Shown here: positions 1 through 64,000 of the stretch, piece after piece
How the letters are laid out: each line of letters opens with the position of its first letter
Position numbering within the stretch: position 1 is the first letter of the stretch
IMG/VR virus record: IMGVR_UViG_3300033144_003431
Coordinates: 13,336 to 77,335 of that record
DNA from: a virus
Taxonomy: Duplodnaviria > Caudoviricetes
DNA: 64,000 nucleotides
Reading direction: 5' to 3' (one strand)
The notes under the pieces: model-generated
Databases searched by the model: none
Told to the model about the DNA's origin: nothing
Seen by the model: the letters and a program-made list of their open reading frames with translations, nothing else
Program-made: the position numbers and the translations under genes

Positions 1-2
1 CA

Positions 3-329
3 GTAACCAAAAAAGAAAACATTGAACGTGGCAACAGTCCGTTTATTGTTAACAAACGAAAAACATATTGTGTGCATGGACATGAGTTTAACGCACAGAA
101 TACACAATTAGACAAGAATGGCGACCGCAGATGTCGTGCTTGTCATAAAAGGAGATCGTTAGAATCACACAAAAGGATTCACGGCAGAAAAGGCAACTAT
201 CATGCACGCAAAACGCATTGCAAACACGGTCATGAATTTACGGTTGACAATACTTACATAACTAAAAATGGCAGCAGAGTTTGCAAGACCTGTAAACGTG
301 CCTATCAAAAACAATGGAGAAATAAATAA
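3..329 (+). CDS. HNH endonuclease, C-terminal part (5' end outside window), with two C-x-HGHEF Zn-binding repeats
   Basis: Frame open from base 3: VTKKENIERG...YCVHGHEF...CRAC...HCKHGHEF...NTY...CKTC; same family as 5596, 32482 and 40585. Confidence 0.8.
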   Translation, partial: VTKKENIERGNSPFIVNKRKTYCVHGHEFNAQNTQLDKNGDRRCRACHKRRSLESHKRIHGRKGNYHARKTHCKHGHEFTVDNTYITKNGSRVCKTCKRAYQKQWRNK

Positions 330-934
330 TGCGTTGTCTCATTTACGATACCGAAACTGGGGGCCTAGACACCGAGAAGCATTCAGTCTTCTCGGTGGGT
401 GCTTTGGTTGGTGACCTTGACACTGGCGAGATCATTGATCAATTTGAAGCCTTTCACCGAAAACCATCTGTGGATGACTATGTGTACACGCCTAAGGCTA
501 TTGAAGTACATGGCATCACTCCGCAAGAGGCTTTCAACCAAGGTATTTCAACCGAAGAGATCTGTGAGAAGTTCACTGATCTATGGTTTAATACTGGAGC
601 CGCCATGCTGGGTGGACACAACGAAGCGAGCTACGATAGGCCGATTATCTCTAAGGATATCTTTGGCTGCTCTAAGCAAAACTTCGAACGTAACTTCACC
701 TATCGTGCCCTTGACTCCCTGCCTGTGATGCGTCTGTTTACTGGGCACGATAATGTAAAGTCTGGTGCTACCTTGACTCAATCTGTTAAGGCTTTGAACA
801 TTGACATGTCTGATTTTGGCAAGAACAAGTTCCACGCCGCTCTGTTTGATGCGGTTGCTAGCTTTCGTATCTTGTATCGCTTCCGTAGTGTGTTCTCGGA
901 CCCGGCGTTTGCCGAAGCGTTGATGAAAGGATGA
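329..934 (+). CDS. DEDDh 3'-5' exonuclease (Pol III epsilon-like)
   Basis: YDTETGG (ExoI), GHNEASYD (ExoII), HAALFDA (ExoIII). Confidence 0.85.
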   Translation: MRCLIYDTETGGLDTEKHSVFSVGALVGDLDTGEIIDQFEAFHRKPSVDDYVYTPKAIEVHGITPQEAFNQGISTEEICEKFTDLWFNTGAAMLGGHNEASYDRPIISKDIFGCSKQNFERNFTYRALDSLPVMRLFTGHDNVKSGATLTQSVKALNIDMSDFGKNKFHAALFDAVASFRILYRFRSVFSDPAFAEALMKG

Positions 935-1131
935 TGGATAACAACAAACAACATCGCGACGAACAGCGTCGTGTTCTACAGCGTGCTGGATGGGTTGCCG
1001 TCCCAGCACTCAAGGACTCTGGTGCCTTCCAGTGGAAGTGGATTCACCAAGACCGCAAGAAGGCATATTCGCGTGAACGTGCTTTTATTATGGCTGCTCG
1101 CGACCTAAAGCGTCAGGGTTTTACGGTATGA
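931..1131 (+). CDS. hypothetical protein
   Basis: ATGA overlap with the upstream gene; fills the operon. Confidence 0.6.
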   Translation: MMDNNKQHRDEQRRVLQRAGWVAVPALKDSGAFQWKWIHQDRKKAYSRERAFIMAARDLKRQGFTV

Positions 1132-1135
1132 AAGT

Positions 1136-1627
1136 ATGGCTAGAAACTACAGGTTTGACAATCGCAGCGAAGAAGAGTTTAAAGAAGACATCAAAAACCA
1201 TACGATGTCAGAACGTACACTGTTTTTCCTGTGGTTAGACCTGATAGAAAAAGACACTGGCAAACGTCCCAAGTTTACGGATACGGGGTGCGGTAACGAT
1301 GGTGAGTTCCTAGAAAACAGTAAGGTCAACACTGACCCCGACTTTACTGTTGAAGGTTACGGTGAGATCGAGGTCAAGTTTTCTAAACCACTGATCAAGA
1401 CTTACTTCCATCTAAAAACCAACCAGATTAAGAACTATTGCACACGTAGGGCCACCATTCTTATGGTGAACGGAGCGGGTGAAGAAACCCCGATGTTCAC
1501 CATGCTTAAGCCAGAAGCCTTGGACGCTATCGTACGAGACTGTAAGGCGATCAACTTCAAGGGGTTTGGTTGGAAGCCAGCATACCGTATTCTTGTTAGC
1601 CGTTTCCTATGGCGACCGCTCAAGTGA
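1136..1627 (+). CDS. putative PD-(D/E)XK nuclease
   Basis: PDF...EIEVK motif. Confidence 0.5.
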   Translation: MARNYRFDNRSEEEFKEDIKNHTMSERTLFFLWLDLIEKDTGKRPKFTDTGCGNDGEFLENSKVNTDPDFTVEGYGEIEVKFSKPLIKTYFHLKTNQIKNYCTRRATILMVNGAGEETPMFTMLKPEALDAIVRDCKAINFKGFGWKPAYRILVSRFLWRPLK

Positions 1628-1687
1628 AACACCGAAGGCACTGAGTAGGGAAATCCCTCACGTCTAACCTCCTCCAATTTTCAGAAA

Positions 1688-2281
1688 ATGCACTTCGATA
1701 TCATTCTACCAACCACAGGTCGTGACTCACTAGTCGCTGCCGTTGAGTCAGTGGTAGGACAAACTCATGAAGATTGGTCCTTGCAGATCTCATGTGATGG
1801 ACAGGTCTTCATGCCGGGAGACGCGATACCCGATCTCGGTCCACGTTTTAAACCTGTCGTTGGTTCGGTGGAGCCACAAGGTGGTTACGGTGGGCCAGCA
1901 CGAAACTTTGGCATCCTTATGAGTCAGGCTGAGTCATGGATTGCGTACATCGATGACGATGACGAGTGGCTACCCAACCACTTGGAGACTCTTGCCAAGT
2001 TGATTGAAGAGAACCCTGGCGTGAATATGGTTCGTACCGCTGGCCAATCGTTTATGATGAAACACAAGTCCCCACGATCAAGCAAGCTAGTCAAAAAGAT
2101 GGGTGCTGTAAATTCAACTGACTTCTTAACGGTTGGCATGGCCCATACACGAGAGGTCTTTGACAAGACGGACGGCTGGCAACCGTGCGACAACCACGAT
2201 CACATGCTCTGGAAACAAATGCTCGCATCCGGCGGCATTGCCGCCGAGACCGACGCAGTAACTTACCACTTTAAACGATGA
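1688..2281 (+). CDS. glycosyltransferase family 2
   Basis: IILPT, ARNFG, AYIDDDD (DxD), WLPNHLE. Confidence 0.85.
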   Translation: MHFDIILPTTGRDSLVAAVESVVGQTHEDWSLQISCDGQVFMPGDAIPDLGPRFKPVVGSVEPQGGYGGPARNFGILMSQAESWIAYIDDDDEWLPNHLETLAKLIEENPGVNMVRTAGQSFMMKHKSPRSSKLVKKMGAVNSTDFLTVGMAHTREVFDKTDGWQPCDNHDHMLWKQMLASGGIAAETDAVTYHFKR

Positions 2282-3534
2282 GAATTATTCAACTACACTC
2301 CGAGAACATCAAACGAGTTCGTGCTATTGATATTACCCCTGATGGTGATATCATTGTGCTTAGTGGTCCGAACGGTGCTGGAAAAAGCTCCGTGCTGGAT
2401 TCTATCTGGCTTGTTTTCGAGTTCAAAGCGGCTAAGAAAAGCAATCCCAACCCTCTACGTGCCGGTGAAGACAAGGGGTTCGTTGAGCTTGATCTAGGGG
2501 AATATATTGTAACCCGTAAGTTCACTCCCTCTGGATCGACGCTCTCAATTCGCACACCTGACGGTAGCACTCTAAAATCTCCACAGAAAATCCTGGACGG
2601 TCTGATTGGTGACCTGAGCTTCGATCCATGGGAGTTTTCTCGCAAGAAAGAGAAAGAACAACGTGAAATGTTGGCTGACGTGCTCTACAGTATCACCGAG
2701 GGTGAGCTAGACCTAGCCAGCTATGACGTACAACATAAAGAAGCGTTCGAGGCACGCAGTAGTCTCAACAAGGACAAAAAGAGACTAACCGCTCTTGTTA
2801 CTCAGATGGCACCCCCTTTGGCTACTGATCCTACGGAAGAAATTTCTGTAGAGGATTTAACTAAGGCTATTACGGATGCCATTACTTCTCAGACGAAAAC
2901 AAATCAATTGACTCTCCAGGATAATGACTTAAAAAATAAAGTTAAAAGACTGGAGCAGGAATTGGAAGAAGCCAACAAAGAACTGACGCTAGTTAAGAAA
3001 GGACTAGAGGACGCTCCCGATGTTCCTGACATTGAGTTTTTGAAGAAAGAACTGGGTGGAATTGAACAGCGAAACAAGCGTGCTCGCGAAGTGATTACGT
3101 ACAATGAAACACGTAAAGATCTGACGAAAGTTGACGAAGGTATTCAGGAACTTAACGACAAAATGGAGCTTATTGGCATCCAGAAGGCGGAAGCACTCGA
3201 ATCTTCGCCACTTCCTGTGAAAAACCTTCGCATCACAGAGGATGGTGTCGTAGTCGTGAATGACGAAGGGCATGAAGTACCTTTTTGTCAGGCTTCGTCC
3301 GCTCAGCAGCTAAGAATCTCGCTGGGTATTGCTATGGCCGCGAACCCCAAGCTCCGCGTGATCCGTATTGCTGACGGGTCACTACTAGACGACAACAGTA
3401 TGGCAATCATTAAGGAAATGGCCGACGACGAAGACTATCAATGTTGGATCGAATACGCCTCTAGAAACGACGCAGATCGCATGGGAGTATACATTGAAGA
3501 CGGTTCTGTGGTAGAGGTGACCCCCAACGCTTAG
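2278..3534 (+). CDS. SMC/RecN/SbcC-like ABC ATPase with coiled coil
   Basis: Walker A SGPNGAGKS, central coiled coil, ASSAQQ signature, IRIADGSLLD Walker B region. Confidence 0.85.
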   Translation: MRIIQLHSENIKRVRAIDITPDGDIIVLSGPNGAGKSSVLDSIWLVFEFKAAKKSNPNPLRAGEDKGFVELDLGEYIVTRKFTPSGSTLSIRTPDGSTLKSPQKILDGLIGDLSFDPWEFSRKKEKEQREMLADVLYSITEGELDLASYDVQHKEAFEARSSLNKDKKRLTALVTQMAPPLATDPTEEISVEDLTKAITDAITSQTKTNQLTLQDNDLKNKVKRLEQELEEANKELTLVKKGLEDAPDVPDIEFLKKELGGIEQRNKRAREVITYNETRKDLTKVDEGIQELNDKMELIGIQKAEALESSPLPVKNLRITEDGVVVVNDEGHEVPFCQASSAQQLRISLGIAMAANPKLRVIRIADGSLLDDNSMAIIKEMADDEDYQCWIEYASRNDADRMGVYIEDGSVVEVTPNA

Positions 3535-3546
3535 TGTAGTGTTATT
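3532..3546 (+). promoter_or_regulatory. TAGTGTA motif, putative phage-sigma promoter
   Basis: TAGTGTAGTGTTATT overlaps the TAG stop of the ATPase gene; GGAGG follows at 3549. Confidence 0.35.
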
Positions 3547-3559
3547 AGGGAGGTCACCC

Positions 3560-3946
3560 ATGATGAGCATAAAATTAGACTGGGAAAAACTTTGTGCGGT
3601 TCACAAGCACCTGCTAGAATTGCCAACGTTAACGGATGAGACAAAAATCATTATCATAATGGTTATGTCTGATTACAAACAAAAGAAATCAGTTGTTAAG
3701 TTTAAAGGCTTTTTAAGATTTCTTTGGTCACTTTCTGAAGATCCAAGACTCAATGTTGTAACACTTGTTGCACAGGATGAAGAAGGTCGTATTCTATATC
3801 GCCACAAAACGATGACTGCTGGCGGTGAAGAGGTTCCGATTGGAGGAAACGAGAACGTAGTAGTGCATTGGAATGCTCTAACCCAATCTGAAAAAGACAC
3901 GTACATTCGACTTATTGTATCACAAATTAATGGACACGAGAGATAA
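3560..3946 (+). CDS. hypothetical protein
   Basis: ATG 3560 preceded by GGAGG. Confidence 0.65.
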   Translation: MMSIKLDWEKLCAVHKHLLELPTLTDETKIIIIMVMSDYKQKKSVVKFKGFLRFLWSLSEDPRLNVVTLVAQDEEGRILYRHKTMTAGGEEVPIGGNENVVVHWNALTQSEKDTYIRLIVSQINGHER

Positions 3947-4466
3947 TAGCCCCCTAAGTTGTATCCCCAAGAACGAGTGGGACGCACTCATTCTTAGCAT
4001 TCTCAAACCTTTCTTCCCTCTGTGTGTTAGAGATACACTCATCACTACGGAAGACCTTCAACAAGAAGCCTGGATCAGTCTACTGATTGCATGTGAGCGA
4101 TACGATAGTCGTAAGGGTAAGTTTGTGACGTTTGCTTACCACTATATTCGTGGGCGTGTTATGAGATACATCTCACGAGTGACACGCAATAAGCCGTATC
4201 AATGTCAAGTAGACAATTACGTTGATATAATGGACGAGAATAAAAGCTACGAAGATACTACGGCAGAACGACAAGACTTCATGAAAACGATTTTTGATCT
4301 TGTGTCTGATCAAAAGCACGTTGAACTGTTGGTCGAACACTTCGTCAACAACAAGTCGTTCCGTCAAATCGCAAAAGAGACAGGCACGTCACATGTTTCG
4401 GTTGCCAATCGCGTCAACAAACTACTCGACGTACTAGAAATGAGGCTTGTCAATGAAAACGCCTAA
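3930..4466 (+). CDS. RNA polymerase sigma-70 family factor
   Basis: Region 2 EDLQQEAWISL...YDSRKGKFVTFAYHYIRG; region 4 HTH SFRQIAKETGTSHVSV. Confidence 0.85.
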   Translation: MDTRDNSPLSCIPKNEWDALILSILKPFFPLCVRDTLITTEDLQQEAWISLLIACERYDSRKGKFVTFAYHYIRGRVMRYISRVTRNKPYQCQVDNYVDIMDENKSYEDTTAERQDFMKTIFDLVSDQKHVELLVEHFVNNKSFRQIAKETGTSHVSVANRVNKLLDVLEMRLVNENA

Positions 4467-4665
4467 AACAATTGAGCTTATCGAGTGTCGTAAGTGTAGC
4501 GGACAATACTTTAGTGGATCTGTTCGCGTAACACTACTTCCTGGAAACGAAAACGAACTACCCGACGAAGTATACGTAATCGTACGTAAAGTAGCCGCTT
4601 GTGCGTCTTGCAAAGAACGAGAAGACCGCACTCAGGGTGGCAGGAGAAAGAAATTTGAGCGTTGA
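4453..4665 (+). CDS. small Zn-finger protein
   Basis: CRKC...CASC. Confidence 0.6.
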   Translation: MKTPKTIELIECRKCSGQYFSGSVRVTLLPGNENELPDEVYVIVRKVAACASCKEREDRTQGGRRKKFER

Positions 4666-5599
4666 ATCCTATGTCTCTATCAGTAACCTAGAACACGGCA
4701 AGGTCTATGACCAAGTGTTCCTCATCGCCAACGTCGTACACAATTCGAAGATGAAAACCAAACAGGGTAAGTCTTTTGCCAGGGTCACACTCAAGGACGT
4801 GACCGGCGAACTTACTGGTAACATTTGGGGCTACCAAGACGAGCTAGAAGAAGGTGGTTATGCCAAGCTCAAGATTGAGCCCAAGACTTACCGCAACGCA
4901 GAAGAGTTCAGTGCTCAGGCGAACCAAATAGAACCAGTCGATGTACCACTGAACCAATTTGATTATGTCAAGGGTGCAAACGATAACATCCTATCGGCGT
5001 ACGCACTAGAAATTGAAGACGAGATCACATCGATTGCTGATCCAGTGTATCGCGACGTAATGTGTAACGCCCTGCACCGTCTCGAACTCATGAGTGCCCT
5101 CAAGGGGTCTCCGTATGGTATCACTGGCCCAATGTCCTATAGGGGCGGGCTGCTAGTACATGTTGCACACTCCATGCGTCTGGCAAAGGTTGCAATCAAT
5201 CAGGCCACTGAGCTAGAGATCCCGTTCAGCCCCTCGCTGGTCGTCGCTGGTTGTGCCCTCCGCAATATCGGGTGGCATACAACTACTCTATTTCAAGGCG
5301 ATCACCTTAGGTCTCGTGACGCACACAAGATGACTGGTATCTATCGTGCGAGTGTTCGTTATATCGACCACCTCATGATGACGTGTGAAAACGATCTTGA
5401 AATCAAAATCTCTGAGTCTAAACGACACGCTCTAGAAAACATCTGTAACAAGCAGTCAGACGTGCTCACGCTTGAAGGCAAGATCGTTGCCTGTGCTGAC
5501 AACATGGCAGACGTACTAGACTTTAGTGTTACTCCTCTACAACGTAAAGCAAACGGGAACTGGAAAGACGACCTGTTTGTTGGGCATCTTGCAAAATGA
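4655..5599 (+). CDS. YhaM/Cbf1-like OB-fold + HD-domain protein, HD motif degenerate
   Basis: TKQGKSF..LKDVTGELTGNIW OB fold; YRGGLLVH; AGCALRNIG in place of LLHDIG; TTG start after CAGGAG. Confidence 0.75.
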   Translation: MSVESYVSISNLEHGKVYDQVFLIANVVHNSKMKTKQGKSFARVTLKDVTGELTGNIWGYQDELEEGGYAKLKIEPKTYRNAEEFSAQANQIEPVDVPLNQFDYVKGANDNILSAYALEIEDEITSIADPVYRDVMCNALHRLELMSALKGSPYGITGPMSYRGGLLVHVAHSMRLAKVAINQATELEIPFSPSLVVAGCALRNIGWHTTTLFQGDHLRSRDAHKMTGIYRASVRYIDHLMMTCENDLEIKISESKRHALENICNKQSDVLTLEGKIVACADNMADVLDFSVTPLQRKANGNWKDDLFVGHLAK

Positions 5600-6009
5600 A
5601 GCTAAGAGTTAATATACATTCCGGCGTGTTCGGAGAAGATGGTCAATACCCAACAGAATGTTGGACTTGGACTGGACGTATCAGTCGTGACGGCTATGGA
5701 TATTACGGTAAAGAATTAGCTCATAGGTGTATGTATAAAATATGGGTTGGAAGAGTGCCTAAAACAAAACATCTTGATCATTTGTGCCGTAACAGATCGT
5801 GTGTAAATCCATTGCATCTTGAAATAGTTACACCAAGAGTCAATATATTACGTGGCATAGGTGCTTGTGCTCAACACAAACGTCAAACACACTGCAAGCA
5901 TGGACACGAATTCAATAAAGACAACACTTACACGAACAACAAGGGACATAGGGTTTGTCGAACGTGTGACAGATCACGTCCCAGGAGACGCCAAAATGCA
6001 AGGGCTTAA
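5596..6009 (+). CDS. HNH homing endonuclease
   Basis: CWTWTG..DGYG, AHR, DHLCRNRSCVNPLHL, HCKHGHEF. Confidence 0.9.
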   Translation: MKLRVNIHSGVFGEDGQYPTECWTWTGRISRDGYGYYGKELAHRCMYKIWVGRVPKTKHLDHLCRNRSCVNPLHLEIVTPRVNILRGIGACAQHKRQTHCKHGHEFNKDNTYTNNKGHRVCRTCDRSRPRRRQNARA

Positions 6010-6595
6010 TGAACTCCAAACTCAAATGGAAAACTGTGGTTCGTGCGATCTCTGTCGCACGAGGCACGCGGTGGTGTTCGGTGAAGGATCTACCGAACCA
6101 CTAATCATGTTTGTGGGTGAAGCCCCCGAAGAGAGTGCAGACACTTCGTTTGTCGGACCTATTGACGATAAACTAAGTAGTATTCTCAAGTATATCGATG
6201 TCTCTCGCGATGAAGTTTACATGACAAATTCTGTTTTGTGCTCTACTCCAAATGGACGTAACCCCAGAGCAGAAGAACTAGAGTCATGTAAATGGCGATT
6301 AGACTTACAGATTAGTCTCCTTAAGCCACGACTAGTTATCTTGTTGGGAAAGATTGCTACTCAACAGCTTCAAAATAAGAAGGTGAAGGGTGCCCTGAGT
6401 CAGTACTTCACTGAGAACCTGACCGATCACGAAGACGGCTGGCTTCGCTACCGTGTTGGTGGTCACGAGGCCAAGGTCATGGTGAGCTATCACCCGAATT
6501 ATCACTTGCGTTCGCCCAAGCGTGCGTACAAAACTACACTGCCACATTGGACGAAGGTCAAGAACTGGGTACAGAATGAACGACAAACTAGATAG
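5996..6595 (+). CDS. uracil-DNA glycosylase family 4 (Fe-S)
   Basis: CGSC, VFGEG, VGEAP, TNSVLC, ESC, LLGKIA, YHP. Confidence 0.85.
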   Translation: MQGLNELQTQMENCGSCDLCRTRHAVVFGEGSTEPLIMFVGEAPEESADTSFVGPIDDKLSSILKYIDVSRDEVYMTNSVLCSTPNGRNPRAEELESCKWRLDLQISLLKPRLVILLGKIATQQLQNKKVKGALSQYFTENLTDHEDGWLRYRVGGHEAKVMVSYHPNYHLRSPKRAYKTTLPHWTKVKNWVQNERQTR

Positions 6596-7382
6596 TATGC
6601 GATACGCGGGCAAGGTGAACGTTGGGGCTATTGAACGCGGCTTCGAAGTTGCCCAGCCTGGAGTGACCACGCGAGAGATTGATGCCGCAATGGAGAGCTT
6701 TATTCGAGAGGCTGGCTGTACGCCTTCCTTTAAAGATTATCAGCCTGACGGATATCCGTCACCTTTTCCGGCGACTGCGTGTATTAGTCCTAATAGCGTG
6801 GTCGTGCATGGTATTCCTGGTGATTATGTTTTAGAGCCAGGAGATCTTCTCACGATTGACGTAGGTACCGAATACAACGGGTGGCATGTGGATGCTGCAC
6901 GAACTCGTATCGTGCCAGGAGTCATGAACGGCATACAAAAGAAGCGATTTTATGAAGCAACTGATCTTATTGAGGCCACGGAGGCAATCCTAGAGGCCCA
7001 GCTATCAGTTGTGAAGAATGAGTGTACTTTTTTACAGATGGTTCTTGCCGCTGAGGCTGCTGCTGATAGATATGGGGTCACAATTATGCCTCAGTGGGGT
7101 GGACACAGTATTGGCGAAAAGGTACACCTTCCTCCTTTTATCCCTAGTGCTATGCACAAGACTGTAAGTAAAATTAAACAAAGCATAGAAGAAAAACGGC
7201 TTGCCAGACAAACTTTAAAAACTGGCCAAACCATTTGTATTGAGCCCGTCGTTACTAAGGGGACAAACGATATCACTATTGACGAAGACGGTTGGACGAT
7301 TAGACAAACGCAGCATTATCTTACGGCTCATACAGAAAGATGCCTGTTAGTTTTAGAAGATGGCTATGAAATTCTATCATAA
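6576..7382 (+). CDS. map: methionine aminopeptidase type I
   Basis: VVHGIP, IDVG, VDAART, GHSIG, H, CIEP, AHTE: metal ligands present. Confidence 0.92.
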   Translation: MNDKLDSMRYAGKVNVGAIERGFEVAQPGVTTREIDAAMESFIREAGCTPSFKDYQPDGYPSPFPATACISPNSVVVHGIPGDYVLEPGDLLTIDVGTEYNGWHVDAARTRIVPGVMNGIQKKRFYEATDLIEATEAILEAQLSVVKNECTFLQMVLAAEAAADRYGVTIMPQWGGHSIGEKVHLPPFIPSAMHKTVSKIKQSIEEKRLARQTLKTGQTICIEPVVTKGTNDITIDEDGWTIRQTQHYLTAHTERCLLVLEDGYEILS

Positions 7383-7394
7383 GTAGAACCTAGC

Positions 7395-7414
7395 TAGTGT
7401 ACTACTTGTATAAC
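7395..7414 (+). promoter_or_regulatory. TAGTGTA motif
   Basis: TAGTGTACTACTTGTATAAC directly before ATG 7415. Confidence 0.35.
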
Positions 7415-7990
7415 ATGGGACGACAGCTACAAAACGACCTCACAAATAAAAGCTTTGGTCAGCTTTATGTTGTACAAAGAACCACTTCTACATCTAGTGC
7501 GATCACATGGGAATGTGTGTGCAAATGTGGCAATAAGACCACCAGAACAACCAGTGGTTTAATACATGCAAAGAGTACACCCAGTTGTGGTTGTTTGGGT
7601 AATCCTAAGAATCGTAAATATGCAACTGCCGCAGAGGCAACTATAGCGGCATTCCAAAGGCGATACCAATACGACGCAAAGAAACGTAATCTCGAATGGT
7701 CCTTAACACCTGATGAGTTTGAGCGTATAATTCTACAAGACTGTTATTACTGTGGTCAGCGGCCAACGCAAAAACAAAACGTCTATAAGAAATATGGTCG
7801 TAACGGTACAAGCTGGATTGATGAAGCTGATACACATGTGAATGGTATAGACAGAATGGATAACGCCATGGGGTACACAAAAACTAATTGCGTCCCTTGT
7901 TGTTCTCAATGTAATTATGCAAAAAGATCAACCCATAAGAATGATTTTTTAAACTGGATCAATAGAGTATATGAACACCAACATGAATGA
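7415..7990 (+). CDS. HNH homing endonuclease
   Basis: DLTNKSFGQL..WECVCKCG..SCGC N-terminus; CYYCG, GIDRMDN, NCVPCCSQCN. Confidence 0.85.
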   Translation: MGRQLQNDLTNKSFGQLYVVQRTTSTSSAITWECVCKCGNKTTRTTSGLIHAKSTPSCGCLGNPKNRKYATAAEATIAAFQRRYQYDAKKRNLEWSLTPDEFERIILQDCYYCGQRPTQKQNVYKKYGRNGTSWIDEADTHVNGIDRMDNAMGYTKTNCVPCCSQCNYAKRSTHKNDFLNWINRVYEHQHE

Positions 7991-8711
7991 AGAGCAAGAC
8001 AAGATTGAAATCATCAAGCTAGGAGATATGGAAGCTGGTATACCTGCCACCGAAGAAGAGTTTGAAGAAGCTGTGACAGAACTACAGCAACCTGTACGCA
8101 ATCCTATTATCACTCCGGGTGGTGATCCTGAGCGTTGGCCGTTGCTTGAAATGGCTTCTCAGCCATGTCAAATCCCTATCACTGCTGCCGATGAGCAGGC
8201 GATCATTGACATGGATGCAATCCTGGACGCATTAGACGAAGAGGCGGCAGGATTAGCCGCTGTACAGATTGGTTTTCCTCATAGGATTTTCTTACTGCGT
8301 AATGGTACAAACGAAGAAGGAAACCCTACCAACAACGTTTATGTTAACCCCAATGTTGTCGCCAAGAGTAAAGCAATCACCAAAGACGGTGAAGCGTGTT
8401 TATCTTTACCCGGTATGGGAGCTTTGGTTCCCCGCCCCAAGAGCGTTACTCTTCAATATTTTGATCTAGACGGTAACGTTCAAGAAGAAACATTTACTGG
8501 TTTTTGGGCTCGTGCAGTTATGCACGAAATGGATCACCTAGATGGTCAGCTTATTAGCAAGTATATTGAAGAACAAATGTCGAAACAGCCTAGTCGCACT
8601 AAGTTTGGCATGCGTATCACCCCTCATCGTACTAAAGTCATTGCACAGAGACGTGCAAAAAACAAATGTGCCCGTGCTTCACGGAAGAATAATCGGGCCA
8701 ACAGGGGGTAA
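7983..8711 (+). CDS. def: peptide deformylase
   Basis: GLAAVQIG, EACLSLPG, HEMDHLDG. Confidence 0.93.
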   Translation: MNEEQDKIEIIKLGDMEAGIPATEEEFEEAVTELQQPVRNPIITPGGDPERWPLLEMASQPCQIPITAADEQAIIDMDAILDALDEEAAGLAAVQIGFPHRIFLLRNGTNEEGNPTNNVYVNPNVVAKSKAITKDGEACLSLPGMGALVPRPKSVTLQYFDLDGNVQEETFTGFWARAVMHEMDHLDGQLISKYIEEQMSKQPSRTKFGMRITPHRTKVIAQRRAKNKCARASRKNNRANRG

Positions 8712-8714
8712 AAC

Positions 8715-9389
8715 GTGCTCAAGAAATTTAACGCACCCACGCCAGTAAAGGGTCAAGAAGAATACGTCAGATGTATGCGAGAAAACGATATCACTATCTG
8801 TACCGGCATTGCTGGTACAGGTAAAACGTTTCTTGCTATTGCCGAAGGCGTAGAAATGATGGAACGTTCTCCAAAACGTGGTGGCATTAAGAGAATCGTA
8901 GTTATCAGACCCTATATCCAATCAAACACAGGTGAAAAGATTGGATCTCTTCCGGGTTCTTTGGAAGAAAAAGTATTGCCGTACGTAGAATCCATTAAGG
9001 ATAACCTGCGTGCTTGTTTTAATAACGAACAAGACATTCAACAACTGATTGCTCAGAAGTTTGAATTTACGGTACTGAGCATGTGCCGTGGACGTTCGTT
9101 CAATAATTGCTTCGTAATTGTTGAGGAAGCACAAAACGTTCCTCTAGATGGCGGAGCCATGAAGATGATCTTGACTCGTATTGGCAAAGGAACCAAGATG
9201 GTTATTGCTGGAGACCTTGATCAGTGTGACATTGATCCATATAATAGTGCCCTTGCGGAAGCTGTTAACGTCTTGGATGATGTTCCGGGTGTTGGTATCG
9301 TAGAAATGGATGACATTGACACCGTGCAACGTAGTAAAATCGTCAAGGAAGTCCTTAAGGCGTATAAGAGACACGAAGAACATGGCTAA
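8715..9389 (+). CDS. phoH: PhoH family ATPase
   Basis: GIAGTGKT, GSLPG, RGRSF, EEAQN, LTRIG, GDLDQCD. Confidence 0.93.
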   Translation: MLKKFNAPTPVKGQEEYVRCMRENDITICTGIAGTGKTFLAIAEGVEMMERSPKRGGIKRIVVIRPYIQSNTGEKIGSLPGSLEEKVLPYVESIKDNLRACFNNEQDIQQLIAQKFEFTVLSMCRGRSFNNCFVIVEEAQNVPLDGGAMKMILTRIGKGTKMVIAGDLDQCDIDPYNSALAEAVNVLDDVPGVGIVEMDDIDTVQRSKIVKEVLKAYKRHEEHG

Positions 9390-9930
9390 ACGAGTAATTC
9401 AAGAGTGTGATTTAACCAAACAGGAATATGATCCTGATGAAACGGTTATCATTACCATTAAAAAGAAAGGAAAGACCAAAGGACGTACCTATGATCTCTC
9501 CCCTAGTGCCGCTGCAAAACTTGAACAACAGTTAGTAGCAGGTTCAGACGCCGCGTTGGGTAACGATTGGGCCTTCTTTAAGGTTCCTTCTAGTCCAACG
9601 CCTCCGCAACTAGACAACAACACCGTCTTTGGCGATCAAGCCAATGATGGTATTGAGGATGATTCTGATTTTGTAGCAGCCAAAAAGAAAGAGCTTCGTC
9701 AAGAAGGTATCATTGGCAGTGAGGAAGAAGAGAGGGAACTAGCTACTGGCCCCGTTAGCGAGGCTGTTGGTGCGGTTCAAAGTAAATGTTCGCACCTTAA
9801 TAAAAGCGGTATTAAGGTGTCATCAGATCACAAAAAGTACCGCACCTGTAACTCATGTAACAAGACCATCCTGGAACACAGTTCCAAGGATAGGCAAGAT
9901 TACATGAACACTAAAGCACCTAAGGGATAA
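9382..9930 (+). CDS. protein with Lsr2-like N-terminal dimerisation domain, acidic linker and C-terminal Cys/His cluster
   Basis: MAKRV...D...DETV...YDLS..AAKL..L resembles the Lsr2 N-terminus; CSH...CNSC. Confidence 0.5.
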   Translation: MAKRVIQECDLTKQEYDPDETVIITIKKKGKTKGRTYDLSPSAAAKLEQQLVAGSDAALGNDWAFFKVPSSPTPPQLDNNTVFGDQANDGIEDDSDFVAAKKKELRQEGIIGSEEEERELATGPVSEAVGAVQSKCSHLNKSGIKVSSDHKKYRTCNSCNKTILEHSSKDRQDYMNTKAPKG

Positions 9931-9934
9931 TAAT

Positions 9935-10462
9935 ATGGAAAGAAAAAAGTGGATTGTACCGGCAATTTTAACATTAATACTAGCTGGTAGTTCTATTAGC
10001 GGTTGTGTTTCAACCGAGAATGGAGAACAAGGTATCGAAGCTCTGGAAGGAATGTCAGAACTCGAATACAGCAAGTGGAAGCTGTACATTCAGCTTGGCG
10101 TCAAGGTTGGTGGCAATCTTCTACTAGAAGAAGGTGCCGTGACCGAAGAGGAACTAGACCTAGCTGCATCTGCACTTGAGTTGGTTCGTGATCAGTCGAT
10201 CATCACTGGTACTCAAGGAGTAATTGGACCAGCACTAGAAGATGTTGGTCTGACTAGCTCAGAGATCCATGATCTACTGTCTATTCTAGAGCTTGAGCTT
10301 GCCTCTCGTGGTGCCCTTAGTTGGATCAACCCCGAGACTGGCTTGATTAAATTCTCTCCTCGTACGCAGGAACTCTTGACCGCTGTAGCCGACTCGCTGC
10401 GTGCAGCAACGCTGGTTAGCGGTGAAGAACTACGAATGTACGACGAACTACAAGCTGAGTAA
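9935..10462 (+). CDS. putative lipoprotein
   Basis: Basic N-terminus, hydrophobic stretch, lipobox-like ISGC. Confidence 0.65.
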   Translation: MERKKWIVPAILTLILAGSSISGCVSTENGEQGIEALEGMSELEYSKWKLYIQLGVKVGGNLLLEEGAVTEEELDLAASALELVRDQSIITGTQGVIGPALEDVGLTSSEIHDLLSILELELASRGALSWINPETGLIKFSPRTQELLTAVADSLRAATLVSGEELRMYDELQAE

Positions 10463-10974
10463 TGATTACTGTCTTCGTCAATGAAGACGGTTACTATGTA
10501 ACTGGGGAGAACGTTGATGTGACTCGACGTTGCTCCCCAGCTTTAACTGTTCGTGGTGATCGTATCTTTCAAGTAATTCATCACGTATACAAAGTACTTT
10601 TCTTAGCTCTTTGTGAAATACGTGATATGAATATCAGGGATGACATTATGGTCTACAACGACAGTAGAATCGTTGATGAAATTAATGGTCTCGTAGAGCC
10701 GCTTGACACAACATGTGACGAATGGCTTAAAACATTAAATAGACATACCATTCCTAGCATCAAGTCCGTCGTGTTCTTTCGTAAGAAGCCCACGACTAAT
10801 GTTAATACAACCGTAAATGATGCCCACACAAACATGTTAGTTGAACTCAGTGGGCCTGAACAACAAAAGATTGCCGAACGGGAAACCAAGCTCCGCGAGG
10901 CTCGTACTAAGAGTCGCAATCATAGACTTATAGATCGTCTTAAGAATGCTTGGTTTGGAGAAAACAATGGCTGA
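10462..10974 (+). CDS. RNase HI-fold protein, probably degenerate
   Basis: YKVLFLAL...IMVYNDSRIVDEING resembles RNase HI YxALxxAL...VYGDSQLVVNQ.NG. Confidence 0.45.
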   Translation: MITVFVNEDGYYVTGENVDVTRRCSPALTVRGDRIFQVIHHVYKVLFLALCEIRDMNIRDDIMVYNDSRIVDEINGLVEPLDTTCDEWLKTLNRHTIPSIKSVVFFRKKPTTNVNTTVNDAHTNMLVELSGPEQQKIAERETKLREARTKSRNHRLIDRLKNAWFGENNG

Positions 10975-11215
10975 TAAAAGTACTGACCCTGCCCAAACAT
11001 TAGATCGTATCTTTCGTGAACGTCTAGAACAATTCGAGGTTCCTGCGGAGATTCGTGCCGAGCTTCGTAATGATATTCTTGCGTTCTTTCAACGTCCTGA
11101 AGTGAAACCATTTGGTGCCGCTGTAATGACTGTCGAAGCGAGCATGGCTGCTGATCAAGCTAGAAAAAACAAGACAACTCAGAGTCCTGGGACGAACACG
11201 CCCAAGATCATCTGA
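10967..11215 (+). CDS. hypothetical protein
   Basis: ATG after GGAG; last gene of the + block. Confidence 0.6.
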   Translation: MADKSTDPAQTLDRIFRERLEQFEVPAEIRAELRNDILAFFQRPEVKPFGAAVMTVEASMAADQARKNKTTQSPGTNTPKII

Positions 11216-11235
11216 GTCTACTGATATAGAAATGG

Positions 11236-11265
11236 AAGAGGCGGCTGTTAGCCGCCTCTTTTTTA
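11236..11265. terminator. intrinsic terminator between convergent blocks
   Basis: AAGAGGCGGCT-GTT-AGCCGCCTCTT 11-bp stem followed by a T run. Confidence 0.85.
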
Positions 11266-11583
11266 TTATCCTTTACGCTCCATGCGTTCCAGCGTATCTT
11301 TCATCGCTTTCAAGCACCCAGTTAAGTCAGCCAACACACTTGTCTTATTCTTAACCAAATCGATGTAATCGTTGATCATCTCTTTTTGGTCAGATAGGTG
11401 AGAGGTATACTGTTCTTGCTGTTGTGCTTCTAGATTTTCGATACGTTTTTGAGCAGATTTGTTTGTACGTATCATAATTGTCAGTAGGATACCAAACGCT
11501 AATCCGGTAATACCATACTGTTCAATTAATGCCCCGACTATTGTTCCGGCAGACGGATCTACCTGTGCTAAAAACATCCACAT
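11266..11583 (-). CDS. membrane protein with coiled coil (holin-like)
   Basis: One TM helix (YGITGLAFGILLTIMI) then a coiled coil; ends the fibre cluster; AAGGAG RBS. Confidence 0.5.
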   Translation of the reverse strand: MWMFLAQVDPSAGTIVGALIEQYGITGLAFGILLTIMIRTNKSAQKRIENLEAQQQEQYTSHLSDQKEMINDYIDLVKNKTSVLADLTGCLKAMKDTLERMERKG

Positions 11584-11594
11584 ATCTATGCTCC

Positions 11595-13316
11595 TTATAA
11601 AGCTGTAAGCGTTCCTCTTCTAACGCCAATCCATTCTATTAGAATATTGCATCTACGTGTTACTGCACGTACAGAATTACCACCAGGAGAATTAGATAAA
11701 GTCATAGTCATAGCAACAATATCTCCAGCGTTAGCATCAAACATACATAAACCATTTGCAGTGTTAAATTTAAGATTCGTACTATCATTCAAAATACACG
11801 AAGCATCACTACCAAGGATTGTTTTAGCATTAATTTTGATAGCAGCATCAACACGTTGACCTGTAGAACCAGAGGTTTTTTCAGCACTAGCCGCATACCA
11901 AAGTCTATATAAGCCTGGAACCAATATTTGTATATCATTTATAGAACTACTAATAAAGTGACCATCGGGAATGTTGTTGCCTGCTGATGTAAAATTAATA
12001 TTGGTTGCAGATGTACTAAGTGTTTGATTGCTTGTATTGAAAAATTGACCTACACCAGAACCAACAGATACATTAATGATACCGGAGCCAGTATTAATAA
12101 CAGGAATACCAATACCAAGCGATAATGCTTGTGCTTCAGCCTGTGATGTAGGTGTAGTGATGCCACCATGTAATGGTTCTTGACCATGTACAATCATATT
12201 AACATCACCAAGTTCTAAATCAGAAGATGGATATGTTAACAAGCCAGACATATTAATCTCAGCTTTATCACCATTGGTGCCTAATTTTAACTTATGATTA
12301 CCGGCAGCAATCTGTAAATCTTGAGCACTATCAATAAAAATGGTTTGGCCATTATCATAGGCACGCTGAAGCGTGCCGGTATTGACAAACTCTATTTCAT
12401 CAGATGCAATAACATCAATACTTATACCGCCGCCTTCTGTTAATGTAATATCTGCTTCAGTAGTAGGACTACCTACCTTGGCCCGAAGTGATCGAATGCC
12501 AGGAGCTTGCTCCTGAATCATCTGGAAAATCTGACCAGAATGAGGTATTGGATGGAAACCATCACTATTAGGACCGCCTGCTGCATCATAGTTTGGGCTC
12601 CAGTGCCACGCTTCATGACCTCCAATGCCGCCTAGTCTATACTCAAGCTGGCCACTTCCACCAAAGGGTTGTAGCTTAGTTTGACCGCCAGCTTGAGCGT
12701 TGACACCAGCACTAACGGTAACATCACCCGGCCCAGCACTCAGTGTTGTGTTACCACCAACTGAACTAGTGCCTAAATTGAAATTACCATTAGTAGCAAG
12801 GATTTGTATGTCATCAGTAGATGTAATATTGACGTTGTTGTCTGATGTAATGTTAACATCGCTACTGGCTCCGTTGGCATCAATAATAATACTTCCATTA
12901 ACGGAACGTAAATTAATGCTAGCTTCAGATAGTAGATCTAGTAAACCACTTGACTTTAATTGTAATGGTAGACCATCAAGAGTTTGAATAACAACGTCTT
13001 GATTCTGAAACACTAAGCTATTTTTGAGTGCCTGTCCTAATCGTAAAGGAAAACTACGACCTCCATCAAAAGAGAATTCTAATGATGGAATTTGTCCCGG
13101 TGACAAAGTTTCAAATACAATACCAGATTCATCTCTTCCATTGAATCTTATGACGCCAGAAGTACCATGAATAGGATCATGGAACACTCCACTATTTTGA
13201 TGGATGTGGTTAAAGGGACGAATTTCATCCCCAATAGGACAGCATGCAGTTTGATCAACACCAAGAGATGAAGATCCACTAGCTGCGGGCCAAATATCAC
13301 CAATTACTCTAACCAT
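11595..13316 (-). CDS. probable tail fibre / receptor-binding protein with C1q-like C-terminal head
   Basis: G/S/N/I-rich; N-terminus shared with 13318; IQILVPGLYRL...DANAGDIV C1q/TNF-like pattern. Confidence 0.6.
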   Translation of the reverse strand: MVRVIGDIWPAASGSSSLGVDQTACCPIGDEIRPFNHIHQNSGVFHDPIHGTSGVIRFNGRDESGIVFETLSPGQIPSLEFSFDGGRSFPLRLGQALKNSLVFQNQDVVIQTLDGLPLQLKSSGLLDLLSEASINLRSVNGSIIIDANGASSDVNITSDNNVNITSTDDIQILATNGNFNLGTSSVGGNTTLSAGPGDVTVSAGVNAQAGGQTKLQPFGGSGQLEYRLGGIGGHEAWHWSPNYDAAGGPNSDGFHPIPHSGQIFQMIQEQAPGIRSLRAKVGSPTTEADITLTEGGGISIDVIASDEIEFVNTGTLQRAYDNGQTIFIDSAQDLQIAAGNHKLKLGTNGDKAEINMSGLLTYPSSDLELGDVNMIVHGQEPLHGGITTPTSQAEAQALSLGIGIPVINTGSGIINVSVGSGVGQFFNTSNQTLSTSATNINFTSAGNNIPDGHFISSSINDIQILVPGLYRLWYAASAEKTSGSTGQRVDAAIKINAKTILGSDASCILNDSTNLKFNTANGLCMFDANAGDIVAMTMTLSNSPGGNSVRAVTRRCNILIEWIGVRRGTLTAL

Positions 13317-13317
13317 A

Positions 13318-14103
13318 TTAACAACCTAAAATAATGGCTTGTCCAGCTTGAGAAATATTGAATCCAATAGTAACCGTATTAGCATCAGTAATAATAATAC
13401 TGTCTGGAAAAAGCATGTTAGGCGTGCCTTGAGCATCGAACACTTGGATACTAACGTTCGTAGTATTGAGGCCATGGGTAACTGTCCACGAAGTAGCAGC
13501 ACCAAAGGATTCCGTGTAGCATCGAGCCACAGAGCCAACATCTGTGTTGGAAGCAATAGTCATTGTTTGTCCAACGATATCAACAATAATACCAGAGGCA
13601 CCCACGACACTGATGGAACCTTGGATTGTAGTACCGTTGAAGTCTGTCAGTTCGTTGACCACGCTACCATTGAAGCCCTGGCTGGGGAAATCCCACAGTC
13701 CAGACAGACCAAGCTGATCAACAGCAAACTGAATCGGACTAGCGTTCGCAGTGTCAAAGATAGCTAGAAAGCCACTGCCTCCTGCGGAGGCAAGGTCGAT
13801 ATCACCAATTAAATCCGTATCACCAATGACGCCGACGCTACTAACGCCATTCGCACTGAGATTCTGGAAAGTCAAGCCGCCATCAACCGAGATTTGGAAT
13901 GCACTAGCTTGCTGATTGAATCGGAATACACCCGACTGTCCTTGAACGGGGTCGTGAAAGACACCACTGACCATGTGAACATGGTTAAATGGACGAATAG
14001 ACGTAATATCGAATGCATTTTGTGCATTCGACTCTACATTGACACCCAGATTGGCAAAACCACTGGTTGTCGGTACTAAATCTCCATTAAACGGGAATCC
14101 CAT
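13318..14103 (-). CDS. probable virion fibre/adaptor protein
   Basis: N-terminus paralogous to 11595; C-terminal TVTHGL module paralogous to 15727. Confidence 0.6.
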   Translation of the reverse strand: MGFPFNGDLVPTTSGFANLGVNVESNAQNAFDITSIRPFNHVHMVSGVFHDPVQGQSGVFRFNQQASAFQISVDGGLTFQNLSANGVSSVGVIGDTDLIGDIDLASAGGSGFLAIFDTANASPIQFAVDQLGLSGLWDFPSQGFNGSVVNELTDFNGTTIQGSISVVGASGIIVDIVGQTMTIASNTDVGSVARCYTESFGAATSWTVTHGLNTTNVSIQVFDAQGTPNMLFPDSIIITDANTVTIGFNISQAGQAIILGC

Positions 14104-14132
14104 GATGCTCTCCTTTTATACGACCTTCTTCG

Positions 14133-14147
14133 ATATACAATACACTA
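14133..14147 (-). promoter_or_regulatory. TAGTGTA motif, putative late promoter
   Basis: TAGTGTATTGTATAT overlaps a TAG stop; upstream of AAGGAG and ATG 14103. Confidence 0.45.
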
Positions 14148-15392
14148 CACAGACAGCTCTCGCCAGGCAATTGATCCTTCAATATCTGCATTTGCAGACA
14201 ATGGCCTCACACATAGCACGAGCGTATCAGGTGTGCCATCAATAGCTGATCCAATACGAATAGCGTTATCCAAGGCGTCCGCGACAGAAATCGACCCGCC
14301 ACCCTGGTTACTAGATTTGACCATACCACCCAATAGAACGGTACCATTTGTAACAGTATTCGCGGTGACACCAACAGCGGTTTGTATACAAGAGTTGGTC
14401 AGGTCACTATATGTGAACGTGCTAGCAACAGTAGGGTTTAAAATGATCAGCCATTCAAAATCATCAGCGGTTGCATTGATCACTGAGAGAGCTTCAACTT
14501 TGATACTACAATCTAAACCGCCTGATTTGAGCTGTATACCCACAACGGCATAAATGGTATTTGCCACATTGGCATCAAGATGTGTGCCTTCTGTACTTTT
14601 GTAACGAATAATGCCGGTGTCTAGAACACCACCCTCGGAAATAATCGTAGAACAAATATGTTCAATTTCCGACGCCGCACCCGTGCCATCGTTTTCGATT
14701 TCGTATCTCAACGGTAGATTGGGCGTGCTCATGTATACTTCTGTTGTATTGTTTGCGTTGAGCACTTCATGACAGTAGATGGGAATACCATCGATCACAA
14801 AGCCAAAACGCACACGACCAACACCAAGCCATTCAAAATCCATTACAAGAATTTGTGCTTGAGTGGGATCGAGAGTAATACCCGACGATCCATTACCGTC
14901 CAGCGTGTCTAGGTTCCAGTTAGACTGTGTAGTAGGATCATCTACCGCTGATCCAGTAGTAGATGACCTAATGACAAACTCTAGAGTTCCTTCATTATCA
15001 CGTAGAAAAACACCATTCCCATCATTGAAGGCACCAAAGCCACGAGTAATACCAGTACCGCCGCCCAGGTGATCAAGTACACAGGTCATGAAAATGAGTT
15101 GACTCTTGCCGGGTTGGTAATTGAAACGCATAAACGTTTGACGAACGCGATTACCTGCCGTGTTGAGAGCAACCCCCATAGTAGTGGATGCAGTATTGGT
15201 GCTGTGCGTTGACGTAGTACCTGCTCCACTCACCTCTTGATCGTCCCATAGTAAAGGAGATGCATCAAAAAGCTGAGTGGAATCAAAGATCGTCTGCGGA
15301 TTAGAAACACGCAGACGGGCGAAAGCGTCGATACTGGCCGAATCACCAGTCTTGATAGCCGTAAGACCTGCGGGATATTTATTGATACTCAT
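14145..15392 (-). CDS. probable virion beta-sandwich protein
   Basis: T/G-rich; DAFARLRVS, YQPGKSQ, WLGVGRVRFG; lies in the structural block. Confidence 0.55.
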   Translation of the reverse strand: MSINKYPAGLTAIKTGDSASIDAFARLRVSNPQTIFDSTQLFDASPLLWDDQEVSGAGTTSTHSTNTASTTMGVALNTAGNRVRQTFMRFNYQPGKSQLIFMTCVLDHLGGGTGITRGFGAFNDGNGVFLRDNEGTLEFVIRSSTTGSAVDDPTTQSNWNLDTLDGNGSSGITLDPTQAQILVMDFEWLGVGRVRFGFVIDGIPIYCHEVLNANNTTEVYMSTPNLPLRYEIENDGTGAASEIEHICSTIISEGGVLDTGIIRYKSTEGTHLDANVANTIYAVVGIQLKSGGLDCSIKVEALSVINATADDFEWLIILNPTVASTFTYSDLTNSCIQTAVGVTANTVTNGTVLLGGMVKSSNQGGGSISVADALDNAIRIGSAIDGTPDTLVLCVRPLSANADIEGSIAWRELSV

Positions 15393-15727
15393 TAGCTTAC
15401 CTCTGCTCCAAAGGCCGTGAACGTTAGTGCTGACGCACTAGAGGTTCTTACGGCTAGATTACCTGCTGAATCATCGAGAGCCATAAAGGTATCTAATTCA
15501 ACGGTTGTATTGCCCTCGATTGTGACATCCCAGAAGATCGCTGTCGTTTCATCATAAGTAGTACCATCATCATCAGCGAAGATACGAAACGTCACTCCTG
15601 TTCCTGTTGTGTTGCATACCCAAATTGACTTGACAATGCCCGTCACTCCCGCTCCAGGCGAGTATAGTGACGCAGCCGTTGTATTCGCTGGCCTCAATTG
15701 TCCGAGTTGTTTTTCTTGTAATGTCAT
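15392..15727 (-). CDS. small probable virion protein
   Basis: T/A-rich beta protein coupled to its neighbours. Confidence 0.55.
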   Translation of the reverse strand: MTLQEKQLGQLRPANTTAASLYSPGAGVTGIVKSIWVCNTTGTGVTFRIFADDDGTTYDETTAIFWDVTIEGNTTVELDTFMALDDSAGNLAVRTSSASALTFTAFGAEVS

Positions 15728-16659
15728 TAGCTCACCAATAGTGCGTATCGTCTACACTCTTCCGTGTTTGTATTAGTTCCACCGCATCCTAAGATCACAA
15801 CCTTGCCAGTCTGTGGTGTGTTGAATTCCAAGATAACGTTGTTGAGATCTACAATGCCAACGCGATCTGCGAACAGCTTGTTGTTTGAAGCATCAAAAAT
15901 ATCTACTACTACGTCAGTAGTCCCTAAGTTGTGAGTGACTGTAGTGCTGGTAACTGCTGTAAAACTTTCAGTGAAACATAGCCCACTAGTAGATCCGCCG
16001 CCGCCGCCACTGACTCCAGATGCTCCAGCACCATCAATCAATAGCTCGTTCTCTGCTGAAACCGTGACAGTGACACCGTTCACCCCTGTAATTTCAATTA
16101 CAGGGCCAATCTGCCCGTTGATAGAGCCAATGCCACCTGACGGTGTGATCAGCCCTGAAAGGGCCGCACCGTCTACGATGAAGTTTCCATCCACTTGCTC
16201 AACGTCAATACCATTGACACCAAGTACACCCGATTGAGTCGTTAGGAACGCACCACTTGTCCCGATTAGAACTAAGCCATTCCCCAAAGGAGTAATCTGA
16301 ATTCCACTGACACCAATGAGATCTATGTTTGGACCAGTGTCACCATTGATAGCGTTGATACCACTGCCGTCATGAGCAGTGATTAATCCAGATAGTGCTG
16401 CACCATTAACAACGAATTCACCAGTAACTTGATCAACATCAATTCCGTTGACGCCAATTACTCCAGACTGTGTAAGTGATCCATTGAACCCAATGTTGAT
16501 AATGTTGGCGGCAACGGGAGAGATGATGATGCCACTCGTACCAACGAGAGTTATGACGGGGCCAGTCTGACCATTCAGATTTTGAATGCCAGAACTACCA
16601 GCACCGCCGCCACCGCCTCCGGTGCCACCAACTGATACGATACCACCAATGCTAACCAT
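15727..16659 (-). CDS. Gly-rich repetitive fibre protein
   Basis: Repeats SGI..NG.TGP.I and QSGV.GVNGIDV.QV.G.F.V.GAALSGLIT; C-terminal TVTHNL module. Confidence 0.65.
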   Translation of the reverse strand: MVSIGGIVSVGGTGGGGGGAGSSGIQNLNGQTGPVITLVGTSGIIISPVAANIINIGFNGSLTQSGVIGVNGIDVDQVTGEFVVNGAALSGLITAHDGSGINAINGDTGPNIDLIGVSGIQITPLGNGLVLIGTSGAFLTTQSGVLGVNGIDVEQVDGNFIVDGAALSGLITPSGGIGSINGQIGPVIEITGVNGVTVTVSAENELLIDGAGASGVSGGGGGSTSGLCFTESFTAVTSTTVTHNLGTTDVVVDIFDASNNKLFADRVGIVDLNNVILEFNTPQTGKVVILGCGGTNTNTEECRRYALLVS

Positions 16660-17303
16660 TAGGTAATCTCCCCATACTTCTTGTACTTGCGATCAAGACG
16701 AGTAGATTGTGTAGAATCAGCATACAACCAATCCAAGATGCGTTCCGCTTGGCGTCCACCAAAAATCAATTGATACACATTAGCGTTCTTGTGCTTGTAA
16801 ATAGAAGGATTGCCAACTTTTACAGATCGCTGAATTTGTTCTTTAATCCATTGTAACACGTCTCGTGTGCCTGCAAAACCCACGTATGTATTTGGTCGGT
16901 TCTTACCGCCATACTGTGAAATGTACCCGTCGCCATCCATGTAACCACGGACGAAAGAACGAATATTATCTTCTGTTTTTAAGCTAGGTGGTTGTAGAGT
17001 TAGGCTTTTACGTGATGTAATGTTGAAGTTTAAACCAAGTGACTCAATAAGATCCCGTGCGGCGGTGATTTGTAAGTCACATCGTACATGTCCGCCAAAC
17101 GCATTGTTTACTCTTGTGGTTACTGGATTACCACAAGACAAGACGGTCTGTAATTTGTGCAAATGATCGATATCTTTTTCAGCTAAACCAATAGACACAA
17201 CATTACGTTGAGGAATTAATGATCCATCGGCGGCTAAAAATCCAGCCCAATAGCAAGAAACCATATTAATCTCTTGAAATATGTTTGTGTGTTGATGTTT
17301 CAT
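16659..17303 (-). CDS. LAGLIDADG homing endonuclease (two motifs)
   Basis: YWAGFLAADG and FVRGYMDGDG. Confidence 0.9.
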   Translation of the reverse strand: MKHQHTNIFQEINMVSCYWAGFLAADGSLIPQRNVVSIGLAEKDIDHLHKLQTVLSCGNPVTTRVNNAFGGHVRCDLQITAARDLIESLGLNFNITSRKSLTLQPPSLKTEDNIRSFVRGYMDGDGYISQYGGKNRPNTYVGFAGTRDVLQWIKEQIQRSVKVGNPSIYKHKNANVYQLIFGGRQAERILDWLYADSTQSTRLDRKYKKYGEIT

Positions 17304-17744
17304 CTAAGCTAATTCCATGATTCTCACGTCAGCCGACGTGGCACAGATAGCATAGACTACGACATTAGGATTGCCTTGGATATCAAAAGCAATTTTCTCA
17401 CCAGCCGCTAAAGGCATACCGTTCGCTGTGGTGACATTGGATCCGCCTAAAAAGACATCAACATCGCCTGCATTATGTACAACTAGTGCCCGTCTATATT
17501 CTAACGGAGTGGCAGGCAGCGGCAACGCTGACGTTGCGACCGTGATTGCCTCTGTAGTCAGACCGATATTGATGCTGAAATCCTCAGGGTTGAGAATGAC
17601 TGCACCGTCGCCTCTACGTGCTTTTAGAACAGTACGTTGATCGGGTACAGGGTATGCACCATCGGCAAGGTTGTGGATTGGCCCATTCTGAACGAACGGA
17701 GTTGTTCCTGAACCAATTGCGGTTGCGTATTCGTAATTACCCAT
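17304..17744 (-). CDS. probable virion protein
   Basis: PLEYRRALVVHNAGDVDVFL, paralogous to 17774; AAGGAGG RBS. Confidence 0.55.
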   Translation of the reverse strand: MGNYEYATAIGSGTTPFVQNGPIHNLADGAYPVPDQRTVLKARRGDGAVILNPEDFSINIGLTTEAITVATSALPLPATPLEYRRALVVHNAGDVDVFLGGSNVTTANGMPLAAGEKIAFDIQGNPNVVVYAICATSADVRIMELA

Positions 17745-17773
17745 AGGGGGCCTCCTTTAGATGGGAGATACCC

Positions 17774-18217
17774 TTAGAGAATCAGTAGACGTACGGACGT
17801 AGTACCTGCTACTGTTCGGGCGTAGACTGAGACGTTATGTAGTAGCGGCAAGGTGACCCTTGTGCTTCTACCCGCTGTACCTTCTGTTGATAGCTCGAAA
17901 GCATCTTCAGCCGGGAACGTGGGCAGATGACTTAGGTAAACGTCAGCAGCACCTACGTTTTCTACAATGATCTCGCGGCTACGAGGCAGAGGATTAGTGT
18001 GCGGCCCAACGATCTCCACAACTCCGGTACTCACGGTGATGCCGGATGCTGCAAAGGCATCAACAGCTACGAGATCTTCCGGGTTCGCAACTACGACCTG
18101 AATGCCGGTGCGAACCCCTTGGCCAATGGGCTCATTGCCTCTTTGGCTCACTGGCAGGATGCCCCTTGTGGCGGGCAGGGTGCCAGACCCAACAAATGTC
18201 TGTACAATACTGGTCAT
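17774..18217 (-). CDS. probable virion protein
   Basis: PLPRSREIIVENVGAADVYL, paralogous to 17304. Confidence 0.55.
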   Translation of the reverse strand: MTSIVQTFVGSGTLPATRGILPVSQRGNEPIGQGVRTGIQVVVANPEDLVAVDAFAASGITVSTGVVEIVGPHTNPLPRSREIIVENVGAADVYLSHLPTFPAEDAFELSTEGTAGRSTRVTLPLLHNVSVYARTVAGTTSVRLLIL

Positions 18218-18256
18218 AACTTTTACCTATTTAAAGACTTGAAACGAAACTCGACC

Positions 18257-18272
18257 ATGTAATAATACACTA
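18257..18272 (-). promoter_or_regulatory. TAGTGTA motif, putative late promoter for the structural block
   Basis: TAGTGTATTATTACAT 40 nt upstream of ATG 18217. Confidence 0.45.
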
Positions 18273-18300
18273 GGGAGACACCAAAAATGGCATCTCCCTA
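18271..18300 (-). terminator. stem-loop (terminator or processing site)
   Basis: Minus strand TAGGGAGATGCCA-TTTT-TGGTGTCTCCCTA, 13 bp with two G:U pairs; weak U tail. Confidence 0.55.
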
Positions 18301-18327
18301 GAGGAAAAGGTATCTGAGTGTTATGTT

Positions 18328-18834
18328 TTAATTATTTCGAGCGTACCCGATAATCTCTACATCCAACAGAATTGGGTCGCGACCATTCACTGCCCTGATG
18401 GCAAGTCCCATTGCACCGCCCATGTCTCCACGGGCTACCACACCAAGGGACGACTGCCAGCCGTCAAGCATACTGTCTTCTTGTAGAAGAGTACGAATGA
18501 AGGTCTGTCCCTGGTTAGCTTCCATAAGCTCGAAATCACCAGTGGCACCATCCCTGTAGCTCACACGAACGTCAGTGATCACAAAAGCCTTATCGGTCTG
18601 AATGATCGCACCGTTATTCACGGTCGCTACGGTATCCGGAAGAGGCAGGAATGTTCCTACGGGTCCAGGAGAAGCTAGTACACCACGAAGATTAATAGCA
18701 ACGTAATTGTCAGGGTTAATACGGCAACGCCCAATAGGGATTGCTGTCGCAGTCATCTGAGCAGGAGCAGGAGTAGTAAATGCCGCTCCAACAAGGAGGG
18801 CACCAACAGCTAGAAAAGAGAATAGTTTATTCAT
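18328..18834 (-). CDS. exported protein with Sec signal peptide
   Basis: MNKLFSFLAVGALLVGAAFTTPAPA-Q. Confidence 0.6.
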   Translation of the reverse strand: MNKLFSFLAVGALLVGAAFTTPAPAQMTATAIPIGRCRINPDNYVAINLRGVLASPGPVGTFLPLPDTVATVNNGAIIQTDKAFVITDVRVSYRDGATGDFELMEANQGQTFIRTLLQEDSMLDGWQSSLGVVARGDMGGAMGLAIRAVNGRDPILLDVEIIGYARNN

Positions 18835-19462
18835 ATTGGTAACCAAAAGAGTTTAAGGAAAGGTCAAACATGCCGGTCTCTCTAACGAGCTTTAGCATGT
18901 CCTGTGCAATGTAACGAATTTCCTTTTGTGCATGTTCGCTATTTCTCAAGCCTTGAAAATGCATAAAGGATCGGAAGTTGAATGATACATCAGAGACAAT
19001 CTGATTTGCGTACGGCAGATAGAAGCGTGCAGACTCTTTGGCTCGTTTCCTATCCATGCCACGGTCTACAAGTTCCTCAAGCACCTCATGATATCTGTCA
19101 TACTGTGCCAACATATCAAAAGCAAACTGTTCTGCCATATCTTCGGGCCAGTCGCACGGAATGTAGAACTGATCTTCTTTCAATTCTTTATATCGAGCAG
19201 ACTCAGCATTCACACTGACACCAATACGGTGCTTAATGATGTGAATGTGGCTAGCGATATCACTCTTTACTAAAAAGTGAAGCGTGCTTTTCTCGAAAGG
19301 AGTGTGGTGACCTGCGGAGGCAAGAGTGTTCAACATCTTATCCATCCGGCCACGCTTGTCATCAGTTAAGTCCCTACTAGTAGAAGTCCACGCACTAAGT
19401 GCGTGGGACTCGTCACTGCCGTAGAAACCAACTAACCCAACAGAGTTATTGTGGCTTTGCAT
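18827..19462 (-). CDS. thyX: flavin-dependent thymidylate synthase
   Basis: GHHTPFE, KHRIGVSVNAESARY, ARFYLP, NFRSF, LRNSEHAQKEIR. Confidence 0.93.
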   Translation of the reverse strand: MQSHNNSVGLVGFYGSDESHALSAWTSTSRDLTDDKRGRMDKMLNTLASAGHHTPFEKSTLHFLVKSDIASHIHIIKHRIGVSVNAESARYKELKEDQFYIPCDWPEDMAEQFAFDMLAQYDRYHEVLEELVDRGMDRKRAKESARFYLPYANQIVSDVSFNFRSFMHFQGLRNSEHAQKEIRYIAQDMLKLVRETGMFDLSLNSFGYQYE

Positions 19463-19598
19463 CTTTGCGGTAATCTTTAATGATCTTAAAGTTGTCGTCC
19501 ATGACGTAAGTGCCAGCACTCTTGGCCATGGATTGAGCCATGGCCAGTGTGATGTGTGCGAGCTTACCAGGAATCACGACTGCGGGAGTGTAATACAT
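19446..19598 (-). CDS. 50-aa hypothetical protein (not in ORF track)
   Basis: MYYTPAVVIPGKLAHITLAMAQSMAKSAGTYVMDDNFKIIKDYRKDAKPQ; TGATG overlap upstream, overlaps the thyX start downstream. Confidence 0.65.
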   Translation of the reverse strand: MYYTPAVVIPGKLAHITLAMAQSMAKSAGTYVMDDNFKIIKDYRKDAKPQ

Positions 19599-19921
19599 CA
19601 GACAATGATCTTTTTGTTAGGGGTAATGATTTCGCTTAGAACATCATCGTCCAAACGACGCTTGAGTTCCGTGATAACTTCTGCGGGATCAAACGTGCGA
19701 GCAATAACCACTTCAATGGTGTACATGCCGCCTTGTTGCATACCATCAACACCATCCAACGTGCCGATAGCCTTAAGTAGACGCGACTCGATAGTCTCAC
19801 TGCCAACCTTTTCGGCAAGCCGCCTGTTGAGGGTCAGCATGAAGCGATACAGAATATCCTCATTGCTCTCGTCTTTGGGATGGGTTAGAATATACTTCTC
19901 TTTCGATTGGGGTTGTGTCAT
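19598..19921 (-). CDS. hypothetical protein (weak Nfu/NifU N-terminal-like pattern)
   Basis: SRLLKAIGTLDGV...YTIEV...FD..EV. Confidence 0.5.
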   Translation of the reverse strand: MTQPQSKEKYILTHPKDESNEDILYRFMLTLNRRLAEKVGSETIESRLLKAIGTLDGVDGMQQGGMYTIEVVIARTFDPAEVITELKRRLDDDVLSEIITPNKKIIV

Positions 19922-19925
19922 GTTT

Positions 19926-19956
19926 CAATTATACGCAGAATGGTCTGTCGTGTTAT
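19926..19956 (-). promoter_or_regulatory. sigma70-like promoter
   Basis: ATAACA-17 nt-TATAAT with GCG before the -10; ATG 6 nt downstream (possibly leaderless). Confidence 0.5.
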
Positions 19957-21837
19957 CTAGATTTCGCAAATTCCACCACGACAAGCTTCGATTGATAGTA
20001 CTTCAACTCCAGCTTTCTTCATAGCGGCTTCCAGCTTGGTGGGGTTAGAGATATCGAGCGGCTTCAAAGGCTCGCCCCCCTTAGACCCTTGACGATAAAT
20101 CGTAAAACCCTTGACGTACGGAGCTTGCTCTAAGACGACCTCGCTCAATTTTTCAACAGGGTAATCTTTAGGTAGGTTCGTCGTCTTGGAGATCGCGGAG
20201 TCAATATACTTTTGAATCGTAGACTGAACCGCTAGGTGATCCTCAACAGAAATGTCATGAGAACCACGGAAATGCTCCATCTCCCTACCTTGACTATAGA
20301 ACTCAGCAAACAGAGCGTCAGTAACGACCTCCTTACGAGTCACGTTCCCCTCTCGGAATCGTCTTTCATATAGAGGAGCAAAGATCGGTTCCACTCCAGA
20401 GGAAACGTTCAGCACCATGCTGTTCGTACCACACGGTGCAATCGTTAGACTTACAGCGTTACGAATACCGTACTTCTTAATGGCGTTCTGAATACGTGGA
20501 GGTAGCTGCTGGAAAAACTCTTCCTGCGAAAACTTCTCAACGTCAAACTCAGGGAATGCACCCTTCTCTTTGGCAAGCTCAATGGACGCCTTGTAAGCTT
20601 CGTTACGGAACGTAGCGAACAGTCTGTCTAGGAACTCAAGACACCTCTCGTCACCGTACACATGCCCCAGCTTTAGCAGGAGATAATGCAGTCCTGTCAC
20701 GCCCAAACCAATACGACGAGTACGCTCGCCAGCGGTCTTGCACTCAGGAATAGGGTAATGATTTGCTGTCAAAACATCGTCCAAGAAACGAACGCCATAT
20801 CGAATAGCTTTGGCAAAGCGTTTCCAGTTCACGTCACCAGTCTTCTCTGAGAACATGTTGGACAAGTTGATGTGTCCGAGACAACAGTTGCCATAAGGGG
20901 GCAACGGAATCTCACCGCATGGATTCGGAGAATCCAAGTCCTCGAAATAAGAAACATTAGTAAACGTGTTGGCGAGGTCCAAGTTATAGATGCCGGGATC
21001 TCCACTCTTCCAGGCGTTGGTCATCAGGGTCTCCCAGATATCCGCTGCCATAATGTCCACTTGCCTAACGTGAGTGAACTTGTCGTCCTGGGTGATACGG
21101 TGATGAGTCTGGGCACGTCCCACTGCATCTTCTTCATTTAAAGCAATCACCTTGATCGTTTCGGTACCGTCAGGACTTACTCGTCTCATGTGGTACTGGT
21201 GATAGGTGCGTCCGTTAAACTTAAATACCCACGGCTTGTTTTTCTTTACCGCTTTAATGAAATCGTTTGTGATGCCAACCGAAATATTAAAGTTGGTGAG
21301 TTGTGCAAGGTCTAGCTTAACGTGTAGGAACTCGAAAAGATCGGGGTGATCAACATTGAGAATGGCGATCAGTGCGGTACGGCGATTCTTACCACTGCGT
21401 ACGTGGTTGCCAACCTCGTTGACCATCTTCATGACGGAGACAGCACCAGGGGCAGAGTTCCTAATCGTCTGAATGTCGTCGCCCTTGGGTCGAATAGACG
21501 AGAAGTTGTACCCGATGCCACCGCCACCACACGAAATTAGGTAGGTGTCACTGATCATCTTACCAATAGACTCTACTGTATCTTCTGGGTGAAGACGATA
21601 GCAGTTAAGCATATTGAACTGGCGTCTGCCTGCTCCAAAAAGGATGCGTCCCCCAGGCATGAAGTCGCCAGCGTCGATCACTGACTCAAAATTTGTTGCC
21701 CACTCCTGGGCGGCACCGTTTATCTCAACGGTAGCAATGTTCTCCGAGACACGTTTAGCACATTGTGTCCAGGAATCCTCTCCTGGCATGGCGTAACGTT
21801 GTAAGAAAATGTCTCGTGATAGTCCTTCTAGTTTCAT
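19957..21837 (-). CDS. nrdJ: class II (B12-dependent) ribonucleotide reductase
   Basis: FMPGGRIL, LNCY, GGGIG, NPCGE, CCLG, RRIGLG, TIAP, C-terminal CRGGICEI; no NrdB in the window. Confidence 0.88.
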   Translation of the reverse strand: MKLEGLSRDIFLQRYAMPGEDSWTQCAKRVSENIATVEINGAAQEWATNFESVIDAGDFMPGGRILFGAGRRQFNMLNCYRLHPEDTVESIGKMISDTYLISCGGGGIGYNFSSIRPKGDDIQTIRNSAPGAVSVMKMVNEVGNHVRSGKNRRTALIAILNVDHPDLFEFLHVKLDLAQLTNFNISVGITNDFIKAVKKNKPWVFKFNGRTYHQYHMRRVSPDGTETIKVIALNEEDAVGRAQTHHRITQDDKFTHVRQVDIMAADIWETLMTNAWKSGDPGIYNLDLANTFTNVSYFEDLDSPNPCGEIPLPPYGNCCLGHINLSNMFSEKTGDVNWKRFAKAIRYGVRFLDDVLTANHYPIPECKTAGERTRRIGLGVTGLHYLLLKLGHVYGDERCLEFLDRLFATFRNEAYKASIELAKEKGAFPEFDVEKFSQEEFFQQLPPRIQNAIKKYGIRNAVSLTIAPCGTNSMVLNVSSGVEPIFAPLYERRFREGNVTRKEVVTDALFAEFYSQGREMEHFRGSHDISVEDHLAVQSTIQKYIDSAISKTTNLPKDYPVEKLSEVVLEQAPYVKGFTIYRQGSKGGEPLKPLDISNPTKLEAAMKKAGVEVLSIEACRGGICEI

Positions 21838-22316
21838 GATCGTCTTTTGGATGGTACTTCCCAGTTATTTAATAATCCCTTCGTGTGTATGTTACGAAGT
21901 CCGCTGCTCAGTTCTAGCTTTGCCGAAAATGGTATGTCGCCTAAAATTATGTTACACTTGGCACAACAAGGCACACAATTAGTCTTTATGTGCCCGATCC
22001 CAGAATCTTTTCGGTCAACCCCATTAGCGGGCAGTGTTTCGCAATACAAACACGGCTGCTTAATAAGAGTACGATAAAAATCAAGATCAAGATCAAATTC
22101 TCTAAGGTGTTTCCTGTCTTGATCAAAATGTGAACGCAACCGCATACGGTCTAAGTTATTCAAACGCCACCGCTTAGCGTTGTCGCGGTTTTGCTGCTTA
22201 CATTTCCAGTAACCGTCGCCCTTAACTTTATTTGACTTTTGCCAATACCAGTGATCGTTAACAACATCGCAATCGCAGTACGAACAGTAATTATGGTCAG
22301 CTAAAGCTCTAGTCAT
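21834..22316 (-). CDS. HNH homing endonuclease
   Basis: CLYC, GVDRKDS..GH.K.NCVPCCAKCN. Confidence 0.85.
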   Translation of the reverse strand: MTRALADHNYCSYCDCDVVNDHWYWQKSNKVKGDGYWKCKQQNRDNAKRWRLNNLDRMRLRSHFDQDRKHLREFDLDLDFYRTLIKQPCLYCETLPANGVDRKDSGIGHIKTNCVPCCAKCNIILGDIPFSAKLELSSGLRNIHTKGLLNNWEVPSKRRS

Positions 22317-23524
22317 TAAAATCTTGCGGGGTCAAATAGTTGTGTACCAGGACGTTTGGACTCCCCCGAAACAATTAAGTCTCGGACGATCATGCTACCG
22401 TGTAATGCATGACCGTAACCATAACCATTAAAACCACTTAGAATAAATTCATTGGGGCGATTGGGCAAGGCACCAATAAGCGGTAAGTCGTCTGGCGTAG
22501 CACACATGATTCCAGACCATGAGTGCGTGAATTTTACATTTTTAATATGCGGCAATGCACCAGACACAAAATCGCGAAGCTTATCGAATACAACAGGACT
22601 TAACTCTCCGTCGTTGGTTAGTCCTATTTGCTTTCCTCTAACTGCGTGTCTCATTCCGCCAACGACAAGACGACCATTATGTACTCGAAAATATTCGTTA
22701 CAATCATTACAGGTCATACTCATCGAAGGTAAAATTTGATCTTCGAGATAATCTGTAGCAATCATCTGACCTCGAAACGGAGTCAGGGACTCTGCAAGCT
22801 CAGGTAATAGCTCTGACGTATAAGCATTGATCGCATAAACTACCTTTTTAGCTCGAATAGTTCCCTTGTGTCGAATTGAAACACTGAACCCTTTAGCGTC
22901 TGGTGTGACGCTGGTAACTTGACAGTCAGTTAGAACACGCGACCCTTTATTTTCTACCAACTCCCTCAAACCATTGACGACTTTGTAAGGATTAAACGTA
23001 GCTTCCGTGGGCACAAACATGCCACCAACAAAACCCGTTTGGGGCAACATCCCCTCTACGTCCTGTTTTGTCAGTATAGGACAGTCGAGACCAGCGTGTA
23101 CGCGGATAAACTCTGACTCAATCTCTAGTTTTTCTAGCTCGTTTTCGTCAACGGCTAGCCTGAGACCGCCAGTGTCACGTAGGTCTGTATCAAAGTTCAC
23201 AACACGTAAACCCTTGAGAAAACGCATGTTGTTTTCTTTGATAAAGCTCATGTACTCGGCACCCGCCTCGTCGCCATACTCATGAAAGAGTTTTGAACCA
23301 CGAAACATGAGTTGACCGCTGCTTCGACCCGAGGCGTGAGCACCTACGGTCGATTCTTCAACGAGATAAGTATTAGTTACTCCAGCGTTGATCAAATTGT
23401 AAAGCATATTGATACCGGCGACCCCGCCACCGATGATTAATACGTCTACATTTCGAACGATGCCCGACGAAACTTTGTGTCGAGTCGGGCACGTCTGGAA
23501 CCAGTAGTTGTTGTGGCTTGCCAT
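22316..23524 (-). CDS. FAD-dependent oxidoreductase (DAO/PuuB family)
   Basis: DVLIIGGGVAG, ASGRSSG, FNPYK, WSGIM..TPDDLPLIG, GFNGYG. Confidence 0.88.
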   Translation of the reverse strand: MASHNNYWFQTCPTRHKVSSGIVRNVDVLIIGGGVAGINMLYNLINAGVTNTYLVEESTVGAHASGRSSGQLMFRGSKLFHEYGDEAGAEYMSFIKENNMRFLKGLRVVNFDTDLRDTGGLRLAVDENELEKLEIESEFIRVHAGLDCPILTKQDVEGMLPQTGFVGGMFVPTEATFNPYKVVNGLRELVENKGSRVLTDCQVTSVTPDAKGFSVSIRHKGTIRAKKVVYAINAYTSELLPELAESLTPFRGQMIATDYLEDQILPSMSMTCNDCNEYFRVHNGRLVVGGMRHAVRGKQIGLTNDGELSPVVFDKLRDFVSGALPHIKNVKFTHSWSGIMCATPDDLPLIGALPNRPNEFILSGFNGYGYGHALHGSMIVRDLIVSGESKRPGTQLFDPARF

Positions 23525-23814
23525 TATAGGAGATCTTCTAGCGACTGGTCCTCGCCAAGCTTGGCGTCTTCTTGCATTGCTTTTAGGATGCGTTTAATAT
23601 CAGCCTTGGAGGGCTCGAAATACTGTCGGTTATTGCGAGCCTTGCAGGATTCACAAATATCGACAAACAACTCAATCGTGTCCTTGTCCTTCGTCTTGTA
23701 TTCTTGCTTCGTCTCGTTGACCACATAGTCAAGCGGACGAGTCATGCGATACTTCTTACACTGAGGACAACTGAACACTCTTTTGTCCTGAGGTTTTTGA
23801 TTGAGTCTTTTCAT
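23524..23814 (-). CDS. Zn-finger hypothetical protein
   Basis: CPQC...CESC. Confidence 0.6.
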   Translation of the reverse strand: MKRLNQKPQDKRVFSCPQCKKYRMTRPLDYVVNETKQEYKTKDKDTIELFVDICESCKARNNRQYFEPSKADIKRILKAMQEDAKLGEDQSLEDLL

Positions 23815-24143
23815 CGTTCGTCGCCACTACCACCAAGTACCCCACGCTCCGCTCGCGAAGCGAGCTTATCTAGGTTGTCTTCGGCAATGTCGTCAAGACT
23901 TACGCCAATCTCGCTAGCGGTCTGACTCACGTACCATAGCATATCACCAAGTTCCTTAGCGATAGCTGCACGCTTCTCATCAGAGATCACGCCACCGTCA
24001 TCACGAATAACCTTCTTGATCTTACCCTGAACTTCACCGGACTCTCCAAGCCCAAGGCCGACGTAAGCCAGCCCCAGAACTTCGCCCTGACCAGGATAGA
24101 TAGCAGTACTAGCAGACTGCTTCTGATAGTCACCGAACTCCAT
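23811..24143 (-). CDS. MazG-like nucleotide pyrophosphohydrolase
   Basis: YQK, GLGESGEV..KIKK, ELGDMLWY, N..KL. Confidence 0.9.
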   Translation of the reverse strand: MEFGDYQKQSASTAIYPGQGEVLGLAYVGLGLGESGEVQGKIKKVIRDDGGVISDEKRAAIAKELGDMLWYVSQTASEIGVSLDDIAEDNLDKLASRAERGVLGGSGDER

Positions 24144-24454
24144 TACAGTTCAACCTCGACGTTGTTGGCCTTGTCCCAACGTACCCACCTCTTGGGGAAC
24201 AGCGTCGGAGAATCATTATGCTGACCAAACGGAAGCTTGGCAAAGCAGTCCTGACAACGTAGTTCGTAGTACTTCTGCTTCTTTCCTTTCGAGTCTTCTT
24301 GCTCGCGGACAGCGTAGCGAAGGTTGTCTTTACCACAACCACCACACTTGGACGCTCCGAATACTTCTTGATAAGTTGCAAGAAGCTCGAAAAGTTCCTT
24401 CTGTCCTTCTGCTTCGACAGTCACGCTGCCGGATTTCACTGTTACTTTAGCCAT
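24143..24454 (-). CDS. Zn-ribbon hypothetical protein
   Basis: CGGC...CQDC. Confidence 0.65.
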   Translation of the reverse strand: MAKVTVKSGSVTVEAEGQKELFELLATYQEVFGASKCGGCGKDNLRYAVREQEDSKGKKQKYYELRCQDCFAKLPFGQHNDSPTLFPKRWVRWDKANNVEVEL

Positions 24455-24456
24455 GA

Positions 24457-25125
24457 TTATTGTTTTGCTTCTAGTTCCGCTTTCCTAGCGTCACGTTTCG
24501 ATTTAGTACTGACGGGCTTCTGCTCGTTCAGCCACGCCATTGCACTCTGCCCTTCCGCTGTGGTAAGTTCAGATAGCTCAAAAATAGTTGATGCACGATC
24601 ACCGTCCACCACCTTCTCTAGTACTTGCACAGCGTCAACGCCGCGTTCGGTACAGAGTTTCTCAATAGCCTTCACGACAGAGCTACCAACCTTACCCTTA
24701 GGCGAAGCCTCAATAGCACCGGCCCCTTCGCGGAAGCCAATCTCTTCGGAAGACAGCATACGGATACCTAGTGCCTTGCGAAGACAACGTGCTTCCGCAC
24801 GAGACTCTGCAACGGCAGTAGGATAAGATGCAAATTTACCACTAACGTTCTTGCTGTTGCAGTCGGCAGTACCAACAAACTCCACCTCTCCGTCTTCCAT
24901 TTTAAAAACAGAGGTGAAGATCGCTTGCACCAGAGTTGACTTGCCTTCGTGTGTTTGAATCACACACGCCTGCCGACAGATGCCAGCGTCACGAGCAAGT
25001 CGTTGCAGGCCAGCCAACAGGACGACCTCCATTTCCTCATTCCCTTCTTTACGGGTGGCCTTGTCGCCAGCCTCAAGTTCGTCGCACCAGTTAGTTGCAA
25101 ACAGGTCTTTGATTTGTCTAGTCAT
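24457..25125 (-). CDS. putative Rad52/Sak-like ssDNA annealing protein
   Basis: GLQRLA...GTAD...AVAESRAEARCLRKALGI. Confidence 0.5.
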   Translation of the reverse strand: MTRQIKDLFATNWCDELEAGDKATRKEGNEEMEVVLLAGLQRLARDAGICRQACVIQTHEGKSTLVQAIFTSVFKMEDGEVEFVGTADCNSKNVSGKFASYPTAVAESRAEARCLRKALGIRMLSSEEIGFREGAGAIEASPKGKVGSSVVKAIEKLCTERGVDAVQVLEKVVDGDRASTIFELSELTTAEGQSAMAWLNEQKPVSTKSKRDARKAELEAKQ

Positions 25126-25132
25126 GCTATCA

Positions 25133-25855
25133 TTATGACACTATGGTCAGTCGTTGTAAGGTCTTCTTCTCGAAAAACTGGAGCAGTTCATCGTACACTC
25201 GCTGGCAACGGGCCTGCGAGATAGAGTTTGAACGGTCCTCGATAACTACTACTCGATAACCCGTATCATTCAACTGGTCGATGAGTCTGTTATATCTTCC
25301 CTCAATCTTGGCCTCTTGCTCGTCACCGTACACGGAGACGGGCAAGATAAGTTCTATCACTACCTTCCGAGTCTCTAGAATTATATCAGAAACGTGTCCA
25401 GGTGTCAACCTGATTCCGGTAGTTACGTCCTCTTTCTCGTCCAAGAACACGGCGAGCTTTTCACCAAAACGTGAAAGATTGCCTGGTGTTGGACGATCTG
25501 CCGTACGAAGACGGCTGAGCACACGCGAACGCTGCTTAGCAGAGCGTTGATCCCACTCCTCACGACGTAGTTCTCCTAGTCGTTCCTTCTGTTCTTGACC
25601 TTCGGTAGAGTCCCAGAAGCGACGAGTCCCTTCTGAAATCTTATCCTTAGCGTCAGGTGAATGACTTTTACCAGTCCTTTGATGAGCAGAGTTCTTAAGA
25701 TGCTGAGACTGTGCCTCGCTCTTAGAACGTCTTTCCACACCCAGTTTACGCATATGATAATACAACGTAGACCGTGCCATGTTGAGGTGTTCTGCCATCT
25801 CAGCTAGTGACATGGTTTCGTATAACCCCTCAAGGTTTTCCTTCGTCATTTTCAT
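25133..25855 (-). CDS. HTH + NUMOD3 + Vsr/DUF559-like protein (derived from a homing endonuclease)
   Basis: MSLAEMAEHL HTH; GKSHSPDAKDKIS NUMOD3; DIIL..RKVVIEL; GYRVVVI. Confidence 0.6.
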   Translation of the reverse strand: MKMTKENLEGLYETMSLAEMAEHLNMARSTLYYHMRKLGVERRSKSEAQSQHLKNSAHQRTGKSHSPDAKDKISEGTRRFWDSTEGQEQKERLGELRREEWDQRSAKQRSRVLSRLRTADRPTPGNLSRFGEKLAVFLDEKEDVTTGIRLTPGHVSDIILETRKVVIELILPVSVYGDEQEAKIEGRYNRLIDQLNDTGYRVVVIEDRSNSISQARCQRVYDELLQFFEKKTLQRLTIVS

Positions 25856-26511
25856 TATCGCTTAACGATGTCCCAATTAATGGACAATCCTAGTCGCTGA
25901 GCTTCAATCTTCACTTGGTTAGACGTAGTGCCATACTTGTTGTTGACGAACGACAACCCGCGATACATAATCTCACGACGAAACCTATCGGTTTGCTCAT
26001 ATTGAGAACCAGAGTCAGACTCCATGGGTAGATGCCACTCTTTAGCGGTAATCTCTACGCTATTTTGCTGCTCAGTAAAACGACGTTGACGATCTGCGTC
26101 ATCTTGACGAATCTTGTCACCATCAATCTTCTTACGTGGCTTCGAAATCTCTTCGGATGCACGTCTAGTCTCTAGTGCTTCAAGTCTTGCTTGGGCTACT
26201 TCTTCTGCTTCACGAATCTTTTGTGTTTGCTCTAAAAGCTTAGCCTCACGCTCGTCGTCGCCCTGTCTCTTAAGTTTATTTGCTAACCTACGAGCTTCAT
26301 CTGGACTTTCAACATCAAGTTCCTGCTTGTAAAACTCAATGTCTGCCGAACTCAAGGACAACTTGCGTTCAAACACACCACGACCAGACATTCGAGCCAT
26401 TAACTCTAGAAATTCAATACGCTGTATACGATCTAACATAGGACGAACTCTTGTCGTGCCACGGTTTTTATTTGCCAGCCATGCTCGCTTTTCGCGATCA
26501 CTAGTATTCAT
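25855..26511 (-). CDS. hypothetical coiled-coil protein
   Basis: AAGGAG RBS; charged helical sequence. Confidence 0.65.
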   Translation of the reverse strand: MNTSDREKRAWLANKNRGTTRVRPMLDRIQRIEFLELMARMSGRGVFERKLSLSSADIEFYKQELDVESPDEARRLANKLKRQGDDEREAKLLEQTQKIREAEEVAQARLEALETRRASEEISKPRKKIDGDKIRQDDADRQRRFTEQQNSVEITAKEWHLPMESDSGSQYEQTDRFRREIMYRGLSFVNNKYGTTSNQVKIEAQRLGLSINWDIVKR

Positions 26512-26522
26512 TTTGTTCTCCT

Positions 26523-27593
26523 TTAAAAAAGAAATTCATCGGCTTTGCGATAGACTGAGGGGTCGGGGGATTGTAGATGATAGTCATACTGACACATCTT
26601 GTTCACTAATTGCTCGAAGTCGCACTCAGGCTTCCACCCCAATGTCTCTTGTGCTTTCGAGCTATCTCCCAGAAGTACTTCCACGTCATTAGGACGCATA
26701 TACTTAGGGTTAATCTTGTAGACCTTCTCTGGGTCTAGGTCAAACCATGCACAGCACTCGTTGAAAAAACGTTTTACTGAGTACGTTTTACCTGTGGCAA
26801 TCACGAAGTCGTCTGGTTCGTCGTGTTGCAGCATCGCGTGCATCGCACGCACATAATCGCCAGCGAAACCCCAGTCTCGGCAGGCGTCCATGTTGCCAAG
26901 TTCAACATACTCTTGTAGTCCCCACTTTACGCGGGCTAGATTGCTTGTAATCTTACGTGTAACGAATTCTTCGCCGCGTAAAGGTGACTCGTGATTAAAC
27001 AGAATACCGCACGTCGCGAACATGTCGAACGACCTACGATATACTTGAGTCATGTTGTACCCAAACATTTTGGCTGCCGCATAGGGCGACTCTGGCAGCA
27101 TGGGAGATTCTTCATTAAGACAATAGGTAGATGTATCTTTTGAATAAATATTCCACTTAGGAATACTTAATGGTACATCATAAGAACGTTTAGCAGTATT
27201 ACCAAACTGTTCACTACTGCCAGCTTGATAAAACTTACAGTCAGGTTTCTCTTGCTTAAGAGCTTCAAGACAGTTCAGTACGCCAATACCTGTAATCTCA
27301 GACGTAGCAATCGGGTACTCCCATGACATTGCTACGTGACTCTGTGCTGCTAGGTTGTAGAACTCATCAGGCTTGAATTCCTTAACGGCTTTTTGAACAC
27401 TTGAAATATCGGTGATGTCACCATGAACCAAGTGCAAATTAGGGCTGCCACGTAAGGTGCGTAGTCGTGAATTCGTAGGGATAGACGTACGACGTACCAA
27501 TCCTACGACACGGTAGCCTAACTCCAGTAAGTAGTGGGCCAAATAGAACCCATCCTGGCCTGTAATGCCAGTGATCATTGCTGTTTTAGACAT
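26523..27593 (-). CDS. gmd: GDP-mannose 4,6-dehydratase
   Basis: TGITGQDG, NLAAQSHV, SPYAAAK, GILFNHESP.RGEEFVTRKI, RDWG. Confidence 0.96.
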   Translation of the reverse strand: MSKTAMITGITGQDGFYLAHYLLELGYRVVGLVRRTSIPTNSRLRTLRGSPNLHLVHGDITDISSVQKAVKEFKPDEFYNLAAQSHVAMSWEYPIATSEITGIGVLNCLEALKQEKPDCKFYQAGSSEQFGNTAKRSYDVPLSIPKWNIYSKDTSTYCLNEESPMLPESPYAAAKMFGYNMTQVYRRSFDMFATCGILFNHESPLRGEEFVTRKITSNLARVKWGLQEYVELGNMDACRDWGFAGDYVRAMHAMLQHDEPDDFVIATGKTYSVKRFFNECCAWFDLDPEKVYKINPKYMRPNDVEVLLGDSSKAQETLGWKPECDFEQLVNKMCQYDYHLQSPDPSVYRKADEFLF

Positions 27594-28236
27594 TCTTTTT
27601 TACCTGAGGCACCTTTGTTTCTAACCAACTACAAATACGCTCGTAATGTGTTGATCCTCGCATTACGTCATCACATAAGATAAAATCTACACTATACTTT
27701 GCAAGTTTTGCTAACGTCCATTGTGGTCTATGTGCCTGAGACGGAATTTTGTAAGCATCAAAATCAATCATAACATGATCAATATAATGTATTGCTTTTT
27801 GATCAACTAGATGGTCTAAGATGCTACACTCACTGCCTTCGCAGTTCATTTTCATAACAACAAAGTCATCATCTTGTAAATTGGTCTTGCACCAGTCTGA
27901 TGCTTTTACGAAATCACAATCTTCGCTACCACCTTCGTTGTCCTGGTGATCAGAAAAAACAGAAGCAGCCATAGTATGAGGACTATAAATCGTTAGTGTT
28001 TCATCTTTCACCCATAAACCATATGGACAAATGACAACCTTATCCTGACAGTATTGTTTTTCGGTATAGGTGGAGCCGTGCTCAGTACGATGAGACGACA
28101 AAGTACCAGCATTCAACATGTCGCAATATCGTGCAACTGGTTCAAAACAGTAAATGACATCAAAATCAAAGTCTAGTGCGGCCTCTAGGGACTGACCAGT
28201 ATTACATCCAACATCCAAAAAAACTTTTCTACCCAT
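27586..28236 (-). CDS. FkbM-family methyltransferase
   Basis: FLDVGCNTG, CFEP, MKMNCEGSE. Confidence 0.8.
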   Translation of the reverse strand: MGRKVFLDVGCNTGQSLEAALDFDFDVIYCFEPVARYCDMLNAGTLSSHRTEHGSTYTEKQYCQDKVVICPYGLWVKDETLTIYSPHTMAASVFSDHQDNEGGSEDCDFVKASDWCKTNLQDDDFVVMKMNCEGSECSILDHLVDQKAIHYIDHVMIDFDAYKIPSQAHRPQWTLAKLAKYSVDFILCDDVMRGSTHYERICSWLETKVPQVKKNV

Positions 28237-29218
28237 TGTTTCTATACCATCCAATTGTGCGACGAACCGTTTCTTCTAATTGAGTTGTCGCTTCCCACTT
28301 GAGTCTGTTTTTTGCTCTCGACACATTGAGGCAACGTCTCGGCTGTCCATCGGGCTTCGTGTCGTCCCATACAATGTCAGCGTCATAACCACCGATGCGT
28401 TTGATCATTTCTGCAAGCTCTTTGATAGTAATCTCCTGGCCTGTGCCAAGGTTGATCGGTGCAGGACCAGTATCTTTCACCAGGGCGATACCAATCGCTC
28501 TGGCACAATCACCAGCGTACAAGAATTCTCGTGAGGCACTTCCAGTACCCCACAAGGTCACTTGAGGCACTACCCAATGACCGCCTTCAACCCCCACAAC
28601 GTGACGTTGTGGGTGTTCAAACTTCTTGATCAATGCCGGGATCACATGAGAACTGTACTCATCAAAATTATCCCACTCGCCCGCCATGTTCACAGGAACC
28701 AGATTGGTGACACTCATGCCATACTGGCGGGCGTATGCATCGCCCATTTCCATGACAGTCTTTTTAGCTATACCATAGGGAGCATTAGTCTCTTCTGGAT
28801 AGCCGTTGTGAATGTCCTCTTCTTTAAAAGGAACCGGCGTATGCTTGGGGTACGCACAAACTGTACTGAGATTCACCACCTTGGAGACGCCAGCTAGTCT
28901 GGCTGCCTCCAGGATGTTGATGCCCATCTGTAGATTCTCGTAGATGAACTTACCAGGATTGTCTTTATTTATCCCGATCCCCCCGCAGGTAGCGGCAAGA
29001 TGCACCACTGCCTCAACTTCTTGAGACAACATATACAGAGCTAATGCACGAGCACTACTCAAATACTGGTCACCTTTTTCACTATGCACTATGGCAATTG
29101 TTGGCTCAAGTAAATTTAGTTTTTTACTCGACGGAGTAAAGAGTTCATGCTCACCCTCTAGTTCTTTTACAACGTGTTTGCCAACGAAGCCATTAGCTCC
29201 TGTAATTAATACTTTCAT
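28229..29218 (-). CDS. fcl: GDP-L-fucose synthase
   Basis: TGANGFVG, LAATCGGI, CAYPK, PYGIAK, SHVIPALI, WGTG...REF, KPDGQPRR. Confidence 0.94.
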   Translation of the reverse strand: MKVLITGANGFVGKHVVKELEGEHELFTPSSKKLNLLEPTIAIVHSEKGDQYLSSARALALYMLSQEVEAVVHLAATCGGIGINKDNPGKFIYENLQMGINILEAARLAGVSKVVNLSTVCAYPKHTPVPFKEEDIHNGYPEETNAPYGIAKKTVMEMGDAYARQYGMSVTNLVPVNMAGEWDNFDEYSSHVIPALIKKFEHPQRHVVGVEGGHWVVPQVTLWGTGSASREFLYAGDCARAIGIALVKDTGPAPINLGTGQEITIKELAEMIKRIGGYDADIVWDDTKPDGQPRRCLNVSRAKNRLKWEATTQLEETVRRTIGWYRNNG

Positions 29219-29700
29219 GCTTCTGCAATCACCATAAACGAGTTGTTTAAATCTATACCGCTGATGTGGAACTTTGTAATGTCATGATCAACGAGAAAAG
29301 TCTTAATAATATTTCGCGTCAAAACATGTTTATGTTTTCTATTAAACCAAGGTCTCCAGTACGACTGACTAATGTCGGGTAGATACAAAAATAAAATACC
29401 ACCTGTCTTAATTCGACTGATCCAATGTTCTAGAGTATCAATCCAATTATCTACGTGTTCTAAACAATGGCTTGAAAAAATATAATCAACCTTCCGTGTG
29501 GTTAAATTGTTGGCATCGTCTCCATTTATGATATCGATACCAATTGCACCAGGAAACTTCCATTCTTCTTTGCAGTAACCGATATCATACCCCTCACCTT
29601 TGCATACCTGCTTGGCAAACGGCATGGCAAACTGTGCGGCATTTCCAATTGCCTGAAAAGCCGGATAGCACGTACCGTTATGTTCTATTGTCTCATACAT
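29215..29700 (-). CDS. SAM-dependent methyltransferase
   Basis: GYDIG, DYIFSSHCLEH, KTGGILFLYLP. Confidence 0.75.
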   Translation of the reverse strand: MYETIEHNGTCYPAFQAIGNAAQFAMPFAKQVCKGEGYDIGYCKEEWKFPGAIGIDIINGDDANNLTTRKVDYIFSSHCLEHVDNWIDTLEHWISRIKTGGILFLYLPDISQSYWRPWFNRKHKHVLTRNIIKTFLVDHDITKFHISGIDLNNSFMVIAEA

Positions 29701-30268
29701 TTGGTTTTAAGATAATGTAGCCTTCATTTCTGTAGTCACGAATGATCTCATGAGTGTCCTGAAACATTCTATATATGAAATCAATCCCATCGCCACCCAT
29801 TGTCTTTCTACCAGACCACGTTCCGCCATCAAATGGGCCGTCTTCATAAATACGGAGATCATCAATAATGAAATAGTCACTAGACACATCTCTAAGCCCT
29901 TTAATGATGACAAGTTCGCGTTCTAATGGTAACCTTAAATCCATATTTTTTTCATGATTGTAAGGCAAACCATGCATCTCTCCAGGAAAATGTGCATCTA
30001 GCCAGAAAACTATAGGTTGCTTGTGTCTGTATATGATCTTTGGTAGCACGCTGGAAGACGATCCACATAGTACCATCACTCGTTCGTCATCTTCAAACCT
30101 CTTGGCCGCATTACACGCACACGTAGGATCAATTTCAATAGAGTAAAAGTGCTCAAAATCATACTTCGTGGCATAAGCTAATGAGTCACCATTAGCAGTA
30201 CCAGTCTCTACAAACACTGATCTTTTTCCAATGTGTTCAGATAAATCAAAACTATTTAATGTTCCCAT
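29693..30268 (-). CDS. putative methyltransferase
   Basis: FVETGT, SIEID, FWLDAH, IIDD. Confidence 0.7.
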   Translation of the reverse strand: MGTLNSFDLSEHIGKRSVFVETGTANGDSLAYATKYDFEHFYSIEIDPTCACNAAKRFEDDERVMVLCGSSSSVLPKIIYRHKQPIVFWLDAHFPGEMHGLPYNHEKNMDLRLPLERELVIIKGLRDVSSDYFIIDDLRIYEDGPFDGGTWSGRKTMGGDGIDFIYRMFQDTHEIIRDYRNEGYIILKPNV

Positions 30269-30984
30269 TACAACTCCACGTAGTTAATGTTGTCAAACTT
30301 GAAAATCTTCTTAGGCACTGACATAAAGACAGTCGTAGGAGGCGTCAAAGACATGTGCTGTAAAGCAGAAGACACAACAGCACCACCACTCATTAAACAG
30401 ACGAACTCTTTACAGCTAGCAATACAATCAACATACTCAAAGATAGAACGCACTGTATACGTAGGGTATTTATCTTTTAGATAAACAGAAACCTCGCCGT
30501 TATGTGGTAGAGAAATATCTTGTTCAAAAGCTATTTGCAATACGTCAGTATTTGGCGTGTCACCCAGCTTCTCTACGACAGCCTTCTCTAAAATATCTTC
30601 AACGTATGGATCAGATCCAGCAGATAAGTCTAATAGTACTTTTCCTTGTAGTTCTGGCAGAATCTTTGGCTTGTAATATAACTTAGGATACTTATTGAAT
30701 ACCTTGCCGAAGTGTGCAATTTCCCAATTAGATACAATAGAACTCGTTACTTGTTGCATTGGCACGGGGTGTCCAGCTTGTGCTGGCTCATTGACAAATC
30801 CCTTGATATATGGATGAGTTCTCCACACTAGGTCTTTGATCTCCATGTTACGATAGTTACATTCTTCACTGATGTATACATCATAACCAAGTTCCGTGAA
30901 CAATTCTGGCAGGGTAGAAAACTGCAACTGATCACCAAGACCGTGCCAGTTATACGCACCACCTAAGACTATTCTTTTATTCAT
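30268..30984 (-). CDS. putative glycosyltransferase (GT-B; GT9/GT11-like)
   Basis: GLGDQL N-terminal motif; IASC..FV...SG. Confidence 0.55.
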   Translation of the reverse strand: MNKRIVLGGAYNWHGLGDQLQFSTLPELFTELGYDVYISEECNYRNMEIKDLVWRTHPYIKGFVNEPAQAGHPVPMQQVTSSIVSNWEIAHFGKVFNKYPKLYYKPKILPELQGKVLLDLSAGSDPYVEDILEKAVVEKLGDTPNTDVLQIAFEQDISLPHNGEVSVYLKDKYPTYTVRSIFEYVDCIASCKEFVCLMSGGAVVSSALQHMSLTPPTTVFMSVPKKIFKFDNINYVEL

Positions 30985-31514
30985 TTACAGCACTCCACAT
31001 GCATTTCTAGGTTAGCACGATCTACCTGAGCACGAGGTGGCCCATCAAGAAAGTTAATACTTGTAAAGCCAGCTAAAATTAAAACCTTTTTCATTGTTTG
31101 TTTCGAGAAAAGAGACTGATGCTGACCAACAGAACAAATCCAATCTGAGTAATTTGGGAACGGATGATTAGCACCATCAGCACAAGACCACTGTGGAAAA
31201 TTGGTCATCAACCAAATGATCTTCTCGATATCCGGAACCTTGATCTCCAGTCTACCGCCAGGTTTTAGTACTCTCTGCCATTCTGCCAAAGCATCAAACA
31301 CAGTTTTAGGATTCAATGGATTAGATAGGTGTGGTTCATAATTATTGCCACTCCTAAAGTGCTCTAAAATATGTGAAGCATACACCTCGTCTACAGAATT
31401 ATCATCAAACGGTAAATCTGTCACGTCAGCCTTTACGTCAGCTTCCGAATGATCAAAGTCTACACTGATGTATCCTTCGATGTGATCTCCATGACTAGCT
31501 AAGTTGAGTTTCAT
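30981..31514 (-). CDS. SAM-dependent methyltransferase type 11
   Basis: LPFDDNSVDEVYASHILEH, RVLKPGG. Confidence 0.85.
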   Translation of the reverse strand: MKLNLASHGDHIEGYISVDFDHSEADVKADVTDLPFDDNSVDEVYASHILEHFRSGNNYEPHLSNPLNPKTVFDALAEWQRVLKPGGRLEIKVPDIEKIIWLMTNFPQWSCADGANHPFPNYSDWICSVGQHQSLFSKQTMKKVLILAGFTSINFLDGPPRAQVDRANLEMHVECCK

Positions 31515-32485
31515 AGTACCCCTACTTCTTTAAATATACTTTCCAATCTGTGATGCCACTGGTGTTCTTCAAGCATACGTTCTCTTCCGGCTTTTGCAAT
31601 CTCAAAACGTTCTTCAGGATTATTAAGGTAGTACTTTATTTTTCCAATCAAATCATTAGCATCTTGTGCGACAACAATCTCTTCACCATCTACAAAATAG
31701 CTAGCTAGATCATCTGCGGGTGTACAAATTTGCATGCCACCATTTTGTGGGATCTCAAAGTGACGACCTTTAATTTGCGGCATCGAACCGTGGTGCCAAG
31801 GATTGGATAGATTCAAGCAGATCTTACTCTGATCAAACACCTTAATCATATCAAGGAAGTTTGTTTGGTATCCGTGCCAGTTCTCGTATCCATCCCAGTA
31901 ATTACCGAACAGGTCGATCTTGATACCAGCATTCATAATGGCATCAATATACTCTGCTCTCAAGAAACGACCACCAGGCATGATGCCATGCTTCTGACCA
32001 ACAAACGTTACGTCATAGGTCTTCTCAGATCCTTGAGGATGGTAGTACGGAGAACCACCCCACTGAGATCGCAGCACATTCATACCTTGTTCTTTATACC
32101 AGTCTACCGTTCCGGAGTGCGTGGTAACAAAGTGACTCACGCGATCTTTTCTCGGAGCGATCCAATTTGAAAAACGCCACGAAGCATCACAGTCCCACTG
32201 AATGATAGGAATATCCTTTTTGAGTGCTAGCTTAGCTGCACCCTCAGGAAAGTCTAGGTGTTCGTTGAAGGCAACATGAAAAATAGCATCATAATTACCA
32301 TCTAGAACCATTTCGGTAGCAGCCCTATGAACATCAGGAGACTCATCTGGATACAGACAATCTACTTGAAACATACCTCTCTCAGCACAGTCCTTGAAGC
32401 CAGCTTCAAGGTTAAAGTGCTCGTAGGAGAACCCTTCTTCTTTTTTACCGTAGTTGTACAGTAGTCCAACGTATAGAACTTTCAT
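31511..32485 (-). CDS. CgeB-like glycosyltransferase
   Basis: YDVTFVG, SKICLN, RHFEIP, YF..GEEIV, EH.W.HRL. Confidence 0.85.
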   Translation of the reverse strand: MKVLYVGLLYNYGKKEEGFSYEHFNLEAGFKDCAERGMFQVDCLYPDESPDVHRAATEMVLDGNYDAIFHVAFNEHLDFPEGAAKLALKKDIPIIQWDCDASWRFSNWIAPRKDRVSHFVTTHSGTVDWYKEQGMNVLRSQWGGSPYYHPQGSEKTYDVTFVGQKHGIMPGGRFLRAEYIDAIMNAGIKIDLFGNYWDGYENWHGYQTNFLDMIKVFDQSKICLNLSNPWHHGSMPQIKGRHFEIPQNGGMQICTPADDLASYFVDGEEIVVAQDANDLIGKIKYYLNNPEERFEIAKAGRERMLEEHQWHHRLESIFKEVGVL

Positions 32486-32916
32486 TGATTTAGATATTTT
32501 TTCTGACTCTTGCGTTTTCGTATACGTCTACACGCTTTACATTCGCGTGCCCCTGTAGGATTGACATATGTATTCTTATCATCAAATGCATGTCCTCTAA
32601 TACAATGTGTTTTAGCAGCATTAATAGCAGTTACACCACCGTTAAGTAAGACGTTATCTCTCTTAGATAATAATTCCAAGTGGTTAAGATTAACACATGC
32701 ACGATTATTACACTGATGATGCACAGTCATGTTACCGGGAATGGCACCATGTGTGCATTCATAAATAAAACGATGAGCAACAGTAGTTGCACCATTATAA
32801 TGAAACTGACCATAACCATCTTGACTCAAGTTGCCTCGCCAGTTCCAGCAATCGGTAACTTCATCTACGCAATATTTAGTATGGAATCTGGCCAAATACA
32901 TATTTCTTAGTTTCAT
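32482..32916 (-). CDS. HNH homing endonuclease
   Basis: CWNW, DGYG, AHR, HHQCNNRACVNLNHL, HCIRGH. Confidence 0.9.
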   Translation of the reverse strand: MKLRNMYLARFHTKYCVDEVTDCWNWRGNLSQDGYGQFHYNGATTVAHRFIYECTHGAIPGNMTVHHQCNNRACVNLNHLELLSKRDNVLLNGGVTAINAAKTHCIRGHAFDDKNTYVNPTGARECKACRRIRKRKSQKKYLNQ

Positions 32917-33578
32917 CTTGGCACCGAAGTTCCTAATGTGTAAACGTATAGCCTTTCAGCTACTTTGCCAAAACGGAAACCAGCATTCATTGCTCGTCCC
33001 CAAAGATCCCAGTCCTCACGACCAAGCAAAAGTTTATCGGTACTGTAGCCACCAAGGCTTTCCAGTGCGATTTTACGAATCATCATGCTTCCGTGACAAA
33101 GTACATTCTCTTCCGGAAGCCGTGCAGTGATATCTTCGTGGGTGATATACTCTGTCGTGGAGAAACAATTGGGAACCATGTATCCATCAAGAATATCCCA
33201 TGCTTGAGTGGCACAGAAATCTACATCTGAGTGCTCTATCATCCATTGACGCTGCACGCCAATCTTACAGTCTAAATACTCATCATCAGCATCCAGATAA
33301 GCAATCCAATCACCGTTACATTTACCCAATCCAAAGTTCTTGGCAGCAGCTAAACCTTGTTTGTTGGGTCGCTCGAAAAAACGAATATTGAGGACTTCGC
33401 GATAACTGTCCACGATGCTGCGAGTACCGTCCCAGCACTCGTCTAATACGACGACAACTTCGAAGCCCTCGTACGTCTGACGTACCAAGGATTCAAGTGC
33501 CTTTTGGAATAGTTGATCATGCTCCAGGTCGGGACTGTGGACGCAGATTAGAACGCTGATTTTATCAGTTGCTTTCAT
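32913..33578 (-). CDS. glycosyltransferase family 2
   Basis: ISVLI, GLAAAKNFG, YLDADD, EDWDLW. Confidence 0.9.
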   Translation of the reverse strand: MKATDKISVLICVHSPDLEHDQLFQKALESLVRQTYEGFEVVVVLDECWDGTRSIVDSYREVLNIRFFERPNKQGLAAAKNFGLGKCNGDWIAYLDADDEYLDCKIGVQRQWMIEHSDVDFCATQAWDILDGYMVPNCFSTTEYITHEDITARLPEENVLCHGSMMIRKIALESLGGYSTDKLLLGREDWDLWGRAMNAGFRFGKVAERLYVYTLGTSVPR

Positions 33579-34473
33579 GAGGGAATACCGTCTTTAACAT
33601 TTCCTGACAGCGGTTTTGGTAAGTGTGATTTTCAAAAACAATAGATTGATTGTATTTACACAGTTCGTTTAAACTATGAGGGCCATCATGAGCCAGTAAC
33701 GTCTTCGTAAAGGCCGCAATCTCTCCTGTGCTCTCGTATGGCATAGCACGAGAGTCAATACCGGCCTCAATGTTCATTTCATTGTCAAAGTGTTCAGTAA
33801 AAACAAACGTGCCCGCTGCTTGTGTTTCCCAGAAACGCATGTTTAACAGGCCACGTCCCTCAGGGGGGTTTTGATTGATGACAATTTTAGCTGACGCCAA
33901 GGCGTCAATGTAGTCTTCTCGGAACACGTCTCCCACCAACTCTAACTTCACTCCGTGTTGCTTGAGTTCAGTAGCCAGAGCACGCCTATCGTCGCGGATA
34001 GACCCAACAAGAACAACGTCGCGGGTTTTGGGATACTCCAGTGATCTTCCATGTAGTTCGCGGTCACAAGCATAAGGTAGATAATGTGCATTCTTGTACC
34101 CCCATACTCTATATTCTTGTATGGTAAGAGGATTGGCTAGAAATAGGTGATCAAATCTAAAGTAATCAACTAGTCTTTTGTAGCGGTCTTGATGATACGA
34201 AGTATCAAATAACCAGCACGCTGTCTTACGTGCTCTCACGAGCTGTAGCTCGTGATATTGAGGGTCACCATCGTTGCATTCCATATATAAAATCAGGTCA
34301 AACTCATGGTTGTCTAACGCAAATTTTCTATCTTCGACCCATTTGTTTTGTTGGTAATATTTCGCATATGGAAACACCTCATGACCCAAGGCACGAAGTG
34401 CTTTAACTACCATGTCCCCCGTACTCCATCCTGGACTCTGTGGGATTCCCCTAAATGAAACCAGTATTTTCAT
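33565..34473 (-). CDS. CgeB-like glycosyltransferase
   Basis: YLPYACD, DVVLVGS, AKIVIN, NMRFWE, HTYQNR. Confidence 0.85.
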   Translation of the reverse strand: MKILVSFRGIPQSPGWSTGDMVVKALRALGHEVFPYAKYYQQNKWVEDRKFALDNHEFDLILYMECNDGDPQYHELQLVRARKTACWLFDTSYHQDRYKRLVDYFRFDHLFLANPLTIQEYRVWGYKNAHYLPYACDRELHGRSLEYPKTRDVVLVGSIRDDRRALATELKQHGVKLELVGDVFREDYIDALASAKIVINQNPPEGRGLLNMRFWETQAAGTFVFTEHFDNEMNIEAGIDSRAMPYESTGEIAAFTKTLLAHDGPHSLNELCKYNQSIVFENHTYQNRCQEMLKTVFPHESN

Positions 34474-35054
34474 AATGCCAATACCTTGACAAGTTGCTTG
34501 AATTGTCGTGATGTATAAAAATCCTCAGGATGCTTAGTGTGTTTTTTAGCATTACAAGATCGACACAATAAAACCGCATTACTAATACAAAGACCGAATT
34601 CATCAATGAGAGGATAATGATGATCAATCTCTAGTCGTTCTTGTGCATCACAGTTAAAACACCGATTATTGAAACGCTCGTAAATAAGCTGAATATCTGC
34701 ATTACTCAACTGCATGTCTACATTGCGTACGCGATGACGACGACGCCTAGCTGATTGTTGTTTTGTTATACGTCCTTTGTCTGTTTGATTATATCTAGCT
34801 ATATTAGCATAGATATGCTTTCTGCCATTTTCACTTTCGCGATATTTCTTATCATCTTTTTGCTTTGCTATACGTCCCTTGGTAGATTGTCTATAGCGTT
34901 TCTTTGTGGCTTTTCCATCGGAAGTTTTAAAATAACTGCTAGCCTTCCGTTTGTCACACTCCTTACATCGGCTAGATAATCCGTCCGGACGACTACAATC
35001 CTTATAAAAGTCTTTCATAGGCTTGTTACTATGACATAAATAACATGTTTTCAT
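34470..35054 (-). CDS. HNH homing endonuclease
   Basis: KTCYLC...CKEC; CFNC, IDHHYPL, LCRSCNAKK. Confidence 0.88.
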   Translation of the reverse strand: MKTCYLCHSNKPMKDFYKDCSRPDGLSSRCKECDKRKASSYFKTSDGKATKKRYRQSTKGRIAKQKDDKKYRESENGRKHIYANIARYNQTDKGRITKQQSARRRRHRVRNVDMQLSNADIQLIYERFNNRCFNCDAQERLEIDHHYPLIDEFGLCISNAVLLCRSCNAKKHTKHPEDFYTSRQFKQLVKVLAL

Positions 35055-36118
35055 GGCTTACCCTGGCCATGGGGCGTGCCTTCAATGCGACCAGCGGCAG
35101 TAACTTCTACGTAAGCGGCCCTTTCTTTGAGTTGTTGTATGTTGTTAGCTCCACAATATGTGCAACCACTACGGATACCTCCTATCAGGTCACCAATCAC
35201 AGCGGAGACAGGTCCCTTAGCGGTAACCGTCGTCTCTACACCCTCGGCTGTCTTCCAGTCATTCATGGTCCCCATGAAGTCATCTTGAGCTTCTTTAGAG
35301 GCCATACCACGGAACTTCTTGAATCTACGTGTAAGAGTTCCAGCAGGAGAAGCACTTTCCCAGATGGGCTCTTCGTGAATCTCTCCAGGAGTTTCATCTG
35401 TACCAGCGAGCATCCCGCCAAGCATAACTGCATCTGCACCAGCGACGAAAGCTTTTACTGCGTCACCAGGGGTACGGATGCCACCATCAGCGATGATAAA
35501 GACATTAACTCTACTGCACTCTTGGATAGCTGTAAACTGAGGCACGCCAAAACCAGTCTTTATACGAGTAGAACAAACACTCCCAGGGCCAATGCCCACC
35601 TTAACGGCGTCGGCACCTTTGTCCGCCAAATATTCAGCACCAGTAGCGTGACACACATTCCCGGCAATAACAAATACCCCATCATCAAACTCCTTAATCT
35701 TCTGAACCATCTGACCTACGGGCTTACTGTGTCCGTGAGCAATATCAATACAAAAGTAACGTGCTCCTACTTCATAGAGTGCATGAAAACGATCAAGCCC
35801 CTCGTTGACACCAAGAGATACTACAGTCTCGCAGTCTCTTAGGCGTGGTGATCGAGTATTTTGCCATTCAAGAGTTGCGTCGTTATACATCGTAACATTG
35901 TCTTCAATGCTACAGAAACGATGTAAAAAACCAAGACCACCCTGATCATAAATACGTCTAGCCATAAAATGACCAGTAACAGTGTCCATGTTCGAACTCA
36001 AGACAGGAATTCTGAGCTTAAGACCTCCAAACTGAACGCTAGTGTCTACGTCTCTTCGGCTAGCGATATTGTTGTATCGCGGCACGAGAGAAATGTCGTC
36101 AAATGACAGAGCTTTCAT
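35051..36118 (-). CDS. GMP reductase / IMP dehydrogenase family, no CBS domains (GuaC-like)
   Basis: [47 protein letters not shown]; no RY flap dyad. Confidence 0.85.
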
Positions 36119-36861
36119 AGGGCTTGTGCTAATGCTTGTACGTGTTCAGCTACGTTCAGTTCGTTCTCATCGAAAACCTGTCCAATAAACTCTGTGCCGA
36201 TTCTCGGTAAAGGAAAGTCTCGTGCGTGTGGCTCCATGCGAAAGAACGATGCATGTACCATCGCATCGTCAACGATGCGAGGGTAGATGATAGAGTTCAA
36301 AAAGTCCTGATCAGTTTGCCACCTGTCTTCCTGATTCCACGCGGCCATTAGTACAATCATATTTGGCACCACGTCAGCTTTTACGCCCCACATCCCACCA
36401 AGAATAGATGAACCATGCCAAGGATGATCTCGCATAATGTGAAATCCCTTGTCGGATTCCATCCAGGCGTCTACCGCCGCCTTCTCGCGATAAGACAGTC
36501 TACTGTCACAGTCGCGTGAAATCATTGCCTCTACATTAGGATCGGACGCTGGCTCGAAACGCCAAAACATACCACGCCAATCCCCCGGTTCTTGTATGTG
36601 ATAGATCTCAATTTCATTAGTGGTTTCAGTATGGATCGAGCCACACATGGCTTCCCACTTGTTTTCTATCCGCACAAATCGCGACCACCTATTTGTTAGG
36701 CTTATGAGATCTTCTGTCACTTTAAACGCAGTCGAACGTCCAATATAAAACCTACAAGTCCAGCCTGGAAACAACTCCATGGCCAGTATTGCATTGCGAA
36801 TAGCTCCTTGGGTATACTTGAGATCATTGCCCCATAAACTAAAACTGATTACCTTACTCAT
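36115..36861 (-). CDS. putative glycosyltransferase (GT-A)
   Basis: ISFSLWG...Y, MFWRF, SRDCDSR (DxD), MRDHP, DQDFL. Confidence 0.6.
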   Translation of the reverse strand: MSKVISFSLWGNDLKYTQGAIRNAILAMELFPGWTCRFYIGRSTAFKVTEDLISLTNRWSRFVRIENKWEAMCGSIHTETTNEIEIYHIQEPGDWRGMFWRFEPASDPNVEAMISRDCDSRLSYREKAAVDAWMESDKGFHIMRDHPWHGSSILGGMWGVKADVVPNMIVLMAAWNQEDRWQTDQDFLNSIIYPRIVDDAMVHASFFRMEPHARDFPLPRIGTEFIGQVFDENELNVAEHVQALAQAL

Positions 36862-38008
36862 TATCAAGCACCCAATCGTACAATTGTACTAGCTGACCAG
36901 TCATGCATTCTGCTTCAAAATAACGCATAGCACGACGACGAGCCTCAAGACCAAAGTGCTCCCTGAGGCGAACCAAACCAGACTCATCCTCAGCGGCCAT
37001 TTCGGGGTTCTCGATTAGCTGAACCAATACATCACGGTAAGCGATGTGGTCTACGACAGGAACAACGAAACCAGCATTACCAATAATCTCAGACTGACCG
37101 TTGTAGATTGCAGACTCGTGAGAGACAACGGGAAGTCTGTGCATCATTGCTTCTTGGATATTGCACGGGCAGCATTCACCATCATGGCGGGCATGGGCGT
37201 ATATGTCCAGCCCCATATAAAACCTAGACAACTCTGTATCATCCACAATAGGATCACTGAAACGAACATTTTGAATTCCTAGTCTTGTTACTGTATCACG
37301 CCACCCTTGACATGGATTGACAACAATGTAGTAAGCGTTAGGGTACATCTTTTCGACTTCTAGAAATGCCATCAAAGAGATAGGATCAAAGTTATCTGCT
37401 CGTCCTACTCGTCCAAGTAGAATAGCATCATGCGGAATCTTGAATTTCTCCAGCAACTTTTCACGCCAAATTTCTTTCTGCTCAGGTAGTACGTCCATGA
37501 CCGGCTGATCAATCGGATTGTAAAGCACGGGACCATCGGGGCTTCCATCAGCTAACGCTCTCTCTCGGATGTAGCCCGAAATATAGATGTTCAGATCAAT
37601 CTGACGTTCCGGTGTTCTGTCTGCCTTACCGAAGATGTTGGTTTCCACCCACTTTGCACGAGGTGCCATGTAACGGAAACAAGGCCATTCGGCATAACCA
37701 GAGCGATGAACGTGAACAATGTCAGGATCAATATCACTTAGCACCTCGTGCAAGTTGTCGTGCTGCGGCATGTACGGTGCCTGACGACCTTTCTTGCCGG
37801 GTTCCCATTCGTAACCAACAACGTGATCATCACCAAGCCACTGACGAGCGATATCTAGTCGTTGGTTCTGACTATCACCGAGACGATAAACGATGTATGG
37901 CTCAAAGCGTTCGCTACGAGCTAAATACTTACAGAAAAGCTGGGCCGTACGGTCTGTGCCGCTGTAACCAACAGTTTTACTATGATGGACTACTTTGATT
38001 TTATTCAT
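36854..38008 (-). CDS. glycosyltransferase family 4
   Basis: DIYAHAR.DGE....IQEAM...PVVSH; paralogue of 38001. Confidence 0.85.
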   Translation of the reverse strand: MNKIKVVHHSKTVGYSGTDRTAQLFCKYLARSERFEPYIVYRLGDSQNQRLDIARQWLGDDHVVGYEWEPGKKGRQAPYMPQHDNLHEVLSDIDPDIVHVHRSGYAEWPCFRYMAPRAKWVETNIFGKADRTPERQIDLNIYISGYIRERALADGSPDGPVLYNPIDQPVMDVLPEQKEIWREKLLEKFKIPHDAILLGRVGRADNFDPISLMAFLEVEKMYPNAYYIVVNPCQGWRDTVTRLGIQNVRFSDPIVDDTELSRFYMGLDIYAHARHDGECCPCNIQEAMMHRLPVVSHESAIYNGQSEIIGNAGFVVPVVDHIAYRDVLVQLIENPEMAAEDESGLVRLREHFGLEARRRAMRYFEAECMTGQLVQLYDWVLDNE

Positions 38009-39077
38009 CTGCGATTTCTCTATAGATCTTTTCTAGTTTAGCCACACAGGCGTCAACGTGATATTCTTTTACCGACTTAAAAATAGCGGCATGGCCGAAG
38101 TCTTCTCTCAGTTTTTCGTTGTTGATCAAACGTAACAAGGCTTCCGCATATTCCGCCGGATCGTTATTCACAATGAAGCCAGTCTCGCCATCATCGACAA
38201 GTTCTGTCTGAGACTGAAACACACCCATGTTTGGATTACTAGGTGTGGCAATGTGTGTAACGACCGGCTTTCCGTGAATCATTGCCTCTGCAATGTTAAC
38301 TCCAAATGTCTCACCGTCTGCTCTAGCGTGAGCGTAGATGTCTACACTGTTATAGAACTGACTTAGGACTAATGGATTGGTTGTTGGTTCAATAACTTTA
38401 AATGGAATCTCGTATTCCGCAAGGTCATTGATCATGTTGCTGGGTGGTGCCACTACAAGGAAGCGTACGTCGTGTCCCTGCATACGTAGTAACCGGGCAG
38501 CATCTACGCTGACAGAGTTATAGATACCATTGTCCGGTCGCCCACAGCGACCCAGCCAAATGGCATCGCTTGAAAGTCCAGAAATACGTTTGTCTGAATA
38601 CGGCATTTCTACCGGGTTGTTCACGAAGTCAAACCGAGGATGGAGTCTGCCGCGAAGCGTGTGGTCCATTAGCCACCTGCTCATGAACAGCGACTTTGAC
38701 ACCTTGGGGTTCTGGTCGATGAAACCAAAGACGTTGGTCTCCACGAAGTGGGGCACATGAATGTGGACTCCCGGCTCGGGGAACTCGGCATACCCGCTTC
38801 GATACGTGTGTACGATATCAACTTCGTACATGTCAATAACAGCCTGTAGATCGTCCCCTGTGGGGTCACCGTCCTGATAGGAGTCTACCGCTACTAAGGT
38901 GCCACCACAGACGGCAGCGGCCTTTTGAAACTCTTCTAGTCTAGGGTGGTCGCCACCTTTTTCGTATGCTACTATAGTGTTGAAGTCTGGACTAGTGAGT
39001 TGCTCGAAAAACAACTGACACGTCTTAGCTGTACCACCAAGATCAAGGTGACGCAAGTAGTGTAGAACGGTAATCAT
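38001..39077 (-). CDS. glycosyltransferase family 4
   Basis: GGTAK, DIYAHARADGETFGVNIAEAMIHGKPVV, GETGFIV. Confidence 0.9.
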   Translation of the reverse strand: MITVLHYLRHLDLGGTAKTCQLFFEQLTSPDFNTIVAYEKGGDHPRLEEFQKAAAVCGGTLVAVDSYQDGDPTGDDLQAVIDMYEVDIVHTYRSGYAEFPEPGVHIHVPHFVETNVFGFIDQNPKVSKSLFMSRWLMDHTLRGRLHPRFDFVNNPVEMPYSDKRISGLSSDAIWLGRCGRPDNGIYNSVSVDAARLLRMQGHDVRFLVVAPPSNMINDLAEYEIPFKVIEPTTNPLVLSQFYNSVDIYAHARADGETFGVNIAEAMIHGKPVVTHIATPSNPNMGVFQSQTELVDDGETGFIVNNDPAEYAEALLRLINNEKLREDFGHAAIFKSVKEYHVDACVAKLEKIYREIADE

Positions 39078-39466
39078 GAGAAATCAATAGGACCACTGAA
39101 CGGGTCAACCTCTTCTTCTTCGTCGTTTCTTTTGTAATCATCATCAAGACGAACCACGTCGTCTAGCTCTGGCGATGACGCTTCCATCACGACAACGGGC
39201 GATGTGGCAGACGCCTCAAGTCTATGTATGGTCCCAGGAGTGATGGTAATAAAACGTCCCGGCAACAATGTCATTTCGCGATCAAAACCATCAGCAGACA
39301 AAAACAAAGTGCCGCAGCCGTATAGGCAATACATTGTTTCCAGCTTGTCATTGTGGTATTGTAGGCTAAGTCGATGCCCCGCATCAACCTCTAAAATCTT
39401 GAAAGCATACTTGTCGTTTACTTCCATGATTCGCTCTCTACCCCAGGGCTTATCTACTAACTTCAT
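39074..39466 (-). CDS. cupin, mannose-6-phosphate isomerase type II C-terminal-like
   Basis: KPWG, RLSLQYH..KLET, HRL, DDVVRLDDDY. Confidence 0.85.
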   Translation of the reverse strand: MKLVDKPWGRERIMEVNDKYAFKILEVDAGHRLSLQYHNDKLETMYCLYGCGTLFLSADGFDREMTLLPGRFITITPGTIHRLEASATSPVVVMEASSPELDDVVRLDDDYKRNDEEEEVDPFSGPIDFS

Positions 39467-39771
39467 TGCGGTTCAATATTGTTGCGTCTCAGTTGATGTT
39501 CCAAATCACGAATACGTGTCTGAGCGGCATTATGTCTAGCGGAGTCTAACGAACGAGCAAGAGGATCAGATCCTTTAAGAGATTCGTTCTCCTGTCTCAG
39601 TGCTCGTTTTTCTTTTTTAAGCCCTTTGATCATCTGTTCGGCTAAAACCCAACGATTTCTGTGTTCGGCGGTAACCTTAATTTGAGTCTCAAGCTGCTCT
39701 TCTAGCTTCTCGTGCTCTTCAACCAGACTTCGTGCGACTAAGCTTTGCCATGTTTTTTTGAAGTTCGCCAT
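39463..39771 (-). CDS. coiled-coil hypothetical protein
   Basis: Heptad-rich sequence; overlaps both neighbours. Confidence 0.55.
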   Translation of the reverse strand: MANFKKTWQSLVARSLVEEHEKLEEQLETQIKVTAEHRNRWVLAEQMIKGLKKEKRALRQENESLKGSDPLARSLDSARHNAAQTRIRDLEHQLRRNNIEPQ

Positions 39772-40598
39772 TTCTTGCCTGCTTGCATCTTAGCTACCCA
39801 TTCATCTTTCGGAGGTAGGTCGTTGAAGTCACTAAACTCTCTTGCATGCTTCAAGTGTCCTTTGAAATTATGACCAAAGAACTCTGAAATGGAAGCATAA
39901 GTTTCCCAATTATTTGCGTGCTTGTTGCGATTTTCAATAGAATCGGGACGTTGTGTATAAACTGTAATGAACTGATTGATCACATGGCCGTGATAACCTT
40001 TACTCATGAAGTAAAGCCAAAGCCAGTAGTCGTACGCAGACTGGTGGCTAGCTGCCCTCTCGTCCATCAAATCCCAGTCAAGATCATCTACAAAACTCTT
40101 GTCATTTCTCCATACAACCTGCGGTCCAGCCCAACACTCACGAGACATAAGCTCAAAATCAAACTTGGGTTTTAATCCTCTTCCCTGCATCTGACCGTTC
40201 TCGTTGATGATAGTCAGACCACCGTAGCAGAAGGCAATCTTAGAGCCTACATGCATAGGACTGGTAGCCATCCTCATGTGCTTGAAAACGGTTGCCGTGG
40301 TCTCGGGTGCGTGGTAGTCATCTGTGTTAGAATTCATCACAAACTCACCCGTGGCTGCTCGCCAAGCCCTCAACCACGAGGCACCGTATGGTTCCCGCTC
40401 ATGGTGATAGATGTACTTAACGCGGGAATCCGCGTTAGCCCACTTCTCTCCAATGATACCATCGGTACCAGGAGAATTGGGATTAACGATAACGATTTCA
40501 AAATCAGGGTCCGTCTGATGATCTAGCATGTGAGCAATATGCTCGTCTAAATAGTGGCCAGAATCATAAGTACTAACCAAAAAACTAACCTTGGGCAT
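39738..40598 (-). CDS. glycosyltransferase family 2
   Basis: VSFLVSTY, EIVIV, GEFV..SNTDD, DYWLWL. Confidence 0.85.
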   Translation of the reverse strand: MPKVSFLVSTYDSGHYLDEHIAHMLDHQTDPDFEIVIVNPNSPGTDGIIGEKWANADSRVKYIYHHEREPYGASWLRAWRAATGEFVMNSNTDDYHAPETTATVFKHMRMATSPMHVGSKIAFCYGGLTIINENGQMQGRGLKPKFDFELMSRECWAGPQVVWRNDKSFVDDLDWDLMDERAASHQSAYDYWLWLYFMSKGYHGHVINQFITVYTQRPDSIENRNKHANNWETYASISEFFGHNFKGHLKHAREFSDFNDLPPKDEWVAKMQAGKKWRTSKKHGKA

Positions 40599-41040
40599 TA
40601 TCTCTACACCTTATTTCCGATTCTCTTTTGCACGTTCTACAATAACGATACCCCGTTGATGGCTGAACATACAAATTATCGCCACTCAACGGATGTCCAT
40701 GTTTACAGTGTGTCTTTCTGGCATTTTTAGCTGGTGGACTATCTCCAAGCATGACGTTTTCCACTAACGTCATGACACGTAGGTGATCTGGATTAACGCA
40801 TCTACGATTTCTACACTTGTGATCAACTTGCATTCCTTCAGGAATAACGCCTACAAAATATTCATAAGCAAACGCATACGCTTTTCCCCAGCTAGACACT
40901 CCAGACTCATGACTGAATCTAAAGCACCCATAACCATCACGATCAGTACATGCCGTCCAGTTCCAACAGCCCGTGCTAGAGTCGATGATGTACTTTTCTT
41001 GAAACCGATTAATCGGGTCTTTTCTAGAACGACATGCCAT
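40585..41040 (-). CDS. HNH homing endonuclease
   Basis: CWNW, DGYG, DHKCRNRRCVNPDHL, HCKHGH. Confidence 0.9.
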   Translation of the reverse strand: MACRSRKDPINRFQEKYIIDSSTGCWNWTACTDRDGYGCFRFSHESGVSSWGKAYAFAYEYFVGVIPEGMQVDHKCRNRRCVNPDHLRVMTLVENVMLGDSPPAKNARKTHCKHGHPLSGDNLYVQPSTGYRYCRTCKRESEIRCRDNAQG

Positions 41041-42034
41041 TATGATAATGCTGCATATAGGGCTGAGATTGCTGTGTCATACAGAGCCAAATGTTTCCTA
41101 CGTCTTCACCAGCTAACGCCTTCTTATAAAAAGAATCGTCTTTCCAGTTGTTGTCACAGTCACAGTGTTGTGCAACCTGAGGACGATGATTAATTATTGC
41201 CGGATGTTCTCCGTCAAAATACAGCACGGGCTCTGTAACATCAAACCAGTCTTTAACTTTTTGGTCAAACTTTACGTCGGCATTGTCGTGTTTAGCAAGC
41301 TCGCCTTTGTAATACTCTTGTTTTTGTTCCATGACTTCATTCATGTTTCTACGAGCATACCCATAGTGGTAAATAAAAATAGGATCCCTAGGTACAATTC
41401 TACGTGGTTGATAATGTGGTGAAAAGTATGTACAGTGACCAGCAGGATCAGTCAATACAGGGTGGCTATTATACTTCATGCCACGCACATACTTAATAAT
41501 CCTTTGATGCTGAGTGTTCCATTCGGGACCAGGAACCGCAATATGATCAAGGTCACGATAAAAATGCAAGAAGGTAGGAATAAATTCTTGAGCTTGCGGA
41601 TCAAGCTCAATAGCCTTACGTAATCGTCTAATGTCCTCGGGACGATAGAACTCATCAGCATCATTAATGAGAATCCAATCTCCAGGTACAGACATGTCCA
41701 AGAAGGTCTGCTTCATATCCTCAAGATCCTTCCAGTGCTTGTTAATTGAGATCACCACAAGCTTGTTGTCAGGATCGTTGTGAGCTTTAAAATCATCAAT
41801 AACACCTTTCGTGTTGTCGGTTGAGTGACCATCCTCCGTGGAGTTGGGGCGGTTCTCAACGGCACCTTCAATAACGAGAATGCGATCTACCTCGTCATAG
41901 ATAGAGTGTAGTACTGCTCCCGCGAAATCTTCCTCGTTGTGCATCTGAATACACTGAACGATCCTTACGGGGCGATTGACACGCTCCGCAATACACTGCA
42001 TCTGCGGTACGTAATGGATTTGTTGCTGATTCAT
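41024..42034 (-). CDS. glycosyltransferase family 2
   Basis: HNEE, STDNT, DWILINDADE, IYHYGYAR. Confidence 0.85.
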   Translation of the reverse strand: MNQQQIHYVPQMQCIAERVNRPVRIVQCIQMHNEEDFAGAVLHSIYDEVDRILVIEGAVENRPNSTEDGHSTDNTKGVIDDFKAHNDPDNKLVVISINKHWKDLEDMKQTFLDMSVPGDWILINDADEFYRPEDIRRLRKAIELDPQAQEFIPTFLHFYRDLDHIAVPGPEWNTQHQRIIKYVRGMKYNSHPVLTDPAGHCTYFSPHYQPRRIVPRDPIFIYHYGYARRNMNEVMEQKQEYYKGELAKHDNADVKFDQKVKDWFDVTEPVLYFDGEHPAIINHRPQVAQHCDCDNNWKDDSFYKKALAGEDVGNIWLCMTQQSQPYMQHYHNGMSF

Positions 42035-43275
42035 AGGGTTTCCTCCAACGATACTTCGGCTTCCTTATATCTAGCTACGCCGGTCTCTTTCCAAGATTGT
42101 ACTGCGGCCTCTACTTGCTCGACAATCTGTTCATGGACATTACGGTAATCTAGCTTTTCTCCTACTAGCTTTGCATTCTCACGACGCTGTAAAACGGCTT
42201 TCCACTCGGCTTGACCCTGTTCGTCCAACACATCAGCTTCATTTGCCTTGCGAAGAATATGGAAACGCTGCATGGTCATGGCAAGCTCTACGGGCGAAGG
42301 CTCAAAACATTGTTCTAGACCAGTAAAGAGACCAGGGTCAGGGTGCGGCATGTCATAGAAGAATGTCGGGGTACCACCATAAACCAGAGAGTTCTCAGGT
42401 GTCACAAACTCTGCAAGACCACCAGCGTTATGACTAATGACCGTGTTGCCGTGTGCCAACGCATCAAACGCAGGGATGCCCCAGCCTTCGCCACGACTAG
42501 TACAAACGTACGCATCGCCACGAGCATGAAGACCGTGAACCTCGTCGTCACTCATGGTGTAAATGACGGGCAAGATAGGCGGGTACTCACTGATGGGGAT
42601 CCGACAACGCTCTTTGACGCCCTGGATGTATTGCTTCACTATTTCAAGGTCATTCTGTCGTCCACCCATATTGACATAGGTCTTGAGAACCAACAGAACA
42701 TCGTTAGGAGCACCAGCAAACGCTGCAAAGTACGCACGCAGAAGAACATCAATACCCTTCTTTGTGCTTAGTTGGCAGATGTTATAAAACACGGTTCGCC
42801 CTTCAATGTTGTCGATAACAAACGGCTCGTAGTCACGCTTATAGTCATCAACGTCACAAGGAGGACCAGCCACCAAGATAGGCTTGTTAACGCCAGAATT
42901 CAAGAGTGCTGTAGCATTGTGCTTAGAGGGGACAATCAAAAAGTCAAACTCATTAGCTTTAGCTACCCACCCTTGTTGAATACGGTCTGTCTCTAAAAAA
43001 GTATATAGACCATTGGGAATTCCAGGAACGGGCACTGCTTCGTTGTTGCATGTAATCATCTGTAAAGCAACGTCTACGTTCTGTAGGTCGTTCTCTAACA
43101 GAGGTTGCATCCAATCGGGCACCTCAAATTCTTGTCCTTCGTCCAAAGAGTCAAACTTAAGAGGACGAGCCGTAATTTCTAGTCTGTCATTCTGAGCTAG
43201 TGCCTGCAAGAGATGACGCGATGCTGTGGCAAATCCCGAAAAATCCATCAACGGTCCAACGTACAAAAGCTTCAT
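42031..43275 (-). CDS. glycosyltransferase family 4
   Basis: SGFATA, ETD, VPS, KKGIDVLL, SRGEGWGIP..ALA.G. Confidence 0.9.
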   Translation of the reverse strand: MKLLYVGPLMDFSGFATASRHLLQALAQNDRLEITARPLKFDSLDEGQEFEVPDWMQPLLENDLQNVDVALQMITCNNEAVPVPGIPNGLYTFLETDRIQQGWVAKANEFDFLIVPSKHNATALLNSGVNKPILVAGPPCDVDDYKRDYEPFVIDNIEGRTVFYNICQLSTKKGIDVLLRAYFAAFAGAPNDVLLVLKTYVNMGGRQNDLEIVKQYIQGVKERCRIPISEYPPILPVIYTMSDDEVHGLHARGDAYVCTSRGEGWGIPAFDALAHGNTVISHNAGGLAEFVTPENSLVYGGTPTFFYDMPHPDPGLFTGLEQCFEPSPVELAMTMQRFHILRKANEADVLDEQGQAEWKAVLQRRENAKLVGEKLDYRNVHEQIVEQVEAAVQSWKETGVARYKEAEVSLEETL

Positions 43276-43316
43276 ACTAACCCCTCCTTTAAATAGTCTA
43301 CTAAGCTGTTAATCAT
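43272..43316 (-). CDS. possible 14-aa coupling mini-ORF
   Basis: MINSLVDYLKEGLV, stop overlaps the next start (ATGA); contains the AAGGAGG RBS. Confidence 0.3.
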   Translation of the reverse strand: MINSLVDYLKEGLV

Positions 43317-43325
43317 ATTTTTTCT

Positions 43326-45131
43326 TTAGATAAATTCTTGCGTGGGACGCTGGGCCACAGGTGCTATACCAGCAACCTCTTGTCTGATTTGATCGCGTAG
43401 TTTACCACCATCAGACTGCTGGTTACCAATTGCGACAAACTGTTTCATGATCTGTTCACGAGGAACACCAAGTCCAAGATGCTGAATCCAAGTCTTGGCA
43501 CCCTCTGGGTCAACTGCCGGATACTTCAATACGTTAATGTACAACCACTCGACATACTGCTCGTCACTTAGTCCATCAGGAACAGGAACAGCTTGAATAG
43601 AATCATGCTCAATAATAGGACTATCCCACGTCTGCGAACGGTCTAGCGGCTTGATGTTATCAAGAACGTACTCCCATTGCTTCCAGAGTTTATTCCAGTC
43701 GTAATTCTCTTCGGTACACTCACGAGCCTCAATACCAAGAGCCTTAAGCTTAACAGGATCAGTGATCATGTTACGCATCTTATCGGCAAGATCGTCAACG
43801 TCTGGGTGGGCACGAATACACCCCGTTTCTGGTTCATGGTAATAACGACCAACATCAATAACGTCACCACCCTTAGTACAGGTGTAGTTATCCTCAGTGA
43901 TCTTGAGATCTTCAAAATGATTGTAGTCAGGGAAACGCCCCTTCTCACGCATGGCCGTGTAGTCTGTTACTAGAGTCGGAACGCCACAAGCTTTAGCTTC
44001 CTGAATAGGCATTCCGTCACCCTCACAAATCGAACACTGAACATAAAGATCCATGAGGTTATATAGCTTAGCAAGATCTTCTCTTGTAAAACCACCAGCG
44101 GTGTTCGGAGGAGAAGCTTCAATTGCTCCACAGTGAGGACAAGGCAACTTAATGCGACCATCCTGCGTGGGCTTACCCCACAGGTTCATAGCAAAGGTCA
44201 CGGAAGGCTCTTGACATGCATGACAGTACATGGACTGCAAGATACTACCACGAATACCTTTACTGGCATATGGCATCCAGTCGTAAGACTCTAGACGCAT
44301 AATGTGTCTAGGGTAATCGTAAGAGTGTGCGTTATCCGGCCACGAAGAATGAATCAACAGAACCGCCTTATCAACAGCGTCTTCTCCTTTGTACTTCTCC
44401 TTCATCGCGGCAAAGCCATCGATAAGATCAGGATACAGTTTACGACTTTGGTTACGCATAACCGTGCCGATAACAGGGTTGTCACTATTTAGGTTCCAGT
44501 GCTCACGAGTCTCCTTGGTGTCCATGGGCAGAAACGTTTCTAGGTCAACACCAGGACGCATGGCCTTAGGAAAAATACTAACGCTTTTCTTACCGTTAGG
44601 CAACAGTTGGCTCTGACGACGCAGGGTGTGAACACCATAATCAGAGTACGCCAAAACCATTTCAGCGTTCTCATAGGTTTTCATCCACTCTTCTGCCTGA
44701 GGTTCAGCGTCAACAGTAGGCATCACAACCCACTTAAACCAAGAGCGAAACACACTTCGCTCTTGGAATTCTAGCATCCACCAGTCACGGATATCGATAA
44801 CGATATCCGGCTTAAAATCAGCACATACATGGTTGAATTTGTACTCGCCAAACTGGTTAGTGTTCTGGCCTCGTGTGCGAGGGTGCGGATTCGGAGCGTT
44901 GAAGGCTTGAGCCTCTTCCTGGGTCGTGGGCATTACGCCATAGAACTTCCAGCGACCCTGGATGAACTCCTGGACCTTAGGATCGTCCTGGCGTACATAC
45001 GAACCAAGCTCAGCGATTTCATATTTCCCTGTGGCCACCAATCTAGGGATCAATTCCCTATAGTATGTCGAAAAACCAGTACTAAGATTACTGGCTTCTC
45101 CGATAAACAAAATACGTTTCTTGTTACTCAT
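43326..45131 (-). CDS. glycosyltransferase family 4 with Zn-ribbon insert and DUF4214-like C-terminus
   Basis: STGF, RNQSRK, CHAC...CPHC, EGDGMPIQEAKACGVP, LSDEQYVEWLY.NVL...D.EG...W. Confidence 0.85.
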   Translation of the reverse strand: MSNKKRILFIGEASNLSTGFSTYYRELIPRLVATGKYEIAELGSYVRQDDPKVQEFIQGRWKFYGVMPTTQEEAQAFNAPNPHPRTRGQNTNQFGEYKFNHVCADFKPDIVIDIRDWWMLEFQERSVFRSWFKWVVMPTVDAEPQAEEWMKTYENAEMVLAYSDYGVHTLRRQSQLLPNGKKSVSIFPKAMRPGVDLETFLPMDTKETREHWNLNSDNPVIGTVMRNQSRKLYPDLIDGFAAMKEKYKGEDAVDKAVLLIHSSWPDNAHSYDYPRHIMRLESYDWMPYASKGIRGSILQSMYCHACQEPSVTFAMNLWGKPTQDGRIKLPCPHCGAIEASPPNTAGGFTREDLAKLYNLMDLYVQCSICEGDGMPIQEAKACGVPTLVTDYTAMREKGRFPDYNHFEDLKITEDNYTCTKGGDVIDVGRYYHEPETGCIRAHPDVDDLADKMRNMITDPVKLKALGIEARECTEENYDWNKLWKQWEYVLDNIKPLDRSQTWDSPIIEHDSIQAVPVPDGLSDEQYVEWLYINVLKYPAVDPEGAKTWIQHLGLGVPREQIMKQFVAIGNQQSDGGKLRDQIRQEVAGIAPVAQRPTQEFI

Positions 45132-45793
45132 TCAATTACGCCCCTGATGGCTTGACGAATACGATCTTTAAGATCGTTCTCCAATTTGTACAACTGTCCT
45201 ACGTGTATACCCAACTGAGAAGCTACGTCTTCCGCTGTTGTGTTACCCATAAGTCTTTGCTCTAAAATCACTTCTTCTGTTTTACCCTCAATGACATCAT
45301 TCAGTAGTGTCATGATTGTACTTTCTTTTGCGTCCCCTTCTTCCAGAGCGTCATCTGACTGTAGCTCTGAATGCTTGCGACGATTGTAGGTGATACGTAG
45401 ATCCTTAATGTGATCGGCATCAAAGCTACGGTGACCGTTTTTAGTTAGAATGACAGCAATCTCTTCGTCTGTCTTGTCGTTAATGTGTAACTTATTGACT
45501 TTTGCTGCTAGACTAGTAACCCTATGGTCCACCGTGAACACACCCAAGAATTTAGCTGCTTCATTAAACACGTCTTGACGTACGATCTTTGCGACGTACG
45601 ACCTAATTGACGTACCTTGCGTTGGATCATACATTTTAACAGCCTTCAAAACAGCAATGTCACCAATCTGACATAGGTCAGCAAAATCTATGGACGCAGA
45701 AGAGTAACACGCAGAACGTGCTATTTTCTTTACGACCGAACTATACTCGTTTAGAAGCTCAACAGCCTCAGTGTCAGACATGTCAACCATCAT
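45128..45793 (-). CDS. RNA polymerase sigma-70 family factor
   Basis: VKKIA, DLCQIG..AV..YDPTQG..SY; C-terminal HTH EDVASQLG. Confidence 0.8.
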   Translation of the reverse strand: MMVDMSDTEAVELLNEYSSVVKKIARSACYSSASIDFADLCQIGDIAVLKAVKMYDPTQGTSIRSYVAKIVRQDVFNEAAKFLGVFTVDHRVTSLAAKVNKLHINDKTDEEIAVILTKNGHRSFDADHIKDLRITYNRRKHSELQSDDALEEGDAKESTIMTLLNDVIEGKTEEVILEQRLMGNTTAEDVASQLGIHVGQLYKLENDLKDRIRQAIRGVIE

Positions 45794-46154
45794 TTCGTGC
45801 TCTCCGATCCATAATCTTGATGAATCCAGCACCGGGTGCAACTCGAACGATATCCTGGAAGTATTCTTCGTCTTCATCTGTACAGTGCTCGTCGTCCATC
45901 ACGCCAAGTACATTAATGAGTCGTCCTTTGAGACCACCATCTTCTTGACAGCTTGACACATAGTTAGCAAAAGAACCAAGTGCCATGACGCGGCGATATA
46001 GGGTACGTGAAGTAGTTTGGTTTCCACGTCGGATTGGAATGTTTAAGGCCAGAGTAAAAACAGCTTTACTCACTCTACCTTCTTCGTCAACTTTTCCGAG
46101 TTCAGCATCAGATGTGGCTCGACCCATTAGTTGAACGTTTGCATAGTCGTACAT
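45783..46154 (-). CDS. SSB-like OB-fold protein
   Basis: NVQLMGRATSDAEL, FTLALN, LKGRLINVLG. Confidence 0.65.
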   Translation of the reverse strand: MYDYANVQLMGRATSDAELGKVDEEGRVSKAVFTLALNIPIRRGNQTTSRTLYRRVMALGSFANYVSSCQEDGGLKGRLINVLGVMDDEHCTDEDEEYFQDIVRVAPGAGFIKIMDRRARNDG

Positions 46155-46179
46155 ATTATCTCGGTTTTTGCCTAAAGCG

Positions 46180-46404
46180 TTAAGGCTTTTTTGTGGTTTT
46201 TCTACGTTCAGGCTTAGCTTTACGAAACCAGACCTGCGGCATCGAGAAAGGATATAGGGGTTCCCACCCCTTCTTGGCACGTTCATTCAGGATTTCTCTA
46301 ATGATAGGATTTAAAGTAGCCATATTGCCTACGCCAATTTCTATCATAGCCTGCTGTTGTTCATCAAGCGGAACGGTCTCGAAATCGTATTCGTATTTTG
46401 TCAT
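46180..46404 (-). CDS. hypothetical protein (DUF4177-like)
   Basis: KYEY, LNERAKKGWE, WFRK. Confidence 0.6.
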   Translation of the reverse strand: MTKYEYDFETVPLDEQQQAMIEIGVGNMATLNPIIREILNERAKKGWEPLYPFSMPQVWFRKAKPERRKTTKKP

Positions 46405-49400
46405 CTTAGTCTCTCAACTCTTTCAGCGATCAATGAGCCTCTGTCGTCCATTTTACCTCTGATCTTAAGAACGTTACCTTCCTCTAGAAGTGTCTTAGCT
46501 CTTGCGAAGGTCTTGGGGAACACTACGATATTGTCCATGACATACGTATTGTCGCGTGCTGTCACAAACGCCATAGGGTCACCCTTTTTAGTAATAATTT
46601 CACGTACTGCATCCACACAGACAGCAATCTCGAACTGCATATCAGGGTATCCACTACGCACCAAATCAATGCAACTTTCTTGTGCTTTGTAGATATCAGC
46701 TTCACTACCACTGAGAGAAATCCCCAGGTAGTGTTGCTCCCAGGCTACTCGCTGTGCCTTGGTATCGAACAGGTCACGACCATCGTAATCAGATAGAAGA
46801 CCCCTGATAGCAGCACGACGACGTACGTTGGGAATCTTAACACTGTGCTTTTCTTTTACCTGTGGAGACTTCTCTTCATCAGCAAGTGCTCTCACGATGC
46901 GAATCCAGTCTGGTTCCTGCTGGAAAGATGTAAGCTCCAAAACGGTTTCCATTTCCTTAGCCGTAAGGCCATCTAGCAAACGGAACTTAGCTTGACTCTC
47001 AACTCTATGTTCTTCGATATCATCGAATGCACCACCACGAATCAACGCAGTCATGACACCAGCGTTCACCTTGCTCTTGGTGGTCTTGAACTTCCACAAG
47101 ATATCATCAAAAGTGTCGCAGTCCTTACAAAGCTTAACGAGATCATTAACAGCAGTCACACCAACCCCCTTGAGGGCTGTAAGACCGAAAGCAATATGTG
47201 TGTCATCCACAACAGCAAAGGCTTTATTGCCCATGGACACACGAGGAGGAACTACCTCAATATCAAACAGCTTACCATCAAAGGTCAATGCCGCCATCTG
47301 CTCGAACTTGTCTGGGTGACTCTCTGCGTGACGAAGCTTAGCACACAGGAACTCAATAGTGTAGTTGGCTTTTAGATAAGCAGTTTCGTACGCAAGAAGT
47401 GCGTAGCCTACGCCGTGAGACTTGTTGAATCCATATCCAGCAAACTTCTCAATGTATCCCCAGATTTCCTCAGCAGTAATAGGATCAATGTTATTCTGAG
47501 CACAACCAGAAACGAATACTTCTTGCCACTTAGCCATTTCCTCAGGCTTTTTCTTACCCATCGCCTTACGAACCATGTCGGCATCAATCGAATTCATGCA
47601 GGCAAGTTGCTGACAGATATAGATAACCTGCTCTTGGTACAAAAGTGCGGAGTATGTCGGTGACATAATCGGCTCAAGCATAGGATGAATATACTCCGGG
47701 TCTTCCCCTTTGTTCTTCACACTACGGTAAGCCGTGTGCATGTTACTCTCCATAGGGCCAGGTCGAATGATACTAACCAAGTCAGAGATTTCTTCAATAG
47801 ACTCAGGCTGTAGGTTCTTACTCCAGGTACGACCAAGTTGTTTTTCAATCTGGAAAACGCCCACGGTAAAGCCTTGACCGATCATGGCCATGGTAACCGG
47901 GTCATCTAGCGGCATAGCTTCTCGCGAAAGCTCAACGTCATGACGCTCTTTGACAAGCTCCATGGTTACTTGGATATCATCCAGCGTGGTCAATCCAAGG
48001 ATATCGAGCTTGAGCAGACTCAAAGAATCTACAGTGTTCATGTCCCATCCGAAGAGTAGGCTTCCATCCTTCGACCGTGCAAGAGGATATGGACTATCGT
48101 CAAATGGAACGTCAGAGATCACGACCGCAGCCGCGTGGATCCCTGTTGACTTGTAACAGCCCTCAAGTGCTAAGGCAATCTTAAACCAAGGTGTATACTT
48201 GTCGTAATACTCCTTAAGTTCAGGTACGGCATCGATGGCTTCTTGTAGACTGATGGCTCCGTGATCGTCATTCTTGGCAGGCACCAAGGCTGTAATCTTG
48301 TTAGCCTCATCAAAAGGCATATCATAAACCTTGAAAACCTCTTTCAGAATAGCTTTAGCTTGAAGACCACCAAGCGTGACTAGCTGTGCGACATTACCTG
48401 CACCGAACCGTTCTCGGATATACTCAAGCACTTTCTGTCGCTTCGAACGGGGAACGTCAGTATCAATATCAGGCAAACCTCCGCGACCTTTATTGAGGAA
48501 CCGCTCCCAAATGAGACCATACTCAAGAGGATCAATCTCAGTAATACCAAGAGCATAACTAACAAGGCTACCACCCGCACTACCACGTCCACGACCAACC
48601 AAGATATTTTGACTATGCACCCAGGACATGACATCGTGGACGATGAGGAAGTAGTCCGCAAACCCCATTTCTTCAATGTCCGTAAGCTCTCTTTCCAGTC
48701 GGTCATGATAAGACTCGCCGGTAATATCGCGTTGCGATAGTTTGCTCAGTCCCTCACGGGCAATCTCACGAAGATATTCGTTAGACGTTTTGCCCTCGGG
48801 AATAAACTTGTACTGAGGTAAACGACGTTTCTTGATATCAAGATTAACGTTACAGCGATCAGCAATCTCACAAGCAAGATCAAGCTCACTGTCTAGAAGA
48901 TCAAGCTCGGCCATTTCGTCACGACTCTTAAGGTAGTACTCCTCAGCAGTAAAATCCGAGTACGTAGCACGACTATACTTGTTAGCACTCATTTCCAATA
49001 AGGTCTTGTGTGCCTCAGCATCATGCTGCTCAACGTAATGAACGTTGTTAGTGGCTACTGTACGTAAACCATACTTAGTACCAATGCTACGAAGCCTCGT
49101 ATTGATCTGCTTCTGCTCTGCAACACCAGTATCTTGTACCTCTAGGAATAAGTGATCCTTATCAAAAATCTTAAGGAAACGACGAATCAAACCTTCTGCC
49201 TTAAACAGAGCAGCACTATCGTATACTTCGCCGTCCTCGTCTACCTTATCGTACAACTGAGAAGGAATAACACCGTCAAGACTACTGCCCGTAAGACAGA
49301 TTACACCTTCGCTGTATTGCTCTAAAAGAGAAAAGTCAATACGGGGACTGTAGAAGAAATAATCCGGACTGTTGGCGTGCGATAGCAGCCGCGTGATGTT

Positions 49401-49694
49401 CTTCCAGCCGGTTTCGTTCTCGGCCAGTAGAACAATGTGAGACACCTGACGTACCTTCTGAATTCTAAGCTGCTCTGCGTCCTCGCAAAAATACAGGTCA
49501 ACCCCAAGAATGGGCTTGACTCCAGCCGCCTCTGCCTCACGACAGAAGTTTACCGTTTCAAAGACGTTCGAATAGTCTGTAAGTGCTACGGCGGGCTGTC
49601 CTAGCTCCTTAGCTCTGGCGACAATCTTTTTGATGTCAGCAGAACCGTACAGCATAGAGGCTTTAGAGTGTACGTTCAGGTGTGTGAATGTCAT
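46401..49694 (-). CDS. dnaE: DNA polymerase III alpha subunit
   Basis: PHP HLNVHS..ALTD, GRGSAGGSLV, PDIDTD, HAAAVV, KLDILGL, YGFNKSH, C-terminal OB fold. Confidence 0.96.
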   Translation of the reverse strand: MTFTHLNVHSKASMLYGSADIKKIVARAKELGQPAVALTDYSNVFETVNFCREAEAAGVKPILGVDLYFCEDAEQLRIQKVRQVSHIVLLAENETGWKNITRLLSHANSPDYFFYSPRIDFSLLEQYSEGVICLTGSSLDGVIPSQLYDKVDEDGEVYDSAALFKAEGLIRRFLKIFDKDHLFLEVQDTGVAEQKQINTRLRSIGTKYGLRTVATNNVHYVEQHDAEAHKTLLEMSANKYSRATYSDFTAEEYYLKSRDEMAELDLLDSELDLACEIADRCNVNLDIKKRRLPQYKFIPEGKTSNEYLREIAREGLSKLSQRDITGESYHDRLERELTDIEEMGFADYFLIVHDVMSWVHSQNILVGRGRGSAGGSLVSYALGITEIDPLEYGLIWERFLNKGRGGLPDIDTDVPRSKRQKVLEYIRERFGAGNVAQLVTLGGLQAKAILKEVFKVYDMPFDEANKITALVPAKNDDHGAISLQEAIDAVPELKEYYDKYTPWFKIALALEGCYKSTGIHAAAVVISDVPFDDSPYPLARSKDGSLLFGWDMNTVDSLSLLKLDILGLTTLDDIQVTMELVKERHDVELSREAMPLDDPVTMAMIGQGFTVGVFQIEKQLGRTWSKNLQPESIEEISDLVSIIRPGPMESNMHTAYRSVKNKGEDPEYIHPMLEPIMSPTYSALLYQEQVIYICQQLACMNSIDADMVRKAMGKKKPEEMAKWQEVFVSGCAQNNIDPITAEEIWGYIEKFAGYGFNKSHGVGYALLAYETAYLKANYTIEFLCAKLRHAESHPDKFEQMAALTFDGKLFDIEVVPPRVSMGNKAFAVVDDTHIAFGLTALKGVGVTAVNDLVKLCKDCDTFDDILWKFKTTKSKVNAGVMTALIRGGAFDDIEEHRVESQAKFRLLDGLTAKEMETVLELTSFQQEPDWIRIVRALADEEKSPQVKEKHSVKIPNVRRRAAIRGLLSDYDGRDLFDTKAQRVAWEQHYLGISLSGSEADIYKAQESCIDLVRSGYPDMQFEIAVCVDAVREIITKKGDPMAFVTARDNTYVMDNIVVFPKTFARAKTLLEEGNVLKIRGKMDDRGSLIAERVERLR

Positions 49695-50356
49695 TTGGAT
49701 CTTCGATTGTAAACCTTATTAGTAGGCTTGGTGATGCGTTTGCCAGGAGACTTGCTATTTTTTGCGTTCAATCTTCGCATAGCCTCTAGGCGTGCTTTGT
49801 TGCCGTCTTCTCCAGTGCCCTTGTTGTAGTTGCCATCTTTGTCGTAGCCGCCGGTACGTACGGGGTTCACGCCCGCTTTATCCCAAAGGTCTCCAACTCT
49901 AGTTCTTGTCTTGATACCAGCAGCTACCGGATACTCTAGTTGTAAGTCGTCCATCGGTTTGAGTTTACAGCCGCACTGCTGGCCTTTCTCATCTACATGA
50001 TGACATGAAATCGTCTTTTTGTCAACCAGTTCCTCTAGTTCTTCGATAGTTCCTTCGATGTTCTCGAAATCACTTCTCTCTGGACCAGACTTAACATGTA
50101 ACATACCATTGGTGAACGCTCCTACGTTCGTCATGTGACCATGGCGACATTGATATGATTTGTCTACCGTGATTCGCGTTTCACCACGCAGGATTGCAAT
50201 TGCTTGATTGCCCACGCCCTCGTCACGACACACGGGGCAAACCGCTTTCATCTTCTCGATCTTTCTGCAAAGAGTTTCCTCTTGCTTTTTAGTCATCAGT
50301 AGCTCTGTTGTATGCCCCTTGTCCCAACAGCCTACTACTACAATATGTTTAACCAT
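49691..50356 (-). CDS. Cys/His-rich hypothetical protein
   Basis: CPVC, CRHGH, CHH..CGC; TAATG coupling to clpP. Confidence 0.6.
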   Translation of the reverse strand: MVKHIVVVGCWDKGHTTELLMTKKQEETLCRKIEKMKAVCPVCRDEGVGNQAIAILRGETRITVDKSYQCRHGHMTNVGAFTNGMLHVKSGPERSDFENIEGTIEELEELVDKKTISCHHVDEKGQQCGCKLKPMDDLQLEYPVAAGIKTRTRVGDLWDKAGVNPVRTGGYDKDGNYNKGTGEDGNKARLEAMRRLNAKNSKSPGKRITKPTNKVYNRRSK

Positions 50357-50943
50357 TACTCTTCTCCGTCTTTTTGATCCCAAATGTGATCAATGATTCC
50401 CCACTCTAGGGCCTGCTCAGCACTAAAGTATTTGTCGCCAACCTGTTCGCAATGCTTCTTCCAGAATGCAGCCTTTTGATTGGTGTGTTTTTCCATGAGG
50501 GCATACCAACTCTTTGCCATAGCCTCGTAGTGAACGATGTCCTTTTTGAGTTCATCGGTACGCTTTTGACCAAAATCATCCCACGACTGATGAACCATGA
50601 ACCAAGTGTTCGGAGTAGCATACCTATGTCCCGGCTCGCCACGAGCAACCAGTAGTGGTGCAGCACTCATACATTTACCAATAGCGGTAATATGGACTGG
50701 AGCCTCTAGGGTACCAATCACATCATATAGTGCGTACATTTCATACTCACTGCCACCAAACGAGCCAATGAATAACTCAATGGGCTTCTCTTTGGACTCT
50801 GCGTTCATGTAATACAGGCCCTTGATGACCGTACCAATAGATGTTTCATCAACACCATCAAACATAAAGATACGTCTGTTAGTACGATCTACGCCATAGT
50901 CGAAATATGCGTCAATCCAGTCTTTACCAATACGTGCTCTCAT
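50356..50943 (-). CDS. clpP: ClpP-type protease proteolytic subunit
   Basis: RRIF, IGSFGG, CMSAA (Ser), MVHQ (His), DKYFSAEQALEWGIID (Asp). Confidence 0.88.
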   Translation of the reverse strand: MRARIGKDWIDAYFDYGVDRTNRRIFMFDGVDETSIGTVIKGLYYMNAESKEKPIELFIGSFGGSEYEMYALYDVIGTLEAPVHITAIGKCMSAAPLLVARGEPGHRYATPNTWFMVHQSWDDFGQKRTDELKKDIVHYEAMAKSWYALMEKHTNQKAAFWKKHCEQVGDKYFSAEQALEWGIIDHIWDQKDGEE

Positions 50944-51908
50944 TCTGTTTTAAACCTACCATTCCACTCACTAGAACAAACGCCAGTGTCGCATAACGAA
51001 CGACACTTCCAAGCCCATCTTTTATCGAAATCACTATTGTCTCTGACAATACGTTCGATCCAAGCTGTCGATTGAATCTCTTCAATCTTCTTCAATACCC
51101 ACTCTTCTGTCGCCAAGTCTTCTTCTTCCGTGAATGCCACAGTAATGGGATTCTTAGTGAAGTAATCAAAGGTCAGAATAACGTTCTTGTACTTGAATCC
51201 CTTACCGCTAATATCATCAATGAATTCACGACGACACGCAAGGGAATACATCTTCACCTGAATGTCTTCTCTGCATTGCAGATAGTCCTGCGTCCAGGTG
51301 CCAGTCTTGTAATCGATCACATGAATGGTATCGGGGTCTTCTTCGATCACAAGGTCCATGTAACCGATAATCGGCACGTCTGTTCCAGGGATATTGATTC
51401 GATAACCATATTCGCAGCCAATCAGGTTACCTTCTTCGTCACGCAGAGTCTTATCCCACACGTCTTCGTAACGCTCAATCTGTGTTTCACACATCTTGAT
51501 TGACCCATCAAACAGATCACGGGGACAACCTGGCAATGCGTCTAAAGGCTTTTGCGAAATACTACATGTGTTATCTTCTTTTGAAGCATAAGGACATGTA
51601 TCACATAGTGGCCTCTTATTGGCGTAGTCTTTTTCTTTAGCCCACACCAGCGGACTCTCCATGACCTCTGGCTGTTGATATCGGTCTAGCGTCTCAAGTA
51701 CGCCGCCATAACCACGATACAGTCTGGCTACCCAGTCTAGATCGTTACCATTAGAGTACTGCTCCAAAACATCATGGATAAGAGAACCATGACAAGCACC
51801 CCAGTTGGTCTTGAGTGCAAGATCAGTATTGTATGTTAGCCAATACTTGAACTTACACATATCAAAAGTCTTGATACGTGAGGGTGAAATAGATTTGAGT
51901 TTTAGCAT
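50940..51908 (-). CDS. PD-(D/E)XK exonuclease (RecB/AddB/Cas4-like)
   Basis: SPSRI...C, GSLIHDVLE, GYMDLV, IDYKTG, Q..MY, C-terminal C..LC....C. Confidence 0.85.
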   Translation of the reverse strand: MLKLKSISPSRIKTFDMCKFKYWLTYNTDLALKTNWGACHGSLIHDVLEQYSNGNDLDWVARLYRGYGGVLETLDRYQQPEVMESPLVWAKEKDYANKRPLCDTCPYASKEDNTCSISQKPLDALPGCPRDLFDGSIKMCETQIERYEDVWDKTLRDEEGNLIGCEYGYRINIPGTDVPIIGYMDLVIEEDPDTIHVIDYKTGTWTQDYLQCREDIQVKMYSLACRREFIDDISGKGFKYKNVILTFDYFTKNPITVAFTEEEDLATEEWVLKKIEEIQSTAWIERIVRDNSDFDKRWAWKCRSLCDTGVCSSEWNGRFKTE

Positions 51909-52975
51909 GAGATACCTTCGAAAATTTCTTGAAGTAAAGTTGTACTTAGATCGCCACAGTCTTTATCGTGTGGCAGGAGAATCCTATGCAATTGAAAAAG
52001 GTCACCAACGATACGCTCCATGCGTTCCCATCCTTTTTCACCGGGGCTTTCTCCACTCTTGTATTTAGCAGGATCATCGTTATCGTATGCAACATACAGA
52101 TCCGTAACGCCATACTTGATTAGCAGTGTTCTGTGAGCATGGCAAAAACTAGTGCCAAGTGTAGCAACCCAGTTGTGGATTCCCGCTTCGTCCAGCTTCA
52201 TGCCGTCCAACGGTCCTTCAACCAGGATAAGCTTTTTACTCATACCCAAGTATCGTTTAGCATTATGTAGGTTGTACAGAATGGAACTAGTAAACAAGTC
52301 TCCACGCTGAGGCCATCTGTTGTAATGACGACCATGTACCCATTTCATATACTTGAGATCACGTTTCTTGAAATACTCAGGAGTGTGAACGGTACGTCCT
52401 GTATACCCAATCAGATGACCTTCGTGATCTCTAACAGGAAACACGACACGATCATGCATGTATGTGCCAAGACGACTCCAAAGACCAACCTCATACTTGC
52501 GTAGCGACTCCAGGCTAAAATCGCGATTCAATAGATACTGAGGATCCGGCATGAGGAACTTTAGGTTGTCCTCTTTTAGTGGCTCATGAATGTGTAACTT
52601 GTTACCACGATGAATATTGACTGGATCAGATATAGCTTCATCAAGATCTACGTTCTTATTCTCAAGTTGCGTGGTAATCCATTCAACGGTCTCACGGAAA
52701 TTGATACCCTTAACGCTGCTCACTAGGCCAAAGATATCGTTACCACGACTCTCCTCACAATGATGCGTCCAACAAACCCATTTGCCAAGGTCTGTTCGCC
52801 AACTCCACGCTGTCACGTTATCACGATCTCCACCGTGTTGCATGCACTGACATGTGGATTGAATAAGACCGTCTCCACGATCATCAAACTCGATCTCTAG
52901 TCTGTCTAATAGATAAGCAATGTTACGGTTCGCATGATTACGAATCGTTTGCTTCTTTTCATTCGTCGTCGTCAT
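51902..52975 (-). CDS. dnaG: DNA primase
   Basis: Zn domain C..H...C...C, RVVFPV, GYTGR, LYNL, VEGPLD, YDND, KDCGD. Confidence 0.9.
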   Translation of the reverse strand: MTTTNEKKQTIRNHANRNIAYLLDRLEIEFDDRGDGLIQSTCQCMQHGGDRDNVTAWSWRTDLGKWVCWTHHCEESRGNDIFGLVSSVKGINFRETVEWITTQLENKNVDLDEAISDPVNIHRGNKLHIHEPLKEDNLKFLMPDPQYLLNRDFSLESLRKYEVGLWSRLGTYMHDRVVFPVRDHEGHLIGYTGRTVHTPEYFKKRDLKYMKWVHGRHYNRWPQRGDLFTSSILYNLHNAKRYLGMSKKLILVEGPLDGMKLDEAGIHNWVATLGTSFCHAHRTLLIKYGVTDLYVAYDNDDPAKYKSGESPGEKGWERMERIVGDLFQLHRILLPHDKDCGDLSTTLLQEIFEGISC

Positions 52976-54407
52976 CGTCGTCGCTGTCTTGTTGGGGAGG
53001 TGTTACGTGACCAATCTCCAGTTCTTCGAAATAACCACAGCTAAGGTCTGCGTTGTAATTGATGTAGCTGCCCCATAGCCCTTTACCAAATCGAGACTTG
53101 AAGTTCTCCATCATATGAGTTCCGCTACCATCGTTAGCTCGTTCGGCATCGGTCTTTCTTTTAAGGTAACTAACAGAATCTACGTTCTCACTGATACGCT
53201 TTCCACCAGCAACAGCTTTAATGCCAGAGATTAGTTCGTTGTTAGTTTGACCAAACCCAAGAAGCGGTACATTGTACTTGTTGATAAAGTCGTGCAACGC
53301 AGCAATGTGCAAGCCGTTCTGTTGCCATTCTTGTAGAACACCACGACTAATCTCGTTAGTCATGGCCAGCTTGATATAGTCATACACGATCAAGCACTGC
53401 GGCACGCGGGTATCACGATCAGGCTTGACGTGAGTGAGTAGCCACCTCCTGATGTGCGGCAGTACATCAGGAACACTCAAGCCACTGATCGACTGATAGA
53501 AGATGGGCATTTTCTCAACAGCTTCCCACAGACGAGGCTCCTTGAGCTTACGACCGTGTGCCATAATCTCGTCACGGATCTTAACATCCGTGACGTTGTT
53601 TTCAATCAACTCTTTTTCTGACATACGCCAGAAGCCAGTTTCAATGTACTGTGATGGAACCCTAGCAATCATGGCCGCAATACGTACCCATTGATCTTGC
53701 TTACTTAGCTCGCTATCAAGATAAAGAACTGGTAACCCCTTACGTGCAGCAGTGACAGCGGCACGCATGCCGAATTGAGATTTACCACTACCAGTAGTGC
53801 CAACCAAGAATGTCATAGAGCCGTTTCTCAGTTGACCGATAGACTCTTGCCATAGGGGATAACCTAGGTCAAGCCCCATGTGTCCAGGATCATCAGCGAG
53901 CGTGTTGATGAACTCTTCAAATCCTTCACGAATATCTTCAATGGCATGCTCACCCTTGTCGATAATATTGACCTTACTGATGATGGCATTTTCAACCTTA
54001 CCGATCATCACTGACAACGAATCGTTGGTTGATGCCAGATAGTCTCTCTGCTCAACAAACGCTTGGGTGTATTGATCCTTTAGCGATTGTCTCTTGACTT
54101 CAAGAAAGTGATTATCAACCTCACCGATACTTACTTCTTCGGCAATCAGTTCATCAAGCCATTCGCCGTTCCTTGTGGCCGATAGATAGTTGTGATGACC
54201 CAATGCTTTGGCTTCCGCCACAAGCTTAGCCTTCGTGACCTTCTGAGCCTCCTTATCAATAACCAGAGACCGTAGTGCCTCAAAGGTCATACGGGTAGCC
54301 GTATGTTGAAAGTCTTCCTCTCCAAGATATTCAACAAACTCAAACAGCTTGTCTGGATGCTGTACAACTCCTGCTAGGAATATCTTCTCTGCTGCAACGT
54401 TACTCAT
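52959..54407 (-). CDS. dnaB: replicative DNA helicase
   Basis: AEKIFLA N-terminus, Walker A GTTGSGKS, YLDSEL, YDYIKL, Q, KSRFG. Confidence 0.88.
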   Translation of the reverse strand: MSNVAAEKIFLAGVVQHPDKLFEFVEYLGEEDFQHTATRMTFEALRSLVIDKEAQKVTKAKLVAEAKALGHHNYLSATRNGEWLDELIAEEVSIGEVDNHFLEVKRQSLKDQYTQAFVEQRDYLASTNDSLSVMIGKVENAIISKVNIIDKGEHAIEDIREGFEEFINTLADDPGHMGLDLGYPLWQESIGQLRNGSMTFLVGTTGSGKSQFGMRAAVTAARKGLPVLYLDSELSKQDQWVRIAAMIARVPSQYIETGFWRMSEKELIENNVTDVKIRDEIMAHGRKLKEPRLWEAVEKMPIFYQSISGLSVPDVLPHIRRWLLTHVKPDRDTRVPQCLIVYDYIKLAMTNEISRGVLQEWQQNGLHIAALHDFINKYNVPLLGFGQTNNELISGIKAVAGGKRISENVDSVSYLKRKTDAERANDGSGTHMMENFKSRFGKGLWGSYINYNADLSCGYFEELEIGHVTPPQQDSDDDDDDE

Positions 54408-54816
54408 TTCGTGCTTCTTCGATTAGTTTTTGTAGTTCTTCGACAGACACGTTACCACGTACTTCGATTAATGTAATTTCGTTTGTCTCGCACCAGAGTC
54501 TCTTTCTGGCGTCTCGTGCCTTAGATTTTTCAAACCCTTTCTTGTCACTGTGGAATAGCTTAACAAACTTATCGTGTTGTATGCCTTGATACTCAAAGCC
54601 CAGTTTGTTATGCGGCATGAAAAAATCTAAGTAAAGTCGTTCTTCCGGTAGAGGAAACTCTTCCAAAATCAATGCGTGAAAACCATAGATGCTACGTAGC
54701 AAGCGACCGAGCATGTACTGCCCAGCCGACTTGCACTGTTCGCGTGTCCGTACGGGATACCTTTCGGGTAGAATCTCCATACGAATCTCGCGGCCATTAA
54801 GCGTCTTGAATTTCAT
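54400..54816 (-). CDS. Vsr/DUF559-like endonuclease
   Basis: LYLDFF, FEYQGIQH, RD..K..WC..N.I.LI. Confidence 0.7.
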   Translation of the reverse strand: MKFKTLNGREIRMEILPERYPVRTREQCKSAGQYMLGRLLRSIYGFHALILEEFPLPEERLYLDFFMPHNKLGFEYQGIQHDKFVKLFHSDKKGFEKSKARDARKRLWCETNEITLIEVRGNVSVEELQKLIEEARNE

Positions 54817-55984
54817 CTACTAGATCTTCAATGGGATCATGTCCACCAGGAATGAATAAGCTTTGTACTTCTGCGTCCAGCTTGTTGAATAGTACACTGT
54901 CCATCAAGAGTCTGCGAGCAGCATTGAACTGACTCATACAAGTGGAGGCGATTTCCTCGCCATCCATAATGTACTCACCAGTGTCACGGTCGATCTTAGG
55001 CAGGAAGACTTGCTTGCCACCTTTGCCACCCATACGCAGGACACCAAAGTTGCACGCCTGAGTCACAAGTTCCTGCTCGCGGAAAATACCGTTCTTGAAA
55101 AGGATAGGGAACACACCTTCGTTACCATCGGGGGCTACCTTGTTTTTGATTACCTTGTATCTGATTAGGCTGCCGATACGCTCCTTGTCAGAGTCCAGGA
55201 TCCAATCGGTCTTGCGGGGCGTGAAGAGTCGGATACGCTGCGAAGCATAGAACTTAAGAGCATAGCCGCCAGGGGTATCCGTAGGGTCACCATACATGGT
55301 GATCTTATCGCGGATCTGATTGACGAACACGAGGGCGACCTTGTTTTGCTCAGACACACCGATGAGCTTACGCATGGCATCAGACATGAGCTTGGCCAGC
55401 TTGCCCACGGTAGAGTCACCGATCTCTCCAGCCATCACTGACTGCGGTTGAGCGGCGTCGATAGAGTCTAGGATGGCCACTCCGTTAGGAACCATACCGG
55501 CAAACTTACGCATTGCTTCAAAAGCCTGCTCACCATTGGAAGCATTGACGATCCATAGGGGACATTCGGGATGCGGAGACTTCTTGCCAGCGGCCAGGGC
55601 TGTTGCGTGCTCAACGGCAATATCAAGATAGGGACGAAGCGTTCGAACCGTCCGCATAAGAGATAGGTTCAGGTTTCTCTCCATGTTGACATATAGTACA
55701 GTCTTGCCAGCCTGGATAGCACGACCAGCTACCTCTAGTGACAACGTTGTCTTGCAGGTTCCCTCTGCACCGAAGATCTCGGTGATACGCCCCTCAGGAA
55801 ATGGCACAGCTAAATCGTAGTCTAAGTTATATGACCCACTACGATTAGGATTGGGATCACCAACCTCCTCTGCCGACATGGCTTGTACGCCATCTTGTTC
55901 TACCTCCTGCTTGAAAAAGCCAAAGGTGGGAGTCGTCTGCTCCTCGATATCAATGTTCAGTCCAGGTTTCTTACGCTTTGCCAT
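54797..55984 (-). CDS. recA: RecA recombinase
   Basis: GRITEIFG, LDSIDA, NQIRDKI..YGDP..TPGG.ALKFYAS.RI, KNKVAP. Confidence 0.93.
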   Translation of the reverse strand: MAKRKKPGLNIDIEEQTTPTFGFFKQEVEQDGVQAMSAEEVGDPNPNRSGSYNLDYDLAVPFPEGRITEIFGAEGTCKTTLSLEVAGRAIQAGKTVLYVNMERNLNLSLMRTVRTLRPYLDIAVEHATALAAGKKSPHPECPLWIVNASNGEQAFEAMRKFAGMVPNGVAILDSIDAAQPQSVMAGEIGDSTVGKLAKLMSDAMRKLIGVSEQNKVALVFVNQIRDKITMYGDPTDTPGGYALKFYASQRIRLFTPRKTDWILDSDKERIGSLIRYKVIKNKVAPDGNEGVFPILFKNGIFREQELVTQACNFGVLRMGGKGGKQVFLPKIDRDTGEYIMDGEEIASTCMSQFNAARRLLMDSVLFNKLDAEVQSLFIPGGHDPIEDLVDEIQDA

Positions 55985-56402
55985 TCTCTAGTTCTCTCAA
56001 AAATGAAAACAGTGTTTTCGGTTTTGCTTCTTTGTACTTAACTTTTTCAAGACCGGACGAGGCGAGTTCCTTTTGCCAGTCTGTGTAGAATCGTGATACT
56101 TGCTCCAAGTCGTATGACTCGAAAAGCTGACGGGCAACAACTGCCATCTTGGCGAACTGCTGTGGGCTGATGTGGTGCGGCTTACATTTCCAAATGTAAA
56201 AGGCCAGTTGTCCTGCTGATAAACCATAGGAATCCCCCATTAGTTTTTTCAAAGCAGCAACTAGCCGTCCCCACTCCTTACCATTATGACCTCGCCACGG
56301 GTAAATGTCAGCACGAATGTCGCGATTCAACCAAATGAATTCTGCGAGTAGGTTGGCCCCGTCGTGCTCAACGTCCGGAGTAGTAAGAGAAGGGTACTTC
56401 AT
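55971..56402 (-). CDS. hypothetical protein
   Basis: Coupled ORF in the replication operon. Confidence 0.65.
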   Translation of the reverse strand: MKYPSLTTPDVEHDGANLLAEFIWLNRDIRADIYPWRGHNGKEWGRLVAALKKLMGDSYGLSAGQLAFYIWKCKPHHISPQQFAKMAVVARQLFESYDLEQVSRFYTDWQKELASSGLEKVKYKEAKPKTLFSFLRELENGKA

Positions 56403-56857
56403 ACCGAGGGATCATTGACAATGACCGCTTTGTCGCCAGACTTGTATTCTCTAACTTCTTGTCTGGTTGTCCCCTGTTCTTGTACCCAGGTGATCCAGAT
56501 TTCTTTTCCCTTCAAAATACCAATACCACGACACTCTGTTTCGGTTACGCCGCTCGTGTGTAGTAGGGCATTGATCTGCTTACTGTGCCAGTAGCCATTA
56601 ACCTGAGCGTTCCCTTCTCCGTCTTTATACGGAACCAGTACAACATTGCGGCCATACGCCTCAAGTCTCAGGTTCGTGACCTTGAGCTTGTGGACCTCGA
56701 TGTAATCCCTAAGACGCATCCACGCAGATATAGCACCGGGCGTGAGGTCTTCAAAGACGGTGGTTCCGTCTGACAGAGAGGCTATCCAACGACTTGCGTT
56801 CGGATCACTCTTGGGATTGGGGACGTGAGGGTGTTTTGAGCTAAATGCTAATGTCAT
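56399..56857 (-). CDS. hypothetical protein
   Basis: First gene after the promoter at about 56910. Confidence 0.65.
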   Translation of the reverse strand: MTLAFSSKHPHVPNPKSDPNASRWIASLSDGTTVFEDLTPGAISAWMRLRDYIEVHKLKVTNLRLEAYGRNVVLVPYKDGEGNAQVNGYWHSKQINALLHTSGVTETECRGIGILKGKEIWITWVQEQGTTRQEVREYKSGDKAVIVNDPSV

Positions 56858-56907
56858 ATTCTTCCAAAGTCGTGGGTGGACTATCCAGCACCACGAATGG
56901 TACACAC

Positions 56908-56935
56908 ATTATACGCGAAAGCGTACGAGTGGAAA
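56908..56935 (-). promoter_or_regulatory. sigma70-like promoter for the replication operon
   Basis: TTTCCA-16 nt-TATAAT with GCG before the -10; TACGC-N4-GCGTA palindrome in the spacer. Confidence 0.55.
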
Positions 56936-56936
56936 G

Positions 56937-56970
56937 AAAAAAGAACCCACAAGTTACAACTTGTAGGCTC
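56937..56970 (-). terminator. intrinsic terminator
   Basis: Minus strand GAGCCTACAAGT-TGTA-ACTTGTGGGTTC then TTTTTT. Confidence 0.8.
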
Positions 56971-56990
56971 TCTTATGAACTAAATAACTC

Positions 56991-57701
56991 TTACAGGAAT
57001 TCAAGCTGGATAAAGTATCCGAAGTCGGTCTTTCGACCAGCAGAGGTGGGTGTACCACTCAGCATCAGGTGGAAATCGTGTACGTTTGCTTGGGCACTCT
57101 GATCTTGAAGACTCAATACGGCACCACCGCTAGAAATCTCAGACCATGCAGTAGCACCAGCATAACCATCGGTATCTGCTAACTGAGCAGCTTGGATCGT
57201 GATTCCAGTGGCCAGATCAGAGATATCCGGTACGCCAGACGCAGCAGTAAAGTTTACAGCACGGAACGTTGCCGTTTGTGTGATGACTGCCGTTCCATTG
57301 GGCTCCGCGAAGCGACACAGGAGAGTACCAGACTCAGACGGAATATCTACAAATGTTCCAGCCGTGTATGCAACTCCTGAGTGTTCTACCAGGCTAGCAC
57401 CAGTGAATTTTGCATTGATCATTCGCCCAAGGTCAGCACCTAGAGCATCAGTCCTAAATGTCGAATCCTGATATTGTCCAACAATAACAGCACTGTTTGG
57501 AGCACCGTTAGCACCGAAGAAGCCCAAGCGGTTAGGGCTACCATCTGCCCCCGCTTCCATTTGGAAAATCTCCAAGTTGGGACGAGCACGATCAACCGGC
57601 AACGTATCCGCCGAAGCGTAGTATGCCGCTGGCGTGAGACGCCCCGTGGTCAACTGACCCATTGTTCCGGATCCACCGAAAAATCTAATTCCTGATACCA
57701 T
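56991..57701 (-). CDS. probable abundant virion protein
   Basis: A/G/T/S-rich; has its own promoter motif, RBS and terminator. Confidence 0.55.
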   Translation of the reverse strand: MVSGIRFFGGSGTMGQLTTGRLTPAAYYASADTLPVDRARPNLEIFQMEAGADGSPNRLGFFGANGAPNSAVIVGQYQDSTFRTDALGADLGRMINAKFTGASLVEHSGVAYTAGTFVDIPSESGTLLCRFAEPNGTAVITQTATFRAVNFTAASGVPDISDLATGITIQAAQLADTDGYAGATAWSEISSGGAVLSLQDQSAQANVHDFHLMLSGTPTSAGRKTDFGYFIQLEFL

Positions 57702-57784
57702 TGTTCTTGTTCCTTTTCAAGAAGCAGTTATCCTTTAAACGGAACACGACCCCAAGACTTAGCTATGGTATGTACCAATGCTTG

Positions 57785-57799
57785 CTATAAAATACACTA
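57785..57799 (-). promoter_or_regulatory. TAGTGTA motif, putative late promoter
   Basis: TAGTGTATTTTATAG overlaps a TAG stop. Confidence 0.45.
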
Positions 57800-58567
57800 A
57801 TTGATTGGAGTGTAGACGATCTTAAACGCCGGGTTCGTCTGGGATCCCCGTTGTAGAGGACCAAGGTCCGTGTAGTGAACAATCTCGAAAAAATCAGAAC
57901 GTTCTTCAATACGAAACAAGTATAGACGTTTGTGATGCCAGTTGGTAAATCCAAGAGACTTGGGATCCGCAGCAATCATTAACGCATAAAGACCGGGAGT
58001 GACATGTTCAGCAGTAGCGGGCACTTCTTTGAGGTCTATCAGTTTGGCTTTTTGATAGTAACCAAGACCATGTGGATCAGGCGGCAAATCACGAATTGGT
58101 TTTTCCGTACTGTAGCTTGAACCAGCAGAGTATGATGCTAAGCATGGTTGACTACCACAGCTAGCTGCCAATGATATAGTATCAATCTGGCCACTAGTGC
58201 CTGCACCTAAACCTTGTCGAAATCCATATAAGGTACCACCAATCTCTGCAAGATCATCTGGATCAACAGCACTAATAAATACACCAATAGTCTTGTCCCA
58301 GTGCCAAAAGATTGGATCTAAAGAGAGACCAGAACTATCATACGTGAATCTCCAAATGAAATGCTCGTATACAACATTGCCAAATTGTGGGCTACCATTG
58401 ATGTATATCTTTTTGTCTACACCATCGTCTACATATGTCATCTCGGGAAAAAATACATCTCCTCTACTGCCAGCAGGGCTACTAGGGAAATTTAGGTTAG
58501 CTGTCGGTACCGTAATAACTTCTTCTCGTATGAAGTTCAGATGTTCATCATAAATCTGAAACTGCAT
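57797..58567 (-). CDS. probable virion protein
   Basis: ATG 58567 overlaps the end of the upstream gene; aromatic beta-rich. Confidence 0.5.
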   Translation of the reverse strand: MQFQIYDEHLNFIREEVITVPTANLNFPSSPAGSRGDVFFPEMTYVDDGVDKKIYINGSPQFGNVVYEHFIWRFTYDSSGLSLDPIFWHWDKTIGVFISAVDPDDLAEIGGTLYGFRQGLGAGTSGQIDTISLAASCGSQPCLASYSAGSSYSTEKPIRDLPPDPHGLGYYQKAKLIDLKEVPATAEHVTPGLYALMIAADPKSLGFTNWHHKRLYLFRIEERSDFFEIVHYTDLGPLQRGSQTNPAFKIVYTPIN

Positions 58568-59960
58568 ATCTAATTTCAGGCGTACCAGCAACACCACTTG
58601 GTATACGCACAAGTGTCGTGTGTTGAGACCAGTCCTGAGCAGGGTTGCCTGCAAAACCAGGATCACCAGTGCTCTTTTCTAAGTCAGCATAACGCAACCA
58701 CATGTATTTACCAGTATGTGGTGATATTGCACATAAACCAGATGGAGGAGAAGTTTGTGCGTTTACAAGACTAGTTATATTCCCAAAATCTAAAATCCAG
58801 AGAGCATCATTGAATACTTCAAATCCTTCTGATCCACCAAAAAACATACCACCAGAAGCAATGGGCGGTACATCAACGGGAGTACGTATCTGATCTAATG
58901 GAAACGCCTCGTCGTTATTTGGCCAACGACTAATTATACCAGATTCAACAGCAGTGCGTACATGTTCTCTGCGATTACGTGCTGCTACAGCGTACACGCC
59001 AGATGCAAAAGTGCCAGAAGGCGTGACAAAGATACGAGCAAAATCAACATCAACACCAGAAGACCCAACGGTACGTGGTGCTGCTGTACCATAACCAAAG
59101 TCACCACCAGGACTTGTACCGGATCCTGGAGCATTGGTATACTTGATACCACCATCACTCATTTGTCCTAAGAATACGTCAGTAAAATCCCCTAGTGCAT
59201 AACCATCAATACGAACAAACCCAGAAGCGACATGATCCGTTCTATACAAATCATTACCAGCTAATGAACTGGGTTCCCTTCCTGTGTGAGTAACAAGACC
59301 TGCATCTGTTCTCATGAAGTTAGGGAACATCGGCATGATGGGCACCTGAAAATCATTCACTGTGCCGTTGCTATGATTACCGTGAGCGTTTGTACGTTTT
59401 GGTTGAGCTAAAAATGGATATGGATTCCACATCACTTCTGCATAATCAATGTCAAACAAATATCCTGAAGTGGCTATCACGTCGGCGTCTTCTCCAACAA
59501 TGAATCCTTCATGTGAAGGAGCACGATGGAGATAAATTCCTGGGTCTGCTTGACCGCTCGGACTTTCAGGGTATATCTGACTAAACCAATCTGTCCTATG
59601 TTGTGTAGACGTATAGTTTGAATCTACAGAATAACTGTGAAACAAAAAGTTTAGACTCTTTCTTAGATCAAGAATATAGCCTACATCTGTAGCACTACCC
59701 ACCATAAAAGGGTTGGCCAACGTAGCACCACCCGGCTGTGGTTCATACGTGCCAGATGGTGGCGACAAATCAAATGAACGATAAGCGTACCAATCAGGCA
59801 AGAAGGTAGAATCAAATAACTGTCTGTGTTCAGCAGTATGAGCAAATTGAGCATCCTCAATCGTCACACCAGAGTAAGAAATTTGAATACCTTCTGCTGG
59901 TTGTCGGAATGGTTGCCCATTCTCATACGCATAAGGAATTTGTCCAGAACCAATAACCAT
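58548..59960 (-). CDS. probable virion (tail/baseplate) protein
   Basis: 470 aa, G/P/S-rich, coupled to 59960. Confidence 0.55.
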   Translation of the reverse strand: MVIGSGQIPYAYENGQPFRQPAEGIQISYSGVTIEDAQFAHTAEHRQLFDSTFLPDWYAYRSFDLSPPSGTYEPQPGGATLANPFMVGSATDVGYILDLRKSLNFLFHSYSVDSNYTSTQHRTDWFSQIYPESPSGQADPGIYLHRAPSHEGFIVGEDADVIATSGYLFDIDYAEVMWNPYPFLAQPKRTNAHGNHSNGTVNDFQVPIMPMFPNFMRTDAGLVTHTGREPSSLAGNDLYRTDHVASGFVRIDGYALGDFTDVFLGQMSDGGIKYTNAPGSGTSPGGDFGYGTAAPRTVGSSGVDVDFARIFVTPSGTFASGVYAVAARNRREHVRTAVESGIISRWPNNDEAFPLDQIRTPVDVPPIASGGMFFGGSEGFEVFNDALWILDFGNITSLVNAQTSPPSGLCAISPHTGKYMWLRYADLEKSTGDPGFAGNPAQDWSQHTTLVRIPSGVAGTPEIRYAVSDL

Positions 59961-62900
59961 TAGAGTACCAATTTCTGAATGAATCCAGGCTTTACGATTT
60001 CAATATAATTGACTGTTGCAGTAGCACCAAAGCTACCACTAGCTACACTAAGCGTCACTAAGTACCCTTTATCGCCAGAAGCGGCTAGCTCTGGGAACGG
60101 AATAGGCACTACGTTTCCTGTAAGTGTCCCCGAAGACACAACCTGTCCATTGAAATCTAGTGGTCGGACATTTGCTCTAGCAGTAGACTCACCAGGACGT
60201 GCCACACCAATAATTTGAACAGGCGTTACGCCAGCAGCATCGGTCACTGTACCGTTAATGAAGATCGTACCATCGCTGGCTCCAGGCGACACGGGAGCAT
60301 CACCTTGAACAGCAAGTGTTGTCTTGTCACCAAGAGATACAGAACCATTCAAAACTTCAACAGCAAACACGGCACGATCCGTACCTAAAGCCGATGCCGT
60401 TGGATCAACAATTGTCACATCATATTTAGTAGGCTCATCAACATTAGAGCGTTCAACTTCAACAATAGTACCATTGCCAAACGGACGACCTTGAGTAAAG
60501 TATCTTAGGATAGTGTTGCCTCCAGATAGTTCGAACTCATCCGTATGATACATTGCCTCATCATTAATGTTTAGGAAACCATCAATACAAATAGCACCTT
60601 CCTGAAAGTCAATACTACTACCAGCGGTAGATGGTTTCGTATATAGGTTTTGATCAATCCCTCTATAGCGTTCATCTACTTCGTCACCAGCAGTGCTAGA
60701 AAGAGTAAATATATTGTTCACTTCCGTAATCGTCACGCGAACCGCACGTTCTTCGCGATCAAAGAATAGTGGCGGAACAAATGGATCACCCGGAAGAATT
60801 GGATTCGTCGGAGGTCCAGGAGTAGGATCGAGTAGTGCTAGACTACTGAAGTCAATAGGATTCAGGACGCCATTCAGAACGGCACGTACACGTTCTCCCA
60901 ATGGGGCTTCGCGGCCAAATTTCGGGAAGTACGACTGAATTTTGTATCTGGTTAGGAACCCTTCGGTTCCAAACGAAATGTTCGTCTCACTTACGCCGTG
61001 ACTAATTTCACCATATGATCCAGAAGGACCGATCCCTTGTTCAGCAAAAGCATCAAATGACAGGAGCGGTAATCCAACCTGATTGAAGTCAGCATAGCGT
61101 GAAGAACTCTTGGGGACAATCTTGCCCTCAGCTCTGCGAACTGCACGACTAGACATAACCTGTAAAGATGTTTCATCGCCCACAGGAGAGAATGCCCAAG
61201 GCACAAACTGGTCGTCTAGTTGTACGTCTTCGTCACGTTCGTAATGGAGATCGCCCAATACCCACTGACTTGGGTAAGATTGTCCATAACGATTACGGGC
61301 CTGCACCGGAATAGCTACGCCAGATAGAGCATTATAAACATTCAGGACAACCGCAGGGTTGATGATGTCCAGTGTTGTCTCAGCGTCTAACTTTGCATTA
61401 GTTGTTACCAGTGTAGCCAGTGAAGAAATGATATTGTCAACAGATAGACCACCAGAGGCTCCAGCGTTAATGGGTAATTGACACCAAATGGTTCCTTCTG
61501 GATAATCTTCAAAAGAATACAGTGCATCGCTGCGAGGGTTGATCACACGGTTACCCACGATAGTCAACTCTACAGGAATGTAATGGCTACCATCTCCGGT
61601 GGGATTGAACGGGGGTGCATCTTCTGTCCAGTTACCAAAACCAGCAGGATTACTGTCGCCCTGTGGTCCATAAACCGTATCACCTGGCAAACGACAATAA
61701 GCACTAACACGAAAGTCATCAGTAATAAACGGACTAACTGGACCCAGGTCTCTATTGATTTCATAATCTTCAACGAAAACACCACTAGTTCCCGTTGTGC
61801 CAGAAGGAGATAAAGAGAATCCTTCTGCTTGATTTTCTACGTTAGCCCACGCAGCACCAACAAGATTATATAGTCCCTCAGCATCATCAAACAGTAGTCC
61901 TTCAAGAACATACGAACGACCATAATGCCTAGAAGCATGATCACGTAGTCTTGCGTAAAAAGACAATACCCAGTTTTGTTCTTCGTCTCTACGATTATTA
62001 ATAACACGAATACCAGACTCGGCTGCACCAGTTGCTAGACCGGCCAACGGCATCACTGGATCAAAACGACTCTGAAATGCTGGATGTTGAGCAGCAACAG
62101 ATCCAGCATCAGATGGAAGATCATAGCCAGCAGGATCACTCAGAACACTCGTAGTCTGGTAAATCTTGAAATAAGTCCATTGCTCAATACCCGCAAGAGC
62201 AAGTTGTAATTCTTTTTCTTGAGGGATATATGTGCGATAGAAACCATCAGCATCATAGAAACCAACTGTCAACTTATTCCACGCGGGCTGAAACACAACG
62301 CCGCTCTGTATACTGTTTATATCAGTTAAATCATCGAGTGCTGAAGTGTCTAATCCATCGATAGGACTTAGTAAGTGTGAATTAATAAAACCTTCCTGGT
62401 GACCACCCAAAACGCGGAAGCGTGTAGGATCAGATACAACATCCTGGCCAAAACCAAGCTGCTTTGTTTCATTCAATCCACTGGTGCTACCAAACTCAGA
62501 TACTAGATCAAGGATGTCTGATTCACTGATATCAAACGTTGTTTTCTTATTGATCAGGTTGATACGTTGAGCATCCATGCTCCAATACCAATCATAGCCG
62601 GTATCTAGAAGTATACGAGATAACACTTCATCCAGTTGCGATAAATTAAACTGGAAACGAAGAGCCTCAATGGTACCACCAATATTCTTTTCAAGCTGCT
62701 CTACCGTAGGTAGATCAGACACAGGAACAGAACACTTGCCTTCATTAAAGTGTAAATCAATAGCAGCTAACACCTGACTATATGTAGCACCAAACTGTAA
62801 GATGCGACGATACTCTTTAATGTTAGGATCATTAGGATCGCCACCAACGTCAGTTAGACCATTGACTACTCGATAGCCTCTAGCAACAGATACAACACCA

Positions 62901-63313
62901 CTGGGTGCATCTTCTCCTAGGTCTTCCGTGTGAATCTTTACTCGTCTCAGTTCGTGTCTATTGTCTTCAACTGTAACACTAACAATAGTACCACCAGCAC
63001 TGGCTGTATAATCAGAGTGAGTAACTTTTCCTCTAAAAAAGAAATCACCTACGAAGAGTTCTAGAGAGTGCCCGATATCTGGCAGTTGGCCGGAAGCACC
63101 GTGGAATGCACACGGGTCGCCACATGGCACCCATTCCGTCTGGAACGAATGCGGCGTTAAGTTGAAACCAAATGAAGCATTCACCGACGATAGGAACGCA
63201 CATAGTTGCGATCCCGGTTCGTTACTGGCAAACTGACCGGAAGGCCATTCGATGCCGTTAAGGGGTACACCTACCCCACTAACAACAATGCCGTCTGAAA
63301 CAAGAATATTCAT
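59960..63313 (-). CDS. large probable tail/baseplate protein
   Basis: 1117 aa, acidic beta-rich; N-terminal pattern (FRGKVT, VSVTVED, GYDWY) reminiscent of baseplate hub proteins. Confidence 0.55.
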   Translation of the reverse strand: MNILVSDGIVVSGVGVPLNGIEWPSGQFASNEPGSQLCAFLSSVNASFGFNLTPHSFQTEWVPCGDPCAFHGASGQLPDIGHSLELFVGDFFFRGKVTHSDYTASAGGTIVSVTVEDNRHELRRVKIHTEDLGEDAPSGVVSVARGYRVVNGLTDVGGDPNDPNIKEYRRILQFGATYSQVLAAIDLHFNEGKCSVPVSDLPTVEQLEKNIGGTIEALRFQFNLSQLDEVLSRILLDTGYDWYWSMDAQRINLINKKTTFDISESDILDLVSEFGSTSGLNETKQLGFGQDVVSDPTRFRVLGGHQEGFINSHLLSPIDGLDTSALDDLTDINSIQSGVVFQPAWNKLTVGFYDADGFYRTYIPQEKELQLALAGIEQWTYFKIYQTTSVLSDPAGYDLPSDAGSVAAQHPAFQSRFDPVMPLAGLATGAAESGIRVINNRRDEEQNWVLSFYARLRDHASRHYGRSYVLEGLLFDDAEGLYNLVGAAWANVENQAEGFSLSPSGTTGTSGVFVEDYEINRDLGPVSPFITDDFRVSAYCRLPGDTVYGPQGDSNPAGFGNWTEDAPPFNPTGDGSHYIPVELTIVGNRVINPRSDALYSFEDYPEGTIWCQLPINAGASGGLSVDNIISSLATLVTTNAKLDAETTLDIINPAVVLNVYNALSGVAIPVQARNRYGQSYPSQWVLGDLHYERDEDVQLDDQFVPWAFSPVGDETSLQVMSSRAVRRAEGKIVPKSSSRYADFNQVGLPLLSFDAFAEQGIGPSGSYGEISHGVSETNISFGTEGFLTRYKIQSYFPKFGREAPLGERVRAVLNGVLNPIDFSSLALLDPTPGPPTNPILPGDPFVPPLFFDREERAVRVTITEVNNIFTLSSTAGDEVDERYRGIDQNLYTKPSTAGSSIDFQEGAICIDGFLNINDEAMYHTDEFELSGGNTILRYFTQGRPFGNGTIVEVERSNVDEPTKYDVTIVDPTASALGTDRAVFAVEVLNGSVSLGDKTTLAVQGDAPVSPGASDGTIFINGTVTDAAGVTPVQIIGVARPGESTARANVRPLDFNGQVVSSGTLTGNVVPIPFPELAASGDKGYLVTLSVASGSFGATATVNYIEIVKPGFIQKLVL

Positions 63314-63921
63314 ACCTTACTCCATTTTCTTAACAAGTATGGAATGTCTAGTCCCATCAGATGTCGTGCAACATTAACAGCACGTCGGCCCTTGACTCTA
63401 TAGTTACATGACCTTTTATTCTTATAGTAATATAGCTTAGCTAATGATTTACCTTTAAAGGTATTACTGTCTAGTTCATCAAAAACATCTTTAATCCATG
63501 ATAACATAGACTCATTACCAGTCACTTGCAACGCTAAATATTTGTCATCTTCTTTGTAGATTGATCCATCGCCATCAATATAGCCTACAATATAAGATAA
63601 CATATTGTCTCCAATCAAATGAGTAGGTGGCATAAGTATATGCGTCTTACGAGGACCAATAAAAAAGTTTCGATTAAGATCTGATAACAGTTTTTTACTA
63701 TAAGCACGCAACTCTGTCAGGTCTATTCTAGCTTGTCGTAATGGTCTATTAGATTCCATATCATCAGCCAATTGTTGCAGATGATTCTTGTCCTGATTAT
63801 TCAATGCAACAATCAATTCGTCTCGATACACACATCCATCTGCCGCAATAAACCCCGCCCAATAGGAGTTCAATACGTTTGGATGTTCGAAAAAATCCTG
63901 ATTAAGTGTATACTTTCTCAT
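63310..63921 (-). CDS. LAGLIDADG homing endonuclease (two motifs)
   Basis: YWAGFIAADG and YIVGYIDGDG. Confidence 0.9.
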   Translation of the reverse strand: MRKYTLNQDFFEHPNVLNSYWAGFIAADGCVYRDELIVALNNQDKNHLQQLADDMESNRPLRQARIDLTELRAYSKKLLSDLNRNFFIGPRKTHILMPPTHLIGDNMLSYIVGYIDGDGSIYKEDDKYLALQVTGNESMLSWIKDVFDELDSNTFKGKSLAKLYYYKNKRSCNYRVKGRRAVNVARHLMGLDIPYLLRKWSKV

Positions 63922-63998
63922 TTCTGACTATTTAAAAAATCTGAACCACTTTCGAGTGAATCACACCAGATCACACCACGCGAATCGCGTACACACCA
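63918..63998 (-). CDS. 3' end of a gene entering from outside the window
   Basis: Open frame WCVRDSRGVIWCDSLESGSDFLNSQK* ends in an ATGA overlap with 63921. Confidence 0.45.
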   Translation of the reverse strand, partial: WCVRDSRGVIWCDSLESGSDFLNSQK

Positions 63999-64000
63999 GA

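Follow-up and report, generated by a model that had tools for sequence, protein, structure and literature searches.

A conserved Ser-Gly-hydrophobic motif in the neck, tail-tip and fibre proteins of an uncultured aquatic phage clade that carries a glycan island

The window analysed here is a stretch of 64,000 nucleotides from an uncultured aquatic phage with a genome of ~170 kb. It encodes six proteins rich in the dipeptide Ser-Gly (SG), an SG-poor neighbour that serves as an internal control, and a glycan island. The features are listed below with SG counts against those expected; proteins are referred to in the text by their first coordinate.

1688..2281, plus strand: tenth glycosyltransferase (GT2), outside the island
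11595..13316, minus strand: fibre or spike-like protein, 573 aa; SG 11 vs 7.3 expected
13318..14103, minus strand: 261-aa protein with the N-terminal module of 11595 and the C-terminal one of 15727; SG 6 vs 3.2 expected
14145..15392, minus strand: virion structural protein, 415 aa, phrog_1645, the SG-poor internal control; SG 3 vs 3.7 expected
15727..16659, minus strand: Gly-rich fibre-like protein, 310 aa; SG 13 vs 5.0 expected
25855..45131, minus strand: glycan island, 24 ORFs
26523-27593, in the island: GDP-mannose 4,6-dehydratase-like gene
28229-29218, in the island: GDP-L-fucose synthase-like gene
27586, 29215 and 30981, in the island: FkbM-type and other methyltransferases
31511, 32913, 33565, 36854, 38001, 39738, 41024, 42031 and 43326, in the island: nine ORFs with Pfam glycosyltransferase (GT) matches
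35051, in the island: GMP-reductase/IMPDH-like gene
39074, in the island: cupin
Also in the island: three homing-type endonucleases
56908..56974, minus strand: terminator-like hairpin and T-run, then a TTTCCA-16-TATAAT promoter-like site (consensus matches)
56991..57701, minus strand: 236-aa protein, last gene of the tail operon; SG 7 vs 2.3 expected
57797..58666, minus strand: C-terminal remainder of the 58548 gene, split off by a deletion
58548..59960, minus strand: N-terminal 470 aa of a 735-aa tail-tip or receptor-binding-like protein; SG 14 vs 4.4 expected
59960..63313, minus strand: tail-module protein, 1117 aa, placed after the tape measure gene by synteny with the relative G001; SG 16 vs 9.3 expected, GS 8

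The 735-aa protein has an alpha/beta domain at its N-terminus and a beta-propeller-like one at its C-terminus; a 44-nt deletion, judged against a locus with a protein match of 93-96% identity, separates 57797..58666 from 58548. The 15727 protein carries an internal duplication of ~78 aa and has its C-terminal domain in common with 13318. The elements at 56908..56974 mark the end of the tail operon, although such consensus matches occur at chance density, so that their position alone is suggestive. The gene order of the morphogenesis module was taken from G001, which is 91% complete and in which the orthologues of the SG-rich proteins directly follow the tape measure gene; its counterpart of 11595 has a weak DUF2345 match, below the cut-off. 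The C-termini of 13318 and 15727, as well as 14145, whose family is also found in cyanophages and HMO-2011, match PHROG ‘virion structural’ families. Together with the synteny in G001, these matches make it plausible that the SG-rich proteins are virion proteins, as the original prediction had assumed.

Related loci were sought with two sub-alignments of the 735-aa family, and the related phages form a large, abundant, uncultured and aquatic clade with genomes of 137-178 kb. The 236-aa protein falls into 144 clusters and the 735-aa protein into 112 representative clusters, indicating a widespread environmental clade, and tblastn searches with 58548, 59960 and 15727 of 50,697 phage records returned no match, and so no close cultured relatives. 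The terminase (TerL) of G001 is 24-26% identical to Bacillus siphophage terminases, and for most of its tail proteins there is no family in Pfam or PHROGs. The ‘moraphage’ described in the literature is another lineage.

The enrichment had first been noticed through hand counts of Ser, SG, GS and TG, every one of which was exact on recount: besides the SG numbers above, 58548 contains 41 Ser, 5 GS and 3 TG, 15727 contains 25 Ser and 5 GS, and 56991 contains 19 Ser and 2 GS. In 20,000 composition-preserving shuffles of each protein, the excess is strong for three of the six (58548, p = 1e-4; 15727, 2e-4; 56991, 0.003) and marginal for the other three (59960, 0.015; 13318, 0.08; 11595, 0.09), with the control 14145 at 0.75. 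Pooled, the six proteins, which were chosen post hoc after inspection, hold 67 SG against 31.3 expected (z 6.4 with per-protein composition controlled), a number reached in 0/5000 shuffles, and SG is the most over-represented of the dipeptides with an expectation above 3. The reverse dipeptide GS stands at 32 vs 31.3 expected, and in the other 72 proteins of the window SG is not enriched (69 vs 71.1). As the shuffles and the pooled test remain significant and 14145 lies at expectation, composition alone does not explain the excess, as had been claimed. The residue after SG in the six proteins is also as first described, being hydrophobic at 41/67 sites (background 0.32), charged at 1/67 (background 0.15) and never Pro (0/67); in 15727, V, I, L, F or M follows 10 of the 13 SG. 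The same excess is found in orthologues of the six at 17-18 related loci and in 84/88 full-length representatives of the 58548 family. The SG observation is confirmed, and is stronger than first described.

Most of the excess lies at fixed, deeply conserved positions, internal in the proteins, just before strands or helices. In the 735-aa family (87 representatives, 20-36% identity), the conservation of SG Ser is 0.52 compared with 0.16 for other Ser; S340 never varies, conservation of S5, S30 and S165 reaches 93% or more, and eight SG columns each persist in 50% or more of the representatives. Three further families show the same difference (0.95 vs 0.49, 0.89 vs 0.61 and 0.78 vs 0.37), 14/16 SG sites of 59960 are shared by 92% or more of its 13 distinct orthologues, and four SG pairs are invariant across 57 homologues of 56991. 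Masking the eight conserved columns abolishes the SG/GS asymmetry (observed/expected (O/E) 1.37 vs 1.32), and SG followed by a hydrophobic residue is still 1.6-2.4x expected, the residual being highest (2.42) in those members where few ancestral sites survive, a sign of possible turnover. The Gly of conserved SG is replaced in 30/696 cells, 11/30 of them by Asn, the commonest substitute. The 115 Ser replacements at conserved sites (T 18, G 14, A 12, R 11, E 10 and N 8) form a broad set of residues rather than the S/T/D/N capping set.

The enriched word is [A/G/S/P]-S-G-hydrophobic-hydrophobic and is Ser-specific, with hydrophobic residues at the first and second positions after SG in 86/151 and 70/151 sites, respectively, against 42 expected. 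SG-hydrophobic is ~4-fold enriched in the tail sets compared with ~1 in the rest of the same genomes and 1.06-1.54 in six control phages without GT matches, and 9/265 ORFs in the clade show a significant excess against 1/563 in the controls. In the six proteins SG alone combines enrichment with a preference for a hydrophobic residue in the next position (P = 0.60, compared with 0.10-0.32 for NG, DG, TG and AG), and TG is depleted (O/E 0.77; DG 0.84); in 33 large G/S-rich ORFs of the control phages, SG has an O/E of 1.20 and a hydrophobic residue next with P = 0.22. A cause at the level of DNA was rejected, SG being written with both TCN and AGY Ser codons in proportion to overall usage; the motif acts at the level of protein. 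Searches of the literature on phage tails found no relevant account of SG or another sequon, and those on dipeptide statistics found nothing useful.

These results bear on whether any motif has been selected, since an excess of this kind could arise from selecting proteins after the fact together with common descent, repeats within proteins and a composition rich in G and S. Paralogy and repeats do exist, half of the six proteins are marginal when taken singly, SG reaches an O/E of 1.86 in lambda J and 1.70 in T4 gp34, both without any GT, and the whole-genome SG O/E of 1.08-1.40 is in the normal phage range. Nevertheless, this explanation is largely refuted and we regard it as very improbable: the pooled excess withstands per-protein composition control, it recurs in families without BLAST-detectable similarity in which SG Ser is conserved well above the mean residue, and the ~4-fold tripeptide excess of the tail sets falls to ~1 elsewhere in the same genomes. 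Shared ancestry does temper the original prediction that unrelated proteins had converged on the motif, as 11595 and 13318, and likewise 13318 and 15727, share modules and 15727 is internally duplicated; at least four families nevertheless lack BLAST-detectable similarity.

The SG sites were scored by their secondary-structure context on an AF2 model of the 735-aa protein (pLDDT 83.8, pTM 0.89). For nine of 16 SG Ser, a strand or helix begins 1-3 residues further on, compared with 17% of all positions (Fisher 3e-4), and the same position is taken by 10/45 other Ser and by 12/57 of the residues x in xG. In Foldseek searches of PDB and BFVD, the C-terminal part matched beta-propellers only weakly (TM up to 0.48 on target) and the SG-rich N-terminal domain had no match; the model of 56991 is of moderate confidence (pLDDT 65.5). 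Type-I turns with a G1 beta-bulge and alpha-L Gly caps, which occur in all proteins, place a left-handed Gly just before a strand, with Asn as its usual substitute and Asn, Asp, Ser or Thr preceding it. The clade sites resemble these elements in their Gly-to-Asn replacements and their pre-strand placement in the model, and the Gly of SG behaves like a left-handed (positive-phi) glycine, as judged from Asn being its commonest substitute.

As the SG sites are fixed in dissimilar families and are placed upstream of secondary-structure elements, the motif may be a clade-specific structural turn-to-strand building block of neck, tail-tip and fibre proteins, a reading to which we give an even chance. 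Ser and a left-handed Gly would end a turn or cap, and the pair of hydrophobic residues behind them would begin a buried beta-strand or, in fewer cases, a helix. Conservation would then reflect the folding or assembly of beta-rich oligomeric proteins, and abundance in the clade would come from the duplication and shuffling of modules among tail genes, together with retention; part of the SG signal is indeed paralogy and internal repeats, which we count for the structural reading. Against it, one would expect a generic turn motif to accept Asn, Asp or Thr ahead of the Gly as well and to be found in phages outside the clade, whereas the clade motif uses only Ser and the excess is absent from the six control phages. 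The broad Ser replacements and the enrichment that survives masking also count against it. The structural reading is compatible with the possibility that the same Ser may also be modified.

The motif is restricted to proteins of the neck, tail tip and fibres, whose genes come after that for the tape measure. There are 0 SG in the major capsid protein (MCP) candidate of G001, and the tape measure (4 vs 10.5 expected), portal (3 vs 4.6) and terminase (1 vs 2.9) of that phage all fall below expectation; in non-tail proteins the SG-hydrophobic O/E is 1.05-1.08. A dense glycan coat over the whole virion, as originally proposed, is unlikely given a candidate MCP without SG. The restriction of a clade- and Ser-specific motif to one functional module would also fit a reader other than a GT, such as a tail-assembly chaperone, a protease or another modification of Ser, and a ClpP-family protease gene is present. 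No candidate reader was found, however, and conserved internal sites in well-folded domains are unlikely cleavage sites, so that we consider such a reader improbable.

The presence of GT and GDP-fucose genes, the other pillar of the original prediction, is borne out: about 12 GTs had been counted, compared with ten ORFs with Pfam GT matches (nine in the island and one outside it), and the genes for GDP-fucose synthesis were found. The island is present in 8/9 related records, the ninth being a 30-kb fragment that is 18% complete. All long related records carry it and no relative without GTs was among the records found; motif and island are both clade-wide, and their co-occurrence therefore carries no information. 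A search for a promoter motif shared by tail genes and island was dropped, as there were too few intergenic regions.

The island appears all-soluble by Kyte-Doolittle scan, with a hydrophobic segment (19 residues, at least 1.6; a crude test, applied to the window only) in 0/24 of its ORFs and in 4/78 ORFs of the window. By this test 0/24 island ORFs qualify as a membrane-embedded initiating transferase, flippase or polymerase (Wzx/Wzy or ABC type), and hence there is no sign of a lipid-carrier pathway. Known ways of making glycosylated DNA are missing too, since five near-complete records have no ThyA-type hydroxymethylase (PF00303, 0/5) and no Tet/JBP protein over the cut-off (PF12851, 0/5; one 11.8-bit match contains a stop).

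S-G-hydrophobic could be the acceptor site at which the soluble GT island O-glycosylates Ser, and Ser only, in the cytoplasm, on neck, tail-tip and fibre proteins and not on the capsid; we regard this as possible but doubtful. It would account for a Ser- and clade-specific motif in at least four tail-module families beside a conserved island of nine GTs, GDP-fucose genes and methyltransferases, and is favoured by the soluble enzymes, the missing DNA routes and the residual SG-hydrophobic enrichment with its signs of turnover. Weighing against O-glycosylation, no GT reaches an NCBIfam cut-off or has a recognisable protein-acceptor domain, and most of the sites are old and have stayed in place. 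Furthermore, the Gly-to-Asn replacements suggest that the Gly matters for conformation, the motif is not clearly avoided in non-tail proteins, and the uninformative co-occurrence lends no help. Of the original interpretation as a whole, the composition argument, the virion assignment and the island hold, convergence holds only in part and the whole-virion coat is unlikely.

A precedent is given by TibC (with TibA) and AAH (with AIDA-I), soluble cytoplasmic heptosyltransferases of bacterial autotransporters, which attach many sugars to a beta-rich surface protein. They modify Ser but not Thr; the sites lie in beta-helix repeats where a turn leads into a hydrophobic strand, and one mapped site reads N-S-G-G-A-V-I (eLife 2014, PMC4358343). 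The clade motif is Ser-specific and, in the model, pre-strand, and its Ser would be the candidate acceptors. In contrast to these BAHT systems, the candidate substrates are phage tail proteins, and a GT9-like (WaaC-related, BAHT) heptosyltransferase (PF01075) is found in 0/5 records (the window's own and four relatives) and among none of the window proteins, which speaks against O-glycosylation; the enzymes are of GT2/GT4 type with GDP-fucose synthesis instead of ADP-heptose use. The candidate glycan, which we propose tentatively, would be fucose-containing and methylated, would sit on neck, tail-tip and fibre proteins and would make a phage counterpart of autotransporter hyperglycosylation.

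Mycobacteriophages modify their own virion proteins with their own GTs, at the C-termini of capsid and tail-tube subunits (Freeman et al. 2023, as summarised in PMC12619734). The GTs are phage-encoded here too; by contrast, there are ten of them plus sugar-nucleotide synthesis, and the candidate sites occupy fixed internal positions of tail-tip, neck and fibre proteins, with 0 SG in the capsid candidate. In giant viruses of chlorovirus type, virus-encoded GTs and GDP-sugar enzymes glycosylate the capsid (PMC9614988). Those systems resemble the present one in having a virus-encoded soluble glycan island with a GDP-mannose dehydratase pathway, and differ in belonging to eukaryotic viruses and in glycosylating a capsid protein. 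We know of no SG-type acceptor word in chlorovirus-type glycosylation.

If the Ser residues carry sugars, phage virion glycosylation would have its first defined acceptor sequon; the glycoproteomes of uncultured phages would become predictable from sequence, and the sequon would suggest host recognition that is shielded or mediated by glycans. If the role of the motif is structural only, one lineage has fixed an unusual Ser-specific turn-to-strand solution across several tail families, which would caution against calling short enriched words beside GT islands sequons.

The observation that Ser-Gly (SG) is in excess in six window proteins, named here by ORF start (11595, 13318, 15727, 56991, 58548 and 59960), is confirmed and extended, and the original hand counts of SG, GS, Ser and TG were all exact on recount. 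Pooled over the six, 67 SG were seen against 31.3 expected (z 6.4; 0 of 5000 shuffles reached 67), compared with 32 GS against 31.3 and, in the other 72 window proteins, 69 SG against 71.1. SG is the most over-represented dipeptide among those with an expectation above 3. The pooled excess survives per-protein composition-preserving shuffles, in agreement with the original view that composition alone does not explain it; the excess is clear in 58548 (p = 1e-4), 15727 (2e-4) and 56991 (0.003), weaker in 59960 (0.015), 13318 (0.08) and 11595 (0.09), and the SG-poor neighbour 14145 gives p = 0.75.

Of the 67 SG pairs, 41 are followed by a hydrophobic residue (background 0.32), one by a charged residue and none by Pro, in line with the original description. 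In the six proteins SG alone combines enrichment with a preference for a hydrophobic residue next (P = 0.60); after NG, DG, TG and AG, P is 0.10–0.32, and TG is depleted. The word derived from 151 sites is [A/G/S/P]-S-G-hydrophobic-hydrophobic, with acidic, basic and Pro residues depleted immediately after the Gly. TCN and AGY serine codons are both used in proportion to overall usage, which places the signal in the protein and not in the DNA.

The window (bases 13336–77335 of a 77,335-base IMG/VR virus record, CheckV completeness 43%) carries phage replication and nucleotide metabolism genes, including a DnaE-type polymerase, DnaB-type helicase, primase, UvsX-like recombinase, ribonucleotide reductase, ThyX, MazG, PhoH, peptide deformylase and a ClpP-family protease, together with two sigma-like factors and numerous homing-type endonucleases. 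Two protein groups, 11595–16659 and 56991–63313, lack Pfam families. No close cultured relatives were found; tblastn of 58548, 59960 and 15727 against 50,697 phage records gave no match. A homologue of the 236-aa protein 56991, P0144, lies on a 157,945-base contig labelled 'Hydrogenophaga sp.' in its public source; either the phage was binned wrongly or the label gives a hint of the host group. The homing-type endonuclease load (LAGLIDADG, HNH, EndoVII-like) is unusually high and scattered among structural, glycosyltransferase (GT) and replication genes. Host-like auxiliary genes comprise methionine aminopeptidase, peptide deformylase, PhoH, a GMP-reductase/IMPDH-like enzyme and the ClpP-family protease, which adjoins the polymerase.

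Features of the window
57797-58666, minus strand, product of the split tail gene (289 aa)
58548-59960, minus strand, product of the split tail gene (470 aa)
25855-45131, glycan island, with nine of the window's ten Pfam-GT ORFs
5596-6009, homing-type endonuclease ORF
16659-17303, homing-type endonuclease ORF
21834-22316, homing-type endonuclease ORF
32482-32916, homing-type endonuclease ORF
34470-35054, homing-type endonuclease ORF
40585-41040, homing-type endonuclease ORF
54400-54816, homing-type endonuclease ORF
63310-63921, homing-type endonuclease ORF
6522-9389, plus strand, host-like auxiliary
35051-36118, minus strand, host-like auxiliary
50356-50943, minus strand, host-like auxiliary

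Homologues of 58548 are 697–746 aa long. Locus L002 (protein match 93–96% identical) has an intact 733-aa gene. Relative to it, a 44-nt deletion, whether a genuine frameshift or an artefact of assembly, splits the 733/735-aa tail gene (57797–59960, minus strand) in the window. Relative G001 (168.8 kb, 91% complete; terminase 24–26% identical to Bacillus siphophage terminases) encodes, in order, terminase, portal, a coiled-coil protein, a major capsid protein candidate (a lead only, from Atlas feature matches to major-capsid clusters), several neck/tail proteins and a 1735-aa tape measure protein, followed by proteins of 501, 186, 216, 219, 1620, 1126, 736 and 226 aa. The final four of these are the counterparts of a 1715-aa LamG/PKD protein, 59960, 58548 and 56991 respectively, and their position after the tape measure identifies the 56991–63313 group as the module for the distal tail, baseplate and fibres. 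Within the 11595–16659 group, 14145 belongs to phrog_1645, a virion structural protein common to cyanomyoviruses and HMO-2011, and the C-termini of 13318 and 15727 match virion-structural and head-decoration PHROGs. A terminator-like hairpin and a promoter-like site lie downstream of 56991. TGTATT followed by an AT-rich stretch, which may be a phage promoter word, opens three intergenic regions (14104–14144, 19520–19597 and 57702–57796, minus strand) just upstream of 13318, 18827 and 56991. The 1715-aa LamG_3/PKD protein (L002:896–6043, plus strand), just past the window's right end, has 44 SG against 21.3 expected and, at residues 1343–1475, about ten repeats of about 14 aa of the form G-S-G-hydrophobic-hydrophobic-G-G-F.

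The suggestion that unrelated proteins converged on the word stands in part: paralogy detected by BLAST is limited to two pairs, 11595 with 13318 (shared N-terminus) and 13318 with 15727 (shared C-terminus). Internal SG-bearing repeats occur in 15727 and in the 1715-aa protein.

The excess is confined to part of each genome (ORF sets from greedy longest-ORF calling, at least 100 aa). In G001, the 21 neck/tail/fibre ORFs have an SG observed/expected ratio (O/E) of 2.06 and an SG-[VILFM] O/E of 3.83 (75 against 19.6), versus 0.89 and 1.05 in the remaining 155; in the window's own record the values are 1.98 and 4.02 for the tail set and 1.02 and 1.08 for other ORFs. SG is below expectation in the G001 capsid candidate (0 against 1.4), tape measure (4 against 10.5), portal (3 against 4.6) and terminase (1 against 2.9). 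Outside the tail set, an FAD-dependent oxidoreductase of the DAO family (22316–23524, minus strand) is an enzyme with raised SG (7 against 2.7, p 0.011), and a GT at 36854–38008 has 4 against 0.9. Six control phages (T4, cyanophage S-RIM12, HMO-2011, PIS 136, Pseudomonas phage Y1 and lambda) have genome-wide SG O/E of 1.08–1.40 and SG-hydrophobic O/E of 1.06–1.54, against 2.00 and 1.94 in the two clade genomes. At least four SG-hydrophobic words at p < 0.005 occur in 1 of 563 control ORFs and in 9 of 265 clade ORFs, single-ORF p-values in the G001, genome-wide and control scans being Poisson approximations. Lambda J and T4 gp34 reach SG O/E of 1.86 and 1.70, which makes 59960, 11595 and 13318 unexceptional by SG count alone; of the 12 SG in each of these two control proteins, just 2 and 4 respectively precede a hydrophobic residue, and P is 0.22 in 33 large G/S-rich control ORFs. 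That the excess is an artefact is very improbable.

The SG serines are also conserved. The 735-aa family, the intact form of 58548, comprises 112 representative clusters at 50% identity; its 88 full-length members hold 1150 SG against 513 expected (GS 640), with O/E above 1.5 in 84. When 87 sequences, 20–36% identical to the window protein, are aligned, half or more of them retain SG at each of eight columns, S340 is among only four invariant columns, and SG serines have a mean conservation of 0.52, compared with 0.16 for other serines. Among orthologues from 17–18 related loci, whose counts are phylogenetically non-independent, SG serines in four families score 0.95, 0.89, 0.78 and 0.70, compared, in the same order, with 0.49, 0.61, 0.37 and 0.36 for other serines, 0.60, 0.71, 0.42 and 0.38 for N/D/T/A before Gly, and 0.66, 0.78, 0.49 and 0.42 for all residues; seven neighbouring replication-type families (11 SG sites in total) show no such excess. 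Among 57 homologues of 56991 (57–75% identity), four SG pairs never vary.

A Ser-specific O-glycosylation sequon, with the SG serine as acceptor for the phage's own GTs, is a possible but rather doubtful reading. GDP-fucose genes (GDP-mannose 4,6-dehydratase-like and GDP-L-fucose synthase-like) are present as originally described, with ten Pfam-GT ORFs in place of about 12; no window GT reaches an NCBIfam cut-off. The island also holds FkbM-type and other methyltransferases, a cupin, the GMP-reductase/IMPDH-like gene and three homing-type endonuclease ORFs. Sigma-70 region-2-like factors lie at 3915–4466 (plus strand) and 45128–45877 (minus strand), the latter immediately upstream of the island on the same strand. 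GT2 and GT4 matches number 9–10 in eight of nine related records, among them one with terminal repeats (100% complete) and one 99% complete; the ninth is an 18%-complete fragment. The five controls scanned (T4, S-RIM12, HMO-2011, PIS 136 and Y1) have no PF00534/PF00535 match. Hydrophobic segments are absent from all 24 island ORFs, so the island looks like a soluble pathway on a soluble acceptor. In five near-complete relatives ThyA-type hydroxymethylase is absent and no Tet/JBP exceeds the cut-off, and a DNA-glycosylation route of known type is not supported by gene content. Protein glycosylation by the island would thus be plausible, although this does not itself draw the link to SG.

The nearest working analogy for such a sequon is the autotransporter heptosyltransferases TibC/AAH: TibA is heptosylated on serine, not threonine, at sites including N-S-G-G-A-V-I (PMC4358343). 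This GT9-type family is, however, absent here (0 of 5 records examined). In mycobacteriophages, according to the summary in PMC12619734, virion glycosylation falls on capsid and tail-tube subunits at their C-termini, a pattern that does not fit the SG sites here. An SG-type sequon on phage tails is not described in the literature searched. Recognition of the motif by a reader other than a GT is improbable.

Several features count for a structural role. With the eight conserved columns masked, SG O/E falls to 1.37 and GS is 1.32; other residues take the place of the Gly in 30 of 696 cells, Asn accounting for 11 of these; and in an AlphaFold2 model of the 735-aa protein (pLDDT 83.8, pTM 0.89), a strand or helix begins 1–3 residues after 9 of 16 SG serines, compared with 17% of positions overall (Fisher 3e-4). 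For 56991, whose model is weaker (pLDDT 65.5), the count is 3 of 7 and not significant. Counting against a purely generic role are the Ser specificity, the broad substitution spectrum at Ser, the lack of a matching excess in control phages, and the SG-hydrophobic O/E left once the conserved columns are masked (2.14, 1.64 and 2.42), highest in members retaining at most five ancestral sites. The type-I turn with G1 bulge and the alpha-L glycine cap are recognised structural motifs and form the nearest structural analogy, although they leave the Ser specificity unexplained. On balance, there is about an even chance that SG-hydrophobic is a structural motif.
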